Shown here piece after piece: positions 1 to 64,000 of a stretch of 64,000 nucleotides of DNA. The DNA is from Candidatus Latescibacterota bacterium (GTDB lineage Bacteria; Latescibacterota; UBA2968; UBA8231), in assembly GCA_965200315.1 (NCBI GenBank), contig OZ241362.1:2816001-2880000 (forward strand), written 5' to 3'. A program made the position numbers and the translations under genes. The stretch's first letter is position 1, and each line of letters begins with the position of its first letter. Under the pieces are notes generated by a model. The model searched no databases. It saw nothing but the letters and a program-made list of their open reading frames with translations, and was not told the origin of the DNA.

Positions 1-660
1 ATGACTCCGAGTGAATTGGAGAGATTAGACTCCGTGGAGGCTTTCCGCTCCGGCAAGCTCCACATCATTTACACCTATGCTATGGCCTTCGCTGGGTTGT
101 ATTTTTTGGTCGAGCAAGCGGAGGAGGACTCGTACCTGAGGTATTGGGAGTTACTCAATGACCGCCCGCCCAATCAGGCATTTGAGGACGCCTTCGGCAT
201 TGGCCTTGAAGACTTCTACGGGGCATTCGAGGAGTGGCTGCCCTCCCAGCTCCCCTCCCAAGTCCAGCTATCGGTGTTACTCCGCTGGCCAGGCAAGGAA
301 GCCCCAGATCCGCGGGCCTCTGTCGCTCCTGTCTTCCCCAAAACAAATCCCGTAGACGTAAATATGGGTTGGATGTGGGGGGGTATGGATATGATAAATG
401 GTAATGGTGTTCATACAATCATAGCTTCTGCTTCTGCCGAGGACTCTTTAGCAATTTATCTAGCACTCGAGAGGTGGTCGCTAGACGAATGCACGGTATA
501 TACCCTTGGTTGGTACAAGGATGGCGGATGGACGGATCAGTTTACAGAAGCGACGCTAGTTGAGTTCTCTGGCCCAACAAGCATTGAGTGGACACTCCCC
601 GCACACCCGGACGAGCTTCCGCCACTGGCCGAGCAGCCGACGATGCTTTGCGCTCCTTAG
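1..660 (+). CDS. Hypothetical protein, probably the C-terminal part of a gene starting before the window
   Basis: 219-aa ORF from position 1, followed by an intrinsic terminator; no recognised family. Confidence 0.6.
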   Translation: MTPSELERLDSVEAFRSGKLHIIYTYAMAFAGLYFLVEQAEEDSYLRYWELLNDRPPNQAFEDAFGIGLEDFYGAFEEWLPSQLPSQVQLSVLLRWPGKEAPDPRASVAPVFPKTNPVDVNMGWMWGGMDMINGNGVHTIIASASAEDSLAIYLALERWSLDECTVYTLGWYKDGGWTDQFTEATLVEFSGPTSIEWTLPAHPDELPPLAEQPTMLCAP

Positions 661-726
661 TGTCCGCGTCCGAGATCGCTTAGTTTTTCTAGGGTCATTA
701 CTGCTCTTTGCCAGTGGTGACCATCT

Positions 727-761
727 GGCCGCTCAGAGCCTCATTCTGAGCGGCCTTTTTT
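727..761 (+). terminator. Intrinsic terminator
   Basis: GGCCGCTCAGA-7 nt loop-TCTGAGCGGCC followed by TTTTTT. Confidence 0.85.
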
Positions 762-795
762 CTCCCAGCGGCGTGGTAGCGGCTAGCAACCGGAC

Positions 796-1455
796 CTATC
801 CGCTCAGTGCCGAGGGGCTGTCGCGGTGCCGCCCGTCAGGCACGTTCTCGTTTGACAATGCGGTAGCGAGACTCGTGTCCGCGTAGGCGGGGTCCTCTAG
901 TGAGTAACGTGCCCAGTGCTCGAGTTCCGCGTGGGCATGGAGGACCTCGGGATGCTGAAGGGTCTCCGCATCGAGTGAATCCAGAAATGCCAGCCCCTCT
1001 TCCACGCTTTTGGACTTAAGCGCCTGTAGGTGCGTCGCAGCGAACTCTGGATGGGGCAGCAGCTTCCAAGCGCGCAGGCTGGGCACTGCCGCCTCCGAGT
1101 GCTTCCAGTTCGCCAAAAACGCCTGCGCCTGTGTATAGAGCCCCCATGGGTTATCCGGCTCCCGTTCCAAGATCGCGTCGGCTTGCTCTTGGATCTCTTT
1201 ATGCCCGTGGATCTGCCCGTGCAACTGACGCGCGTAGAGCGCCCGTAGCTCAGCGTCCTCGGGCGCACGATCCAACCATTCCCGGGCGAGTATAGCTCCT
1301 GCTTCAAACGACCACAGCCGATTGTGCTCGCGCAGCTTCGCTTTGGCTGCTTCCAGCTCTTGGGGCGAGTAGCGCTGCTCGGTCCTGCAGCTAGCACAGA
1401 CCGCGAGAACAACCAAGAAGCCGATGATCAAATGAATTGGAAATCGATACGGCAT
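796..1455 (-). pseudogene. TPR-like lipoprotein, probably 3'-truncated
   Basis: Signal peptide with lipobox-like CASC, GGAGG RBS, helical TPR-like segments (AILEREPDNPWGLY); ends in a non-homologous-looking tail. Confidence 0.5.
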
Positions 1456-1555
1456 GAGGTCCCTCCGAGTGAGGTGTGCGAAATTACCGCGCCTCGGGCC
1501 AATCCAACCAGCCAATCGCCCGCTGGAAATACTCTAAATGGACGGCTCGTTCCAT

Positions 1556-2207
1556 CTAGTATCTCACCAATTCGCGGTCTCCGTAGTGGGCATCGAATTG
1601 GTAGAGATGCCCAAGGCGCGTGAATGGCTGAACGACGAACTGAGCATTCGGCCCGCCGGCAACTCCCCAGTAGGACAGCTCAATGTCGATCTCGCGATAA
1701 CTCTGCTGGGAGGCCAAGTCATCCCACGTGAAGAAACCGAACACTACGCGGGGATCGAAATCCTCGGCTTCCGCACGGAGCGCAATGCGATAGGTCCCAT
1801 AGCCAAAGGTCCTGTCGGAGATGACCTCGGTCGCCTGCCAGCCTTCTTCGCGCTGCGCCAGAGTGAGGTGGAGACCCTCTCCATCGGACCAAAGTACCGT
1901 CCGGCTCAATGACGGTTGCCGGTTCGGCGAACGTCGGCTTGGTCCACCAGCCACCGCCGACGTGGATATAGACGGCCACCCGGTGGGCTGCGGGCTCGAC
2001 CTCATGTACTCGCCCTTCGAGAAGGAGCTCCCTGTCTCCCCAAACCGGGATCTCCGTCACCGCAATCGCCTGCCCCTGCTGAACCCTAAGAGAAGGGTGC
2101 TCTGGAGGTGCTGACGCTGCGACGCGAGCCAAAGCCAGAACCAGAATGCCAACTCGAAAGACGGCAATACTCAACAAAAGGTTGTAAGCTGTTTTGAGCT
2201 TCTGCAA
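1556..2207 (-). pseudogene. Glycoside hydrolase family 16-like secreted protein, broken by frameshift/deletion
   Basis: N-terminal part in ORF 1719..2207 (signal peptide, GWWTKPT); GH16-like part (GYGTYR, VFGFFTW, EIDIE) in the other frame, ORF 1556..2005; truncated. Confidence 0.65.
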
Positions 2208-2270
2208 AGGACAAATCCTGAGAACGTAGGTGGACTTTTCACGTGGATCGTTTGTGGACTCAGACCCTTT

Positions 2271-3365
2271 TCACTGTGCAGAACCCGTTTGCAAAAACGC
2301 ATTTAAGGTATCTAAGTCCATGCCCTCAATGCCCAGTTCGCGCACACTCCGCCCCGTGCCCCACCCATCAACCCCCATCACCACAGACCCGATATCCACC
2401 AACCCGCGCATCAAAGGCGCGTCCACGTCGTATTGCGCACCCACATCGTGCCAAGTTGAAAGACCGTATGGAATATCCTCGCTAAGCCAACGGCTCTCGA
2501 GCGACCGAGGCGCTTTGAGTTGCGTGAGCATTAGGCTGCCATTAATCGTTGCCCACAAATCCCCCCGAGGGCCAAAACCCGCACGGTAAAACGCTTCATC
2601 GGCCGATACGAGATCGTAACCCAAAGCTGTTGCGATGGCCCTCCGCTCTGCATCCACGGCCATGATCGTCTTTGCCACCGATGGGGATACCCCTTCTTCG
2701 TAGAAATAGAACTCACCGTGCGAATATTCGATTCGTCCTGCGTTCATCAACACACCCGCAGGATGCACGACCGGATTCATCGCGGCCAAACCACAGGCCA
2801 TCGCGGTGGGATAGGTCTGAATGCCCGGGAACAGCGACGACAGACGAGCGCGCACGCGATCTGTTTCTGTCGCTGGCAACACCCCCAAACCCAAGCCCGT
2901 CACGGCTCCCCAAATCGTCGCGGTATCCGGCGCTGTTTTCCGACACACATAAGGCGCGGTATCCACCTCCGCAAGCGCGATCTCTGCTACTCCTTGGTCG
3001 CTCAATAGCGTCGCCCATTCCAACGTGCCCAATGTGCCCGGCATCAGCACGACTACATGTTCGGGTCTGAGATAGGGGGCGCAAGCAATGGCAAATGGTT
3101 TGTGGGCATACGCCGGCACGATTAGCAGGATTAAGTCAGACGCATTCAGAGCCGCTTCAATATCCGTGGTCATGCAGTGAATTTTTGCGGCTCCCGTCTC
3201 TTCGACCCCCACCAAGTGAATCACGCCTTGATCGCTCACCGGATCGAGCGTGTGCCCAAATTCTGGCAATTCGCAAAGCGTAATATCGAAACCTTTCAGG
3301 GTCAGATTTGCAGCCGTGGCAAATGCCGTATTGCCGCCGCCGAGAATGGTAATATGTTCGGACAT
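2271..3365 (-). CDS. NAD/NADP octopine/nopaline (opine) dehydrogenase family protein
   Basis: Rossmann GGGNTA; NPVVHP and RWLSEDIPYGL motifs. Confidence 0.9.
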   Translation of the reverse strand: MSEHITILGGGNTAFATAANLTLKGFDITLCELPEFGHTLDPVSDQGVIHLVGVEETGAAKIHCMTTDIEAALNASDLILLIVPAYAHKPFAIACAPYLRPEHVVVLMPGTLGTLEWATLLSDQGVAEIALAEVDTAPYVCRKTAPDTATIWGAVTGLGLGVLPATETDRVRARLSSLFPGIQTYPTAMACGLAAMNPVVHPAGVLMNAGRIEYSHGEFYFYEEGVSPSVAKTIMAVDAERRAIATALGYDLVSADEAFYRAGFGPRGDLWATINGSLMLTQLKAPRSLESRWLSEDIPYGLSTWHDVGAQYDVDAPLMRGLVDIGSVVMGVDGWGTGRSVRELGIEGMDLDTLNAFLQTGSAQ

Positions 3366-3477
3366 GGAAGTATCCTTTTTTTGTCTTATACGACGTCTTC
3401 TGGCGACCGTCAGCGGGTTCCTGAGTCCATCGCCCTACTCATTAATTTAGCACGGCTTTTCGCCTGTGGTCGGATGC

Positions 3478-4920
3478 TCAGTAGAGGTCGTCTTTTGTCG
3501 TAATGGAGCACCAGCGCGAGTTGAAAAGTGAGCGAAGCAAAATATCCCGTGCGTCGGGCGTGTCAATTTGTTTTAACCCATAAGCGGCGTAAAATCGGTT
3601 GTAGCGGTTTTCGTCCTCGAGCATCTCGAGCAATGCCTCAAGCGCAATACAACCCGTTGCGCCGGACTTGGCCAAGGTTAGCGCGGCGTTGCGGCGCACT
3701 CGGTAGTCCCCATCGCCGAGTGCGTCTGTCAGGTCGGCAATCAGCTCATCAGAAAAAACGCCGATGGCACCCAAAGCCTCAATCGCATTGCGGCGCACCC
3801 ACCAGTGGCGATCGCTCATCGCCTTTCTCAGGGCGGGTTTGGCCTCCACTGCGCTCGCGCCCAAGCGTCCCAACACATGGGCGGCGACCGCTCGCACCCA
3901 CCAGTGCTCGTCGGACAACATCCCCACCAAAGCCCCTGCGGCCGGTTCGCCTATCAACGCCAATGCCAGTGCCGCACAACCACTCGTGGGATTGGTCCCG
4001 TGGGCATTGTCCGGCGTTTTGGCCTCGGTCTCTTCGATCGTGGCCAGTGCTTCCTCCCGCATGGCGGCGACGAGTTCGGGCACGGCCGGCGCACCAAACT
4101 CGGCTAGCCCATACGCCGCATCCAAGCGCTCGCACTCCGATCCGCGCTTTAAGACCGAGAGTAAATTCTTCAGATCGCCTTTTTGGGTCTGCTGCTTTTT
4201 TTCGGGCTTGCCGCACAACCAGTGCCAGACATCTCGCGATAGAGCCGGATGCCGATCCTCGATGCCGGGCGACCACGCACGACTTTGATGATCCCAAGTC
4301 GGTTTCTCTGGCTCCCGAGTACGAGCAAACTGAAACCTCAGCATATACCGATTTTTGGTACTGACATTCTCTGTTGCGCGATGCCAAGAATCAAAGTGAA
4401 TAAGCGCCACCGTCCCCGCAGGACCACAAAATGCCCGCGCTTCTTCCTGCGTTTGCTCAGGATCAGCAGCACTAATGGTTTTGTACATCTGCATCCCGGG
4501 CAACACCCCCGACGGCCCCATATCCTCTGTAGTATCTTGCGGAAAGTAAAAAGCGAGCACCCAATAAAATCTCGGATGTCGCAAATTGTGATCGTACACA
4601 TAACAATCCTTGTGCCATTGCTGTCCTCGTCGCCCGGGCGGATTCAAGTGGCAATGTCGATGGGGGTTCAAAATGTAATCTGGCCCCAATAAACTGGTCA
4701 GGGCACCCTGCACATTGGGGTGCTCAAACACGCGCCCGATTTGCGGAACCCGAGGCAAAATGTTATTTCCGGGATTGCCTTCTTTTGCAAAAACCACCTC
4801 AATCTGATCGCGAATACTGGCGTGAAATGAGGGGGGATAATCCGCCTGCACAGTAAGACATCCATCCACGATAAATCGCTGCACTTCTTCGTCGCTCAAC
4901 AACTGAATTGAATCCGCCAT
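3478..4920 (-). CDS. PhyH-family dioxygenase fused to HEAT repeats
   Basis: WHKD...DSWHRA triad; C-terminal repeats such as HWWVRRNAIEALG. Confidence 0.88.
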   Translation of the reverse strand: MADSIQLLSDEEVQRFIVDGCLTVQADYPPSFHASIRDQIEVVFAKEGNPGNNILPRVPQIGRVFEHPNVQGALTSLLGPDYILNPHRHCHLNPPGRRGQQWHKDCYVYDHNLRHPRFYWVLAFYFPQDTTEDMGPSGVLPGMQMYKTISAADPEQTQEEARAFCGPAGTVALIHFDSWHRATENVSTKNRYMLRFQFARTREPEKPTWDHQSRAWSPGIEDRHPALSRDVWHWLCGKPEKKQQTQKGDLKNLLSVLKRGSECERLDAAYGLAEFGAPAVPELVAAMREEALATIEETEAKTPDNAHGTNPTSGCAALALALIGEPAAGALVGMLSDEHWWVRAVAAHVLGRLGASAVEAKPALRKAMSDRHWWVRRNAIEALGAIGVFSDELIADLTDALGDGDYRVRRNAALTLAKSGATGCIALEALLEMLEDENRYNRFYAAYGLKQIDTPDARDILLRSLFNSRWCSITTKDDLY

Positions 4921-4953
4921 AGGAAACTCCTCCGCTAAAAATTTCTACGATCG

Positions 4954-5730
4954 TCAATCGACCAAACCCCAGAGACGCTGCCGCGCCTCGGGCCAATCCG
5001 ACCAGCCGGGGTGCAGATGCTTCAGCACCGCCAAGTCGCGCTTGCGGCCGCCGGGCGGGAAGTAGTTCCAGCCCATGGCGCGACGCGGACCGGCAGCCGT
5101 TTTCACTCCGGTGGCATGCCAGCACGAGGGCGTCCACACCAAAGTCCACCGTGGGTCGAGGACGACCTCAACTTCGTTAGGATGGCGAGCGAAGCAGTGC
5201 GTCGGCACCCCGTCGTGGGTGCCGGTGGCCAGTTCAAGTTGTAGTAGTTCGGCCTCCACTTCTTCGCGGGGACGGTGCTGGCTGCCGGGTAGCACCCTCA
5301 GTGGTGCATTGCTGGCGTCGTGCCGATCAAGAGCAGTGCGGAAGGAGACCTGCTTCACTTCCGGCCCGCCGTCCACGTGCCAGTGGACCTGCCGCTGCGG
5401 TCGGCCATCGGCGCTGACAATTTTCGCGGCATCGCCGATGCCGCAGGCACCCACGTGTACCTCTTCGGCGTCTAGGAGCCGCTGCGCCGCCGCGACCAAC
5501 TCGGGCTGCTCCACCATCTGCAGCAGCGGCTCGCCGATCATCAGGAACTGGCAGGCCAGCCGATTGCAGCCCCCGGGGAACTCGGTGCGCTCCCACTCCG
5601 GCTCCGTCTCCTGCTGCCGAAAGTCGATCTGGCGCATGCCCGCGGCACCGAGGGGGTTGGGGATCAGGAAGAACCCGTTGCGCTCGAAGTGGGCGAGCTG
5701 TTCGTCGGTAATGTCGAGGGATTCGTCCAT
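4954..5730 (-). CDS. PhyH-family Fe(II)/2OG dioxygenase
   Basis: FERNGFF, HWHVD, LRVLPGSQH, CWHA. Confidence 0.85.
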   Translation of the reverse strand: MDESLDITDEQLAHFERNGFFLIPNPLGAAGMRQIDFRQQETEPEWERTEFPGGCNRLACQFLMIGEPLLQMVEQPELVAAAQRLLDAEEVHVGACGIGDAAKIVSADGRPQRQVHWHVDGGPEVKQVSFRTALDRHDASNAPLRVLPGSQHRPREEVEAELLQLELATGTHDGVPTHCFARHPNEVEVVLDPRWTLVWTPSCWHATGVKTAAGPRRAMGWNYFPPGGRKRDLAVLKHLHPGWSDWPEARQRLWGLVD

Positions 5731-5736
5731 CAGGCA

Positions 5737-5793
5737 TTACAGGTCTAAATAATCGATCAAATCGAAGAAGCAGCGCTGTTCGGGGGTCGTCAT
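5737..5793 (-). pseudogene. 5' remnant of another PhyH-like gene
   Basis: Reads MTTPEQRCFFDLIDYLDL*, resembling the N-termini LTDEQKYLFDVRGW (33453..34370) and MSADEKYLFDLIGF (40855..41736). Confidence 0.5.
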
Positions 5794-5883
5794 CGGCGGG
5801 CCTTTGCTCAGCGTATGGTGGACGTTAGATTGTGCCGGCGCAAGGTAGTGAATCCGCTCTTGCCTTTCAAGGAGGAAAACGCC

Positions 5884-6537
5884 ATGGGATTTGAAGTGTA
5901 CGATTGTCGCCGGGATATCCGCAATATTCTGGTGCGGCCGCAAATTCGCGCCCGCTTCTGCCGCTTAGAGCCAAACACAGGCTCGCTCGACGCTTGGCAC
6001 ACTCACGACTTGGGCGACGAAATCTTTATCATTTTGTCGGGTCGAGTGGAGTTCAAAATCAACGGCGAGGTGAAAGAAGTTGGGCCGGGGCAAATGTGCT
6101 ACGCCCTAACCGACGAGCCGCACTCAGTGCGAGTCATCGGCGACGAGCCAGTCTACATGTACCTCTCGGTGACGCCGCACATCCAGCCGACGCATACGTT
6201 TTACGACGACAAGGGCGAGCGCCGGCGGCCCCACTTCAGGCCGTCGAGCGACTACGATACCACGACGGATTCGACCACGCCGGTCGCCGAGTTGATCGAC
6301 GGTCACATCGATGCAGTGCATACCCTAGCGGCCCAAGCACAGGAGAGCGTGCGCATCCAAGAAGAGCGGGGCCGCGAACTCAAGCAGGCCCTAGCGGCTG
6401 GCGATATGGAAGCGGCCAGCCGCGTGCGCGAGGCCATGTGGGCACCGCTTTTGCAGCTCTTCAAGCAGACGAGCGCCGTGGCGGACGGCTGGAATGGCCT
6501 AGCTCCCCGGGCCGGGTCTGTCGATGCAGTATATTGA
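5884..6537 (+). CDS. Cupin domain protein with helical C-terminal extension
   Basis: WHTHDLGDEIFIILSG...GPGQMCY...PHSV; AAGGAGGA RBS before ATG 5884. Confidence 0.85.
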   Translation: MGFEVYDCRRDIRNILVRPQIRARFCRLEPNTGSLDAWHTHDLGDEIFIILSGRVEFKINGEVKEVGPGQMCYALTDEPHSVRVIGDEPVYMYLSVTPHIQPTHTFYDDKGERRRPHFRPSSDYDTTTDSTTPVAELIDGHIDAVHTLAAQAQESVRIQEERGRELKQALAAGDMEAASRVREAMWAPLLQLFKQTSAVADGWNGLAPRAGSVDAVY

Positions 6538-6556
6538 GCCGTCTCAACACCACCGC

Positions 6557-7291
6557 ATGAGCAAACGCACCAATAACCTTGGACAGCCGATTAGCTTCGC
6601 TCTGCCCGATTGGACGCCACCACCCCACCCGCCGAGAGAATGTATGGAAGGTCGCCTCTGTCGGTTGGAACCACTGCAAGTCGATAGCCATCTTGACGAT
6701 CTGTATCAGGACAATGCCTCTGATGCGGAAGGCAAGAGTTGGACCTACTTGGCATACGGCCCATTTCCCGACAAAGACAGCTACCGAGATTGGATGACCG
6801 AAACATGCCTAGGTGACGATCCGCTGTTCTTTGCCATTGTGGACAAGAGCGCTGGGACAGCATCTGGCGTCGCGAGCTATCTCAACATCGCACCTGCAAG
6901 CGGCGCTATTGAAGTGGGTCACATCCACTATTCCCCGCAGCTACAGCGAACGCCATTGGCCACCGAAGCCATGTACCTCATGATGAAGAAGGCGTTTGAA
7001 TTAGGCTACCGACGCTATTGTTGGAAGTGCGACAGCCTGAACAAAGCATCTCGGGTAGCCGCCCAACGTCTGGGACTTTCGTTTGAGGGGATTTTTCGCC
7101 AAGCAAGTGTCTATAACGGGCGCAATCGGGATACCGCGTGGTACGCAGCCATTGATTCTGAGTGGCCGGAGCTAGAGCGAGCCTTCCTGACTTGGTTAGC
7201 TCCAGACAATTTTGACGACCAGGGCAGGCAGCGATTGCGCCTCTCAGATCTCACCCAACCTATACTCAAAAACCAAGGAAATACGCAATGA
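6557..7291 (+). CDS. GNAT family (RimJ/RimL-like) acetyltransferase
   Basis: IEVGHIHYSPQLQRT, GYRRYCWKCDSLN, GRNRDTAWY motifs. Confidence 0.9.
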   Translation: MSKRTNNLGQPISFALPDWTPPPHPPRECMEGRLCRLEPLQVDSHLDDLYQDNASDAEGKSWTYLAYGPFPDKDSYRDWMTETCLGDDPLFFAIVDKSAGTASGVASYLNIAPASGAIEVGHIHYSPQLQRTPLATEAMYLMMKKAFELGYRRYCWKCDSLNKASRVAAQRLGLSFEGIFRQASVYNGRNRDTAWYAAIDSEWPELERAFLTWLAPDNFDDQGRQRLRLSDLTQPILKNQGNTQ

Positions 7292-8076
7292 GCCAGATCA
7301 TCCCCGAGCAATATACCTGCTACCGAGCCAAAAAAGCGCTCACCATCGACGGCCACCTCACTGAAGCGTCTTGGAAGCGCGCCCCGCGCACTCCCTTGTT
7401 CGTCGACATCGAAGGGGACAAAAAGCCCCTGCCTCGCTTTGCCACTCGGGTCGCCATGCTGTGGGACGACGACTATTTCTACTTTGGTGCCGATATGGAA
7501 GAGCCGCACGTATGGGGCACATTGACCAAGCGCGACTCGGTCATTTGCAATGACAACGATTTCGAGATCTTCATCGACCCAGACGACGATGGAGAGCACT
7601 ATATGGAATTTGAGATCAACCCGCTCAATGTGGCTTGGGATCTCTATCTGCCCAAGCAATACAACCGAGGCGGCGAGGCCGACTGGGGCTTCGATTTTGA
7701 AGGCATCAAGCACGCCGTGCAGATCGACGGCACCCTCAATTGCTCGGACGATGTGGATCGGGGTTGGTCGGTGGAGGTGGCCATCCCTTGGAGCAGCATG
7801 GAAAAGTACGCCGGCACTGCCTGCCCTCCCAACCCCGGCGATCGCTGGCGGGTCAACTTTTCCCGCGTCGAATGGGAGTTCGACCGCTACAAGGGCGGTT
7901 ATTTGAAGAAAGAGGGTGTGCCCTGCGACAATTGGGTGTGGTCACCGATGGGAGTAATCAATATGCACGAGCCTCAGATGTGGGGATACGTGCAGTTTTC
8001 TGCCATCACTGTGGGCGAAGGGGAAGACGCTTTTTCAGCGACTCCGGCGGCACGTCCAGCACCGGAAGCACCGTAA
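7288..8076 (+). CDS. Carbohydrate-binding family 9-like (DOMON-like) protein
   Basis: IDGHLTEASW, MLWDDDYFY, DNDFEIFIDP, WSVEVAIPW, WRVNFSRVEW. Confidence 0.85.
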   Translation: MSQIIPEQYTCYRAKKALTIDGHLTEASWKRAPRTPLFVDIEGDKKPLPRFATRVAMLWDDDYFYFGADMEEPHVWGTLTKRDSVICNDNDFEIFIDPDDDGEHYMEFEINPLNVAWDLYLPKQYNRGGEADWGFDFEGIKHAVQIDGTLNCSDDVDRGWSVEVAIPWSSMEKYAGTACPPNPGDRWRVNFSRVEWEFDRYKGGYLKKEGVPCDNWVWSPMGVINMHEPQMWGYVQFSAITVGEGEDAFSATPAARPAPEAP

Positions 8077-8147
8077 CATCGCGGCCTTTGCCTGTCGGAT
8101 GGGGAAGTGTCCTTTATACTCCAGACGCAGCCACTCGGCGCAGTGGG

Positions 8148-8570
8148 TCAGTCGTGAGTTATGATCTTCCACTTCTTCTTCTGCATCGGAATCACATACC
8201 CAGATCCTTCAGGTGCTTCCCTGTGTTCCCGAGCCTCGCGCGTGATCTCCGGCCACCAATGTAGGAAGTGCATAACTTGGGTCCAGATTTTCTTTTCTGG
8301 ATATTGGCTAGCAAAAAAAAAGGCCGTCAAGCCCGACTCACGCCAAGCAGCCCTTTCGGCCCGATTCCGAGAAATCCGAATATCGCCCGAGATCACGATC
8401 CACTCCCCCTCACGGCCTAATGCTTCAAGCCAAGTGACATCCTCTGTCTGCTGATTAAAACGGACTCTAAGGTGCTCTACTGTCCAGTCTCCTCGTTCTA
8501 CACGGTCATCTAGGGCAATCAACGCCTCAGCTAGACGATGAGAGATGTTGTTGTCGAGGAAAAACCTCAC
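8148..8570 (-). CDS. PIN-domain toxin (VapC45-like)
   Basis: FFLDNNIS, EDVTWLEALGREGEWIVISGD; overlaps the upstream antitoxin by 4 nt. Confidence 0.85.
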   Translation of the reverse strand: MRFFLDNNISHRLAEALIALDDRVERGDWTVEHLRVRFNQQTEDVTWLEALGREGEWIVISGDIRISRNRAERAAWRESGLTAFFFASQYPEKKIWTQVMHFLHWWPEITREAREHREAPEGSGYVIPMQKKKWKIITHD

Positions 8571-9244
8571 GCTGCTAATTGTGCCTCGTATGTGACAGCA
8601 TCGCTTACTTCCTTAAGAGTGGCATCGTACCACCAAGCGACCCGGTCCATGTCTTGCTCGGCTCGATAGGTGCGACTCAGGAGACGAGTGCGGACACCGC
8701 TGGGATTGCATATCGGTGCTCCGAAACTACGAGTAGGTTCGATGATGACTGTGCTCTCCCGGCCCATAGGATGCCAACACACCGGGGCACCTGTTTCCGA
8801 AAAATCTAGCTCGTCGTCAGGCAGAACAGTCCTGACGAAGTCCTTAAAGTACTGTTCGTCGGTGACGATGTCGTGCAGTGCAGTCTCTTCCACTTGCTGG
8901 AGGATACGGCGGCCATCTGTGCGAAAGCTGCGCTGCGAAAATGGATGCGAATGGCCCGTGAGCTGAGCTGCTTTGTGCGAGGCAATGCGCAAGGTCGACC
9001 ACGGTACCCCCTTCTCGCGAAAACTCCTCAAGGCTCGGACTTCGATAAGATCGACAAAGCGCAAGATAGGGGTTTCCCCGGCCTCCGTTGAAGCAAACAC
9101 AGGCGGCAGCTTGTGACGAGATTCATTCCAGGTGTAGCTATAACCCCGCGTCCAACGCCGAATGGTGCTGACGGGAACACCCGTCAGCCGGGCCGCTTCC
9201 GCGACGCTATAGACGCCATGTCCAATATATAAGTAATCTGCCAT
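8567..9244 (-). CDS. Antitoxin with HTH and DUF433 domains (VapB45-like)
   Basis: YSVAEAARLTGVPVSTIRRW HTH; IIEPTRSFGAP...EVSDAVTYE. Confidence 0.85.
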   Translation of the reverse strand: MADYLYIGHGVYSVAEAARLTGVPVSTIRRWTRGYSYTWNESRHKLPPVFASTEAGETPILRFVDLIEVRALRSFREKGVPWSTLRIASHKAAQLTGHSHPFSQRSFRTDGRRILQQVEETALHDIVTDEQYFKDFVRTVLPDDELDFSETGAPVCWHPMGRESTVIIEPTRSFGAPICNPSGVRTRLLSRTYRAEQDMDRVAWWYDATLKEVSDAVTYEAQLAA

Positions 9245-9361
9245 TTTGTGCTCCTTTATAGAGCGATCTTTGTCGCCTTGAATCTACCTAACCGATTTCC
9301 GCAGGTCTTTTACCTTAAGATACATAGAGCTACCGCGTCAATGCCACGCTGGCTTGTACCT

Positions 9362-11122
9362 TTACCCCTCGTCCGCGTCCACTCGGCGCATGTATCGAGT
9401 GTACGCTCCTCGCAGCGCTACCCCCAGCAATAGCGCCACCAACCCCCCAACCAACGCCACGCTCCAACGCCCCACGTAAAACCCCGAAAAGCCGATAATG
9501 CCCCCTCCCACGGCCACCGCACCAAGCAGGGCGAGACCCAAGCCGTGTATAATCGGTGAGCCGCCAGTGGCCTCAACGCCCGCCTTTTGCGCGATCGGCC
9601 CCCACCATCCCATCGGTCGCGCCTCTTTGTAGAAAGCCAAGAGCTTTTCCTCTGGCTCTGGCTTGGTGTAAAGTGCCACCGCGACCCAGAGCAAGCACGT
9701 TGCGGCAATCGACGATAGAACTATCACATACGCCGTATCCTGCCCCGCATCGATCCAATGGGCAAAAACCACGTACTTGTTCAAGAGAAAGACCACCGGC
9801 CCGCCGAAAGAGGCGGCCAGTCGCGCCTTACCGTTAAAGCGCCACCACCACCACTGGCCCCAATTGGCCGTCAGTTCGGCCGAAGAAAGCCCGAGCATAA
9901 AGACCGCGATATCGATGACGTTCTCGGCCTGTAGTGCGACCGCCAGTGAAAGGCCCATGATCGCCAGCATCACCACTCTGCCGACGCCCATGTAGTGCCC
10001 CATCTCAGCGCCGCGTTTGATAAAGCGCCGATACACATCGTTGATAAAGACCTGGGCCCCGAAGTTCATGTTGGAATCCACCGTGGACATGATCGACGCG
10101 AACATCGCCACCAGCACCAGCCCCAGAAGACCCGAAGGCAGGTAGTGGCCCAGCAAGAGACCGTAGGCCAGTTCCTTCTCCATGCTGCCGTCGTGCAGGC
10201 CCGGCCATTTGACCATCGCCCCCAGAGCCGGCAGGGTCAGCACAGCCAGCATTAGGAAGAGCACAATCTCGGTCCAGACGTACATCCGCGTCGCCTCGCG
10301 GCTGTTGCGGCACGACAGCAGCCGTTGGCCCTCCATCGCTCCGGCCATCGGGGCCACGTCGCCTCCGTAGCCGATCGCGGTGCCCATCGTCCACGCGATA
10401 ATCCCCACCACTCCCAAAAGCTCGTGACTCATCGGCGGATGCCAGCTAACGACCCCTTCCCCAAACTGCGTGACCAGTGCCTGATAGAGCCCTGTCGGCC
10501 CGCCGAAGTCGGCCCACACCAAGCCCATTAGCACGAGCGAGGACGCGATCATGATCGCGGTCTGGATCAAATCCGACATCACCACGCCCATGTAGCCGGA
10601 GAGCACCACATAGACCAAAATGATCGGAATGACCAGCAGAAAGGTCTCAAAGCGCGACCAGCCCAAGAGCGCCTCAGACACTTTCGTCAGCCCCAAGAGC
10701 CCGGCCCCGGTCCAAGCTACCACGGCGACAAAGGCGCTGCGCAGCGAGACCCAAGCGCGCATCGTCGGCGCAGCCGCACCGCCAAAGCGGAGTTCGTAAA
10801 ATTCCGGCGAGGTGAAAATTTTCAACCGCCGCCAGCACGCGGCAAAGAGCAGCCCGCCGATCATCAGTGCCAGCCCGAAGCGGCTCAAATACCACCAGCA
10901 GATAAAGGTCCCGGTGATGACCGTCATGCCGCAATACGCGGGTGCCACATCGGCGTTCATGCAGGTGACCGCATAGCTGGTGCCGCTCATCCATCCCTTC
11001 ATCTTGCGCCCACCCAAGAAGTAATTTTCCATACTATGTTGGGCGAATCTCCTGTAGTACAGTCCCATCCCTACCAAGAAGATCATGTAGAGCGCCATCA
11101 GCGCGTAATCCAGACCCGACAC
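9362..11122 (-). CDS. Sodium:solute symporter family transporter
   Basis: Many TM helices; YFLGGR, EFYELRFGG, MFASIMSTVDS. Confidence 0.9.
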   Translation of the reverse strand: MSGLDYALMALYMIFLVGMGLYYRRFAQHSMENYFLGGRKMKGWMSGTSYAVTCMNADVAPAYCGMTVITGTFICWWYLSRFGLALMIGGLLFAACWRRLKIFTSPEFYELRFGGAAAPTMRAWVSLRSAFVAVVAWTGAGLLGLTKVSEALLGWSRFETFLLVIPIILVYVVLSGYMGVVMSDLIQTAIMIASSLVLMGLVWADFGGPTGLYQALVTQFGEGVVSWHPPMSHELLGVVGIIAWTMGTAIGYGGDVAPMAGAMEGQRLLSCRNSREATRMYVWTEIVLFLMLAVLTLPALGAMVKWPGLHDGSMEKELAYGLLLGHYLPSGLLGLVLVAMFASIMSTVDSNMNFGAQVFINDVYRRFIKRGAEMGHYMGVGRVVMLAIMGLSLAVALQAENVIDIAVFMLGLSSAELTANWGQWWWWRFNGKARLAASFGGPVVFLLNKYVVFAHWIDAGQDTAYVIVLSSIAATCLLWVAVALYTKPEPEEKLLAFYKEARPMGWWGPIAQKAGVEATGGSPIIHGLGLALLGAVAVGGGIIGFSGFYVGRWSVALVGGLVALLLGVALRGAYTRYMRRVDADEG

Positions 11123-11303
11123 AATCCCTCCTTTGCTTGGGAAGTAGCCAGTTTTTGTGCCGCTCTCTATGCAGAATTAAAAACGCCGCGTCAAGTTGTG
11201 GCACGAGCTGACGTGGGGCAGCGCCGCTTGCAATCTGCATGGCCAATTATCGTTATTTTTGACTAGTGCATCGATCCTTCCCGACAGCAAAAAGGCCAGC
11301 CTT

Positions 11304-12080
11304 ATGCCCGCACCTATCCTCCTGACCGACTCCCAAGTCCAAGCCTACCTAACCAATGGCTATATCACCGTGCAGACCGCTCATCCGCCCGCGGTCCACC
11401 AAAATATCCACCGCCAAATCGAAACCCTCTTCGCCATCGAAGGCAATCCCGGCAACGACATCCTCCCCAAAATCCCGGACCTGCACCAAATTCTCCGCGA
11501 TCCCGCTGTCGCCGGTGCTCTCCAGAGCCTCCTCGGCCCCTCCTACCTCATCCACCCGCACCGCCACTGCCATCACAACCCCAGTGGGTCCCGAGGCCAA
11601 GGCATGCACCAAGATAGCTATGAAAACGACCAGAGCGTCCGCCATCACCGCACCCGCTGGACCATGGCCTTCTACTATCCACAGGACGTCAGCTTGGACA
11701 TGGGGCCGACCGCGATTTTGCCGGCCACTCAGTACTACAATTCGTCTAAACAAGCTTATGAGCGGGAAGAACAGCCCCTCTGCGGCCGGGCCGGAACAGT
11801 GACCATCGTCCACTACGACCTCTGGCATCGCGCCATGCCCAACGCCAGTGACCGCGACCGCTTCATGGTCAAGTTCCTCTTCACCCGCATGGGCGAGCCG
11901 CAGACATCCTCGTGGGACCACCGCGACGGCACTTGGCAAGCCGCAGGCACTGATCCTCCCGCCGAGCTATGCCGTCGCGCCTGGGACTGGATGCGCGGCA
12001 GTGATGATACCACAGCTCCTACGGAGGTTTCGCTCGGCGAGTTGCGTCAGAGCCTAGAGGCTGAAGCCGAAACCGAGCGC
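11304..12080 (+). pseudogene. PhyH-HEAT dioxygenase truncated after the catalytic domain (paralogue of 3478..4920)
   Basis: GNPGNDILP, HRHCH, MHQD, YDLWHRA; similarity stops at the first HEAT repeat (~12080) and the frame runs on to 12335 through unrelated sequence. Confidence 0.75.
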
Positions 12081-12081
12081 C

Positions 12082-12874
12082 AATCGGCACTGGCCGATTT
12101 CGCGTGCCCTGCGCTGGGCGCAATTCGTCGGCATGGGTGGACGCACGTGTCGGGCCGTTTTATCCACGCGGCTGAAGGACTACCAGCAAGACGAGCCGTT
12201 CTGGGAGACAGTGATGCTCTTTTTTGCCAACCAACCCATGCTGGAACCCACCTACATCGGCCCGATTGTCGATTATATCCACTACCAGAAATTCGTGCCC
12301 CAGCGATTGCCCGGCCCCGACGGCCAGTTCATTGAAGGGCCGGCGGCGCAGCCCAACTTTTCGATGAAGGGCCGTAGCATCACCAAGCTGCTGAGCTTGG
12401 TTGACGAGTGGCACGGCGAACTCAACGCCGATGACTACGCCCTCAGCGAGGAAGATGCGTGGGAGGCGTCTGGTTTTCGCGGATTCGAGTGGGGAGGAAG
12501 AAGACAGTTTCTCGGGCGAGTACGTGGGGTGGTCGATACGCGAGTTATGCACCGCGCTCGACCTGCTGGCCGAAGGGCGCGTCATGCACCACTGCGCGGC
12601 CTCATATGCCCGGCGCTGCTCGGAGGGCGAGCGGTCGGTGTGGTCAATGCAGCTAACCTACCCGACCAAGCTGCCGCAGCGCATTCTGACCATTGCCCTC
12701 GACAACCACAAGAAGACCGTCGTCGATTATCGAGGGAAGTACAACATGCACCCCCAAGACAACAAGCGCACTGCCAAAAAGCACTGGCAGGACCGGCCCT
12801 ACCTCTACTATCTGCGGCAATCGCCGCGCATCTTGCGCTTGTGGATGGAGCGCGAGGATCTGCGGCACGACTAG
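12082..12874 (+). pseudogene. PcfJ-domain protein, 5'-truncated with a frameshift near 12491
   Basis: ALRWAQ..GMGG, NFSMKGRS..L..LVDEWH in one frame; LLAEGRVMHHCAASY in another after an extra G in TGGGGAGG. Confidence 0.75.
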
Positions 12875-12932
12875 CGAGGCAATATGAAGGTCGAGAGCCG
12901 AGGGCGATCGTAGGAACTGGGAGAAGGGTGAG

Positions 12933-13997
12933 CTACAAAGACCCTTTGAACAGGATCGCGCCCATGGTGGACAACCAGCTAGCTAGTACGATGCCGATGG
13001 TCCAGCGGAAATAGACACCGAGCTTGCCGTGGAAGTCGCGTACGGTCGCGTCGTACTTATTGTGCAAATTGCGCTCTGACGTGTCGATCTTATCATTTAG
13101 CGTCTGAAACGACGCCTCTCGCTTCTCATCCGACATGTCAATCTTATCGTTCAGCGTCTGAAACGACGCCTCTCGCTTCTCATCCAGAACCTGAACCGAT
13201 GCGTCAATCTTATCGTTCAGCGTCTGAAACGACGCTTCCCGCTTCCCATCCGACGTGTCGATCTTGTCATGCAGCGTCTGAACTGACGTGGCACTCTCCT
13301 CGCGCAGCGTCTGAACCGACATGTCGATCTTGTCATGCAGCGTCTGAACTGACGCGGCACTCTCCTCGCGCAGCGTCTGAACCGACATGTCAATCTTATC
13401 ATGCAGCGTCTGAACCGACGCTTCCCGCTTCCCATCCGACATGTCAATCTTATCGTTCAGCGTCTGAAACGACGCTTCCTGCTTCCGATCCGACGTGTCG
13501 ATCTTATCATGCAGCGTCTGAACCGACGCGGCACTCTCCTCGCGCAGCGTCTGAACCGACGTGTCAATCTTATCATGCAGCGTCTGAACCGACGCTTCCC
13601 GCTTCCCATCCGACATGTCAATCTTATCGTTCAGCGTCTGAAACGACGCTTCCTGCCTCCGATCCGACGTGTCGATCTTATCATGCAGCGTCTGAACCGA
13701 CGTGGCACTCTCCTCGCGCAGCGTCTGAACCGACATGTCAATCTTATCATGCAGCGTCTGAACTGACGCTTCCCGCTTCCCATCCGACATGTCAATCTTA
13801 TCGTTCAGCGTCTGAAACGACGTGTCGATCTTCTCGTGCAGACCTCGGTGTGACGCCGTGCTCTCCCCGCGCAGCTCCTGAACCGACACATCCAGCTTCT
13901 CACCGACCGCTCGCACGTCGCTTTCAATTAGCTCCAAGCGGCGGTTGATCTGCTGCAATACGTCGCGGGTGGTTATCTCAGATGTTTCAGTGGCCAT
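12933..13997 (-). CDS. Coiled-coil repeat protein with C-terminal membrane anchor (DUF1640/CCDC90-like architecture)
   Basis: AGGAG RBS before ATG 13997; repeated SVQTLHDKID units; hydrophobic end FRWTIGIVLASWLSTMGAILFK. Confidence 0.75.
   Translation of the reverse strand: MATETSEITTRDVLQQINRRLELIESDVRAVGEKLDVSVQELRGESTASHRGLHEKIDTSFQTLNDKIDMSDGKREASVQTLHDKIDMSVQTLREESATSVQTLHDKIDTSDRRQEASFQTLNDKIDMSDGKREASVQTLHDKIDTSVQTLREESAASVQTLHDKIDTSDRKQEASFQTLNDKIDMSDGKREASVQTLHDKIDMSVQTLREESAASVQTLHDKIDMSVQTLREESATSVQTLHDKIDTSDGKREASFQTLNDKIDASVQVLDEKREASFQTLNDKIDMSDEKREASFQTLNDKIDTSERNLHNKYDATVRDFHGKLGVYFRWTIGIVLASWLSTMGAILFKGSL
13081..13830. repeat. Intragenic tandem repeat, 33/54-bp units in a 174-bp higher-order unit
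   Basis: Near-identical blocks recur at 13441 and 13615 (174 bp apart); core CAGCGTCTGAA repeated many times. Confidence 0.95.
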
Positions 13998-14194
13998 CTC
14001 AGCATTGCTCCTGATTAGGGTTAAAAGTAGGCAACAGGAACAGACAAGCAAAATGCGAACCACCTTTTTTGTCTGGCAAGGTCTCCGTTGTGTAGCTGCT
14101 TTTCTGTATCTAATCGCAGACAGTGTGCCCCCTGCCCGATACAGCCGCCTCTCCCCTTGATAGCTGCCCATCAGGCCCTATCTTGTTTGTCGCC

Positions 14195-15238
14195 ATGACT
14201 GCAACCTTTCGCATAGGCGTCACCCGCGACTTTCTCAAGGCCGACGGCACTCTCGGCTTCGGCGATATTGGCCTCGACCTGCTCGATGAATCCCCAACGG
14301 TCGAGTGGGAGTTTCTAGCGGAAAACACCACCGAGCTGCGCCCCGACCAAATTCGCGGCTACGACGGCCTGCTGGTCCTCGCCGCGATAGTTAGCGCCGA
14401 GACCTTGCAGGGAGCAGACAAGCTGGCAATCGTCGCCCGCTTCGGCGTCGGCTACGACAGCGTTGATGCCGCAGCTTGCAACGAGCAGGGCGTGCTCTTG
14501 ACGATCACTCCCGACGGCGTGCGCCGGCCAGTCGCAGTCATGGCTTTGACGTACCTTTTGGCCCTCAGCCACAAGATGCTGGCCAAGGACCGCTTGGTGC
14601 GCGAGGGCCGCTGGCATGAGCGCCTCGGCTACATGGGCATGGGCGTCACGGGCCGTACGCTTGGGCTGGTCGGCCTGGGCAATATCGGCCGCGAGATTTG
14701 CACCTTAGCCAAGCCCTTCGGCATTCGCTGCATTGCCGCCGATCCTTTCGTCGATGCTGCACAGGCGCACACCGCTGGTGCCGAATTGGTCGAGCTCGAC
14801 CAGTTGCTGCAACGCGCAGATTACGTCTGCATCTGCTGCGCACTCACTGAGGAGACCCATCACCTCATCAGCGAGCGCGAGCTCTCACTGATGAAGGAAA
14901 GCGCCTACCTCATCAACACGGCCCGCGGCCCCATCGTCGATCAGCAGGCCCTTACCCACGCCCTCCAACAGGGTCAAATCGCCGGGGCTGGCCTCGATGT
15001 CTTTGAAACAGAACCTGTTCCCCAGGATGAGCCTGTATTGGCACTCACCGACCAGACTATCGTCGCCCCGCACGGGCTATGCTGGACCGACGAGTGCTTC
15101 CGCCTCATCGGCCACAGTGCCTGCCGCAGTCTCATCGAAGTAGCCTCCGGGCACTTGCCCCAGCACCTCGTCAATCCCCAAGCGGCCGAGCACCCCCGTC
15201 TCCAAGAAAAACTGAACCGCTATCGAGCTATCGGATGA
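14195..15238 (+). CDS. D-isomer-specific 2-hydroxyacid dehydrogenase
   Basis: GVGYD, GLGNIG, LINTARG, AGLDVFETEP, APH. Confidence 0.92.
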   Translation: MTATFRIGVTRDFLKADGTLGFGDIGLDLLDESPTVEWEFLAENTTELRPDQIRGYDGLLVLAAIVSAETLQGADKLAIVARFGVGYDSVDAAACNEQGVLLTITPDGVRRPVAVMALTYLLALSHKMLAKDRLVREGRWHERLGYMGMGVTGRTLGLVGLGNIGREICTLAKPFGIRCIAADPFVDAAQAHTAGAELVELDQLLQRADYVCICCALTEETHHLISERELSLMKESAYLINTARGPIVDQQALTHALQQGQIAGAGLDVFETEPVPQDEPVLALTDQTIVAPHGLCWTDECFRLIGHSACRSLIEVASGHLPQHLVNPQAAEHPRLQEKLNRYRAIG

Positions 15239-16074
15239 AACCCAACAAAGTCAAACGCACCCTCAAAGAGGGCGGCACTGTCATCGGCACCATGACCTTT
15301 GAATTTTGCACCCCGGGCATTGCCCGCCTCTCTGCCGAGGCTGGTGCCGAATTCATTATGTACGACATGGAGCACACCGGCTGGAGCGTCGAGACAGTGC
15401 GCGACCTGATCGCCACCACCAACTCCGACCACATCGAGCCTTTTGTGCGGGTGCCGGCGACCCAATACCACTTCATCGCCCGCGTCCTCGACGTTGGGGC
15501 CCGAGGCGTCATGGTGCCGATGGTTAGCGACGCGCAGCAGACCGAGGTCATCGTGCAGTCGGGCAAGTACCCGCCGATTGGCCAGCGCGGAGCAGCCTTT
15601 CAAATTGCCCACGACCACTTCGCCGAAGGCTCCATTGTCGGCAAAATTGACCACGCCAATACCGAGAGCCTGCTGATCGCTCAGATCGAAAACCGCCCCG
15701 GCCTCGAAAATGTCGATCGCATCGCCGCGGTAGATGGGATTGATATACTGTGGATTGGAGGTTTTGACCTGAGCAACTTCTTGGGGATTCCTGGGCAGTT
15801 TGACCATCCCGAATTTACCGCCGCCCTCGACCGCGTCGTCGATGCCTGCGAGCACCACGGCAAGGCCGCTGGCTACTTGGTCAATACCATCGAGGAAGGG
15901 ACGGAGATGCTGAGCCGAGGCTTTCGCTGCATAGCTTACGGCGGCGACTTGTGGCTCTACCGCCGCGCCTTGGCCGAAGGCATCGAAGGGCTGCGGACGA
16001 TCGTCTGGCGGCGGTGCCCGCAGAGACCCTATCCATTTGGGTTGAGCCAACTCACAACACAAATCAGGAAGTGA
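15235..16074 (+). CDS. HpcH/HpaI aldolase family protein
   Basis: DMEH, VRVP, LDVGARGVMVP, KYPPIGQRG, QIE; ATGA overlap with the upstream gene. Confidence 0.9.
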   Translation: MKPNKVKRTLKEGGTVIGTMTFEFCTPGIARLSAEAGAEFIMYDMEHTGWSVETVRDLIATTNSDHIEPFVRVPATQYHFIARVLDVGARGVMVPMVSDAQQTEVIVQSGKYPPIGQRGAAFQIAHDHFAEGSIVGKIDHANTESLLIAQIENRPGLENVDRIAAVDGIDILWIGGFDLSNFLGIPGQFDHPEFTAALDRVVDACEHHGKAAGYLVNTIEEGTEMLSRGFRCIAYGGDLWLYRRALAEGIEGLRTIVWRRCPQRPYPFGLSQLTTQIRK

Positions 16075-16078
16075 GAGT

Positions 16079-16315
16079 ATGGACAACCGAATTACTATTG
16101 ATCCTCAAGTGTATCACGGCCAAGCCTGCATTAAGGGGACGCGCCTTCCTGTGCATCAAATCCTCCGGATGCTCGCCAACGGGGATACCATCGAAGACCT
16201 ACTTCAAGAATATCCTTCTATAACATGGGAAGATATCCTCGCTTGCTTCGACTATGCAGCCTCACTGGCTGAAGAGCAAATGGCCCCTCTTGAAGTTCTC
16301 TCGGGCGAGGTATGA
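16079..16315 (+). CDS. DUF433 antitoxin
   Basis: RITIDPQVYHGQACIKGTRLPV...LLQEYPSIT.EDI.A. Confidence 0.9.
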   Translation: MDNRITIDPQVYHGQACIKGTRLPVHQILRMLANGDTIEDLLQEYPSITWEDILACFDYAASLAEEQMAPLEVLSGEV

Positions 16316-16461
16316 AGATCTTAGTCGATGAGCACATCCCTCTCAGGACGGTCCAAGCCTTGCCTATGATGGGGCATGACGTCCGCGATATTCGTCTTGG
16401 CGTATGCCGGAGACTAGACGAACCGAGCGCGATACCGACGACTCAGGACAAAGCTAAGTGA
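16312..16461 (+). pseudogene. DUF5615 PIN-like toxin, collapsed by internal deletion
   Basis: MKILVDEHIP...GHDVRDIR...TTQDK* in only 49 aa; ATGA-coupled to DUF433. Confidence 0.75.
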
Positions 16462-16567
16462 CAACGGAAGGAACCTTGGAGCCGAGAAATCGAGACCTTT
16501 GACCGGGCTGCATAGCGTCTGGCGGCGGTAACATAAAAGGTACGCCCGGGCAAGGGCAGGCACGGTA

Positions 16568-16613
16568 CATAAGAAAGCTCAGGCCCTCCTTACAGGACCT
16601 GAGCTTTCTTATG
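16568..16613. terminator. Long hairpin, probable terminator between convergent units
   Basis: Perfect 16-bp stem CATAAGAAAGCTCAGG / CCTGAGCTTTCTTATG. Confidence 0.8.
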
Positions 16614-16641
16614 GGCAGTTTGTATTTCGTATTAACTCGGC

Positions 16642-18372
16642 TTACGACGAGTGCATTTCCGAAATAAGTCCCCTAGTATCCTTTAACAAGCCATTGAGTT
16701 CTTGGAAGAGACCGCTGCGAGATTCCTGCATGTTTCTGAGTTCTTCGAGTTCCTCATCTATAGCCGCAATACGCCTGCCGATGGTTTGATCTATATAAGT
16801 GTCAGTAGCTTCATCGAAATGGAGTTCAACTGCGTGGGCGGCTTCATCAAATCCCGCCCGAATAGCTGCCCGGCCTTCGCGCAAGTCCTGTTCCCGTTTG
16901 TCTTCATCGGCATCTTCTTTTATTTGAAACACAATGTTCAAAACAGCCCCTGCTGCGGCCAAAACCCAACCAGCATTTGCGATTGTACGCGTCCACTTTA
17001 CCGCCTCCCACGGCCTAAAGGATTTCCCAAAGACATGACCAATGGATTTAACCATGCCGTGAGTTGCTGTACCCGAATACTGGTTAAGTTTGAACAGACC
17101 GGAGAGGGTTGCGGTTGTGGAGGTAAACGACTTCTCTACTAGGAACCGCCCAAGTTGGCGGGTTACATCTCCACCTTGTTTAATTTTAGACGATGTGGCT
17201 GGATCAATACCGAGACCTTGGACTCTTTCTCTAAGCCTCGATAGCAACTCTTTGGCTAATTCGCTCTCCGCGATTTGCCCGACCCCCTCAGCGAGATCGC
17301 TGATACCCTCTTCCATTGCTTTTTGAACGAGACCTGACAGCTCATCCGTCTGTTTTTCAACGCGCTCTTGGGCCGCCGTTAATTCCCGATCAACAGCCTC
17401 AGTGTCAGCGTCTCCGCGAATTAGGTCAATTAGGTCAGCAGCCTTGCGTCCTTCCTCCCGAATTTTGTTTACCGTCTGCTGGACCCGGCTTTCCGCTGCC
17501 TGCGAAAGCCGCGCCTTACCACTCACTAATGCACGTCTTTGCTGAGTAACCAATTCTTGCAGAGCATCTACATCGACATCATCACTCGACTCGGCTGCGA
17601 GCGCCTCTTGAAGTACTTGTTCGAGCGTATAGAGCGATGTTGTATAACGTGAGGCCAATCCCTTCTCTTCCACAAACGCATTAAAATTATCGACGAAATC
17701 GTCGAAACCACTTCTGTTGTGGGAGATTGTGCGAAACTCTTCATCTTGTTCTGTACGAGCCTCAAGCGCGGCCTCAGCATCCACAAAAGACAGGCGAAGC
17801 TGTTCCGGAGTAAACGGTACGAGAACTTTTCGGAGATCTTCCCGGATCACACCCTGAGCCGCTAACGTATTACCTTCGGCATGTCGTTGCATCTTGTTTA
17901 CGACCAACAGCATTTCGTGAGCTTTTTCCCGCTCAATAGCGAGTTTCCTGAAATGTTCTGCTATATGGGCGTCAAATAGTTCGTTGGTGACAACAAAGAC
18001 CAAAAGGTCGGTTTTGCTGATCGCCTCATAAGTTATTTCGTCGTGGTCGGGTCGTATCTCCGTATGGACGCCAGGTGTATCTATCACTTTGATACCGTTC
18101 CATTCAAACTGTTGCACCTGTTGAGTCGTAATTCCAGCCCCGATTGCAATGTCTTCTCGTCCGATCATCACTTTGAGAATCGAAGATTTACCTGCACTGT
18201 ATTGACCGGCAAAAACCACCTGCACAGCCTCGTCAGTTAGAGCAATTTCTCTCGGAACCCGGTGGGCAAGCTCTCGTACCTTGTCAAAAGGAGCATCTTT
18301 GAGAACCTTTTCTACCTTTTCAAGCAAAGCCTGCCCTCTTTTTGTCCAATGCTGAAGTTTTAAAGTTTTCAT
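16642..18372 (-). CDS. Dynamin-like GTPase (LeoA/HP0731-like)
   Basis: G1 GQYSAGKS, G2 ITT, G3 DTPG, G4 NKMQ; helical stalk; GHVFGKSFRPWEAVKW plus a hydrophobic paddle; GGAGG RBS. Confidence 0.85.
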   Translation of the reverse strand: MKTLKLQHWTKRGQALLEKVEKVLKDAPFDKVRELAHRVPREIALTDEAVQVVFAGQYSAGKSSILKVMIGREDIAIGAGITTQQVQQFEWNGIKVIDTPGVHTEIRPDHDEITYEAISKTDLLVFVVTNELFDAHIAEHFRKLAIEREKAHEMLLVVNKMQRHAEGNTLAAQGVIREDLRKVLVPFTPEQLRLSFVDAEAALEARTEQDEEFRTISHNRSGFDDFVDNFNAFVEEKGLASRYTTSLYTLEQVLQEALAAESSDDVDVDALQELVTQQRRALVSGKARLSQAAESRVQQTVNKIREEGRKAADLIDLIRGDADTEAVDRELTAAQERVEKQTDELSGLVQKAMEEGISDLAEGVGQIAESELAKELLSRLRERVQGLGIDPATSSKIKQGGDVTRQLGRFLVEKSFTSTTATLSGLFKLNQYSGTATHGMVKSIGHVFGKSFRPWEAVKWTRTIANAGWVLAAAGAVLNIVFQIKEDADEDKREQDLREGRAAIRAGFDEAAHAVELHFDEATDTYIDQTIGRRIAAIDEELEELRNMQESRSGLFQELNGLLKDTRGLISEMHSS

Positions 18373-18386
18373 CGGTTACTTCCTCC

Positions 18387-20501
18387 TTATGACTTCATAA
18401 CATGCAGTTCGGTTAATTGATGTGCGAGACGGATTCGGGAGACACCAACCGCATCAAGTTGCCCTACAGGAACATGTGCAACTTGAATTTTTGATTCGAT
18501 ACGGATTTTGCTTCTGTCACAGTCTCGCCCAATGGCTTGAGTCAACATCGAAAATTTGTTACCCTTGCCGATCACGAACCAGACCTTTTCGCCCAGCATC
18601 TTTTCCAGATCCTTACGCAGGTTCTTAGGGAATTTAGTTTTAGGCTCAATCAGTAGCATAATTGCCAGACCAGGAACTCGCGCTACATCCAACATGAGAC
18701 TTCTATGGTCCTTATGCCCAAGCTGATCAAGTGCCTCGTCGAGCAGGGTGCGGTGCAATTCTTTCTGCTGCTTGTTGATTCTCCAAGCCAAATCCCTTTG
18801 TCTGTCTGCCAGTTGTAAGGTATTTGATACAACCGCCTGAAGTTCACGGATTAAGACATTGACTTGCTTTTTGAGAAGGTCTTGATGAAACCAATCTCTA
18901 AATTCTTTATGGAGATTATGTTCTATTTTTCTGACATCAGATTCGAGTCTCCTTGTAAGTTTGTTGCGTTGCTTTATCGCCTTTTCCTCTCGGTCCTCAA
19001 AGAACCCAGAAAGGAACCGCCCTAGCAATCCAATAGCTGCCGCCGCCCAGCCAAAGGGACCACTGGAAAAAATGAGAGCAGCAATACCAAGCCCACTAGA
19101 AATAATATCGGTCGTCCATTTCCAAGCCCGTTTTGCATTGAATATAGAATCCATGCTAATCCTGCGGTCGCCAGCAAATTTACCGACAAAATTCAGTTCA
19201 GACTTGAGTTGCCGTGCAGTTTCTGATAGTTCGTCTTTACATTCATTCTGGATTTGCTCGAAAAGTTTCTTTGCCTTTCGTTTTATACCTTGATTTTCGA
19301 CTAAGCGGTCCCAGCACTTGCCAGCATCGTATGCCTCGTAGTTATCTTCCGCGAATCCCGGAATTTTAGCGCGTAGCGAGTTCATTTCTTTTTTAATGAA
19401 TGTATCAATGCGTTCTTGCCCACTTTTGCGAAAGCCATCAGACCATGACTTGACTTGGCGGTGCTTGTCTATGAGAACTCTGCCACTGGACGAGTTCTGA
19501 GCACTGAAGTCTAGGAGTCTTTCGCTAAACTCAATCATTGGAACAACAGCACCATCAATGAAGCTCTTCCATCGTAAGAATGTTCCACGGCCGACTACCT
19601 CCGAAATAATTTGCTTTTCGATGTAGTTGAAGCGGCTCGTGTGTTCTAATTTGCACTGTTGAGACTTGTATTCGGGCTGTTGAGACAGGAACTTCGATTG
19701 CAAATGGGTGTAAACGAAGCGGATTCGGCTACCCGGACTGTACTTTTCCGCAAACTCGTGGAACTGTCGGACAATAGCATCGAGATCGCTCCGTTTGTGA
19801 TCGAACCAGTTCCTTCGCAAAAAAAGGCGCATATCGTCCGCATTGTTAAGAGCGACTTTAACGTTGCAGATACCCAGAATCGGTTTTCCGAGTGCCCGAA
19901 CACGTGCGAGGCACTCTGCTTCTTCGTTCTGCGGAGCATCGTCAGTGATCAAAAAAAGCACAAGGTCCGATTGAGCGGCGGCCTCAAACGCCTTTTCCTC
20001 GTCCTCACCGCCCTCAAACGCGGCTATACCGGGCACATCGGTAATTTTGAGCCCTTTCCAGTCGTAGCTACGCACGTCTCGGGTCGTGCGCTGGCCTCCC
20101 TTGCCGATGGACGCTCCGTCGCCGTTAGTCAAAATCTCCATCAATGTTGACTTTCCAGTCATCGTTCGACCAAAGAGGGCAATAGAGAATTTGTCCAACC
20201 GTGCATAGTTCTCTTTTGTTTGGCGCACCTGTTTTTCGTGCAACAAATAGAGTTCCGACACCACTTGTTGTAACTGCTCTTGGGTCTTTTTTTTAATATC
20301 GGAGGTTTGGACGTTTCCATCGTTCAGACTTGTCAGTTGTTGTTTCAAGTCCTCCGAAACCTCGTCTATAGCGACCTTGAATCCGTCGAGGTTGTTCTTT
20401 GCAATCCGGTATCCTTCGCGGGCTGACCTAGGGCATTTATTAAGGGCCTTTTGGAAGCTCGGTCTTTTTTTGAAGATTCTTGAGATTATTGCTTTAATCA
20501 T
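18387..20501 (-). CDS. Dynamin-like GTPase with C-terminal NusA-KH-like extension
   Basis: G1 GRTMTGKS, RTT, DVPG, NVK; hydrophobic GLGIAALIFSSGPFGWAAAAIG; tail ARVPG...LGEKV...RIRLAHQLT. Confidence 0.8.
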   Translation of the reverse strand: MIKAIISRIFKKRPSFQKALNKCPRSAREGYRIAKNNLDGFKVAIDEVSEDLKQQLTSLNDGNVQTSDIKKKTQEQLQQVVSELYLLHEKQVRQTKENYARLDKFSIALFGRTMTGKSTLMEILTNGDGASIGKGGQRTTRDVRSYDWKGLKITDVPGIAAFEGGEDEEKAFEAAAQSDLVLFLITDDAPQNEEAECLARVRALGKPILGICNVKVALNNADDMRLFLRRNWFDHKRSDLDAIVRQFHEFAEKYSPGSRIRFVYTHLQSKFLSQQPEYKSQQCKLEHTSRFNYIEKQIISEVVGRGTFLRWKSFIDGAVVPMIEFSERLLDFSAQNSSSGRVLIDKHRQVKSWSDGFRKSGQERIDTFIKKEMNSLRAKIPGFAEDNYEAYDAGKCWDRLVENQGIKRKAKKLFEQIQNECKDELSETARQLKSELNFVGKFAGDRRISMDSIFNAKRAWKWTTDIISSGLGIAALIFSSGPFGWAAAAIGLLGRFLSGFFEDREEKAIKQRNKLTRRLESDVRKIEHNLHKEFRDWFHQDLLKKQVNVLIRELQAVVSNTLQLADRQRDLAWRINKQQKELHRTLLDEALDQLGHKDHRSLMLDVARVPGLAIMLLIEPKTKFPKNLRKDLEKMLGEKVWFVIGKGNKFSMLTQAIGRDCDRSKIRIESKIQVAHVPVGQLDAVGVSRIRLAHQLTELHVMKS

Positions 20502-20556
20502 TGTACTGTCCTTGTTTGAGTGGTGGTATTTGACCGGGGCGAAGGATGCGATTCAC

Positions 20557-21345
20557 CTACTCGCCCTCCAACGACCGCCGCATCGCCTCTCCTTGATCGC
20601 GCCAGTACCCGTATAGCACCGCTATATCCGTGCCGACGCAGAAATGCCGCACCCCCATGTCGAGAAAGCGCTTGGCGTCGTCGGCTGTGTTGATTTCGGC
20701 GCGCGGATGGACGCCCATTTCCAAGGCCGTCTTAAAAACCTTTTCTTCGGCCGCGGCAATTTCCGGCACGCCGCGCTGGCCGGCCTTGCCGATGCTCATG
20801 GAGTAATCGGCCCCTCCCCATTGGACCATCTCGGCTCCTTCTACCGAGAGCATGGCCTCCAAATCGGCGACGGCACTTTCCTTTTCGATCATCAAAACCA
20901 CGACCACGTCGCGCAGGGCTTGGACGTATTCTGGGGTGCCGCCATAGCTCATATAGGCGATGCGCCGCATAGCCACCCCATAGGTGCCTTCCTCTCCGGG
21001 CGCGTCGGCGCGTACGCAGCGCACACAGGCCCGCGCGTCGTCCGGGTCGCGCACATCGGCAAACAGTACGCTGCCGAAGCCCGACCCTATGGCCCGTTGG
21101 GCCACGTAAGCGCGGTTTTCGGCATCGACCTTGATCATCGATCCCAAGTCCCATAGCTCGGCGGCGCGGGCGAGGTTGTCCAAGTCGTGTAGGTCAAAGG
21201 GGCCGTACTCGGCGACAAACTCCACGTAGTCGTACGCGCCCGTATGTCCTAGGGCTTCGACGACCGAAGGCCAAGTGGTGTGGATGTGGGTGCCTAGCGT
21301 GGGCTCGCCGGCGTTGAGTTTTTCGCGCAGCTTGTTGGGTCTCAT
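20557..21345 (-). CDS. HpcH/HpaI aldolase family protein
   Basis: MRPNKLREKL, VVLMIEK, VQWGGADYSMSIG. Confidence 0.88.
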   Translation of the reverse strand: MRPNKLREKLNAGEPTLGTHIHTTWPSVVEALGHTGAYDYVEFVAEYGPFDLHDLDNLARAAELWDLGSMIKVDAENRAYVAQRAIGSGFGSVLFADVRDPDDARACVRCVRADAPGEEGTYGVAMRRIAYMSYGGTPEYVQALRDVVVVLMIEKESAVADLEAMLSVEGAEMVQWGGADYSMSIGKAGQRGVPEIAAAEEKVFKTALEMGVHPRAEINTADDAKRFLDMGVRHFCVGTDIAVLYGYWRDQGEAMRRSLEGE

Positions 21346-21357
21346 TGTTTTTCTCCT

Positions 21358-22329
21358 TTAAAACTGTTCCTCGTCGCGGTCGGTGGCTGGCGGCGGTGCG
21401 ATCGAAAGTGCCGACACCTCGGCACGCATCTCGTCCGACATGGCAAAGTCGAGCGCGGCGAGCGATGGCTTTAGCTGGTCTAGGTCGCGTCCGCCGACGA
21501 TCGGCGCGGTTACGTCTCGATGCCCCATGACCCACGCGACGGCCAAGGTCGCCGGATGTACGCCTTTGTCGCCGGCATAGCGCACGAAGTGCTCGGCGAC
21601 TTCGTAGAACACGGGCTTGGCGTAGCGCCTGATGTAGTTGTCCTGCTGCAAGAGGCGACCCCGCTCGGGCCGCTTGTCAATCCCGTATTTGCCGGTCAGT
21701 AAGCCGCCGCCCAAGGGGCTATAAGTAATCACGCCCAAACCCTCTGAGCGGGCCAGCGGCAAAATTTCTACCTCCACTTGCCGCTTGGCCAAGCTGTACA
21801 TGGGCTGAATGCACGCAAACTGTGCCAGCCCTTCGCGGGCGCAGTGGCCGAGGGCTTTGGCAATCTGCCAAGCGGCCCAGTTGCTCACGGCTGGGTAGAG
21901 GATTTTGCCGCCGCGCACCAAGTCGTCGAGCGCGGCGAGGGTCTCTTCCATCGGCGTATCTTCGTCGAAGTTATGGACGAAGTAGAGGTCGAGGCGGTCC
22001 GTCTGCAACCGCCTGAGACTGGCCTCTACGGCCTGCACAATATGCCGCCTCGACAGGCCCCGGTCGTTGGGGCCGTCGCCCATTGAGCCGCAGACTTTCG
22101 AGGTGATTACCAATTCGTCGCGCTCGCCTTGGATCAACCGGCCTAATATCTCCTCGGAACGCCCGTTGGAATAGACATTGGCCGTGTCGAAGAAATTGAT
22201 CCCCAACTCGCGGCAGTGGCGATACATCTGCCCGGAGGTAGCCTCGTCCGCATCGCCGCCAAAGGCCATAGTACCGTAGCACAGGGAAGACACTCTGACG
22301 CCTGTGCGGCCTAGGGTATTGTACTGCAC
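21358..22329 (-). CDS. Aldo/keto reductase
   Basis: LCYGTMAFG, FFDTANVY, SLRRLQTDRLDLYFVH, YSPLGGGLLTGKY. Confidence 0.93.
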   Translation of the reverse strand: MQYNTLGRTGVRVSSLCYGTMAFGGDADEATSGQMYRHCRELGINFFDTANVYSNGRSEEILGRLIQGERDELVITSKVCGSMGDGPNDRGLSRRHIVQAVEASLRRLQTDRLDLYFVHNFDEDTPMEETLAALDDLVRGGKILYPAVSNWAAWQIAKALGHCAREGLAQFACIQPMYSLAKRQVEVEILPLARSEGLGVITYSPLGGGLLTGKYGIDKRPERGRLLQQDNYIRRYAKPVFYEVAEHFVRYAGDKGVHPATLAVAWVMGHRDVTAPIVGGRDLDQLKPSLAALDFAMSDEMRAEVSALSIAPPPATDRDEEQF

Positions 22330-22483
22330 CTTAATATTTTCTCCTTTAGTAGAATTCCGTGCGGCAGGGCAAGCTAAGGAAGAGGGTAGCTATCATCAAG
22401 TGGCGTCATTGGCTACAAAGCACGGTCGTTCTATATTAAGCGCCGCGCTGTACATCCCGCATTACAGGAGTGATTCAACCCCA

Positions 22484-22768
22484 ATGGACGCGCCCCGCCA
22501 ACGCCTGCTCTACTTGCAGGCGCGCACCCCCAGCGTCATGTCCAACATCATCGGCCTAACGCTCATCGAGCCGGTCGCAGGCTTTGCTCCCGAGATTTGC
22601 GCTGAATCAGCACCCGACTGGCCCTACGCAACCGTACACGACGCCGTAGTTGACGGCTGGCAAATCGTCCAATTCCCCCATCTACAAGCGCCGTTCGACG
22701 ATAGGGAGTTGGACGTGATTGGCTATGAGTTCATCCTACAGAAAATGGAGGTTATCGCCGATGAATGA
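22484..22768 (+). CDS. Small hypothetical protein coupled to a PhyH gene
   Basis: AGGAG RBS, 94 aa, overlaps the next start by 8 nt. Confidence 0.75.
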   Translation: MDAPRQRLLYLQARTPSVMSNIIGLTLIEPVAGFAPEICAESAPDWPYATVHDAVVDGWQIVQFPHLQAPFDDRELDVIGYEFILQKMEVIADE

Positions 22769-23540
22769 GCATCTGCTCAGCGACTCCGAAGTGGCCCGTT
22801 TCCTCGTCACCGGCTACCACCTCGTCGAGCCGGAATTGCCCGCCGGGCTCAACGAGTCCATCGCCGCCCAGCTCGACGCGCTCGACTGCAACCCCGGCGA
22901 CGCCATCACCGAAGCCGTGCCCGAGCTATGGCAAGTGCTCGATCGCCCGACCGTCAAAGGTGCGCTCGTCAGCCTGCTCGGCCCGGACTACGAGGTGCAG
23001 CCACATCGCCACTGGCACTGCAAGCAGCCGAATTCGCCGCACATGAACTGGCACCAAGACGGCCTCAACAACCGCGACGTGCTGCTCAACCGCTTCCTCG
23101 GGCTGTACTACCCGACCGACGTCACGCCCGACATGGGGCCGACGATCATCGTCCCCGGCACCCAATTCCGCAACGCGCCGACGGACCGCATGGCCACGTA
23201 CACCAACATCCGCGGCCAAGTGCCGCTCGTGGTCAAGGCCGGGACCGTGGCCTTCACTCACTACGATCTCTGGCACGGCACGGCCGCCAATCGCTCGCCT
23301 CACAAGCGCCACATGATCAAGTTCCTCTTCCGCCGCACTCAGGACAACACAGCACCCACTTGGAACCACGATCCCAAGGCAGCCAATAAACCCGCCGACT
23401 GGAACGAGCGCGACCGGGCCGAGGACGTCACCAACATCCTCAACTTCACCAATCCGTTGGGCGTCTCCCAGAGCGACCACTACAAGGAGCGCGCCATCCG
23501 CCGCCAGAACTGGAACTACCTCATGGGCCTGTCGGCCTAA
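22761..23540 (+). CDS. PhyH-family dioxygenase
   Basis: HRHWH, WHQD, MGPT, HYDLWHG. Confidence 0.88.
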   Translation: MNEHLLSDSEVARFLVTGYHLVEPELPAGLNESIAAQLDALDCNPGDAITEAVPELWQVLDRPTVKGALVSLLGPDYEVQPHRHWHCKQPNSPHMNWHQDGLNNRDVLLNRFLGLYYPTDVTPDMGPTIIVPGTQFRNAPTDRMATYTNIRGQVPLVVKAGTVAFTHYDLWHGTAANRSPHKRHMIKFLFRRTQDNTAPTWNHDPKAANKPADWNERDRAEDVTNILNFTNPLGVSQSDHYKERAIRRQNWNYLMGLSA

Positions 23541-23568
23541 TCCCAACTCCTAGCAAAGAAAGCATTCT

Positions 23569-24246
23569 ATGACCGTTCAGATCGCCCGCGTTGAAGAGCG
23601 TTTCAAATGCCCCGGACCCCAGCCCAACGGCCTGCAAGCCGCGCCCGACGGCCTCTGGTGCATCGACCAAGTAGACCTCAAGATCTATAAATTCGACTAC
23701 GAAAGCGGCGAAGTCCTCTTTGAAGCCCAGACCGACACTGCACACTCCAGCGGCATTACGCTTGGCGACGGATCGCTGTGGATCGCCTCGACCTTTGAGC
23801 TTAAGATCGCCCGCCTCGACCCGGCTACGGGCCAAACCATCGCCAAGCTAGATTCGCCCGGCAATGGCGTCGTCGCTTGGGTCGCCGACCAGCAGAATGG
23901 CCGCGTCACCGGGGCCCACGGCCTCGAGTGGAAGGACGGCAAGGTGTACGTGGCCTCGCCGCCTTCGCAATTCGTTCACGTAATGGATGCCAGCACTTGG
24001 GAAGAAGTCCATTCCTTTCGCGTCCCCGGCCTCCGGGTCCACGGCCTAGCTTGGGCTGACAACGGCACCCTCTGGGTCGCCGACACCTCGGCCGGCACCA
24101 TCAACCGCCTCGATCCCGAAGACGGGCGCATCTGGGAGGTCATCCGCGTCGAAGCTCCCACCGAAGTCCACGGGATGACCATCCACGAGGGTGTGCTCTG
24201 GTACTGCGACGCTGCCACGCGCGCCATTGGCCAACTATACATATAG
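23569..24246 (+). CDS. Beta-propeller protein (Vgb/SMP-30/glutamine cyclotransferase-like)
   Basis: Repeated HGL.W / LW..D blades. Confidence 0.7.
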   Translation: MTVQIARVEERFKCPGPQPNGLQAAPDGLWCIDQVDLKIYKFDYESGEVLFEAQTDTAHSSGITLGDGSLWIASTFELKIARLDPATGQTIAKLDSPGNGVVAWVADQQNGRVTGAHGLEWKDGKVYVASPPSQFVHVMDASTWEEVHSFRVPGLRVHGLAWADNGTLWVADTSAGTINRLDPEDGRIWEVIRVEAPTEVHGMTIHEGVLWYCDAATRAIGQLYI

Positions 24247-24261
24247 AAGAGAGGGGCTGCA

Positions 24262-25377
24262 TTGAAGATTACAGAGGTCAAAACCGCTGAAGTGCGCGTA
24301 AACCACTATCTCTACCATTACGTCCGCATCCACACCGACGAGGGCATCTACGGCACTGGCGAGGCCAGCCACGTCGATGGCGGCTGGCGCGGCTCCACCC
24401 AGACCATGGCCGCCCAGCTTATCGGCAAGGACCCGCGCGATGTCGATGCGCTCTTTGAGGGCATTCGCCGCAGCTACATCTTCCGCGGCGGCATGTCGGG
24501 CTTGGCGATTTCGGCACTGACCGGCCTTGAGGTCGCGCTTTGGGATTTGGCTGGCAAGGCCCAAGGCGTACCCGTTTACCGGCTCTTGGGCGGCAAATTC
24601 CGCGATCGGGTGCGCCTCTACGTCGACAGTGCCCATTCGGACTACAAAGAGCGCGCCGAGGACGCGCGCGCAAAAGGCTTCACCGCGATTAAGTTCGATC
24701 TCGACGACGCGGGCCACCCGGAAAAGCTCGATCCTTGGAACTGGTCGGTGGCCCCTGCCGAGCTGGAGGATTTGGTCGATCAAGCGCATCAGATCCGCGA
24801 GGCCGTCGGCCCCCACATGGACTTGGCTATTGACCTGCACGGGCGCTACGATGCCACGGCCGGGATGAAGTTCGCCCACGCGCTCGAAGGTCTGAATCTG
24901 ATGTGGCTCGAAGAGCCGGTGCCGCCCGAGAATATCGACGCCCTCAAGCGCATCACCGACTCGACCCGCACCCCGATCTGCGCTGGCGAAAACGCCTATC
25001 TGCGCTACGGTTTCCGCGACATGCTCGAACAGCAGGCGGTCGATATCATCATGCCCGACATTTCCAAGTGCGGCGGCCTCTCCGAGTGTCGCAAAATTGC
25101 CAACATGGCCGAGACCTACTACATCCCCTTTGCCCCGCACAACAATTCCAGCGCCTTGAGCACCGTGGCCGACGCCCACGTCTGCGCCAGCGTGCCCAAT
25201 TTTCTCGCCTTGGAGTTCCACCGCTACGACGACCCGACTTGGAATGACGTAGTGCTCGCCGATGAGCCGGTGATTCAGGAAGGGCACGTGGTGTTGAGCG
25301 ATAAGCGAGGGCTGGGAGCGGAACTGAACGAGGCGTTTTTGCAGAGTATGCTGGACGGGGTGCCGCTCTGGCAGTAG
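24262..25377 (+). CDS. Mandelate racemase/muconate lactonizing enzyme family (sugar-acid dehydratase-like)
   Basis: TDEGIYGTGE, ALWDLAGK, KFD, DLH, WLEEP, GEN, APHN. Confidence 0.92.
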   Translation: MKITEVKTAEVRVNHYLYHYVRIHTDEGIYGTGEASHVDGGWRGSTQTMAAQLIGKDPRDVDALFEGIRRSYIFRGGMSGLAISALTGLEVALWDLAGKAQGVPVYRLLGGKFRDRVRLYVDSAHSDYKERAEDARAKGFTAIKFDLDDAGHPEKLDPWNWSVAPAELEDLVDQAHQIREAVGPHMDLAIDLHGRYDATAGMKFAHALEGLNLMWLEEPVPPENIDALKRITDSTRTPICAGENAYLRYGFRDMLEQQAVDIIMPDISKCGGLSECRKIANMAETYYIPFAPHNNSSALSTVADAHVCASVPNFLALEFHRYDDPTWNDVVLADEPVIQEGHVVLSDKRGLGAELNEAFLQSMLDGVPLWQ

Positions 25378-25500
25378 GTACTCGAAGGCATCCTTGAGTT
25401 TGTTGATCATGCCACGTCCAAAGAATGCTGTTGACATTATGGGCGTCGCCGCGAAAATGCTAGCTAGCAGTAGGAAAAGGCTCAAAGAAAGGACTTTGCC

Positions 25501-25874
25501 ATGGGAGCAACGCACGTCACTGTAACGATTCGCAACCCGGCCGCGCCGGACCGCACTTGGGAAGGGCTTTTTCTGGTGGATACCGGGCGACCGATTGTCT
25601 CGTCCCGAGGCCGCACCTCGAATCCATCGGCCTCAAGTCGAAAGGCCAACGGACGTATGAACTGGCCAATGGGGCCGAACTAATACTCGACGTCACGAGC
25701 GCGGACATCGAATTTATGGGAGAATTCGTCGGCGGCACGATCATCTTCGGCGACGCGGACGCCGAGCCACTGCTCGGGCTGACGGCGATCGAATCGGTCG
25801 GCATTGAAGTCGATCCGCTGAATCAGCGGCTAAAAAGGCTACCAGCGGTTCGCCTCAAACGATTTGTAGAGTAG
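25501..25874 (+). pseudogene. Clan AA aspartic protease, frameshifted at the DTG motif
   Basis: FLVDTG in one frame, ATDCLVP...EPLLGLTAIESVG in another; one G missing at ~25584-25586. Confidence 0.8.
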
Positions 25875-25929
25875 AGTAGAGCAGTGGCTCGATAAGAGAG
25901 CTAACGAATCACTCCCTTAATGATCTCAA

Positions 25930-26339
25930 TGCTAATGGTGTGATGGTGCGGACGATGCGTCCGTTCGCATCAACCACGCGAATATTCCTCACGCCTAAGC
26001 TACAGTTGATTGTCAAGCTATGGTCCGCAACGGGCTTCGCACTTGGTCTTGGTCTTGGTCTTGGAAGGGAGTACGGATCGGCCTGATTGACATCAACTTG
26101 GTAGCCAAGATTGCCCGCCGACCAATAAAACGCACGTCCAAATCTGGGACGAAGGGGAGGGCACTGAAAACCTCATCCCATTTAAGACCCTGCATCAAAT
26201 TTTTCTCATGCCAAACATCACCGGTAAAACCTAAAGCGTGCGCCATCTCGTGGAGAACAATTCGTTGAAGAAAATACGACGAACAACTAGATACCAGCCC
26301 AACACCGAACAGATCGCGGAACGTCATTCCAGCGATCAT
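25930..26339 (-). pseudogene. Remnant of a leishmanolysin-like zinc metalloprotease
   Basis: IVLHEMAHALGF (HExxH); separate C-terminal piece IRVVDANGRIVRTITP*. Confidence 0.6.
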
Positions 26340-26463
26340 TCGGCTCTTGGTGAGTAAGGGATTTAGAGCTTAACTCCTGAGATGAATTTTGATCGGGGGG
26401 TGAAGTGGATTTCATCCACCGCTTGGTCGAACTCCAAACGCGCTCATATTAAGGAAACCTACC

Positions 26464-26859
26464 ATGACCCAACGCAAAGCACACAACCTCGCCTGGCCTT
26501 GGACCGAAAATTTCCGCATCTCGCAGGCAGTGCAAGTCGGCGATACGATCTATGTCTCCGGCCAAGGGCCGCTCGACTCAGAGGGCCAACTCGTCGGCGA
26601 AGGCGACATGGCCGCGCAGTCGCGCCAAGTCTTTGCCAACATCCGCGCCGTACTCGTCGAGGCCGGCGCGACCATGGACGACGTGGTCAAGATCACCTCG
26701 TTTATCACCGATACCAGCCGCTATGCAGAATACTCGGCCGCCCGCGCCGAAACCTTTCCCAACCACATCCCCGCCAGTTCTACCGTGACGGTCGCCGACT
26801 TGGTGATACCCGGTATGCTCGTCGAGGTCGAAGCCATAGCCGTTGTGGGTAGCAGCTAA
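26464..26859 (+). CDS. RidA/YjgF/UK114 family protein
   Basis: SQAVQVGDTIYVSGQ, DVVK, LVEVEAIA. Confidence 0.93.
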   Translation: MTQRKAHNLAWPWTENFRISQAVQVGDTIYVSGQGPLDSEGQLVGEGDMAAQSRQVFANIRAVLVEAGATMDDVVKITSFITDTSRYAEYSAARAETFPNHIPASSTVTVADLVIPGMLVEVEAIAVVGSS

Positions 26860-26960
26860 CTACCTCGGCTCCCGATATACATCCGGCCCGGAGCCGCCGA
26901 CCAAGATATCCAAATCAACGCCCTTGTCGGCTTGGAGCACGTCCCGCGTGGCGACCGCGC
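26858..26960. repeat. Direct copy of the 3' end of the IlvD/Edd gene (28430..28557)
   Basis: 85 bp with 4 mismatches vs 28430..28514, then a 24-bp deletion and ~18 further matching bases. Confidence 0.95.
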
Positions 26961-27086
26961 AAACTAGTCTATATCGTGCCCGATGAGTCACCGGGTAGAA
27001 GGCCCGTTATAGATTTTTCCCGTGGATCATGTGTCAGAGATAAACGTCTTGGGAAAAATCCTCGACCAAGTCTTTGGCCAAATAGG

Positions 27087-27202
27087 CTGTCAATTATCCT
27101 GTCAAATAAGAGCGAATTTTGCCCAGTTTCCTTGTTGATATAATATAAGTTCATTATTTATTGTATATTAAAAAAATTTACTATCTGTCAAATTAACTGT
27201 CA
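27087..27202 (+). promoter_or_regulatory. Two pairs of CTGTCA direct repeats in the AT-rich Fic promoter
   Basis: CTGTCA at 27087, 27099, 27185 and 27197 (12-bp period in each pair). Confidence 0.6.
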
Positions 27203-27217
27203 TATAAGGGGACAAAT

Positions 27218-28411
27218 ATGGACTGGGAAAGGTTCTCCTTCGAGTACAATCTCAACGCTCAAGACTTCTTTTGCGACCTCGTCTCTATCGAGGCATACAA
27301 GGAAGCCTCTCTGAACCTAGCGTTCCCACAAGAGTGGCAGAACCAGCTCAACAGGCTGAACCGAGTGCGTGCGGTTCATGGAACGACTGCAATAGAGGGC
27401 AACCCTCTTTCCGAGGCCGAGGTTGCCCAGCAGATGGAACGACTCGAACAACAAAATCACCACGATGACAGGAAGACCGCGACAAAGGAACAAGTGCAGA
27501 TCAGGAACGCCGGGGAGGCTCAGGCTTGGGTGAGGCAACGATTTCTTCCGAACAGCCCGCCTATTGGCTTGCAAGACATCCTCACAATGCACGAGATGAT
27601 CACCCGGGATTCGGATACCGGCCATAATGTTCCTGGGGAATTCCGCCGCTTTTCCGTCACCGTGGGCACGGAAGATCTTGGAGGAGTCCATAGAGGTGCC
27701 CCGTACGAATGGCTGCCTCGCTTAATGGAGGAGTACATCGATTTCATCAACTCTCGCCGGCTCGACGACAATCATCCGGTTATACGCGCCCTGCTCGCCC
27801 ACTTCTTCTTGGTGACCATTCACCCTTTTGGAGATGGCAACGGCAGGGTCTCCCGACTCGTTGAAGCAGGCGTCCTCTTTCAGCGTGGGTACAATGTCCA
27901 TGGCTTTTACGGACTCTCCAATTACTTCTATCGCCACGAACAGGAATACAAATCAATCCTACAACAATGCCGCAGAAGCCAGCCTTTTGACGTGAGGCCG
28001 TTTATTCGCTTCGGCGTGGCCGGCTTTGCGAGTGAGCTCAAAGACATAAACAATTTCATCAAGACGAAGATCAATCGGCTGGTGTACCGGACCATGATCG
28101 TCCGTGCATTCAATAAAAGGATAGGTGCTAGACGGCGGCTCCTAAACCAAAGAGAATTCAGTCTCCTCGACTTTCTCCTGAGCGAGACCGAGCCGGTAGA
28201 TCCCTTCTCAGATACCTCGTCCAGCAGAATCAGTCTGTCAGAGCTACTGGAGGCAAACTACATGCAGTCGGCATATCGGAATGTCACGAGACGAACTTTT
28301 CATAGGGAGTTGGTACGACTCAGTGAACTTGGGTTCATCAAGTTCACTAAAGAGGAGTCGATTCAGGACTGGGTCGTGGAGTTGGATTTTGGAGCCATAC
28401 CAAAGTATTAA
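27218..28411 (+). CDS. Fic family protein (class II-like) with C-terminal winged HTH
   Basis: Canonical HPFGDGNGRVSR; inhibitory TTAIEGN; VTRRTFHRELVRLSELG. Confidence 0.93.
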   Translation: MDWERFSFEYNLNAQDFFCDLVSIEAYKEASLNLAFPQEWQNQLNRLNRVRAVHGTTAIEGNPLSEAEVAQQMERLEQQNHHDDRKTATKEQVQIRNAGEAQAWVRQRFLPNSPPIGLQDILTMHEMITRDSDTGHNVPGEFRRFSVTVGTEDLGGVHRGAPYEWLPRLMEEYIDFINSRRLDDNHPVIRALLAHFFLVTIHPFGDGNGRVSRLVEAGVLFQRGYNVHGFYGLSNYFYRHEQEYKSILQQCRRSQPFDVRPFIRFGVAGFASELKDINNFIKTKINRLVYRTMIVRAFNKRIGARRRLLNQREFSLLDFLLSETEPVDPFSDTSSSRISLSELLEANYMQSAYRNVTRRTFHRELVRLSELGFIKFTKEESIQDWVVELDFGAIPKY

Positions 28412-28431
28412 GTGATGCGCTAAGCACTGAA

Positions 28432-30156
28432 CTACCTCGGCTCCCGATATACATCCGGCCCGGAGCCACCGACCAAGATATCCAAGTCAACGCCTTTGTC
28501 GGCTTGAAGCACGTGCTTGATATACAAGCCGGCATAACCCCGCGTGACGACCGGCGCGGGCGGCGTCCACGCTTGTCGCCTGCTTTGTAGCTCCTCGTCG
28601 GGCACCGCCATGTTCAACGACCGCTTCTCCACGTCTAACTCGATCAGGTCGCCGTCCTGCACCAAGGCCAGCGGGCCACCCACGGCGGCTTCGGGCGCGA
28701 CGTGCAGAATCACCGTGCCGTAGGCCGTGCCGCTCATCCGTCCGTCCGAGATGCAAACCATGTCGCGCACGCCTTGCTGCAATAGCTTCTTGGGCAATCC
28801 GAACTTCCCGGCCTCGGGCATCCCGGGGAAACCTTTTGGGCCGATGCCCTTTAAGACCAACACGCTATCTTTGTCCACGTCGAGATTGGGATCGTCAATC
28901 CGCGCCCTGTAGTTTTCTATACTTTCAAACACCACGGCTCGTCCGCGGTGCTGCATCAGCTCGGGCGCGGCGGCCGACGGCTTGATAATCGCCCCATCCG
29001 GGCAGAGGTTGCCCCGCAGCACGGCGATCCCGGCCGCTTCCTTGAGCGGATTGTCGATCGCGGCGATGACCTCTCGGTTGTAGCATTGGGCACCCGAGGT
29101 GTTTTCGCCGAGCGTCTTGCCCGTCACCGTCAACGTATCCAGATGCAGATGCTCCTTCATCTCTTGGATCACGGCGGGCAAGCCCCCGGCGTAGAAGAAG
29201 TCCTCCATCAGATATTTGCCCGAAGGCATTAGGTTGACCAAGTGCGGCATGCGGCTGCCCAAGCGGTCGAAGTCGTCTAATTCCAACTCGACGCCGAGCC
29301 GTCCGGCGATGGCCAACAGATGCACCACGAAGTTGGTCGAACCGCCCAGCACTGCGTTGACCTTGATGGCGTTTTCTATGGCTGGCCGCGTCAAAATGCG
29401 CGACATGTACAAACCTTCTCTCACCATCTCGACGATGCGATTGCCCGCCAGATGCCCCAAGCGCTTGCGCCGCGCATCTGGCCCTGGAATGGCTGCACCG
29501 CTCGGCAGCGTCAGCCCGACAGTCTCGACCATGCAGGCCATCGTTGAGGCCGTGCCCATGGTCATGCAGTGGCCGTCCGAGCGCGAAATCCCGCCCTCGG
29601 CCTCCAGGTAATCTAAGCGCGAGATGCTCCCGGCTCGCAGCTCGGTCGTAAAGCGATAGACATCCGTGCCGGAGCCGATATCCTGATTGCGGAACTTGCC
29701 GTTGAGCATCGGCCCGCCCGTCACCGCAATGGTCGGCAAATCTACGCTCGCCGCGCCCATCAGGCTGGCTGGCGTCGTTTTGTCGCAGCTAGTTAGCAGC
29801 ACCACCCCGTCGAGCGGATTGGCGCGGATGCTTTCCTCCACGTCCATGCTCGCCAAATTGCGGTAGAGCATGGTCGTTGGCTTCATCATTGTCTCGCCGA
29901 GCGAAGTGACTGGAAATTCGAGCGGAAAGCCCCCGGCCTCGTACACCCCGCGCTTGACCTGCTCGGCCAAGACCCGCAGATGGGCGTTGCAAGGATTCAA
30001 GTCCGACCACGTGTTGCAGATCCCGATCACGGGTCGGCCGTCGAACATCTGCTCGGGATGGCCTTGGTTTTTGGCCCAGCCGCGGGATACAAATCCTTGG
30101 TGCCACTCGTCGCCAAACCACCCCGCACTGCGGAGCTTCTTGTTGTCGCCTGTCAT
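28432..30156 (-). CDS. IlvD/Edd family dehydratase (pentonate/arabinonate dehydratase-like)
   Basis: PCNAH, CDKT, GHCMTMGTASTM, GGSTN, SDGRMSGT, HVAPEAAVGG. Confidence 0.95.
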   Translation of the reverse strand: MTGDNKKLRSAGWFGDEWHQGFVSRGWAKNQGHPEQMFDGRPVIGICNTWSDLNPCNAHLRVLAEQVKRGVYEAGGFPLEFPVTSLGETMMKPTTMLYRNLASMDVEESIRANPLDGVVLLTSCDKTTPASLMGAASVDLPTIAVTGGPMLNGKFRNQDIGSGTDVYRFTTELRAGSISRLDYLEAEGGISRSDGHCMTMGTASTMACMVETVGLTLPSGAAIPGPDARRKRLGHLAGNRIVEMVREGLYMSRILTRPAIENAIKVNAVLGGSTNFVVHLLAIAGRLGVELELDDFDRLGSRMPHLVNLMPSGKYLMEDFFYAGGLPAVIQEMKEHLHLDTLTVTGKTLGENTSGAQCYNREVIAAIDNPLKEAAGIAVLRGNLCPDGAIIKPSAAAPELMQHRGRAVVFESIENYRARIDDPNLDVDKDSVLVLKGIGPKGFPGMPEAGKFGLPKKLLQQGVRDMVCISDGRMSGTAYGTVILHVAPEAAVGGPLALVQDGDLIELDVEKRSLNMAVPDEELQSRRQAWTPPAPVVTRGYAGLYIKHVLQADKGVDLDILVGGSGPDVYREPR

Positions 30157-30209
30157 GGCATTATTCCAATGTACATTCGCATATCGTTGGAATTTGTCTC
30201 AGCGGAGGA

Positions 30210-30510
30210 TTAGATCAATAGGTCTCTACCGAAACGCAGCACAAACGTGGCAAGGTCTTCGCCGATAAGCAAGCCAACCGGTTTTTCCGTTTCCTCCCGG
30301 AGTTGATCGAGGGCATTGTCAAGTTATGTGGTTATGGAGGATGCCGTGGATACAATCCTCGTTTAGTGCCTCTACAAGACGTTCAAACCCTCCCTCGGAG
30401 TTTCATCTTCGCAGATAAGGAACGCTGAACGATTGCATCGTTGCGATCAAAATCATATAGATGAGCCCTTTGCTCTCGTCATCTTCGGGAGCCTTCAGCG
30501 CGTAAATCAT
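30210..30510 (-). pseudogene. Collapsed remnant, possibly of a Mrr-like restriction endonuclease
   Basis: AGGAGA RBS + MIYALKAPEDDESKGLIY; out-of-frame pieces RIVSTASS and LDNALDQLREETEKPVGLLIGEDLATFVLRFGRDLLI*. Confidence 0.45.
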
Positions 30511-30584
30511 TAGTCTTTCTCCTATGGTTAGGGTCAAAAAGAGTAGCGTCCTTTGTACAATTTTCAGCAACGCTCTTATGCTAC

Positions 30585-31466
30585 CTACGCCGGCATCTCT
30601 CGCCGCGTGTGCACTCGCCCCACCCGGGCCGTTTCTTCATTCCCCCCAGAAAAAACGCGCGCCCCAGCGTCAATTTTCTCCGCGACCGTTTCGGGTGCGG
30701 CCCCGTCCAAAAAGGCCACGCCGTTTTGCCGACACGCCGCCTTGACCCGCTCGTGCGTCTCCTGCATCTGCTCGGGCCACGGCTGCGGCATCGTCCGATA
30801 CCCCAGCGAAATGCTCAAGTCGCCCGGGCCCATTTCGGCAAAGCCGATCCCCGGCACGGACAGGATTTCCTCGATGTGAGGCAGGGCGGCCACCGACTCG
30901 ATCTTTAGCCCTAACAGCAACTCGCCTTCCGGGTTGAGCGGCCACGGATCGGCCTTGGCTAGATACTCGTCGCGGCTCGCGCCCCACACGCCGGCACACA
31001 CCCCCTCTGAGCCAACGCCGCGCGTGCCCCGGCCCAAATCGGTGCCAACGCCGATGGTGTTGATCGGATAGCGGCACGACTCGACAAAAGCTCGGACGGC
31101 TCCGGCCGATTCGGCTTGGCAAAGCAGAATTCCGTGAGCACCTCGGCCCAAGATCTGCCGAAACTGCCAAGCGTTGTAGCGCACGATTTCTTCGGACCGG
31201 CCCTCGACCGGGGCCTCGACGATGATCGCCGGAGTCCGGTGCCCGCTGCGGGTCGGCCCACCGGCGATCAAGCCGCGCAAGTACTCGTCTAGCCCCGCCA
31301 TGTCGAACGAACCGTGTTCCATGCCGACGTTGATGTAGTCGGCCCAAGTGCCGGCGTCCTCTTTGCCCTGCTCGTAGGTCAGCACGTGTCCGGCGTGGGC
31401 ACCTGTGTAGTAGATTGGCTGATCCTCGGCGAGGAGTTCGACAGCGCGGTTGATTTTCTTACTCAT
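30585..31466 (-). CDS. HpcH/HpaI aldolase/citrate lyase family protein
   Basis: GMEHG, CRYP, GTRG, LKIES, MGPGDL. Confidence 0.85.
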   Translation of the reverse strand: MSKKINRAVELLAEDQPIYYTGAHAGHVLTYEQGKEDAGTWADYINVGMEHGSFDMAGLDEYLRGLIAGGPTRSGHRTPAIIVEAPVEGRSEEIVRYNAWQFRQILGRGAHGILLCQAESAGAVRAFVESCRYPINTIGVGTDLGRGTRGVGSEGVCAGVWGASRDEYLAKADPWPLNPEGELLLGLKIESVAALPHIEEILSVPGIGFAEMGPGDLSISLGYRTMPQPWPEQMQETHERVKAACRQNGVAFLDGAAPETVAEKIDAGARVFSGGNEETARVGRVHTRREMPA

Positions 31467-31496
31467 TGAGTCGCTCCTTAAAAAGGAAGGTCTGTT

Positions 31497-32357
31497 TTAA
31501 CTCCACGAATCCACTCCCAAGAGCTTCCGCCCCAGAGCGGTCAACTCGGCCGGCTGCTGATGCTGGTGTTCCCAATCCCGCGCATCGCCGGGCCAGCGGG
31601 ACGTCGGTCGCCGCTCCTGCCAAGCCGCGATCCGCTTCTCGCGGGTGACTTCTCCGTTTGCGGGTACCGGCGACATGGTGATATACTGCGCCAAGCGCGG
31701 CCGAGCGGACCGATTGTGGCCGTTGCCGTGGGCCAACAACCGATGCCAGATCAGCAAGTCTCCGGCTTGGCCCGCAATCGACTGGACCGTTAGTCCTGTT
31801 AGATCGGGTCGGCGCGTATTGCGATCTGCCGGCTGGGACTTGACCCATTCGTCGAATATCCGGTGAAAGCCGGGCACGCACTGGAAGCCGCCTTGGTCCT
31901 CTGCTGTATCCGTCAGATACAGCACTCCTTGCACCCCAAAGGCCACCGGCTGCTGTGCCGTATCGACATCCCAGTGAATCATCCCCGTGTTGCACCATTC
32001 GGGCCGATCTTCGCGCGCCGGTGGTTTCATATTGGCCCGGTCTAGCGAAACCCACAGCTTTTCGTCGCCCCAAATCTCGGCAAAAGCCTGATGCACCTTG
32101 GGATATTGCCGATTGTCCCACAGGGCTTGATGCTGGTAGATTTCGACCATTCCCGACTCTGAGATCGGCGAGCACAGGTTGCCGCGGGTATAGGGCTGGT
32201 ACTTGTACCAATCCTCTTCGCATTCTGGGTCCATCTCCAGGAATTCCCAGATCGCCGCCACCATCGCGTCTAAGTTCTCCTCGGGCACGGCGTTGTGGAC
32301 TACCACATAGCCGTTCTCTTCCCAGAAGACCCGATCTTCTTTGCTCAATACTGGCAT
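31497..32357 (-). CDS. PhyH-family dioxygenase
   Basis: WEENGY, IHWD, GGFQCVPGFH, AGDLLIWHRLLAHG. Confidence 0.9.
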   Translation of the reverse strand: MPVLSKEDRVFWEENGYVVVHNAVPEENLDAMVAAIWEFLEMDPECEEDWYKYQPYTRGNLCSPISESGMVEIYQHQALWDNRQYPKVHQAFAEIWGDEKLWVSLDRANMKPPAREDRPEWCNTGMIHWDVDTAQQPVAFGVQGVLYLTDTAEDQGGFQCVPGFHRIFDEWVKSQPADRNTRRPDLTGLTVQSIAGQAGDLLIWHRLLAHGNGHNRSARPRLAQYITMSPVPANGEVTREKRIAAWQERRPTSRWPGDARDWEHQHQQPAELTALGRKLLGVDSWS

Positions 32358-32377
32358 AGTCTCTCCTCCAAGTTAGA

Positions 32378-33391
32378 TTATCCGTACACCATCTGGATCA
32401 AGGCCCGAATATACCCAATCGCATACGCCTTCCCGTACAACGGCCCGTACCCATGGGCAAAAGATGGCGTGTGGTCCATCATATACGGTCCATTGAATCC
32501 ATTGTCGCGATACACCTCCATCGCTCGCCGCATATCCACCTCCCCCTCGTCCACGAACACCTCGGTGAATCGCGGCAACTGCCCGCGCACATTGCGGAAA
32601 TGAACCCACGCGATTTTGCCCTGCGCAGCCATCTCGGCAATCGCATCGTAGATCTTCTCTGGCCCCAGCAGCTCGGTCATGCACCCCTGGCAAAAGAGCA
32701 TGCAATTGCTGTCGCTCGGCGCGATCTCGAAGAAGATCTTGCGAAACTGCTCTAGGGTCGAACAAATCTGCGCCACGCCCCCTAGCGGCTCGGGAATTGG
32801 CGGGTCGTCCGGGTGCAGGGCCATCCGCACATCCGCCTTTTCGGCTGCCGGGATCGCCGCCGCTAAAAATCGCTCCATCCGCGCCCACATCTGCGCCTCA
32901 TCTACCGGAGGCTCGTGCGGTTTGGGCCGGTTTTTAGCAAAAACTGCGTAGTCGAATGTACTGTATTGCACACCGCCCCTGCCCGTATCCGCAGGGGTGC
33001 GAAAGTTGCCCATGGGCTTGAAGTTCCAGCCCACGCAGGGAATGCCGGCTTGGCCCACGCTCTCCAGCATCTTGCACCAGTGGCCGATCTGCTCATCCAG
33101 GTCCTCCTCGGCCAAGGTGATCTCCTCCCAAGCAGGCATGAAGATATTGTTCAGCTTCATGCCGTGCGCCTCCACCTTTTCCCGCGCCTGCGCCAATGCG
33201 TCGGTGCAGTCCTTGCCGGCCTTTATATCCTGCGCCAGCGACGTATTCGCCGAGCCGGTACCGCCTCGACGCCCAGCGGTGGGCACTCCTCCGCGCAACT
33301 CCAGATGGATAGAATCCACCCCGATCGCGCGAAAGAAGCTCAGGTGCTCGTCGTCGAGTTCGCCGATGGAAACTTGGTCTTGGATGTACAT
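32378..33391 (-). CDS. Mannonate dehydratase (UxuA) family protein
   Basis: MALHPDDPP, FCQGC, VHFRNVRG, MDH. Confidence 0.88.
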   Translation of the reverse strand: MYIQDQVSIGELDDEHLSFFRAIGVDSIHLELRGGVPTAGRRGGTGSANTSLAQDIKAGKDCTDALAQAREKVEAHGMKLNNIFMPAWEEITLAEEDLDEQIGHWCKMLESVGQAGIPCVGWNFKPMGNFRTPADTGRGGVQYSTFDYAVFAKNRPKPHEPPVDEAQMWARMERFLAAAIPAAEKADVRMALHPDDPPIPEPLGGVAQICSTLEQFRKIFFEIAPSDSNCMLFCQGCMTELLGPEKIYDAIAEMAAQGKIAWVHFRNVRGQLPRFTEVFVDEGEVDMRRAMEVYRDNGFNGPYMMDHTPSFAHGYGPLYGKAYAIGYIRALIQMVYG

Positions 33392-33452
33392 CAGCCGCTT
33401 TCCTTTTTGACTGCCCACCCGCCGCGCCAATACCGCGCCCAACGCGAGTTTA

Positions 33453-34370
33453 TCATCCGGCGACCGGCCGATCTCGCTGGTTTTGGCCGCCGTAGCGGAA
33501 GCCCGGCACGTTGTCGGCGCAGTACGTACCGCGAAAGAGGGTCTGTCGCATCGGGGGCATCTGCTCGACGAGTTCGGCCGGCGGCGACCATGAGCTCCAG
33601 CGCGAGCCAACGCTATTGTAGAGATTGAATATGCCCACCCGCTCGTTATCGGCATTGGTCCACGGCGAGGTGCTGTGCGCCAGCGCCTCGGTAAAGAACA
33701 ACACGGACCCGGCCGGGCACTCGTATGTTTCCCACACCGCCGAATGAGGGTCCTGAATGGCCGCGGGCGAGGGGTATGCGGCCTTGTGGCTCCCCGTGGC
33801 TAAGAGCGTACCGCCTTGCCGCATTTTGACTGGAGCCAGTTCCCACACCACCCGCGTCAATCCGCTAAAGGACTTGCCGGGAATGCTCTGGTAGTGGTGT
33901 GAATCCACGGCGAAGCGGAAGAAGCCGCTGCCATTGTGCGGGTTGAAAACGCCCTCTCGCTCGGGGGTCGCCGCTGGGTTGCGCAAGTTGCTGCCCTCCA
34001 TCCTAAACCCGTAGCACTCGGCGCTCGACAGCCCTGGGAACGCCAAGAACTCGCTGAGGAAACCCACTACAACCGGATGATCAGTCAGCTTCTCCAGCGG
34101 CCCGGCGACAAAAGAACGCTCGTGTTCCGGCAGCGACTCAGGGTGGTTCTGCACGCGCAAGGCGTACTCGCGCATGGCCTCAATCTCGTCGTCGGCCAAT
34201 ACCCCGGGCACTAAGAGCCAGCCGCGAACATCGAAGAGGTATTTCTGCTCGTCGGTAAGCGCGACGACCGGCTCGCCATCGGCATTTTTTTGCGGCAGAT
34301 CGCCTTCCTCCAACAGCAACGGCTGCCCCAGATTCTTATCCACTACGTACGCTTCGCTCATCTTGTGCAT
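33453..34370 (-). CDS. PhyH-like dioxygenase with HxG motif
   Basis: QKYLFDVRGW, PHNG, GSHKA, PAGSVLFFTEALAH. Confidence 0.8.
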   Translation of the reverse strand: MHKMSEAYVVDKNLGQPLLLEEGDLPQKNADGEPVVALTDEQKYLFDVRGWLLVPGVLADDEIEAMREYALRVQNHPESLPEHERSFVAGPLEKLTDHPVVVGFLSEFLAFPGLSSAECYGFRMEGSNLRNPAATPEREGVFNPHNGSGFFRFAVDSHHYQSIPGKSFSGLTRVVWELAPVKMRQGGTLLATGSHKAAYPSPAAIQDPHSAVWETYECPAGSVLFFTEALAHSTSPWTNADNERVGIFNLYNSVGSRWSSWSPPAELVEQMPPMRQTLFRGTYCADNVPGFRYGGQNQRDRPVAG

Positions 34371-34478
34371 CCCCTTTTGATTTTATAGCAATCCTGAAAG
34401 ACTTGAACGATTCGAGATGCGGATCGTTTTGTGAATGTTATTCTGCGTCCCTCTGCGTCTATCTATCTGCGGATTATC

Positions 34479-35342
34479 TTACGAACAACGTTGACCGGCT
34501 CGCGGAAACGGCGAGTGCGGCGACTTGTTTTTTCCATCTACTCCGTATTCGTCCGGCGGAAAATTCTGGCACAACGCGCCTTTGCGCACCACCCAATGTA
34601 AATTGCCCCAAGTGCGCGGCGAGCGGTCGGCCAGCGTCGGCGTGGTATAGACGCCAGCGATGCCGATCCGGCTCTGTGGACTCTCATTGACCGGGCTGTA
34701 GTGCCACATGCTGCTGTGCCAGCAGACGACATCGCCTGGGGCTAGCTCAATGTGCTCGACGCCGCGCTCGGCCTTTAGGGCTGCGACCCGTTCCCTCGGC
34801 AATTCGCCGTGAATGCTGTCGGCGTAGAGCACGTGCTCGACGATCTCGGTTTTGTGGCTTCCCGGGATGAACTGTAGGCAGCCGTTGTCGCGCCGCGCTG
34901 GGTCGAGAGCCATCCAGACGTTGAACGGCTCGGTCTCGCCATCGCGCCACAGGCCGTTGTCTTGGTGCCACGGCGTGGCCGCCCCGGTCTTGGCAGGCTT
35001 GACGAAGACGCTGCTGAACTTGAGCAGGATGTCATCGCCCAAGTAATACCGAGCCAGCGGTGCCATCGCCCCAGCGTGCGCCGTGTGCCAGACCAGCGGC
35101 GCGGTGTGGCACCAGCGGTTGAATTTGCGGAAGCGCTGCGCCCGCGCTTCGGGCGTATCGCCCATGGGGTCCATAGGGTCGGCGTCCGTGCGCACGTTCT
35201 CGGGCTCAGGGGTGTACAGGACGTTCTTGATCACCCCGCGCATCTCTGCCGCTTGGTCGGCCGACACAACCCCAGATACCGTGAAAAAGCCCTTTTCCTC
35301 CCAAGATTGGGCTTGGGCTTGGGTAGGTTGCCAGCTTTTCAT
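34479..35342 (-). CDS. PhyH-family dioxygenase
   Basis: TPWHQD, NGCLQFIPGSH, WHSSMWHYS. Confidence 0.9.
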   Translation of the reverse strand: MKSWQPTQAQAQSWEEKGFFTVSGVVSADQAAEMRGVIKNVLYTPEPENVRTDADPMDPMGDTPEARAQRFRKFNRWCHTAPLVWHTAHAGAMAPLARYYLGDDILLKFSSVFVKPAKTGAATPWHQDNGLWRDGETEPFNVWMALDPARRDNGCLQFIPGSHKTEIVEHVLYADSIHGELPRERVAALKAERGVEHIELAPGDVVCWHSSMWHYSPVNESPQSRIGIAGVYTTPTLADRSPRTWGNLHWVVRKGALCQNFPPDEYGVDGKNKSPHSPFPRAGQRCS

Positions 35343-35354
35343 GCGTCCTCCATC

Positions 35355-36494
35355 TCAGTGCTCTTCAACCACCAGTGAGCCGAATTTCTCCTCGTCCCAC
35401 TCTGCACCCCAACCCGGCCCATCCGGGGGTGCGATGTGCCCTTCTTCAATCAAGGGCGCGTTGAGCAAACCCCAGTGCGCCCCGGTCTGCCGCAGGCTGT
35501 CGGCCGTTGCCCCGAAAAACTCGTAGAAATCCGTGTTGTCGATACAGCAGCCCAAGTGTGCGTGGACCAGCCCATCCAACGCCCCACCGCCATTTAGTTC
35601 GATATTCGCGCCGTGCAGCTCGGCCAGATGCGCCAGCTTCAGCACCTGCGTCGTTCCGTGCCGGGCGTTGCCCCGCAGGCGATCGGTCGCCCCTTGGATC
35701 AACCATTGCGCCGTCAAGTCGATGTCGTGCATCAGCATTTCGGTCCCCATTATCGGAATGGTCAACGCTTGGCACAACTCCTGATATTGATTCATCTTCT
35801 GCTCGTGCATCGGCTCTTCTAACCACACAAAATCCAGCTCCTCCAGCACGCGCCCCACCTCAATGGCCTCGCGCAAGCTGTATGAACACACTGGATCGGT
35901 GATCAAATCGTACTCCGGCCCCACAGCATCCCGCACGGCCCTGTAAATGGGGATATCGGCCTTGCCGCCTTTATACGTGTGAAATTTGTAAGCCCCTATA
36001 CCCATTTCCTTGCCGGTCTCTATAGCCTTGAGATACCCCTCTATATCCGCATCCCCGCCGGTCAGATACGCGGGCAGTCGCGGCCGCACGCGCCCCACCA
36101 ACGCATAGACCGGCAGCCCCGCGGCCTTGCCCAAAATGTCCCACAGACAGTTGTCAAACGCCCCAAACCACCCCGGGGGCTGGTACACCCACCGGGTGCC
36201 CTTCCAAAACTGCTGAAACAGCCCCTCGCGCTCCCAAGGGCTCCGCCCCACCGCGTGATACCGCACGATGTCGGCTTGATAGGGAGTCATCGACGTATCG
36301 CTGCGCCCCACAATCCCCTCGTCCGTATGCACCTCCAAAAAGCTTTGTCGCACCGGGCGCAATTTCTGATCGGGCCTTCCCTTGTGAGTGTATTGTATCC
36401 TCCGCAGCCCCTCTACTCGTGAGATATTATGGCCGACGCTTCCCCTGCGACTTGGGTCTTCCAACACCAGTAATTTCACCTCGGTGATTTTCAT
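35355..36494 (-). CDS. Mandelate racemase/muconate lactonizing enzyme family
   Basis: TDEGIVG, LWDILGK, KFH, WLEEP, PDGPGWG. Confidence 0.88.
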   Translation of the reverse strand: MKITEVKLLVLEDPSRRGSVGHNISRVEGLRRIQYTHKGRPDQKLRPVRQSFLEVHTDEGIVGRSDTSMTPYQADIVRYHAVGRSPWEREGLFQQFWKGTRWVYQPPGWFGAFDNCLWDILGKAAGLPVYALVGRVRPRLPAYLTGGDADIEGYLKAIETGKEMGIGAYKFHTYKGGKADIPIYRAVRDAVGPEYDLITDPVCSYSLREAIEVGRVLEELDFVWLEEPMHEQKMNQYQELCQALTIPIMGTEMLMHDIDLTAQWLIQGATDRLRGNARHGTTQVLKLAHLAELHGANIELNGGGALDGLVHAHLGCCIDNTDFYEFFGATADSLRQTGAHWGLLNAPLIEEGHIAPPDGPGWGAEWDEEKFGSLVVEEH

Positions 36495-36573
36495 CTGCGC
36501 TTCCTTTATCTGAAAATTTGAATACCCTATATTTCCGCACTTAGAAACCAACTGTCAATCTCAGGGCCTTGAT

Positions 36574-37707
36574 ATGAAAATCGCTGCCATCGAAACCTTC
36601 GACCTCACCTGCCCGCTTGAGTGCCCCTTTGGCTGGTCCCAAGGCTGGCTCGACCAGCGCAGCACCACGCTCGTCAAAATCACCGCGGACGACGGCCTCG
36701 GCGGCTGGGGCGAAGGCGCGGCTGCCGGTCTCATCGACGGCTTGCTCGCCCCGCTGCTCATCGGCCAAGACCCCATGGACCGCGCCGGGCTGTGGGAGCG
36801 CATGTTCCACGCTCTCTACAACGGCAACAACGCGGTCGGCCTAGCCGGCAGCGCCCTTTCCGCGCTCGACATGGCCCTCTGGGATCTCGCGGGCAAAGCC
36901 ACCGGCCTCCCGGTCTGTGCGCTCCTCGGAGGCAAGGTGCGCGATAAAATCGCCGTCTATGCCACCGGCCTCTACTATACTGAAGGCGAGTTTCCCGACC
37001 GCCTGCTCAACGAGGCGCGAGGCTATGTGGCCGCCGGCTTCAAGGGGATGAAGACCAAGGTCGGAGGGCTGTCCATCGCCGAGGATGTCGCGCGCGTCAC
37101 GGCGCTGCGCGATGCCATCGGCCCGGACATTCACCTCATGGTCGATGCCAACGAGGCCTACAACGCCACCACGGCGATTCGCATTGGCCAGAAGCTGGCC
37201 GAGCTGGACCTAATGTGGTTTGAAGAGCCGGTCAATGCCCAAGACCTAGACGCCTATCTGGAGGTCAAAGCCGCGCTGCCCATGGCCATTGCCGGCGGCG
37301 AAAACCTGCGCACCCGTTACGAATTCAAGCCCTACCTGACGCGCCGCGCCTACGATATTGTCCAGCCCGACATCATGCACTGCGGCGGCATCACCGAAAT
37401 GCAGCGCATCTGCGCCATGGCCAACGCCTGCGGCATTCAGGTCAATCCCCACGTTTGGGGATCGCCCGTTATGATCGCCGCCACCTTGCACCTAGCCGCC
37501 ACCTTGCCGCCCTGCCCGCCAGCGCACAACGCTCAACCCTATATGCAGGAGCCGGTGATGGAATTAGACCGCACGCCGAGTGCCATTCGCCAAGAGCTAT
37601 GCGCGGTGCCGTTTGACCAAGAGGACAGCTTTGTGCGCGTGCCGACCGGGCCGGGATTGGGGATTGAGGTGGATGAAGAGGTGGTCGAGAGGTTAAGGCA
37701 AGGTTAG
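36574..37707 (+). CDS. Mandelate racemase family (galactarolactone cycloisomerase-like)
   Basis: GWGE, ALWDLAGK, YATGLY, KTKVG, MVDAN, WFEEP, GGE, PHVWG. Confidence 0.9.
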   Translation: MKIAAIETFDLTCPLECPFGWSQGWLDQRSTTLVKITADDGLGGWGEGAAAGLIDGLLAPLLIGQDPMDRAGLWERMFHALYNGNNAVGLAGSALSALDMALWDLAGKATGLPVCALLGGKVRDKIAVYATGLYYTEGEFPDRLLNEARGYVAAGFKGMKTKVGGLSIAEDVARVTALRDAIGPDIHLMVDANEAYNATTAIRIGQKLAELDLMWFEEPVNAQDLDAYLEVKAALPMAIAGGENLRTRYEFKPYLTRRAYDIVQPDIMHCGGITEMQRICAMANACGIQVNPHVWGSPVMIAATLHLAATLPPCPPAHNAQPYMQEPVMELDRTPSAIRQELCAVPFDQEDSFVRVPTGPGLGIEVDEEVVERLRQG

Positions 37708-37815
37708 ATTGAAAAACGTTGGCCACTCGGCAGACTAGAACCCTCAGACCTGGAGCCGCTCAAGGCAGCGTAACGATTCTAGCCTGGGGTTGGGAATGGC
37801 ATCTTCAAGAGCATT

Positions 37816-38745
37816 TTGGCGGCTGTGAGCAACCAGATTGAGCGTCGATCACTAGGCCTAACCCTTGCCTTTACCACCCTGCTGTTGTGGGGTGCCCTGC
37901 CCGTGGTGCTCAAGCTGTTGTTGCAATCGCTGGACCCCTTTACGGTTACTTGGTCCCGCTTCTTGCTCGCGGGGGCCATGCTGGTCCCCGTCATCCACTT
38001 TCGCTACGGCCTTACCTCCCCTTTTCGGATACGCGGCGCAGCCTTGGTGCTAGCGGTGGTTTGCGTCCTCGGCCTTGGCGGCAACTACCTGACGTATCTG
38101 ATGGGTCTGAGCCGTATCTCGCCTAGCTCGGCTCAGATCGTGATGCAGTTTTCGCCAATAATTGTGCTCTTGGGCGGGCTGATCTTCTTCAAAGAACCCT
38201 TTAGCCGTCTGCAGTGGCTCGGCCTCGGCGGGCTGATCGTGGGGATGGGGCTCTTTTTTAATCAGCGCTTCGCCGAACTGCTCTTCGTGTTGGAAAACTA
38301 CGGCATCGGCGTTTGGCTCGTCTTTGCCTCGGCCATTCTCTGGGGGGTTTTCATGTTGGCGCAAAAACCCCTGCTGCGGCACCTGCCCTCAACCTCGATT
38401 ATGGCCTTGGTCTATTGGTTTGGCATGCTGCTCTTCCTGCCCTTGGCCCAACCGAGCCACATATTCGACCTGCCGGCCATCCCCTCCTTGCTCTTGGCCT
38501 GCTCGGTCGTCTTCACCCTCGTCTCCTATCTCAGCTTCGCCGAATCGCTCAAGCGGATGGAGGCCTCGCGCATGGGCGCGCTGGTCTCGCTGACGCCTCT
38601 GGTCACGATGGCCGTGATGGGCCTACTCGCCCTGTTCGACCCCAACCTAGTCCCCATGGAACCCCTCAACAAACCCGCCATCGGCGGTACCTTACTGGTG
38701 GTCGTCGGATCGATGTGTAGCACCCTCGGCAAGAGCGCCTCTTAA
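37816..38745 (+). CDS. DMT/EamA family transporter
   Basis: Two EamA repeats, about 10 TM helices. Confidence 0.88.
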   Translation: MAAVSNQIERRSLGLTLAFTTLLLWGALPVVLKLLLQSLDPFTVTWSRFLLAGAMLVPVIHFRYGLTSPFRIRGAALVLAVVCVLGLGGNYLTYLMGLSRISPSSAQIVMQFSPIIVLLGGLIFFKEPFSRLQWLGLGGLIVGMGLFFNQRFAELLFVLENYGIGVWLVFASAILWGVFMLAQKPLLRHLPSTSIMALVYWFGMLLFLPLAQPSHIFDLPAIPSLLLACSVVFTLVSYLSFAESLKRMEASRMGALVSLTPLVTMAVMGLLALFDPNLVPMEPLNKPAIGGTLLVVVGSMCSTLGKSAS

Positions 38746-38760
38746 TGGCAAGGAACACCA

Positions 38761-39336
38761 ATGGACTTTCGCATCGAAGAAGAAAGCCTCGACGGCCTGT
38801 CCGAATACGGCCAAGTGCCCATCGCCCTTGAGGTAAAAAGCCGCTTGCGCGTCGAACTCGTCACCAACGGCCTCGGGGGAATCCGACTGGTCGAAGAACC
38901 CGTCGATCCTCCCTACATCAAAAACTACGACCACTCCGGCGGCCCCGAACGCTGGACTCGGAGAACGTGGGACCTCTCGCGGTGGATTGTGCTCTCCGCA
39001 TACAGGGAACAGGAGCGCATCGGCGGGGCTATTGTCGCCTTTCACGGCGAGGGCTTAGGCTACTGCGAAGGGCGCGAAGACCTCGCTGGCCTCTGGGATA
39101 TCCGCGTGCGATCCGAATATCAAGGACGAGGCGTGGGCCAAGCGCTCTTCCAACGCGCCGAGACCTGCGCCAAGAAGCGGGGCTGCACTCAGTTCAAGAT
39201 CGAAACCCAAAACATCAACGTCCCCGCCTGCCGTTTCTACGCCCGCATGGGTGCCAAACTCGGTCACGTCCATCTCTACGCCTACCGTACCGAGGGCCTA
39301 GACGAGGTGCAACTGACCTGGTACAAGGATCTGTAG
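38761..39336 (+). CDS. GNAT acetyltransferase (streptothricin acetyltransferase-like)
   Basis: LWDIRV...QGRGVG, ETQNINVPACRFY. Confidence 0.88.
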   Translation: MDFRIEEESLDGLSEYGQVPIALEVKSRLRVELVTNGLGGIRLVEEPVDPPYIKNYDHSGGPERWTRRTWDLSRWIVLSAYREQERIGGAIVAFHGEGLGYCEGREDLAGLWDIRVRSEYQGRGVGQALFQRAETCAKKRGCTQFKIETQNINVPACRFYARMGAKLGHVHLYAYRTEGLDEVQLTWYKDL

Positions 39337-39470
39337 CGGCCGCAGACGCTGACGGTCAAAAAGCGCGAGGCGATTTGCTTCCAGTCGCGTTGGGTCTTTT
39401 GCGGCAACCCAAGCCGCGGGCGAAGAATCATTTGAGTACAATTCAGGTTTTATACCGAGGAGAGCCAAGT

Positions 39471-40649
39471 ATGACCGATCTTTTCGATAGAGTGCGCGAA
39501 GACTTCCCGCGAGCGCGGACCATGGCGTACTTCGACAACGCTTCGTCGCATCCGATCAGTGCACACTCGGCCGCGGCCCTGCACCGGTACGTCGATTGGG
39601 TCGCCCACGAGGTGGGGGAGCCGTGGTGGCCGGCTTGGGCACCGCCGCGAGACCAAGCCAAGGCCCTATTTGCCCGGCTCATCAACGCCGAGCCCGGAGA
39701 AATCGCCTTTGCACGCAGCACGGTGGAATCGGAGAGCAACATCCTCAACGGCTTGAGGGATCACCTAGCCGGCGGCAATGTGGTGATGTCTGATCTGAAC
39801 TTCAGCCCCTGCATATCCAGCTACAAGTTTCGCGAGCAGCAAGGTCTTGATGTGCGGATCGTCAAGAGCAGTCTGTCGCCAGTATTGGCGACACATCGCA
39901 ACTGGCAAATCGACATGACCGCCATGGAAGACGCAGTCGACAGCAATACCCGGCTGATTTCGGTGGCATTGGTGTCAAACGTCAACGGGTATGTCGCAGA
40001 TGTCGCGGCGATAAGCAAGCTGGCTCACGACAACGGCGCGTATCTGTATGTCGATATCATGCAGGCCGCGGGCGGCGTTCCCATCGACGTCAAGGCGATG
40101 GGCATCGACTTTGCGGCTTGTTCGACGTTCAAGTGGCTGATGGGCGTCAAGGGGTTTGGGTTTCTGTACGTTCGCTCTGATCTGCAGATCGACGTGCTCA
40201 AACCGTCGCAGCCCACGGGTGGTGTGAGACTCAACTATCCCCCCTGGGTGGAAGAGCCCGATTCGGCCAGTGAGGAGATATCGTTTTCACCCCCCACCGG
40301 AGTCGGTGCCTACGAGGTCAGTTACCCCTCGTACGAAGGAGTCGTGTGCGCCCAAGAGAGCCTGCAGTACATCCTGCGCCTTGGAGTCGATAGAATCCGC
40401 AACCACGCGAGGGACCTGACCGATCGCTTGCAGGAGGAGCTGCCGAAGAGGGGGTACAAATCGATCACGCCGCAGGGGAACGAAAGCCCCATACTCTCCT
40501 TCGTAGCGCCACACCCCGAAGCTGTCTTGGCCAGTTGTAGGAGTGCCAATGTTCATGTGGCGATGCGTTTCGGCAACAAGATGCGCCTCTCGCCCTCGGT
40601 GTACAACAACCACGAAGATATCGATCGCCTCCTCGAAGCCCTGCCTTAG
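39471..40649 (+). CDS. Class V PLP-dependent aminotransferase / cysteine desulfurase-like
   Basis: YFDNAS, VDIMQAAG, STFKWLMG, RLSPSVYN. Confidence 0.9.
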   Translation: MTDLFDRVREDFPRARTMAYFDNASSHPISAHSAAALHRYVDWVAHEVGEPWWPAWAPPRDQAKALFARLINAEPGEIAFARSTVESESNILNGLRDHLAGGNVVMSDLNFSPCISSYKFREQQGLDVRIVKSSLSPVLATHRNWQIDMTAMEDAVDSNTRLISVALVSNVNGYVADVAAISKLAHDNGAYLYVDIMQAAGGVPIDVKAMGIDFAACSTFKWLMGVKGFGFLYVRSDLQIDVLKPSQPTGGVRLNYPPWVEEPDSASEEISFSPPTGVGAYEVSYPSYEGVVCAQESLQYILRLGVDRIRNHARDLTDRLQEELPKRGYKSITPQGNESPILSFVAPHPEAVLASCRSANVHVAMRFGNKMRLSPSVYNNHEDIDRLLEALP

Positions 40650-40790
40650 AAACTGTCGAGTTATTCGGAATACGCTGCGGAAAAGAGCTGATTTCAGCCG
40701 TATAAGCCTCACTTTGCAGGGCCGCCGGGGGGTGCAATCTCCTAAAGTCGCCTGAGATCGTACCGATATTCGTTTTAACTCAACAGCTTC
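40649..40790. mobile_element. MITE of IS5 (IS1031-like) type
   Basis: Ends GAAACTGTCGAGTTA / TAACTCAACAGCTTC (13/15 inverted match), TTA on both sides. Confidence 0.75.
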
Positions 40791-40854
40791 TTAGAAGCTG
40801 CCTGCTTCACCGCGCCTTTCGGCACGACAAACCCCCGGCGGCCTCTTAGTCCCC

Positions 40855-41736
40855 TCACACCGAATCGGCCACCTCGGCGAGCCCTGAGTAGCCGTTGCTC
40901 GGCTTGGGTCTGCGGGAATGGTGTGAAGGCAGGAGTAGGGCTGCCTGCTGGGGAGCGGTGAGCTCGTCCCAGTAGGACGGCCGCCGGCCGCGCACTCCGC
41001 CGCCGCCCCATGCCATGTGACCGGTATTGTACTTGTAGAGGATGGCGCGGCGCTGGTGGTCGGCATTCCACGGGAGGGTGCCGTGGGTGCAGGCCTCGCT
41101 GAAGATGATGGCGTCGCCGGCTTTGGCGTTTATCTCGGTCACGTATTCCTGATAGTGTTCCCATCTGAGCATCTTGGCCGGGCAGGTCACGTTGGCCTTG
41201 TGGCTGCCGGCAATGACGCTGATGCCGCCGTCGCCGGGCCCTTCATCGGCGAGCAGGTATTCGATGACGCAGAGGCCGGTAAAGATCTTACCCTCGCGGT
41301 AGAAATAGGGTGCGTTGTCGAAGTTGCCGTGCAGCATGCCGCCGGAACATCCCTTGTCCATCGCGATCAAACCCGGACCGTGGTCGAGCCTCCAGCCTTC
41401 CCCGAGGATCGTGTTGAGATGGGGGGTGGTTTTGGGATGCGCCAGCATTTCTCTGAAAGGCTCGCAGAACGGCCGCGGCAATTCCAACAGGCCCTCGCTG
41501 TTGCCGAGGCGCGTCGAAGTGTTTTCGCCCTTCAAAGCAACGGAGTCGCCAAAGTACTCCGGGCTTGGTGTGAGCTCCATTGAATCGATGGCGTCGTTAG
41601 CCAGCTTCAAGTGTTCCTCGCTCAGCACGTCCCGCACGATCAAAAATCCGATCAGGTCGAAGAGGTACTTCTCATCGGCGGACATTTCCGCCGTTTCTGC
41701 GGTGATTGAGCGCGAGGTGTTGGCGTGTTCAATCAT
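40855..41736 (-). CDS. PhyH-like dioxygenase with non-canonical first motif
   Basis: EKYLFDLIGF, RLDH, LHGN, GSHKAN, AGDAIIFSEACTHGT. Confidence 0.82.
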   Translation of the reverse strand: MIEHANTSRSITAETAEMSADEKYLFDLIGFLIVRDVLSEEHLKLANDAIDSMELTPSPEYFGDSVALKGENTSTRLGNSEGLLELPRPFCEPFREMLAHPKTTPHLNTILGEGWRLDHGPGLIAMDKGCSGGMLHGNFDNAPYFYREGKIFTGLCVIEYLLADEGPGDGGISVIAGSHKANVTCPAKMLRWEHYQEYVTEINAKAGDAIIFSEACTHGTLPWNADHQRRAILYKYNTGHMAWGGGGVRGRRPSYWDELTAPQQAALLLPSHHSRRPKPSNGYSGLAEVADSV

Positions 41737-41833
41737 GGCTGTTCTCCCATAGGATGGAATGGTTGGAACATTGGTTACAGTAGCTTTTATCGACAAAATG
41801 CTCTGAGCATGTACGGTGTGCAAGGCCAATTTC

Positions 41834-41950
41834 CAACTTGGCGCGGGGCGCGGCGGTGTGTATGTTGAGCAAGCTGTGCCGCAACCCAAACCGAAGGCTG
41901 ACTATGGCCAATATCACCTGCGCCCTTTTCATTGGCAACAACGTTACCGC
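41834..41950. repeat. Diverged direct copy of the upstream region and start of the SGNH gene (44573..44689)
   Basis: 117-bp gap-free alignment, about 20 mismatches; ATGGCCAATATCACC in both, offset 2739. Confidence 0.92.
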
Positions 41951-41970
41951 CGGCGGCACGGGATAGCGCT

Positions 41971-42855
41971 ATGCATCCTTGGACCTGCCTTTTGGTACTA
42001 GATTCGTCGCGCAAGATCGTCGCCGGCAGCCAAGACTCCTTAGTCCGTGCCATCCGCCGTGGCGCGGATCTGCGCATCTATACTGAATTTCGCCACAACG
42101 AGCACATCGACGTGCGTTCCCGCAGCGACGAGAAGGTGCGCGAGGTGGCCGAGTTTGCCGTGACGTATCTCGTCGAAGACCGCTGGGCCGCCGGCCTGAT
42201 GAGCCTGCGCCAGCCCGTGTCCTTGCCCAGCGGATTTGGGCCGCGGCCTTCAATGTCGTTTTTCCTCTACAATCAAGACGGCAACCAAGCCCTCGGCCGG
42301 CCCTACCTCGACGGGCAAAAGACCGTGCCCACCCCCGAGGAGGGATCGCACCCCATGCCGAAGTACCACTTGCTCGACAGCCACGATCCAGCGACCAACG
42401 CCCCCAGCCACAACTTCATTTACGACTTTGACATTTATAAATTCTACGTCGCCGACACGTGGGAGGAAGTGTTGCACCACGACGCCCACGGCCGCGTTCT
42501 CGCCGGCTCTATCGACGCCCTCGCCACCACCTTTGGCGACGGCGCGTCCATCAAGGTCGGCATTGGCGGTTTGTGTGCGGACCTGCCCGGAGCGGGGGCG
42601 GACCTAGCCCACGAGGTATTCGTCGAGACCGGCTCGGGCTATTACTATGTCGAGCAGCAGCTCTTTATCGCCGGATCGCATCCGGTTATTCGCGTCCGGC
42701 CGAGTATCCCCATGCGCTATCAGCGCAGGGGCTGGGACTTTGGCTGGCTGGTGCTGCGCACCGACGGGACGGTCGTCTATCGGCAGTGCGACCCCTATTC
42801 GCTCGCCTTTGCCGATGGAACGCGACGCCACCCGATTCGCTGGTTCGCTCGCTAA
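41971..42855 (+). CDS. Hypothetical protein with internal two-fold repeat
   Basis: W..LLVLDSSRKIVAGSQDSL..AIRRGADLRI vs WEEVLHHDAHGRVLAGSIDAL..TFGDGASIKV. Confidence 0.75.
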   Translation: MHPWTCLLVLDSSRKIVAGSQDSLVRAIRRGADLRIYTEFRHNEHIDVRSRSDEKVREVAEFAVTYLVEDRWAAGLMSLRQPVSLPSGFGPRPSMSFFLYNQDGNQALGRPYLDGQKTVPTPEEGSHPMPKYHLLDSHDPATNAPSHNFIYDFDIYKFYVADTWEEVLHHDAHGRVLAGSIDALATTFGDGASIKVGIGGLCADLPGAGADLAHEVFVETGSGYYYVEQQLFIAGSHPVIRVRPSIPMRYQRRGWDFGWLVLRTDGTVVYRQCDPYSLAFADGTRRHPIRWFAR

Positions 42856-42961
42856 TCCGCTGGTTGGCTCCTCCCTTCAGTCGGAGGGTGAAGCGCTTCT
42901 TTGCACCAACCCTTCAACCGTCCGATTAAAGAGGCCATTCAAATCATCCCAATAAACGCCG

Positions 42962-43720
42962 ATGAACACAGCAGACTACGAATTCTTTCGCCGCAATGGC
43001 TACATTGCTCTAGGCCAACTTTTCTCCGACCAAGACGCCGCCCGTCTGCGCCAGGGCTTTGACGCGGACCGCGCAACTTGGGGCCGCGCCTTTTGGCGGC
43101 CCTTGGAGAGCACTTATCAGACCGTCAACTGCGATCCTCTGATCACTTGGCCCGCAGTCGAAGAAATCATCCGCCACCCGCAAATCCTCGACTCAGTGGA
43201 AACGCTGCTCGGTGCCCCCATCTGTCTCTCTGAAGCCTGCCTGCGCCACATGGCACCCTACGAGGGCGAAGGCTGGCGACGCTGGCATCGCGACCGTCCG
43301 CACTGGCAGCAGCACCCCCTGCGCACCCAGTACATCCACGCCCTCGTCTATTTGGCCGATGTTGACGAGACCACCCACTGCTTCTCCCTCTCGCCCGAAG
43401 CGGCCGACGCGCCCATTTTGGGCCGTGAAGACCAACTCGCCCGCGGCGGTATCGTCGATCTTCACGGCCCGTCCGGCACCGTAGTGCTCTTCAACCTCTC
43501 GGTGCTACACGCGGCGACCATCCGACCGACCCAACGAGACCGCAAAACCGTCCAGCTCTACTACGGACGCCACGACCAACCCCATTTGAGTAACTACACG
43601 ACCCTGCCCGCTCGGCTCTGGCGCGACCACCCCGACCCGGAGGTTCGCGCCTTCTACTCAGTGCTCAATCCCAAATCGCGAGCTTTTGCCGCGGCCTTCG
43701 GTGCTTCTGCACCGGAGTAA
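42962..43720 (+). CDS. PhyH-family dioxygenase
   Basis: FRRNGY, WHRD, GTVVLFNLSVLHAA. Confidence 0.88.
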   Translation: MNTADYEFFRRNGYIALGQLFSDQDAARLRQGFDADRATWGRAFWRPLESTYQTVNCDPLITWPAVEEIIRHPQILDSVETLLGAPICLSEACLRHMAPYEGEGWRRWHRDRPHWQQHPLRTQYIHALVYLADVDETTHCFSLSPEAADAPILGREDQLARGGIVDLHGPSGTVVLFNLSVLHAATIRPTQRDRKTVQLYYGRHDQPHLSNYTTLPARLWRDHPDPEVRAFYSVLNPKSRAFAAAFGASAPE

Positions 43721-43725
43721 CGACG

Positions 43726-44493
43726 CTAGGCTTCGTACATCACTGGGCAAATCTGGGGATCGTCCAAATGCGCGGTGTAGTAGCTCTGGTCGCCGGGCAC
43801 CGGCACGGCCCGTTCGTCGCGCAAATGCACGGCCAAGCTCCAGCGCACCGCGTCCGAGACATTGGCGTTGGAGCCGTGGTAGGTCAGGCAGTGGTGGACG
43901 CTAAGCCCGCCCAAGGGCATCAGCGCCGACACTTCCTCCCAAGTCCCGCCCGCCGGCACCGCGATATCCTCGCGCAGCTTGTGCTGATCCTTGTCGAAGA
44001 AATTGCCTTGATCTAAAAAGCCCCAACGGTGCGACCCGCGCACAAAGCGCATCGGCCCCAACTCCTCCTCCACATCGCACAGCGCGATCCACGCTGTAAA
44101 AAGCCCTTCGTCTTGCTGCCACATGCGCCAGTACTGCCGGTCTTGGTGCCAGCCGACGTGCCCGGCGGCCGCCGACCCCGGCGGCTTGATCAGCAACTGG
44201 CTCGCCCACACCTGCACTCGCTGGGCACCCGTTATCTCGGCGACCTTGCGCCCCACTTGTGGACAGGTCACCAATCCATAGAGCCCCGTATCCGACCGAT
44301 GCGGATTGTTGATCTTGCACAACACGCTTGGATCATACTGAGGATGCTCGGTCGGCGGCAGCCCCATATCGAACACGCCATCGCGCACCGCTACCATCCC
44401 CTGCAACGCCTTTTCCAACACATCGTCCGGCGCGACTTGCTCATTTGCGATACAATACCCGTCTCGCTCGTACTGCTCGACAGCTTGTCCCAT
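43726..44493 (-). CDS. PhyH-family dioxygenase
   Basis: YERDGY, GWHQD, GPMRFVRGSH, HHCLTYHGS; GGAGA RBS before 44493. Confidence 0.88.
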   Translation of the reverse strand: MGQAVEQYERDGYCIANEQVAPDDVLEKALQGMVAVRDGVFDMGLPPTEHPQYDPSVLCKINNPHRSDTGLYGLVTCPQVGRKVAEITGAQRVQVWASQLLIKPPGSAAAGHVGWHQDRQYWRMWQQDEGLFTAWIALCDVEEELGPMRFVRGSHRWGFLDQGNFFDKDQHKLREDIAVPAGGTWEEVSALMPLGGLSVHHCLTYHGSNANVSDAVRWSLAVHLRDERAVPVPGDQSYYTAHLDDPQICPVMYEA

Positions 44494-44642
44494 CTGAAGT
44501 TCTCCAAGAGTAGATTGCATAAAATCGCCGAGGTCGAAGTCCTGAGTGCCGAACACGAGGCCATTGGGCTAGCAATTTGGCGCGAGGCGAAGCGGTGTTT
44601 ATGTTGAGCAAGATACACCTCAACCCATATTGAGGACTGACT

Positions 44643-45281
44643 ATGGCCAATATCACCCACGCCCTTTTCATTGGCAACAGCTTCACCGCACGCAACGATC
44701 TGCCCGGCCTCTTGGCCCGACTCGTCCACGCCGGCGGCAAGGGCGAGTTGGAATGCGAGCTCATCAGCGGTGGCGGGGCCTCGCTTAGGACCCACTTGAA
44801 CAAGGGCGAGGCGCAAAAGCGCTTGCAGACATCCCGTTGGGATTACGTCGTATTGCAGGAGCAAAGCACTCTGCCGGTCAAAAACCCCAAGCGCACCGGC
44901 GAAAATATCCGCGAGTTCGACGCCATAATTAAGGCGGCACAGGCGCAGACGGTACTCTACATGACTTGGGCGCGGCAAAATGCTCCCGAGACCCAAGCCG
45001 CCTTGAGCGAGACCTACGCCGAAATAGGGCGCGAGATCGGCGCGACCGTCGTGCCCGTGGGCCTAGCTTGGCGCGATTGCTTAGCGGCGCATCCCGATAT
45101 CGTCCTGCACGACAAGGACCAAAGCCATCCCAACCTCGCCGGGTCCTATCTGGCGGCTTGCACATTTTACGCGACGCTCTTTATCGGCCGGTCCGAGTCC
45201 ATTCCCAACATCGACATTGACCTAGACGCCGAAACGATCAACGCCCTCCACCAAGCTGCGCTGGCAGCGGCGCGCACCTAG
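44643..45281 (+). CDS. SGNH/GDSL hydrolase-like protein
   Basis: LFIGNSFT, WDYVVLQEQS, DQSHP. Confidence 0.85.
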   Translation: MANITHALFIGNSFTARNDLPGLLARLVHAGGKGELECELISGGGASLRTHLNKGEAQKRLQTSRWDYVVLQEQSTLPVKNPKRTGENIREFDAIIKAAQAQTVLYMTWARQNAPETQAALSETYAEIGREIGATVVPVGLAWRDCLAAHPDIVLHDKDQSHPNLAGSYLAACTFYATLFIGRSESIPNIDIDLDAETINALHQAALAAART

Positions 45282-45309
45282 CGAGTCGCCGCGTAGAGGA
45301 GTTCGCCCT

Positions 45310-45762
45310 ATGAGTGCATTTGCAAGCGAGTACTACCTGTGGCTCAAAGCCATCCACGTCATCTTCGTCATCGCTTGGATGGTCGGCATGTTCTATCTGC
45401 CGCGCCTCTATGTCTATCACTGCCAAGTTACCCCTAACTCCGAAGCCGACGAGACCTTCAAGGTCATGGAGCGCAAGTTGCTGCGGGTGATTATGAATCC
45501 GGCGATGATCGTTTCTTTTATCACTGGCATCTTGCTCATTCTCGCCACTGGGGCCGGCGCACCCGGCACGGGCTACTGGATGCACATCAAACTGGTGCTA
45601 GTACTCGCCATGGCGGCCCTCCACGGCATGCTCGCCTCCTACCGCAAGGCTTTTGCGCGTGGTGAGAACCAAAAGAGCGAGCGGTTTTTCCGCTGCCTCA
45701 ACGAAGTGCCCACCGTGCTGGTGATCGTCATCGTGCTCTTGGTGGTAGTCAAGTTCGTCTGA
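45310..45762 (+). CDS. hemJ: Protoporphyrinogen oxidase HemJ
   Basis: WLKAIHVIFVIAWM.GMFYLPRLYVYH, MERKL, IMNPAM, NEVPT. Confidence 0.92.
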   Translation: MSAFASEYYLWLKAIHVIFVIAWMVGMFYLPRLYVYHCQVTPNSEADETFKVMERKLLRVIMNPAMIVSFITGILLILATGAGAPGTGYWMHIKLVLVLAMAALHGMLASYRKAFARGENQKSERFFRCLNEVPTVLVIVIVLLVVVKFV

Positions 45763-45831
45763 GCTTATTTCCTTATACCATATACCATCGCGGTGCTTTT
45801 ACGCTGCACCCCATTTACTAAGGAGGTATCC

Positions 45832-46809
45832 ATGAAGTCGCTTACTTCGGCGATTCTTGTGCTCGCCTTGTCCCTGCCGTGCTTTTCCCAAACCCGCGAA
45901 CAAGGACCTTGGTGGCCCTCGCAATGGGGAGCCGACGACCAAGCCGGCGCGTCCAACCGCATCACCGCCGAAACCATCCTCAAGGCCGTGCAGCTAGTCA
46001 AGACCGGCCAGATGTACGAGCTAGGCCAGATATACGAGCGCGGCATGCCGCTGTTTGGCGAGCGCACCTATGCGATGTTCATTCCCGGCTCGCCCACCGG
46101 TGGTCCCTTCGGCGAAAACAACATGCTCATGTACCACGACGAGTTCCTCTGCGCTGAGATCGGCCAAGTAGGCACTCAGTTCGACGGACTGTCCCACATT
46201 GGTACGCGCATGAGCATGGCCGATGGCTCGACCCAAGACGTGTTCTACAATGGCGTTACCGCCGATGAGATGGCCGGGGCTTATGGCGTCACCAAGCTGG
46301 GCATTGAACACGTGCGCTCCTTCGTCACCCGTGGCGTACTCATCGACATTGCCGGCTACAAGGGCGTTGAGCACCTCGACCATAGCTATGAGGTCACCGT
46401 CGCCGATATCCGCGGCGCACTCGCAAAGCAGGGGATCGCCGAAAGCAGCATTCAGGAGGGCGACGCCCTGCTTTTCAACTACGGTTGGTCCAAGCTGTGG
46501 AAGGATCCAGAGACCTATAACACCAACCCGCCCGGCATCGGCATGGAGGCGAGCGAGTGGATCATCTCCATGAAACCCTCGATGATCGGCTCGGACCAGT
46601 GGACCACCGAAGTTGTGCCCGGTCCCGATCCCAAGCAGGCTTTCCCGGTCCATCAGGAGCTCATCACCAAGAACGGCATCTTCAACTTGGAAAACATGGT
46701 CTTTGAAGAAGTGTTGGCCGACCAAGTGTACGAGTTCCTCTTTATATTTACGCCGACCCGCTTCAAAGGTGGCACTGGATCGCCGGGGCGGCCGCTCGCC
46801 ATCCGCTGA
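45832..46809 (+). CDS. Secreted cyclase family (kynurenine formamidase-like) protein
   Basis: Signal peptide; WGADDQAG, GTQFDGLSH, VHQEL, GIFNLEN, GGTGSP. Confidence 0.9.
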   Translation: MKSLTSAILVLALSLPCFSQTREQGPWWPSQWGADDQAGASNRITAETILKAVQLVKTGQMYELGQIYERGMPLFGERTYAMFIPGSPTGGPFGENNMLMYHDEFLCAEIGQVGTQFDGLSHIGTRMSMADGSTQDVFYNGVTADEMAGAYGVTKLGIEHVRSFVTRGVLIDIAGYKGVEHLDHSYEVTVADIRGALAKQGIAESSIQEGDALLFNYGWSKLWKDPETYNTNPPGIGMEASEWIISMKPSMIGSDQWTTEVVPGPDPKQAFPVHQELITKNGIFNLENMVFEEVLADQVYEFLFIFTPTRFKGGTGSPGRPLAIR

Positions 46810-46822
46810 ACTGAAAATGAAG

Positions 46823-46852
46823 AACCCCGCGTCGAAAAGGCGCGGGGTTTTT
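46823..46852 (+). terminator. Intrinsic terminator
   Basis: AACCCCGCG-loop-CGCGGGGTT followed by TTT. Confidence 0.8.
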
Positions 46853-46870
46853 AACTGCCCAAGGCCATCT

Positions 46871-47977
46871 ATGAAAGCATCCCAAGCTCCCACTCCAGCT
46901 AGCCGCCTGCACGATCTATTGCGCCCCGAAGTCCTAGCCGCCTTCGACCGCGATTTTTTTGAACGGGAAGGTTACTGGATCTGGGAGGGCATCTTGACCG
47001 ATGCTGGGCAACAGCACTGGACGGCCAGCCTGCAAAAGCTACAACGGATGAACGACGCCATTGTAGTAGGGACTGACTGGGCCGCCATTGACTACGCGGG
47101 CCGTGGGTTGCCCGAACCGACACCAGAGCAGACGACTCCTGAGTTCCTGTCCGCCTGTTGCGGTGGATCGGAGCAGATGCGCTTTATGTCGCCGGAACTC
47201 CGCGCCTATATGTACGAACACGGGCTTTTCGGACTTGGTTCCGCGCCGGTCGCGGCGGAATTTGAGTGGCAGGGGATGATGCCCGAATACTTTCCGCTTG
47301 CCTACGACGGCTTTATCCTCGACGTCACTACCAGCCATCCGCAGATGATGGAACTCTTCGGTCAGCTCCTCGGTGAGCGCTTCCTGATCGACCACTGCCT
47401 GATGCTCAACCGGCCGGCGGGATCAAGGGGGCGACGCTGGCATGCACACCCATATCGCCAAGGGCAGTACGAGGTCGAAAGCGAAATTGGCGACGGCCAC
47501 GCGCTGACCGCTCAATTCCTAGCGCAGCAATGCGTCCGCACCCTGTGCTATCCCGAAGGGATGGGGATCGGCGATGGGGGCGGTGAGTTGGCCGTTATTC
47601 CCGGTTCCCACCTCTACCGCATTCCCTATCGGTGGAATTCCACGCGGACCGAATACGACGACGAAATGCAGATCGGCTGGATGACGAGCAAAATCCACGC
47701 CTTTACCGGCGAGCCGTTGCGGATTGAGCGCTTGTCGCTGCCGCCGGGCAGCATGGTCTCCTTCGTCCACCACATGCCGCATCACGTCGGCCACCGCGAC
47801 TTGGACGCGCCCACTCGCTGGGGTCTGCTGATGGCCTACCGGACCCCCGACCCCAAAGCTAGCCCGGCCAAGTGGAACGAAGGGACACCCACCCACTGGG
47901 CCGAGCGCGTGGAAGGAGCGGGCAGGCTCACTCCCGCAATGCGCCGGATATTCGAAGGGGACGATCCTTTGGCTTAG
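46871..47977 (+). CDS. PhyH-like dioxygenase with HxH motif
   Basis: FEREGY, WHAH, LAVIPGSHL, PPGSMVSFVHHMPH. Confidence 0.8.
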   Translation: MKASQAPTPASRLHDLLRPEVLAAFDRDFFEREGYWIWEGILTDAGQQHWTASLQKLQRMNDAIVVGTDWAAIDYAGRGLPEPTPEQTTPEFLSACCGGSEQMRFMSPELRAYMYEHGLFGLGSAPVAAEFEWQGMMPEYFPLAYDGFILDVTTSHPQMMELFGQLLGERFLIDHCLMLNRPAGSRGRRWHAHPYRQGQYEVESEIGDGHALTAQFLAQQCVRTLCYPEGMGIGDGGGELAVIPGSHLYRIPYRWNSTRTEYDDEMQIGWMTSKIHAFTGEPLRIERLSLPPGSMVSFVHHMPHHVGHRDLDAPTRWGLLMAYRTPDPKASPAKWNEGTPTHWAERVEGAGRLTPAMRRIFEGDDPLA

Positions 47978-48180
47978 CCTCTGGTTACAGACCGATGCTC
48001 TCCGGCCCCAACCTTGTTCGGCCCAACGTGATCGGGAGTATGTGAACGCAGCAATTCAAGGTGGGTTCAGGGAAAATCGCCGTTCCCGTGCTGCCCCATT
48101 AGTCTGGGTCGGCTAAGACTGGCGTTTAGTACCTATAAGGTCCTATACTATCGCCAATCGCATCCACAAGGAGATACGCC

Positions 48181-50139
48181 ATGACTGGTTCCCTGCTCCT
48201 TGCCGTCGCCCTGTTTGCTTCACCGTTGCTGGCCGATTCCACCGGCGAGTGGCGTTCATACGGCGCGACGACAGCCAGCACCAAATACGCCCCTTTCGAC
48301 CAAATCGACGCCACCAATTTCGCCCAGCTAGAAGTAGCTTGGACCTGGGCTTCGGCCGACCAGCCCATCCTTGACGCCCATCCAGAAATCTGGACCATGG
48401 TCTTTGAGGGCACACCGCTCCAAGTCGGCGACAGACTCTACGTCAGCACCTCGCTCAACCTAGTTGTCGCACTCGACGCTACGAGCGGTAAGACAATCTG
48501 GACCTACGACCCGGGCACCTGGAGGTCGGGTACGCCAGCCAACGTCGGCCTAGTCCATCGCGGCGTCTCCTACTGGGAGGACGGCGACGACCGGCGCATC
48601 CTCTTTGGCACCGGCGATGCCTATCTCATCGCCCTCAACGCCGATACCGGCCAACCTGTCCAGAGCTTTGGCGACGACGGCCGCGTCGATTTGACCAAGG
48701 GCTTGCGCCGGCCAATCGAACGCGAACTCTACGCCGTCACCTCGCCGCCGGTCATCTGCGGCGACATCGCCATTGTCGGCGCGGTGGTTCTCGACGCCTT
48801 TGCCGTTGGTCGTCCGCCCGACGAGACCATGCCCCCAGGCGATGTGCGCGGCTTTGACGTGCGCACTGGTGCCCAAAAGTGGGTCTTTGAGACCATCCCA
48901 CAGGAGGGAGCCTTCGGCAACGAGACTTGGGAAGACGGTTCGTGGGAAAACACTGGCAATACCAATGTCTGGACCCTGATGAGTGCCGATCCCGAACTGG
49001 GCTACGTCTATTTGCCGGTGAGCACCCCGACCAACGACTACTATGGAGGGCACCGCCCCGGCGACAACCTCTTCGCCGAGAGCCTCGTCTGCCTCGACGC
49101 CGCTACGGGTGAGCGCGTCTGGCACTTCCAGATCACCCACCACGGGATGTGGGACTACGATCTGCCGGCAGCGCCCAACCTCGTCGATATCAGCGTCGGA
49201 GGCCGGGAAATCAAAGCCGTGGCCCAAGTTACCAAACAAGGCTTCTGCTTCGTCTTCGACCGCCAAACGGGCGAGCCAATCTGGCCCATCGAGGAAAAAC
49301 CCGTACCGCAATCCGACATTCCCGGCGAAAAGTCTTCGCCCACCCAACCCATCCCCAGCAAGCCAGCTGCTTTCGAGCGCCAGGGCCTGACTGAGGACGA
49401 CCTGATCGACTTTACGCCAACCCTGCGCCAGATGGCCAAGACCATCGCCGCCGACTATAGCTACGGCCCGCTCTACATGGCCCAGACAGTGGAGAGCATG
49501 AATAAGAAGGGGACGATCCTCGTTCCCGGCATTATCGGCGGAGCGAGCTGGGCCGGTGCTGCCGTCGATCCCCACAAAGGCATAATCTACGTTCCCTCCT
49601 ATACGTTCCCGGCCGTGCTGACCCTGACCAAAGCCACCGACCCTAGCGCCCCCTTTCGCTATACCGGCGGGGTAGAGTTTGGTCCCGACGGGCCGCGCGG
49701 CTTGCCTTTGCTCAAGCCACCCTACGGACGGATCACCGCCATTGACCTCAACACCGGCGAGCACCGCTGGCAGGTCCCCGTGGGCGAGGGGCCGCGCGAC
49801 CACCCCAGCCTTGCTCATCTCGACTTGCCGCCCTTGGGCTGGGCACAGCGCAACTTCCCCATCATCACCGAGAGCTTGCTCTTTGCCGCGACTCAGGCGC
49901 AGTGGGACGTGGTCAACAACTCGCCCCGCGGCAACGCCGTCGAGGTCAAAATCAATCCCAATGCGCCCTATCTCTGGGCCTTTGACCCGGACAACGGCGC
50001 GCAGATCGGCAAAGTCGAGCTGCCGCGCAACGCCTCGGGCCAGCCCGTCACCTATATGGCCGGCGGCAAGCAATACATCGCCATCCCCACAGGTGGGGCC
50101 GACCAGCCAGCCGAGTTGGTGGCGCTGAGTCTGCCTTGA
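48181..50139 (+). CDS. PQQ-dependent (quinoprotein glucose) dehydrogenase
   Basis: Signal peptide; WHFQITHHGMWDYD, KPPYG, PVTY..GGKQYI. Confidence 0.92.
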   Translation: MTGSLLLAVALFASPLLADSTGEWRSYGATTASTKYAPFDQIDATNFAQLEVAWTWASADQPILDAHPEIWTMVFEGTPLQVGDRLYVSTSLNLVVALDATSGKTIWTYDPGTWRSGTPANVGLVHRGVSYWEDGDDRRILFGTGDAYLIALNADTGQPVQSFGDDGRVDLTKGLRRPIERELYAVTSPPVICGDIAIVGAVVLDAFAVGRPPDETMPPGDVRGFDVRTGAQKWVFETIPQEGAFGNETWEDGSWENTGNTNVWTLMSADPELGYVYLPVSTPTNDYYGGHRPGDNLFAESLVCLDAATGERVWHFQITHHGMWDYDLPAAPNLVDISVGGREIKAVAQVTKQGFCFVFDRQTGEPIWPIEEKPVPQSDIPGEKSSPTQPIPSKPAAFERQGLTEDDLIDFTPTLRQMAKTIAADYSYGPLYMAQTVESMNKKGTILVPGIIGGASWAGAAVDPHKGIIYVPSYTFPAVLTLTKATDPSAPFRYTGGVEFGPDGPRGLPLLKPPYGRITAIDLNTGEHRWQVPVGEGPRDHPSLAHLDLPPLGWAQRNFPIITESLLFAATQAQWDVVNNSPRGNAVEVKINPNAPYLWAFDPDNGAQIGKVELPRNASGQPVTYMAGGKQYIAIPTGGADQPAELVALSLP

Positions 50140-50158
50140 TAACGGAAGGAGCGTGCGC

Positions 50159-50222
50159 GTGAATTTCCGCTTCCGTCTCGATGCCTTCCGCTGACCGCCC
50201 TAGAATCCTTCCACCAAGACGG
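50159..50222. repeat. Degraded copy of the 5' end of PhyH gene 52195..53013
   Basis: Exact TCCTTCCACCAAGACGG at 50206 and 52243 with weaker similarity upstream; AAGGAG RBS + GTG before the copy. Confidence 0.65.
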
Positions 50223-50290
50223 ATTCGCCGCCATGCCCTGAGTATTCATTCGCCATCTCCGTCGCCGCTTAGTACCCCTCGCTCCCTTCC

Positions 50291-51571
50291 ATGAACTTTT
50301 TCCGCGGCTTCTCGCTCAACACAACCTGCTCCTTTCTGGTCTTTTCTTTGGGCTTTGTGAACTCGGTCCTGCTAGCCGATAAGCTAGGGCCGGAGCACTA
50401 TGGCACCCTAAAGCTATGGACTGCGCTCGTCATGCTGGGCATCCTATTCTTCGGCGAGTGGCTCAGCAAGGGGAACATGTACGTCGTGGGACGCGAGCGA
50501 GAGCGGGAGGCCGCGGTCAACCACACTTTGTTGTATTGCCTCGTCTTAGGTGTCCTCCTGTTGCTGACGGCCCCTTTTAGCTTGGCATTTGCAAAGGTCT
50601 TCGTGCCCAGTATTACCTTGTTCCAATGGGTGTTGGGCGTTTGCGTGATTGCGTTCACCGTGCTACAAAGGGCGGGTTTTTCCGTCTTGTTAGGCGAAGA
50701 TCGGCTCAAGCCCTACGCATTGCTGCCCGTAGTCTTCATCACTATCTATCTCGGCGGCAATCTAGTCCTTTCCCACCTAGGGCAGCTCGAATTGGACCGG
50801 GTGATAGGAGTGTGGGTAGGGGCAGCAGGGATAACGGCCTTGGCAGCTTTTGCCCCATTCTTGTACCGGGAGTTCCGCTTTCGGTGGGGCGGGCGGCACG
50901 CGCTCGGGCAAATGCTGCGCATTGGTTCGCGTGGCGAGGTCTGCTTGGTGCTCATGTTTTTGCTGCTCAAGAGCGACCTCTTTTTGATAGAGCGCTTTTT
51001 GGGCGAGAAGGAGGTCGGCGTGTATGGGGTAGCGACGAACTTTACGGACATGATGCAGCGCGTCGCCAACATTGCCTCGGTCATCCTGCTCGCCAAAATA
51101 GTGCGCGGGCAAGACGATACGCGGCTCTCTTTGGGCGTGGGCCAAGGCATCTTTGTCTTTTCTCTGCTTTCGGCGGTTGTCTTGATCTTCGGCGGACGCC
51201 TGCTGCTGAGCGTTTTCTTTCCCTTGTATCCAGATGCCTACGAGCCGCTTGTTTGGCTGCTGCCCGGCATGTTGTTTTTGGGGTTCGGGGCCGTGTTCAA
51301 CGCCAAGCTAATGGGCGAGGGCTACCCCTCCATGACCCTGTGGGCACCCAGTATCGCTTTGGCGGTCAATGTGGCCCTGAATCTGTTGTTGATCCCCAAG
51401 CTCGGGCTGCGGGGTGCCGCCTTATCTACTTCGCTCGCGTATGCGTTGTGGGGCGTGCTGACGGCCTCTTATTACTTGCGTCTAAACCGGCTGGGCTGGC
51501 AGGCCATTTTCGCGCCGCCCGCGTTTGGGCGAGCGGAAAAGACGACATCGAAGCAACCACCGTCCGCATGA
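50291..51571 (+). CDS. Polysaccharide flippase (Wzx/MOP-like)
   Basis: Multi-TM; LGPEHYG, VGVYGVA, LNLLLIPKLGLRGAALST. Confidence 0.88.
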   Translation: MNFFRGFSLNTTCSFLVFSLGFVNSVLLADKLGPEHYGTLKLWTALVMLGILFFGEWLSKGNMYVVGREREREAAVNHTLLYCLVLGVLLLLTAPFSLAFAKVFVPSITLFQWVLGVCVIAFTVLQRAGFSVLLGEDRLKPYALLPVVFITIYLGGNLVLSHLGQLELDRVIGVWVGAAGITALAAFAPFLYREFRFRWGGRHALGQMLRIGSRGEVCLVLMFLLLKSDLFLIERFLGEKEVGVYGVATNFTDMMQRVANIASVILLAKIVRGQDDTRLSLGVGQGIFVFSLLSAVVLIFGGRLLLSVFFPLYPDAYEPLVWLLPGMLFLGFGAVFNAKLMGEGYPSMTLWAPSIALAVNVALNLLLIPKLGLRGAALSTSLAYALWGVLTASYYLRLNRLGWQAIFAPPAFGRAEKTTSKQPPSA

Positions 51572-52183
51572 AGGAGATACAGTACCTGCTTGAGGCCGTC
51601 GCGAGCATCCACGTCGGCGGCCGTGACCACCCCCTGTCTGAGTAAGCCCAACGTATCCACCAACAGAGGCCGTTTGCGGCCTTTGATCTTTTTGCCGGCG
51701 TCATAACCAAGGGGGTGGCCTTGGGTTGTGGTCTTAATCGTCTGACTGTCGACGAGGCCCGCCGACGGCATCGCAGCCCGTCCGTTCCGGCGGCGCGCCT
51801 GCTGGGTACGCGGAGCCAGCACCGGCGACCAGACCCCTTGCAGGCTCCAGCGACGAAAGTAATCATACACCGTTTGCCACGGCCCAAAACAACCCGGCAA
51901 CCAAGCCCAAGGACACCCCGTCTTGTTCAAATACAAAAGGCCGTTGACGATTTGGCGGCGATCCCGCGGGGGCCGACCCGGACCGTCAAGACGCCAGCGC
52001 GGCACCGGCCGCACCGGTTCGATCCGCCGCCATTGGGCATCGGTTCGATCGGTGGCATATGGCATAGGCGGCGTACTCAGCATACAAGCCTTTCTGTTCA
52101 GATTGTGTGGTGAACACCTGAATAGGGCTCGATGAGTACGCCGGTTCAAATAGCGGCTACATTAAGGGTTTGCAGACGCCTTC
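51572..52183 (-). mobile_element. IS5-family (IS1031-like) element, 3'-truncated transposase
   Basis: TDAQW, KTGCPW..LP..FGPWQTVY.YF..W, DSQTIK, GYDAGKKIKGRKR; terminal GAAGGCGTCTGCAAA (minus strand) next to TAA 52184-52186. Confidence 0.88.
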
Positions 52184-52194
52184 TAAGGACCGCC

Positions 52195-53013
52195 ATGAAC
52201 TCACTATTTCGCCGCCAAGCCCCCTCCGCAGCCGACTTGGACTCCTTCCACCAAGACGGCTACATCTTCTACCCAGACGTACTTAAAGACGAGGCGAGGC
52301 GCAGCCTAACCAACGAAATTCTCGGCCTCGACTCGGTGCGCGGCTACCTCGACGCCTTGGGCGAAAAATCCGCCGCGCCCCAGTCTTACTTCGTCCGCCC
52401 TTGGAATGACCGCGGCCCGTGCGGCGACCGCCTCATCGACGATCCCTTCGTCTCCGCGCTGCTGCAAGCCACCATTGGCCCAAGCTACCACTTCTGCCAC
52501 TCCGCTCTCAACCTCGCTCCGCGCGGCATAGGCCCCATTCCCTTTCACCAAGACCACCACCACTGGAAGCACGAAAACCCCGTCAACCTCGCCGAGCGCG
52601 ACAAGTACTACATTCAAGTTCTCTACTATCCCAATGGCTTCACACTTGGCGACCGCAACCTCAAGGTCATTCCCGGCAGCCACCTCGTCGCCCCGACCAC
52701 AGAGGCCACGCCTGAGCGCATGCTGGCCGGGGCATACGACGCAGAGGCTGGGCGCGAGCTAAAAGAGGTGCGGCTCGCAGTGCCTCCGGGCAGCATGGTC
52801 TATATCGACGCCCGGATTTTCCACGCCGTCGAAGCCAAACCAGCGGACTCTCCCCAGCCCTATCGCATCTTCAACATCGACATCTTTAAAGAAGCCGGGC
52901 CGCCGCATCGCTATACTCAGGAGATTCCGCCCGAGTGGATTGCGCACGCCAGTCCCCAACGCAAAAAACTCTTTCTCCGCGAGCCTTATACGGAGGGATG
53001 CTGGGCGGCCTGA
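52195..53013 (+). CDS. PhyH-family dioxygenase
   Basis: FHQDGY, FHQD, LKVIPGSH, PGSMV...IFHAV. Confidence 0.87.
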   Translation: MNSLFRRQAPSAADLDSFHQDGYIFYPDVLKDEARRSLTNEILGLDSVRGYLDALGEKSAAPQSYFVRPWNDRGPCGDRLIDDPFVSALLQATIGPSYHFCHSALNLAPRGIGPIPFHQDHHHWKHENPVNLAERDKYYIQVLYYPNGFTLGDRNLKVIPGSHLVAPTTEATPERMLAGAYDAEAGRELKEVRLAVPPGSMVYIDARIFHAVEAKPADSPQPYRIFNIDIFKEAGPPHRYTQEIPPEWIAHASPQRKKLFLREPYTEGCWAA

Positions 53014-53121
53014 GCGTTTTCGGCTAGGCATGGCGGCACTCGACTCGAGACCTTACAATACCACCGTCCACTGTCTGCGGCGCACAGAAGCAAGTGCCGT
53101 CTTTGTTAGAGGAGCTTTACC

Positions 53122-54297
53122 ATGAGAGTAGCCGCCATCGCCACCATCTACTATCCCAAGTCCCATGCCGACGTCATTGCCACCAAGTTTATGAAGGGCA
53201 TGTCCACGGACGAGGGTCTGATGCCTCCAGAAGTGGACCTAGTATCCTTGTACATCGACCACGTGCTGGAAAACGATATCGGCGTGGGCTTGGCCCAAGA
53301 GTACGGGGTACCCATCTATCCCAGCATCCGCCGCGCCCTGCACGCTGGTGCCGACCGGCTCAATGTAGATGCGGTGCTGCTCATCGGTGAGCACGGCGAC
53401 TATCCTTGGAACGAGCGGGGCCGCCACATGTACCCGCGCCGCTACTTCTTTGAGCAAATCGCCGGCGTCTTTGCCGAGAGCGGCCGCTCGGTGCCCGTAT
53501 TTTCAGATAAGCATTTCGCCTATGACTTTAGGGACGCTCAGTGGATGTGGGATCGGGCAGAAGAATTGGCTATCCCGCTGATGGCCGGGTCGTCGCTGCC
53601 CTTGGCTTGGCGCTCGCCTTGGCTGGAGCATCCCAAGGAGACGCCCATTGAGGAAGCGCTATCCATCGGCTACGGCGGCATCGAGGCATACGGGTACCAC
53701 GCCTTAGAGACTTTGCAGTGCATGGTCGAGCGGCGCAGCGGCGGCGAGCAGGGGGTGGTGTGGGTGCAGTGCCTCGAAGGGGACGACGTGTGGGGTGCCC
53801 GCGACGAGGGGCTGTGGTCTGGAGAGTTGGCCGAGGCCGCTTGCGCTGCCATTGCCAAAAAGCCGGATGGGCCGATGGAGGAACATGCCAAAGAGCCGGC
53901 CGTTTTTCTCATCGAGCACGGCGACGGATTGCGCACGGCGACGTTGATGCTCAACGGCTATGTCAGCGACTTCGCCTATGCCGCCCGGATAGGAGGGCAG
54001 GTGCAGGCCACGGAGTTCTACCTGCAAAACGGAGGGCCGTTTGCCCATTTCGGCTATCTGTGCCGCAACATCCAGCAGTTTTTCAAAACGGGTCAGGCGC
54101 CGTATCCGCCCGAGCGTACCTTGCTGACGACCGGGGTTATCGACGCGGCGATGAACTCGCGCTACGAAGGGCACCGCCGCGTCGAGACGCCTTACTTAGA
54201 CATCGCCTACCAGTCTTACGACCAGATGCCGCAGCGGCCACTGGGGCCACGCCCCAGCGGTGCCTGCATTGATCCGCAGTCGCCCGACATTCTGTGA
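53122..54297 (+). CDS. Conserved hypothetical protein, Gfo/Idh/MocA-like oxidoreductase fold
   Basis: VDAVLLIGEHGDYP, PVFSDKH, MAGSS, YGYHALE; AGGAG RBS. Confidence 0.7.
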   Translation: MRVAAIATIYYPKSHADVIATKFMKGMSTDEGLMPPEVDLVSLYIDHVLENDIGVGLAQEYGVPIYPSIRRALHAGADRLNVDAVLLIGEHGDYPWNERGRHMYPRRYFFEQIAGVFAESGRSVPVFSDKHFAYDFRDAQWMWDRAEELAIPLMAGSSLPLAWRSPWLEHPKETPIEEALSIGYGGIEAYGYHALETLQCMVERRSGGEQGVVWVQCLEGDDVWGARDEGLWSGELAEAACAAIAKKPDGPMEEHAKEPAVFLIEHGDGLRTATLMLNGYVSDFAYAARIGGQVQATEFYLQNGGPFAHFGYLCRNIQQFFKTGQAPYPPERTLLTTGVIDAAMNSRYEGHRRVETPYLDIAYQSYDQMPQRPLGPRPSGACIDPQSPDIL

Positions 54298-54307
54298 GGC
54301 AAGCGGT

Positions 54308-54736
54308 TCAACTCTTTTTGTTCAAGAGAAGGGCATCCAGCGAGTAACGCCCGGCTCCGGCCAGAAACAACGTGGCAAAGGGAACGAAATACAACAGAGC
54401 GAACTCTTTTTTCGTCCAAGGGTCGGCTGCGTGGATGATAAAGGCGGCTACCAGCATGGTGACCATGAGCGGCACGGCGGCCCAGCGGGTGGCAAACCCA
54501 AAAATCACCGCTAGAGAGCACAGGAATTCGGCTCCCGTAGCCAAGGCCATGCTCAGCGGCGACCCAATGCCCAACGGGTCCGGGAAGGTGGCGGACTTAT
54601 CAGCAAAGCTCGTCAACTTACCCCAGCCGTGACCGACCAACATCATGCCGCCGACAGCCACTCTCAACAGCAGCAACCCCAACGAGCAACCGACGCCCGT
54701 CTGAGAATGGCTGCACAACACTTTTAACAAGAACAT
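54308..54736 (-). CDS. DoxX family membrane protein
   Basis: LLLRV...HGWGK, FPDPLG, GAGRYSLD. Confidence 0.92.
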   Translation of the reverse strand: MFLLKVLCSHSQTGVGCSLGLLLLRVAVGGMMLVGHGWGKLTSFADKSATFPDPLGIGSPLSMALATGAEFLCSLAVIFGFATRWAAVPLMVTMLVAAFIIHAADPWTKKEFALLYFVPFATLFLAGAGRYSLDALLLNKKS

Positions 54737-54802
54737 GTGTTCTCCTTTGGTTTGAAGGTCTTAACCGAATGTTAGGCACGGATTCGTTAGAAGCGCTGCT
54801 AA

Positions 54803-54945
54803 GAAGCTGTCTTAAAATCCCGTCGGGTTGGCTTGCGCGGCTGTTAGGTGGCCTGATCCGCCGGCGTTTTTCGAGGGCGAGACGCCCTCGATCCCAAGCG
54901 CTTGCGCCGCGAGCGAGGGCGAAACCCTAGGTTTAAGAACGCTTC
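54803..54945. mobile_element. MITE of IS5 type with internal REP-like hairpin
   Basis: GAAGCTGTCTTAAA / TTTAAGAACGCTTC (12/14 inverted match), TAA/TAG flanks; internal CGAGGGCG-AGA-CGCCCTCG. Confidence 0.7.
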
Positions 54946-55041
54946 TAGGAGGCTCTAACAAAACCCGCTGGGCGATCCTCGGACGCGAGCGTCCCACCCG
55001 TCTAACTCATTCTCGCGCTTCACCCTGTCATCCATCTGGTC

Positions 55042-55356
55042 TCACTTCTTTAGCTCGACGATGATATTCCGCCACGGCCCCGCGCCAGCGTTAAACGCCT
55101 CGTGTACTGCCTCCCCTTCAATCTCGCTGAACCGCACCTCCCCATCCTTCATATCCCTAGCCTCCCCGCGGTTTCCCTCTGCATCGGCCGCCTGCAATCG
55201 GCCATCGCCAATAACTACGTATAGGTAGTCGTGCTCGTGCCGGTGCATGCCCGTGCCCTCGCCCGGTGCTAACCGCAGATCCCAAACCCGCACCCGCGCA
55301 TTCTCAAAGAGCAATTGCGTTCCTACTTCTGGCGAAACGGTTTTGTTTGTTTCCAT
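55042..55356 (-). CDS. Cupin domain protein
   Basis: LFENARVRVW, HRHEHDY, HEAFN; AGGAGGA RBS. Confidence 0.88.
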   Translation of the reverse strand: METNKTVSPEVGTQLLFENARVRVWDLRLAPGEGTGMHRHEHDYLYVVIGDGRLQAADAEGNRGEARDMKDGEVRFSEIEGEAVHEAFNAGAGPWRNIIVELKK

Positions 55357-55594
55357 AATTCTCCTCCTTTTGCGCCCAAGATATATTTAGGGATCCCTGT
55401 TCACAACCCTACCTGCGTTTGCCGAGGTCACCACAACAAGGGAAGCGCGCTCTGTCGCATCGACAAAAGAAAACAGCATACACTTTGAAAACCATAGATT
55501 CAACATACAAGGGGGCTTTCAGTACATGCCGTCCCGCGCCATCTTCGTCAGAGATGTAGAAAAGGCGAGCGTCGAATCCTATCAGGCTGTCCGC

Positions 55595-56158
55595 ATGAGA
55601 ATAGTCATACCAGCAATTTTTGCGGTCCTCTTTTTGTCGGGTGCCGCCAGCCGTAACATCACACCCGACGCCGAGACTCGGGCTACGATCTGGAATTCCC
55701 ACGAGGGAGAACTTGATTTCTTAGGGGACGGCAAGGTTCCCCAAGATGCCGATGCCCTGCCCTTCACTTGGGCGACCAAAGGGGTCTTGGTATTTGCCTG
55801 GGAGAAACCGCTACGGCTGGAAAAATTGCGAATCTACATCGGCACCATCGGCAACAACTACCAAGTTCGCACCTATCTAGGCGGGCGCTTAGACGAGACC
55901 GGCACTCTGCGTGAACCCGAAGGGGTGCAAACCGCCCTGATCGAAGAGAACGCGCGGGCCGTGGACCAGTGGATCGAGATTTATTTCCCCCCAAACACTA
56001 GAGCCGACAACCTCGAACTATGGACGCTCGGCCCTACCGTCTTCTACGAGGTGGAGATCTACGTGCATAGCCCAGACGCTACCGCAGTCAAGCGGTTGAA
56101 CTGGGGAAAAATCAAGGCAGGCCAAGGATCCCTTTCAATACGGAGCCAAATACCGTAA
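55595..56158 (+). CDS. Secreted hypothetical protein with C-terminal TAV...WGKIK motif
   Basis: Signal-peptide-like N-terminus; ends TAVKRLNWGKIKA. Confidence 0.7.
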   Translation: MRIVIPAIFAVLFLSGAASRNITPDAETRATIWNSHEGELDFLGDGKVPQDADALPFTWATKGVLVFAWEKPLRLEKLRIYIGTIGNNYQVRTYLGGRLDETGTLREPEGVQTALIEENARAVDQWIEIYFPPNTRADNLELWTLGPTVFYEVEIYVHSPDATAVKRLNWGKIKAGQGSLSIRSQIP

Positions 56159-56234
56159 ATATAACCTTACGGCCACGCGGACATCCGCCGCTTGTACGTG
56201 CGCAGTGCCGACTCCAAATACGGGAGATTTGGTC

Positions 56235-58379
56235 ATGCCCCAAATGACAAAACGCAAATTCGCAAATTTAGCCCTGCTTCTACTGATCGGCACTCTGATC
56301 GGCTGGGACATCTACGCCCACCAAGCGCAGACCTTTTTCGTTGGGACGGCAAGGTCGGCGCAGCAAGCCCAAGAGCCTTTGCAGGTAGAAGGCCTGCCCA
56401 TTCTGCGCCCCGGCACCCTTACCTTGGGCGAGGGCAATCCGACCGTGGCGGTCGCCACTTCAAGCGACCCGGCGCTGGCTGCGTCGGCTGCCCTAAACGC
56501 CTCCTTGAGCTTCGCGCAAGTAGATGCTATCGTCCGCCGCTCCTTGGACCTAGACCAATCGGAGCACTCCATTCGCGCCATCGTCGATCCAAGTGATTGG
56601 GTCGTCGTCAAAGTCAACATCGTGACCAACAAAGGAAATCCCACCTCGGCATACTACCATAATGGCATTGAACATCCCGGCCAGATCACGGATTTGCGAG
56701 TGGTAAAGAGTGTGATTAACTACCTCATCGAGCAGGTGGGACCGCGGCGCATCACCATTGCCGAGGGTGGGGCCGAATCTCCCCGCAAAGGCGAGCCTGG
56801 CTTTCCCTCCAATGCAGAAGAAGACGGCTGGTCCGTACCCTATCCCGAATTCGGCGATCTCTCGTACATCAAGATGCTAAAAGAGTTCGCCTCCCTAGGG
56901 GTCTCCACTGTGGTGGATACCTCTGACCTCAACTACGCCCCCTTTCGTCGTGAGCCGGTTCCGGGTGGTGCCATTCAGCGCTTGGGGGTGACGCGCCTGA
57001 GCTATCCGGGTGCCCAGTTCGGCTTCCATGTGGAGGGCACTGGTAGCTTCCGCAAGGAAGGCTACTTCATGCCCGAACCGATCCTAGACGCCGACAAGGT
57101 AATTTCCATCGCCGCCATGAAGACCACTATCTACGGCACCACCCTAGGCATCAAAAACTACGTCGGCACCCTAGCTTCGGGAGCCTACGGCGATGGCACC
57201 TCCAAGCGCCAACACTATCAGAACAACCCCGAGCACGGCTACGTGGATCTGTTCTCCTACAACCCGGCGGCCTATACAGTCATCGAGGGATTCTGGGGCA
57301 CCGAGGGCGACGGGCCGCAGTGGGGCCATAACGTCCAGCACAACGTGGTGGTGGCCGGCGGCGACCCCCTAGCCACTGAGGCCGTGGCCAACGTAGTCAT
57401 GGGATTCAATCCGCTCGACTTGGAGCATCTCTACCTAGCAGCGGCCAAGGGCTTTGGCACTTTCGATCTAAACCGGATCCAAGTGGAAGGACGCGCCCCC
57501 GATAGTGCGCAGCGCACCTTCGTCAAATCCCGTGGCGGCAGTCGACAGGGCGCGTTCTACGGGCGCGGCATCCGGCGCTGGCTCGTCGCCGGGCCGTTTC
57601 CGAACAGCAGCGATATCGGCTCCGAGCCTCTGCCCAACGAAGCCCAGCTATATCCCCGAGAAGGCGAACCGGCTGGGGATGTGGTGTGGACGCAGGTGGA
57701 ACACCTTGGTTACGCCGCTGAAGTTTTGCCGCTGGGCGACCTCAATGGAAAGGATCAGGACATCGCCAACTACGCCTTCACCTTGGTGCAGGCACCGCAG
57801 GCGCAGGAAGGTTTTCTGTGGCTCGGCTACGGCGACTACGCCAAGGTCTGGCTGAATGGCGATGTGGTCTATGAGAACATCGCCCGACGCAATTTTCGTT
57901 TGGCCGACCAGAAGGTGCCGATCCGTCTAGTACAAGGGGAAAACAGGCTGCTCTTCAAGGTCGGCAACTCAGCCGGGAACACCATGCTGGCCGCACACTT
58001 GGTGGACCAAGACGGGGACCGCCTGCCCGGTATCGAATTCCTGCTGCCGGGCGAGATTCCCACGGCTGTAGAAGAGTCGGCGGGAAGCCAGCCGCTACCG
58101 GAAGCACCGGTGCTGCTGGAAAACTATCCAAATCCATTCAATCCCATCACCCGCATCCGCTTCGCCCTCCCCCAAGCAGGACCTGCTAAGCTGGCTATCT
58201 ACAATGCAGCGGGCCAGTGGATTTGCACCTTAGTGGAAGGAGCCGTCACCTCGGGCTATCACGAGGTGATGTGGGACGCACGCAATGCCTCGGGGTTCAA
58301 TGTGGCCAGCGGAACGTACTTTGCCGTCCTCAAGGCCGGCGATCTCCACAAGGCCCGGCCCATGACCTTGGTTCGTTGA
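56235..58379 (+). CDS. Secreted DUF362-domain protein with FlgD/T9SS-type C-terminal domain
   Basis: VVVKVN, ITDLRVV, ITIAEG, TLGIKNYVG, GTEGDGP, DPLATEAV; LLENYPNPFNPIT...WDARN..G..VASGTYF. Confidence 0.85.
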   Translation: MPQMTKRKFANLALLLLIGTLIGWDIYAHQAQTFFVGTARSAQQAQEPLQVEGLPILRPGTLTLGEGNPTVAVATSSDPALAASAALNASLSFAQVDAIVRRSLDLDQSEHSIRAIVDPSDWVVVKVNIVTNKGNPTSAYYHNGIEHPGQITDLRVVKSVINYLIEQVGPRRITIAEGGAESPRKGEPGFPSNAEEDGWSVPYPEFGDLSYIKMLKEFASLGVSTVVDTSDLNYAPFRREPVPGGAIQRLGVTRLSYPGAQFGFHVEGTGSFRKEGYFMPEPILDADKVISIAAMKTTIYGTTLGIKNYVGTLASGAYGDGTSKRQHYQNNPEHGYVDLFSYNPAAYTVIEGFWGTEGDGPQWGHNVQHNVVVAGGDPLATEAVANVVMGFNPLDLEHLYLAAAKGFGTFDLNRIQVEGRAPDSAQRTFVKSRGGSRQGAFYGRGIRRWLVAGPFPNSSDIGSEPLPNEAQLYPREGEPAGDVVWTQVEHLGYAAEVLPLGDLNGKDQDIANYAFTLVQAPQAQEGFLWLGYGDYAKVWLNGDVVYENIARRNFRLADQKVPIRLVQGENRLLFKVGNSAGNTMLAAHLVDQDGDRLPGIEFLLPGEIPTAVEESAGSQPLPEAPVLLENYPNPFNPITRIRFALPQAGPAKLAIYNAAGQWICTLVEGAVTSGYHEVMWDARNASGFNVASGTYFAVLKAGDLHKARPMTLVR

Positions 58380-58381
58380 GT

Positions 58382-59398
58382 GTGGCGGGGATTCAAACCC
58401 TTTACCACGACCTGACGCATCTGCTCTGGCAGGCCGCTAGCATCGTAGAGCATTATCTGCGGAATACCTACACGCTGCGCGTCTTGGCAAGTTTCTGGGA
58501 TTTGGCGGTCCAACTCTGGTACTTTGTGGTGCTCGGTGCCCTGCTCAGCACCCTAGCTTGGCGCTACTTGCCTAAGGCTCGGCTCCGCCGCACGCTCCAG
58601 CAACGAGTCAACGGCTCCATTGTGGCATCCACCCTGCTGGCCCTGATCTCGCCCCTATGCACCTTTGCCGCTATTCCCGTGGCGGGTCGCCTGATAAATA
58701 TGGGCGTACCAGCCGCACCCTTGGTGGCCTTTGTCGTGGCTTCGCCGCTGATGAATCCCTCCCTGTTCGTGTACACCGCTGGCACCATAAGTATGGAAAT
58801 GGCCATAGCCCGGCTGACAACGGCGGCCAGCGTCGGACTGTTGGCCGGTTTCGCAGCTCAGGCCGCTCTGCGTCGTCTAACTTTCGCCGTCCGCACAGCA
58901 GTCCCCACAGAGTCCTCTATAGCCAAGATGGACGGGCGGTCTGAAGCCAGAATACTGGCACAGCACTTCCACGCCGATCTGCTCTTCATCGCCAAATTTT
59001 TCGGCTTGGGAATCTTCATCGCCGCTTTGGTAAAGACCTTTCTCTCCCAAGAGCTAGTGCTGGCGTTGGTCGGCCCCGGTAGCGTCTGGGCCGTGCCCGT
59101 GGCGGTAGCGCTGGGGGTGCCGCTCTACGCCTGTGGCGGCGGCAGCATTCCCATCGTCGAAAGCATGATGCAGATGGGGATGAGTCCGGGGGCAGCACTG
59201 GGCTTTTTCATTGCCGGCCCGGCCACCAAGTTCTCCACTCTGACCATGCTGGGGGCGGTTTGGGGCCGCCGCATCTTGTTGTTCTACCTCGGTTTGATGT
59301 TGGTCGGGGCCCTGTTCTGGGGGTTTCTCTATCCCTTTGGCGGCGAAGACATCCAAGCCAAGGCAGGCGGGGTCTATGAGAAACTGCTGGGCCAATAA
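58382..59398 (+). CDS. DUF318/ArsP-like permease
   Basis: SPLCTFAAIP, SPLMNP, GVPLYACGGGSIP, FIAGPAT. Confidence 0.88.
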   Translation: MAGIQTLYHDLTHLLWQAASIVEHYLRNTYTLRVLASFWDLAVQLWYFVVLGALLSTLAWRYLPKARLRRTLQQRVNGSIVASTLLALISPLCTFAAIPVAGRLINMGVPAAPLVAFVVASPLMNPSLFVYTAGTISMEMAIARLTTAASVGLLAGFAAQAALRRLTFAVRTAVPTESSIAKMDGRSEARILAQHFHADLLFIAKFFGLGIFIAALVKTFLSQELVLALVGPGSVWAVPVAVALGVPLYACGGGSIPIVESMMQMGMSPGAALGFFIAGPATKFSTLTMLGAVWGRRILLFYLGLMLVGALFWGFLYPFGGEDIQAKAGGVYEKLLGQ

Positions 59399-59521
59399 AG
59401 GCTACGGACAAACCTCGTCAAAGTCGGCAGCGAGTTCTTCTACGCCGACTAGCCTACCACCCTTGAGACAAGAAGCAAATTGCTTTTTATTTCCGAACCT
59501 GTCTATTAGGAGAATGACGCC

Positions 59522-60382
59522 ATGACGAATCAAATTGACCACACTTTCAAGGCCGCGCCGACCCACGACGAACTGCGCGAAATGGACCGCGACTTGCGCT
59601 TCTACCCCAGCACCGTCGATGACCCCACCACCCTCGCTACCGAACAGATCGCTGCTTTCAACCGAGACGGCTACCTCAAGGGCTTTCGCATTTTCGACGA
59701 GGCTGAGATCGCCGGACACCGGGCCTTTTTTGACGGGCAACTGAGAAAGGTCTTGGCTGCCGGCTATGGCAGCTTCACCCTTAGCTCGGCGCATCTCAAG
59801 TTCGCCAAGGTCTATGACCTCATGCACCACCCCAAGATCCTCGCCTACATCCACGATCTCCTCGGCCCCGAACTAATCGGCCTAGCCTCGCACTACTTCT
59901 GCAAGATGCCCAAGGACGGCACGACCATCTCCTGGCACCAGGACGCCAGCTATTGGCCGCTGACGCCCTCCAAGACGGCGACCGTCTGGCTGGCTATTGA
60001 CGACGCTGACATCGACAATGGTTGTATGCGCTTCGTCGCGGGCTCGCATCTCCACGGCCAACTCGAATTCCGCCCGAGCGACGCCTCGGAAAACAACGTC
60101 CTCAATCAGACGGTAGATGATGTTGAGCGCTACGGTGAGATCGTCGATGTCGAGCTCAAGGCCGGTGAGATATCGATCCACTCCGATCTGCTTTTGCACA
60201 GCTCACACTACAATGAATCGGATCGCCGTCGTTGCGGGCTAACGCTGCGCTACTGCACCCCCGACGTGCGCGCGATCCCCGGCTACGCTTGGGAAAAGGA
60301 AGGCGTGCTGATCAACGCCGCCGATCCTGCTGGCCACTGGGGCAACCCGAGTCGGCCCGAGCGCGACTACGAGGTGGCCTGA
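59522..60382 (+). CDS. PhyH-family dioxygenase
   Basis: FNRDGY, SWHQDASYW, NGCMRFVAGSH, HSDLLLHSS, RRCGLTLRY. Confidence 0.92.
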   Translation: MTNQIDHTFKAAPTHDELREMDRDLRFYPSTVDDPTTLATEQIAAFNRDGYLKGFRIFDEAEIAGHRAFFDGQLRKVLAAGYGSFTLSSAHLKFAKVYDLMHHPKILAYIHDLLGPELIGLASHYFCKMPKDGTTISWHQDASYWPLTPSKTATVWLAIDDADIDNGCMRFVAGSHLHGQLEFRPSDASENNVLNQTVDDVERYGEIVDVELKAGEISIHSDLLLHSSHYNESDRRRCGLTLRYCTPDVRAIPGYAWEKEGVLINAADPAGHWGNPSRPERDYEVA

Positions 60383-60400
60383 GCCGCATAGCGCGGATCT

Positions 60401-60466
60401 TTTGCTACGGCATGAGCAACAACGAATACTCCTTCTGTCCCTATCACTCGTCCGAGGACTGCCATC
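60401..60466. repeat. Diverged copy of an internal sulfatase segment (62621..62687)
   Basis: ACGGCATGAGCAACAACGAATACTCCTT and CCGAGGACTGCCATC present at both sites. Confidence 0.9.
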
Positions 60467-60833
60467 GGCAGACTTGGAAAGGATCACGATAATGACATTC
60501 GGCTAGTGTCCGACAAGCGGCTGCTACGCGCTTCTTAGCCACCTCTAAGGTATCGGATTCCCAAAAAACCTCGGGGCCATCCAGAAATTCGGGCGTCTGA
60601 TTCAAATCCCAAAAGTCGGCGGGGCCAAAGACTACAGAGTCAAGTATGCGGGGGCAGGAGGAAGGGTTGTCCTCTTGAGCAGCACAAACGGGTACTGCCG
60701 CTTCGTACCACGCCGCGATAGCCTGTTCCCAATTGGCCTGTTGGTTTTGACACGGAACACTTGGGAGCGGACTTTTCGGGTCTGAGCAGGCCCCCCAAAT
60801 ACAACCGACTATTAAAAGAAAAAGGAAACGCAT
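60444..60833 (-). CDS. Cys-rich putative lipoprotein
   Basis: MRFLFLLIVGCIWGAC lipobox; C-terminus runs into the antisense sulfatase copy. Confidence 0.65.
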   Translation of the reverse strand: MRFLFLLIVGCIWGACSDPKSPLPSVPCQNQQANWEQAIAAWYEAAVPVCAAQEDNPSSCPRILDSVVFGPADFWDLNQTPEFLDGPEVFWESDTLEVAKKRVAAACRTLAECHYRDPFQVCRWQSSDE

Positions 60834-60841
60834 ACTACCCC

Positions 60842-61468
60842 CTATGGCTGACTACACGATATGGGTATTTTTTCGTACTTACACACATTCTTTACTTCGT
60901 AGTACTTCTCGTACATGATACTGTTGATTTCATCCAAGTCCTCTACAGTTCTGCGAACGACCCACTTGGGTTTCATGTTCTCCATTCTATTTGAACAACC
61001 CTTTCCGCTGATGATTTTATTATACGTTATTTTTAAGGTACAAGTTCCATATGGTTCCGTTGCCGTCCGGTCCTTACACACTTCACCGTAGCGATCACAG
61101 CTTGAATCGTAAAAGCTATGCCCACTACCTATACAGCGGTGTTTGGCCTCTACGTGATAGTGATAGAGATAATCATCGTCTGGATAGTGAATTACAGGAA
61201 GGACTTGGGGGCTTTCTGGTCTCGGACGGTCATCCTTGGTTAGCGCAATGCGGTATAAGACATCTCGGGAGCCCGTCAGTCGAGTTGCCGAACCACACGA
61301 CTCGGGGCAGCACCCTGTCGCCGCATTTCTTACCGGAGTGGTAGCTTGGTATCCGGGCGGGGCGTTATAGACGCGCGAGCCGTGCCCTTGGACAGGATGG
61401 GCCGCCCAAAGGATAATGGCCAAACATAACACCAGCCATTGATGCAAGGGTCGATTAATAGCTGTCAT
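60842..61468 (-). CDS. Cys-rich secreted hypothetical protein
   Basis: AGGAGA RBS, signal peptide, about ten Cys; AT-richer than the flanks. Confidence 0.7.
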   Translation of the reverse strand: MTAINRPLHQWLVLCLAIILWAAHPVQGHGSRVYNAPPGYQATTPVRNAATGCCPESCGSATRLTGSRDVLYRIALTKDDRPRPESPQVLPVIHYPDDDYLYHYHVEAKHRCIGSGHSFYDSSCDRYGEVCKDRTATEPYGTCTLKITYNKIISGKGCSNRMENMKPKWVVRRTVEDLDEINSIMYEKYYEVKNVCKYEKIPISCSQP

Positions 61469-61728
61469 GGTACGTCTCCTTTAGAGAGAATGGTGAAAGA
61501 GTAGCGTCGATTAGAGCCGTACAGACCAAGGCCAATCCGGCACCAAACGAAGGGCGGATAGGCGACCAACGGCTCCCGCTCATCGGCAGCGCCTACGAGA
61601 CTAGGACAGAATATACCGGCCGGAACCGCCATTTTGCTGATCGTTAGCAAAAAACAGTTCTGCCGTAATGCGCTTGTCATTGACGGCTCGTTTGACCAAG
61701 GGCCTTATCAAAGTTCAAATATGACGTA

Positions 61729-61759
61729 AGTCTACCAAAAAAAAAAACTTAGGTGTCAA
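61729..61759 (-). promoter_or_regulatory. Sigma70-type promoter with an 11-nt homopolymer in the spacer
   Basis: Minus strand TTGACA-19 bp (includes T11)-TAGACT, upstream of 61468. Confidence 0.55.
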
Positions 61760-61919
61760 GTACTTTTTGCAGTTTTTTTAAAAAAATGCGGACGAAAGAA
61801 TCAGCCCTTCGTCCTCTTTGGGTTTAACCGTTGTTATCGGTAGTTCATTCTCTATACTTTTGCTAGTACAATAGTTAGCAATCATGCAGAGATACCGATA
61901 CTGCGTACCCGGCCGCATT

Positions 61920-62078
61920 ACGCTGCGCTACTGCACCCCCGACGTGCACGCAATCCCCGGCTACGCTTGGGAGAAGGAAGGCGTGCTGATCAACGCCGCC
62001 GACCCGGCTGGCCACTGGGGCAACCCGACCCGGCCCGAGCGCGACTACGAGGTGGCCTGAGCCGCGTAGCGCAGATCT
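61920..62078. repeat. Direct copy of the 3' end of PhyH gene 59522..60382 (60242..60400)
   Basis: 159-bp gap-free alignment with 9 mismatches, stop codon included. Confidence 0.97.
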
Positions 62079-62173
62079 ACGAGTTTTAACGCGCCTTCAA
62101 GGCGTACAAATTAACGCGCAGGCTAGGCCCGCTACCCGCGCATCTGACGGGTCTGGTCTTTTCTACATAAGAG

Positions 62174-63658
62174 ATGCCCATGGCAAACGACAGACCGCAC
62201 GTTCTCCTGATTACCACCGACCATTGGTCTGCTTCCCTCTTGGGCGAAGCCAACCATTCCGCCATTCTCACCCCCACCCTCGACTCCTTAGCCCGCAACG
62301 GCACCCGCTTCTCCAACGCCTATAGCGAATGCCCGGTCTGCATTCCCGCTCGTCGCACCCTGATGACGGGGACTTCGCCGCGCACCCACGGAGACCGGGT
62401 CTTCAAAACGACCGCCCCCATGCCCGAGCTGCCGACCGTGGCGCAAACCTTCCGCGACGCAGGCTACCAAGCGTATGCCGTTGGCAAGCTCCACGTCTAT
62501 CCCCAGCGCGACCGCATCGGTTTCGACGACGTGCTCCTCGACGAAGAGGGCCGGCCGCACTTGGGAGCGGTTGACGACTACGATCTCTTCTTGGCGGATA
62601 AAGGTCATGCGGGCATGGGGTTTGCCCACGGCATGAGCAACAACGAATACTCCTTTCGCCCTTGGCACTTGCCCGAGGACTGCCATCCCACCTGCTGGGC
62701 GGCTCACCAGATGAGCCGGATGATCAAGCGGCGCAACCCGGCCAAACCCGGCTTCTGGTATCTGTCCTTTCGCCACCCGCACCCACCGCTGGTCCCCTTG
62801 CAGAGCTATCTCGACCTCTACCGCGATATCGAGATCGACGCGCCGCACTGCGGTACTTGGTCGCACGACTTCGACCAATTGCCCTATGCGCTCAAAGTCA
62901 TTCAGGGAGCCAACGTCCACCTCAAGGGGCCGGAGGTCCTGCGCATTCGCCGCGCTTTCTACGCGCTCTGCACCCAGATTGACCACCAGCTTCGCGTGGT
63001 CATCGGCACTTTGCGCGAGGAGGGGCTGCTCGACAATACCATTATTTGCTTCACGGCCGATCACGGCGATATGCTCGGCAACCACGGCTTCTGGGCCAAG
63101 CGCCTCTACTACGAGCAGTCGGCCAACGTGCCGATGATCTTGCTCGGAGGTGGGGACGGACGAGTGCCGCACCACACGGTCGATGACCGCCTCGTCGGCT
63201 GGCAGGATGTCATGCCGACTTTGCTCGACCTAGCGGGCATCGACATCCCCGACACGGTCGAGGGCCTATCCATGGTCGGCGAGGAACGGCGCAGTTATCT
63301 CTACGGCGAATGCGGCGAAGGGACGAATGCCACCCGCATGATCCACGCGGGGCGACACAAGCTGATCTACTATCCAGTCGGCAACCGCGTCCAGCTCTTC
63401 GACCTCGAAAGCGACCCCAGCGAGCTGAACGACCTAACTGGCTCACCCGACCACGCCGCAATCCAAGCCCAGCTTAGCGAGCGCCTCGTCGGCGAACTCT
63501 ACGGCGGCGACAAAGCTTGGGTCAAAGACGATCAACTCGTCGGCTTACCCGACCGGCAATGGGCACCCCATCCCAACCGCAACCTCTCCGGTCAACGCGG
63601 CCTGCACTATCCCACGCTGCCCCAGATCGACGCAGACAAAGTCGTTGGAGCGTCGTGA
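62174..63658 (+). CDS. Sulfatase (formylglycine-dependent)
   Basis: TTDH, CIPARRTLMTG (CxPxR), GKLH, ADHGDMLG. Confidence 0.93.
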   Translation: MPMANDRPHVLLITTDHWSASLLGEANHSAILTPTLDSLARNGTRFSNAYSECPVCIPARRTLMTGTSPRTHGDRVFKTTAPMPELPTVAQTFRDAGYQAYAVGKLHVYPQRDRIGFDDVLLDEEGRPHLGAVDDYDLFLADKGHAGMGFAHGMSNNEYSFRPWHLPEDCHPTCWAAHQMSRMIKRRNPAKPGFWYLSFRHPHPPLVPLQSYLDLYRDIEIDAPHCGTWSHDFDQLPYALKVIQGANVHLKGPEVLRIRRAFYALCTQIDHQLRVVIGTLREEGLLDNTIICFTADHGDMLGNHGFWAKRLYYEQSANVPMILLGGGDGRVPHHTVDDRLVGWQDVMPTLLDLAGIDIPDTVEGLSMVGEERRSYLYGECGEGTNATRMIHAGRHKLIYYPVGNRVQLFDLESDPSELNDLTGSPDHAAIQAQLSERLVGELYGGDKAWVKDDQLVGLPDRQWAPHPNRNLSGQRGLHYPTLPQIDADKVVGAS

Positions 63659-64000
63659 ACCCTCGTAATTTCCTCTTCATCTTGTCCGACCAGCACCACC
63701 GGCTCGCCAGCGGCTGCTACGGCCATCCGCTAGTGCAGACACCCCATCTCGACTCCTTAGCCGAGCGCGGCACCCGCTTCCAGAACGCCTATACCAACTG
63801 CCCGATCTGCGTCCCTGCTCGCGCGTCCCTTGCCACCGGCCGCTACGTGCATCAGATCGGCTACTGGGACAACGGGCATCCCTACGACGGGACGCCCGTC
63901 TCCTGGCATCAGCACCTGCGCGAACAGGGCTTCTGCTGCGACTCGATCGGCAAGTTGCACTTCAAGGGGCAAGGCGCAGACCACGGATTTAGCGAGGAAA
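63655..64000 (+). CDS. Sulfatase (choline-sulfatase-like), runs off the window end
   Basis: GTG start overlapping the upstream stop; ILSDQH, CPICVPARASLATG, GKLH. Confidence 0.9.
   Translation, partial: MNPRNFLFILSDQHHRLASGCYGHPLVQTPHLDSLAERGTRFQNAYTNCPICVPARASLATGRYVHQIGYWDNGHPYDGTPVSWHQHLREQGFCCDSIGKLHFKGQGADHGFSEE

Follow-up and report, generated by a model that had tools for sequence, protein, structure and literature searches.

Duplicated gene ends that border small cargo blocks in this Candidatus Latescibacterota genome are, with a probability that we put at roughly 0.6, the scars of cassettes that arrived together with the end of a related strain's gene and were spliced in by host homologous recombination. 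At three loci, relatives carry the same cargo and the same cargo-to-gene junction without the duplicate, and in alignments it is the gene end adjoining the cargo that diverges, the orphan on the far side of the cargo looking ancestral. Together, these observations favor the arrival of the cargo along with a donor allele. An earlier note on the window (the whole 64,000-nucleotide stretch of DNA analyzed here) had proposed the capture of a related allele plus cargo without a recombinase and had given six examples. That proposal fits the Fic locus, the secreted-gene locus, and five further loci compared with relatives, and three of the six examples were lost.

Repeat-flanked loci in the window

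The six pairs of flanking repeats claimed for the window fared differently in a window-wide BLAST search, which recovered those at the Fic locus, the secreted-gene locus, and the 3-gene block and did not recover those at the PIN, DUF433, and flippase-IS5 loci (Table 1). The Fic pair (26858-26942/28430-28514) is 95.3% identical over 85 bp (E = 3e-32) and, if a 24-bp gap is allowed, reaches about 26960/28557. The two copies at the 3-gene block are 82.9% identical over 117 bp (E = 7e-28). The secreted-gene pair consists of a part x (60242-60400/61920-62078; 94.3% over 159 bp, E = 2.5e-65) and a part y (60407-60466/62628-62687; 86.7% over 60 bp), and the 550 bp between x' and y' on the right side are absent from the left copy. 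Each of these repeats exceeds 30 bp in length and is unique to its locus within the genome, a combination not found at the PIN, DUF433, and flippase loci. The inserts at the three repeat-flanked loci measure 1.4 to 2.6 kb and contain no integrase or transposase families. The cargo in the window comprises Fic/SoFic, secreted proteins without a family, and PhyH genes, with no R plus M gene pair.

The host genes had been described as left intact, which is true of the ilvD-like gene, the PhyH gene, and the sulfatase gene. The statement that no recombinase is visible was also borne out, as Pfam searches found no integrase family among the 71 ORFs of the window, there is no tRNA in the window, and its only transposase is a truncated IS5 ORF (51472-52149). 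The properties of an IS or transposon are lacking at the three repeat-flanked loci and are partly present only in the element at 51584-52188.

Table 1. Features at the loci examined in the window
Feature	Position	Strand	Basis or remark
PIN_10/HTH toxin-antitoxin cassette	8077..9361	-	Pfam; between two convergent stop codons
DUF433 pair cassette	16018..16530	+	Pfam, relatives
RidA/YjgF-like gene	26464..26859	+	Sequence read, junctions compared with relatives
Orphan copy, last ~126 bp of ilvD-like gene	26860..26960	-	Window BLAST and alignment
Filler, ~70 bp, between orphan copy and Fic cassette	26961..27029	.	
Fic cassette: AT-rich promoter region and fic (27218-28411)	27030..28431	+	Pfam Fic, PADLOC
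ilvD/Edd-family dehydratase gene, intact	28432..30156	-	Pfam, alignment
3-gene block, orphan: divergent promoter and first 17 codons of GDSL-like gene	41834..41950	+	
3-gene block, functional copy: promoter and start of GDSL/DUF4886 gene (44643-45281)	44573..44689	+	
IS5-derived multicopy element, about 605 bp	51584..52188	-	Only insertion at flippase locus
PhyH-family gene, intact (stop 60380-60382)	59522..60400	+	Pfam, BLAST
Left repeat copy x, inside/after PhyH-gene end	60242-60400		
Orphan 66-bp sulfatase fragment (y)	60401..60466	+	Joined straight onto x, 550 bp missing
Cargo: two Cys-rich genes with signal peptides (60444-60833 and 60842-61468)	60467..61919	-	
Orphan copy x' of PhyH 3' end	61920..62078	+	Upstream of sulfatase
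Sulfatase gene, intact (resident y' = 62621-62687)	62174..63658	+	Pfam, BLAST

The match proposed at the PIN locus (8111/9359) was rejected: it is 72% identical over 32 nt, its best local match is a 12-nt exact word, and it is nonsignificant in BLAST. The PIN_10/HTH cassette itself shows presence/absence polymorphism among relatives, without a flanking duplicate. At the DUF433 locus (15988/16505), the repeat was discarded because it amounts to a 14-nt exact word that was equalled by 2 of 400 random pairs and gave no BLAST match; the DUF433 pair is variable in relatives and stands at other loci in seven of them. The 39-nt match of ~79% identity at the flippase-IS5 locus (50159/52195) reached no significance in the window BLAST search and was likewise rejected; none of 400 random pairs attained it, but its positions had been freely chosen in the earlier note. 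The cassette drawn there was wrongly delimited, as at least 11 relatives have a conserved flippase gene at this position, which makes it a resident, and only the IS5-derived element is inserted.

The duplication at the 3-gene block occurs in 17 of 30 relatives and is an old one that the genus has in common rather than a recent capture. Its orphan reads MANITCALFIGNNVTAGGTG, with a stop next. Empty sites in relatives, which the capture proposal had called for, were seen at the Fic locus and at the secreted-gene locus, and none was found for the 3-gene block in the 30 relatives searched.

Comparison with relatives

At the Fic locus, 11 of the 18 fetched relatives have an empty single-copy site, and the TAA stop of the RidA/YjgF-like gene directly adjoins the orphan copy, in exactly the arrangement that those relatives have with the true ilvD-like stop. 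The orphan aligns without gaps over 83 bp before a 24-bp deletion, and the functional copy is the 3' end of the ilvD-like gene (28432-28557). Two relatives (G007 and G023) have the same Fic cargo, with identical cassette ends, and the same homologous-side junction, and in both the duplicate is absent. When the two copies are set against the relatives' majority, the functional copy departs at three sites and the orphan at one, the orphan being ancestral looking at 3 of the 4 sites that differ between the copies; the states of the functional copy at alignment columns 37, 64, and 76 are found in 0, 0, and 1 of 18 relatives. Taken alone in the site-pattern test, this locus is not significant (P = 0.11). 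The filler between orphan and cassette matches nothing else in the genome and nothing in the fetched loci of relatives, and it is presumed to be an illegitimate or circle-closing joint. The sequence AGCACTGAA at the right border was considered as a remnant of the RidA end and rejected, since the relatives' junctions identify it as the cassette's own conserved end. The fic gene is a SoFic-type defense gene (PADLOC SoFic, E = 3.9e-49).

At the secreted-gene locus, x is single copy in 20 of 20 fetched relatives, and the cargo is absent from this site in all 30 relatives searched. The cargo has a GC content of 0.49, compared with 0.61 in the flanks, and neither of its two proteins matched a Pfam family even at E values up to 1. 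The cargo-linked functional copy of x departs from the relatives' majority at five sites and the orphan at three, and the departing states equal standing variants of the relatives in 6 of 8 cases (P = 0.002). For y, the departing states do so in 4 of 11 cases (P = 0.013), among them a TGG/TAT double change in which the orphan has TAT, common to four relatives, where the resident sulfatase has TGG. The structure at this locus is no assembly artifact: a 1703-bp unitig spans 60358-62060 with 0 mismatches in public runs from two studies, and its depth is that of the flanks in three runs (148 versus 148, 23.7 versus 24.4, and 43.9 versus 45.8). The contigs of these public runs, in which rare forms would not show, contained no excised or circular form. 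The host bacterium is sponge associated, and run X19 contains a relative of the secreted-gene cargo at 90 to 97% identity.

Empty single-copy sites in relatives were also found at loci L024, L025, L037, L033, and L021. Five relatives (G021, G010, G014, G020, and G002) have the BrnTA cargo of L025 with its homologous-side junction and no duplicate, and two (G012 and G002) have the AbiLi-like ATPase cargo of L024 and its junction, again without the duplicate. At both loci, as at the Fic locus, the junction between cargo and functional gene end is common to relatives and the orphan side is private to this genome. The functional copy at L024 departs at 5 to 6 of the 7 differing sites, depending on the relative, and all of these lie in its last 31 bp. 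Identity between species is 94% for the cargo versus 89 to 91% for the flanks at L033 and 94 to 97% versus 91% at L021. Because the L037 duplicate also occurs in G042 and G001 and the L033 duplicate in G008, some scars are inherited or move as a unit.

Overall, the site patterns favor two alleles over one duplicated target, although the tests are crude, with silent-site rate heterogeneity inflating the matches, and many pairs are 99 to 100% identical. Several pairs in that identity range could equally have come from a conspecific donor or from duplication within the genome. A donor with the predicted allele was not found among the relatives, which are represented by one genome per species, so that close strains are not visible.

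Genome-wide pattern

Across the whole genome, 46 unique local repeat pairs spaced 0.2 to 8 kb apart are direct and 3 are inverted; at spacings of 8 to 16 kb, the numbers are 3 and 0. With gene calls that are longest-ORF approximations, 20 of the 46 pairs have a gene 3' end within one of their copies (7.7 expected; maximum of 15 in 200 randomizations) and 11 have a gene 5' end there (7.8 expected). The cassettes occupy hot spots between genes, downstream of a 3' end for the most part. Local direct repeats often enclose low-GC toxin-antitoxin (TA), restriction-modification (RM), or defense genes; most of the cargo, 0.4 to 4.4 kb in size, consists of TA pairs and defense ATPases, with RM cargo at three loci outside the window (L026, L040, and L046). 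PADLOC gave no match for 13 of 23 cargo proteins.

The repeats comprise about 30 different sequences of 37 to 321 bp. A common motif or k-mer was sought in 25 of them, and nothing above control emerged; the joints listed have no obvious shared microhomology. A multicopy element of ~130 bp adjoins the right L037 repeat and is also found within the L041 cargo; it was considered as a possible cassette site, but it has ~27 copies in the genome and no clear tie to the cassettes. The presence of ComEC was set aside as a clue, since noncompetent controls match too.

Probable homology-anchored import

If the duplicated ends are scars of import, incoming DNA made up of cargo and a donor gene end would pair with the resident gene end. 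A circle could integrate through one crossover (Campbell type), or a linear piece could be joined at one end by homology and at the other illegitimately (homology-facilitated illegitimate recombination [HFIR]). With the host gene completed by the donor end, the resident end would be displaced and left as an orphan beyond the cargo, with no need for a dedicated recombinase. A cassette with homology on both sides would leave no scar, and the PIN and DUF433 cassettes would be explained in this way; the flanking repeats would permit later loss or circle formation driven by RecA.

A bolder version, which we regard as rather doubtful, is that the cassettes are recombinase-free mobile units with the gene-end copy as a portable homology arm. 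Circles made up of cargo and arm, released by RecA recombination between the two copies, would pass into a related cell and reintegrate at the same gene by a single crossover, replacing its end, and defense and TA genes would spread through the symbiont population without an integrase, leaving ~30 scars per genome.

Alternative explanations

De novo insertion with long target duplication is an unlikely source of these structures. In this model, which was drawn for RM units, a widely staggered cut or fill-in repair, with ligation of free cargo, would yield copies that are initially identical and both resident and that differ only later, and many pairs are indeed 98 to 100% identical; the repeats, moreover, are unique and variable in length, as in the cases described in excerpts of a study of RM units (PMC2853133). 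The MazEF core stands at a second locus in six relatives, where one has a 38-nt flanking pair (at the end of the fetched stretch) and two have none; the flanked case is in line with such an insertion. However, three loci share both cargo and functional-end junction with duplicate-free relatives, which independent insertion would not recreate, and most departures fall on the functional copy rather than the orphan, in states that equal standing variants. Most of the cargo (TA pairs, Fic, and secreted proteins) makes no DNA breaks, which speaks against restriction cuts as the driving force, and a Ku gene was not found.

Local tandem duplication of a gene end plus cargo, one cargo copy then being lost through partial deletion or gene conversion and no transfer being involved, seems improbable to us. 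It would require two precise events at each locus and leaves unexplained the allelic differences that match other lineages, the restored "empty-type" junction of RidA and orphan at the Fic locus, and the association with low-GC foreign cargo. The old duplication at the 3-gene block nevertheless accords with it, as does the BrnTA locus, where x and x' are 99% identical, compared with ~84% for the relatives' x, and x' ends 10 bp into the start of BrnT.

Gene 3' ends are common targets of integrative elements, which bring a replacement end with them, and the genome has four tyrosine recombinase genes, all outside the window. The repeats might accordingly be attL and attR sites derived from gene 3' ends, left by site-specific elements whose integrase was lost or acts in trans (CIME-like), but we consider this very improbable. 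The ~30 different repeats share no k-mer above control, the window lacks tRNA and integrase genes, and no integrase was found among the 150 of 205 ORFs scanned at repeat-flanked loci genome-wide. The cargo is also small for such an origin, and relatives hold the same cassette without a second att copy.

That the assembler strung together two strain haplotypes of a metagenome, one carrying the cargo and one lacking it, is scarcely credible, for although the DNA is found in sponge metagenome runs and the copies differ by 1 to 17%, as strain variants do, the unitig described above runs from the end of x through y and the cargo into the start of x', and similar duplicates exist in independently assembled relatives.

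Relation to known systems

Insertion of RM units with long target duplication was reportedly described by Nobusato et al. in 2000, and HFIR or Campbell-type events are said to have been treated by de Vries and Wackernagel in 2002, Prudhomme in 2002, and Meier in 2003. The contention that the cassettes fit no known class is too strong. They match insertion with long target duplication, which excerpts of Furuta, Abe, and Kobayashi (2010; PMC2853133) describe for RM units, here extended to non-RM cargo. The mechanism put forward in the earlier note is itself the known homology-facilitated or Campbell-type recombination.

In those excerpts, a small, low-GC insert (<20 kb) free of mobility genes lies between unique direct repeats that measure 30 to about 420 bp; the repeat often covers a gene's stop or start, the gene is kept intact, and a related genome has an empty one-copy site, all as found here. 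DNA breaks made by restriction were suggested as the cause, a link that cannot apply to the cargo here, which is non-RM in the window and mostly TA pairs and defense ATPases genome-wide. In contrast to the described type, the copies in this genome appear to be a pair of alleles, of which the functional one has diverged.

Experiments have established both HFIR and circle-mediated homologous insertion, according to the parts of the literature cited here (PMC2884548, PMC5361080, and PMC10770853), the latter process being described in Campylobacter (PMC10770853). The import that we favor resembles them in having one homologous anchor beside foreign DNA, a host gene end as that anchor, and no dedicated recombinase, and the Fic, L024, and L025 loci each have one inherited and one novel junction. 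Those cases are laboratory events or single resistance loci, whereas ours are read from natural scars at ~30 loci in one uncultured genome. A close parallel is offered by the orphan arrays of T6SS effector-immunity, Rhs, and CDI loci, for which HFIR has been proposed; as portrayed in excerpts of that work (PMC5361080), the arriving module takes the place of a conserved gene's 3' part, and the old end is pushed downstream as an orphan. Such arrays reuse one conserved toxin gene, whereas the anchors here are unrelated housekeeping and metabolic genes across the chromosome.

Integrons, ISs, and tRNA islands have in common with these loci that small promoter-plus-gene units lie between direct repeats. 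Unlike integrons, the window has no integrase and its repeats no attC-like shared motif; unlike islands anchored at a tRNA or gene end, the loci have no recombinase, common att core, or tRNA; and unlike IS target duplications, the repeats are far longer and no transposase accompanies them.

Implications

For annotation, the orphan copies are pseudofragments and should not be called genes. If homology-anchored import is the correct reading, an orphan gene end beyond the cargo would be a sequence signature with which imports could be dated and traced, and long duplications would be less readily seen as dependent on restriction enzyme cuts. Host recombination and a common gene end would then suffice, which would explain "integrase-free" defense islets, and much of the turnover of small defense and TA genes in uncultured symbionts would be free of mobile-element machinery.

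Flanking repeats in the window

The source genome (G000) is a single contig of 5.36 Mb, in which the window occupies G000:C1:2816001-2880000. Repeat finding and a sensitive window self-BLAST (E up to 1e-3) gave concordant results, and they divide the six repeat-flanked cargo blocks claimed in the earlier note. The repeats around the Fic gene, a 3-gene block, and two secreted genes are significant, and the PIN, DUF433, and flippase pairs have no BLAST match. Aligned at the claimed places, these last reduce to a 12-nt word (PIN; 0 of 400 fixed random pairs do as well), a 14-nt word (DUF433; 2 of 400), and 39 nt at about 79% (flippase; reached by 0 of 400). Because positions could be freely chosen around about ten blocks, we did not accept the PIN and DUF433 words as repeats. 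We also rejected as a cassette scar a 74-bp match (80%) of the sulfatase to the ORF that follows it; these genes are tandem paralogues, and the match is their conserved sulfatase active-site region.

Features of the window and related elements (window coordinates unless marked G000)
Feature	Coordinates	Strand	Details
PIN_10/HTH pair	8148-9244		Pfam
Tandem array	13075-13961		periods 33/54/66 nt, 14 copies of 233-nt register
ORF containing the tandem array	12933-14171	minus	412 aa
DUF433 gene	16079-16315		Pfam
Imperfect palindrome	16568-16613		46 nt (83%)
Two dynamin-like GTPase genes	16642-20501		GC 0.45-0.51; PADLOC LeoA E 1.6e-108, LeoBC E 2.9e-97
RidA-like gene	26464-26859		sequence inspected directly
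Fic direct repeat	26858-26942/28430-28514		95.3% of 85 bp
Fic	27218-28411		Pfam; PADLOC SoFic, E 3.9e-49
ilvD/Edd-family dehydratase	28432-30156	minus	Pfam
3-gene block direct repeat	41834-41950/44573-44689		82.9% of 117 bp
IS5-derived element	51584-52188; G000 3247586-3248185, 3219623-3220222, 3484441-3485046		605 bp, truncated transposase
Secreted-gene direct repeat, part 1	60242-60400/61920-62078		94.3% of 159 bp
Secreted-gene direct repeat, part 2	60407-60466/62628-62687		86.7% of 60 bp
Sulfatase	62174-63658		Pfam
Rejected sulfatase match	62279-62352/63748-63821		
Inverted pair	G000 1220112-1220283/1221534-1221705		unique, 172 bp
Tyrosine recombinase gene	G000 1219121-1219681		
Non-coding repeat, one copy	G000 3886115-3886250		L037 3216-3352

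Gene content was assigned with Pfam on 71 window ORFs, many of which are PhyH paralogues, and with PADLOC for defence calls. The absence of a recombinase noted earlier was borne out, with no integrase family among the 71 ORFs; no tRNA was found in the window, and none of the four tyrosine recombinase genes of G000 lies near it. The two dynamin-like GTPase genes resemble LeoA and LeoBC, i.e., a predicted Eleos-type defence pair; the right flank of this block is present in only four relatives, and the block itself is therefore accessory. The palindrome that separates the DUF433 cassette from the LeoA-like gene is possibly a terminator. The product of the ORF with the tandem array is helical and repetitive, and its Pfam matches are weak and apolipoprotein-like.

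Window loci compared with relatives

Empty Fic sites were found in 11 of the 18 relatives (one genome per species) whose locus was fetched, as the earlier note had anticipated; at most such sites the RidA stop abuts the dehydratase stop with zero spacer. Two relatives (G007 and G023) carry the same cassette precisely between both stops without a duplicate, three (G004, G008, and G009) keep remnants of 115 to 300 bp with both cassette ends, and two (G019 and G002) have different cargo at the site. The order in G000 is RidA, an orphan dehydratase end (the last ~126 bp of the gene with a 24-bp deletion), filler, cassette, and intact dehydratase; the filler, about 70 bp, matched nothing in the genome or the fetched loci. 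The cassette-dehydratase junction is identical to that of G007 and G023 and the RidA-orphan junction to that of the empty relatives. With one junction as in filled relatives and the other as in empty ones, the G000 locus seems to have arisen by recombination between a filled allele and an empty one. The two copies differ at 4 sites in 83 bp. Measured against the state most relatives have, three of these departures are in the functional copy, which completes the dehydratase, and one is in the orphan; of the 18 relatives, 0, 0, and 1 have the functional copy's three unusual states. The Fic gene (searched with window 26000-28431) also matches G035, G027, G034, and G025, from another family within the same class, at 73 to 79% nucleotide identity along about 1.2 kb, a hint that the cassette moved across families.

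The secreted-gene locus also has the single-copy site in relatives that was expected of it: PhyH, one copy of its 3' end (x), 550 bp, and the sulfatase are consecutive in all 20 relatives fetched, and the 1,453-bp cargo was found at that site in none of the 30 searched. In G000, an intact PhyH ending in x is fused to a 66-bp sulfatase fragment (y), with the 550 bp missing, followed by the cargo (encoding two Cys-rich proteins, both with a signal peptide and neither assigned to a family), an orphan x', and the intact sulfatase. Counting only sites where exactly one copy differs from what most relatives have, at least one relative shares the departing state at 6 of the 8 sites in x (P = 0.002; crude expectation per change, 0.22) and 4 of the 11 in y (P = 0.013; crude expectation, 0.09), including an adjacent double change in y, TGG to TAT, common to four relatives. 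The unusual states of x fall at columns 29 and 33 in the orphan and columns 54 to 111 in the functional copy; this mosaic, judged on few sites, would be the product expected from a single crossover between donor and resident.

Sponge metagenome runs contain this stretch. A unitig of 1,703 bp spanning 60358-62060 (end of x, y, cargo, and start of x') has 0 mismatches in two runs from two studies (X1 and X16) and 3 in another (X2). Unitig and flank depths are equal or close (148 versus 148, 23.7 versus 24.4, and 43.9 versus 45.8); this parity backs the linear order short of proof, because unitigs break at a 25-bp stretch common to x and x'. In a run from another study (X19), a different organism has a 90 to 97% relative of the cargo on a 1,434-nt contig, over window 60426-61927; the contig extends about 128 nt past the cargo's right end without a match to x' and may be a candidate donor context.

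The left copy of the 3-gene block is an orphan promoter plus the first 17 codons of a GDSL-like gene, open for 20 codons before a stop. Matches run through it in 17 of 30 relatives, three of which match the whole 4.5 kb at 90 to 91%, and the empty site sought in these 30 was found in none. The block is old and fixed, and may be the same kind of scar at a 5' end.

Among the other claimed cassettes, PIN/HTH (about 8077-9361) is contiguous in four relatives, at least 11 lack it between the same pair of stop codons, and DUF433 is variable, lying at other loci in seven. The flippase cassette was ruled out by relatives in which the flippase is resident: it is kept in place at 91 to 92% in at least nine and at 85 to 86% in two further, and its end is directly joined to the PhyH gene in G044, G021, G001, and others. 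The only extra DNA in G000 is the IS5-derived multicopy element, present in four copies at 92 to 98% and in many in relatives (at least eight in G001), apparently behaving like a non-autonomous IS derivative.

Genome-wide pattern

In a genome self-BLAST counting unique, local pairs (no longer than 700 bp, with 80% identity or more), 46 direct and 3 inverted pairs lie 0.2 to 8 kb apart, versus 3 and 0 at 8 to 16 kb and 0 to 1 farther apart. Local direct repeats are in excess at gene 3' ends: on crude ORF calls, 20 of the 46 pairs have a 3' end within a copy (7.7 expected; maximum of 15 in 200 randomisations) and 11 have a 5' end there (7.8 expected). No common k-mer rose above control among 25 repeats tested. 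Some pairs were rejected as cassettes, being internal HsdS repeats, ExbD paralogues, and one intragenic repeat. A unique inverted pair adjoins a tyrosine recombinase gene.

We fetched 30 loci and scanned 150 of the 205 listed ORFs, leaving out outer flank ORFs and locus L044. Cargo includes toxin-antitoxin genes (Phd/YoeB, HicAB, BrnT, PIN, DUF4160/DUF2442, and MazF), a second Fic, AAA_21 ATPases (AbiLi/PDC-M38A and HEC-01A by PADLOC), DUF4143 (PDC-S01) and DUF234 (PDC-S27) ATPases, a Schlafen/AlbA_2 gene between hsdM and hsdS, methylase and restriction-modification (RM) genes (DNA methylase, Type III RM, and Eco47II RM), and several genes without known identity; 10 of 23 cargo proteins submitted matched in PADLOC. 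G000 has one ComEC, and no Ku gene was found in it.

Five further loci were compared with relatives. At L025 (BrnTA, 194-bp repeats at 99%), five relatives hold the cassette with the same left junction and without the right copy, and at least four are near-empty. L024 (AbiLi-like ATPase, 98 bp at 93%) is empty in G003 and G022, and in G012 and G002 its cargo is joined to the same functional gene end without an orphan; its copy differences all fall within the functional gene's last 31 bp, and at the seven differing sites five relatives match the orphan at 5 to 6 and the functional copy at 1 to 2. The L037 site (MazEF) is empty in many relatives; the cassette occurs with a 37- to 38-bp right copy in G042 and G001, G005 has the gene end, 540 bp, a second copy, and then cargo, and six relatives have the MazEF core at a second locus. 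About 20 relatives are empty at L033 (321-bp repeat at 99%); in G008 the cargo occupies the same site (94%, versus 89 to 91% for flanks) and the orphan is mostly deleted, and G001 has the cargo at a different place. Seven relatives share the L021 cassette (Phd/YoeB) at 94 to 97% identity, versus 91% for the gene next to it; its position in G012 is on the opposite side of a shared segment.

The genome also has roughly 27 copies (67 to 86%) of a non-coding repeat about 130 bp long. One copy directly follows the right repeat of MazEF, another sits within the L041 cargo, and a third is about 1 kb away from L034; the repeat is possibly a REP/MITE-like element belonging to accessory regions.

Origin of the scars

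A fresh insertion could duplicate its resident target, with the copies then decaying, but three observations argue against this: in some relatives the cargo and its junction are the same but no duplicate is present, most departures sit in the cargo-linked functional copy (3 versus 1 for Fic, 5 versus 3 for x, and 5 to 6 of 7 differing sites for L024), and departing states coincide with variants of other lineages. For the same reasons we favour a reading in which the cargo would arrive with a donor gene-end copy and be anchored by homologous recombination, either as a circle by one crossover or as a linear piece with one illegitimate joint. For nearly identical pairs, a conspecific donor and same-genome duplication fit equally.

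Scars of this kind have been described before. Extension to toxin-antitoxin or other defence cargo was not found among the titles and abstracts listed by a limited full-text literature search. RM genes are described as showing "insertion with long target duplication," with unique repeats of 46 to 423 bp, often across a start or stop, absent mobility genes, and relatives with empty sites, mainly in competent species; the authors, who cite Nobusato 2000, suggest that some property is involved, DNA breakage by RM enzymes for example (Furuta, Abe and Kobayashi 2010, PMC2853133). A passage of a later paper mentions long target duplication for RM only (Mruk and Kobayashi 2014, PMC3874152), and homology-facilitated illegitimate recombination (HFIR) and circle-mediated homologous insertion are documented (PMC2884548, PMC5361080, PMC10770853). 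The observation of the earlier note was right for half of its claimed cases: recombinase-free cassette scars are a real, recurrent phenomenon in this genome, and they differ from the RM insertions as a variant with non-RM cargo.
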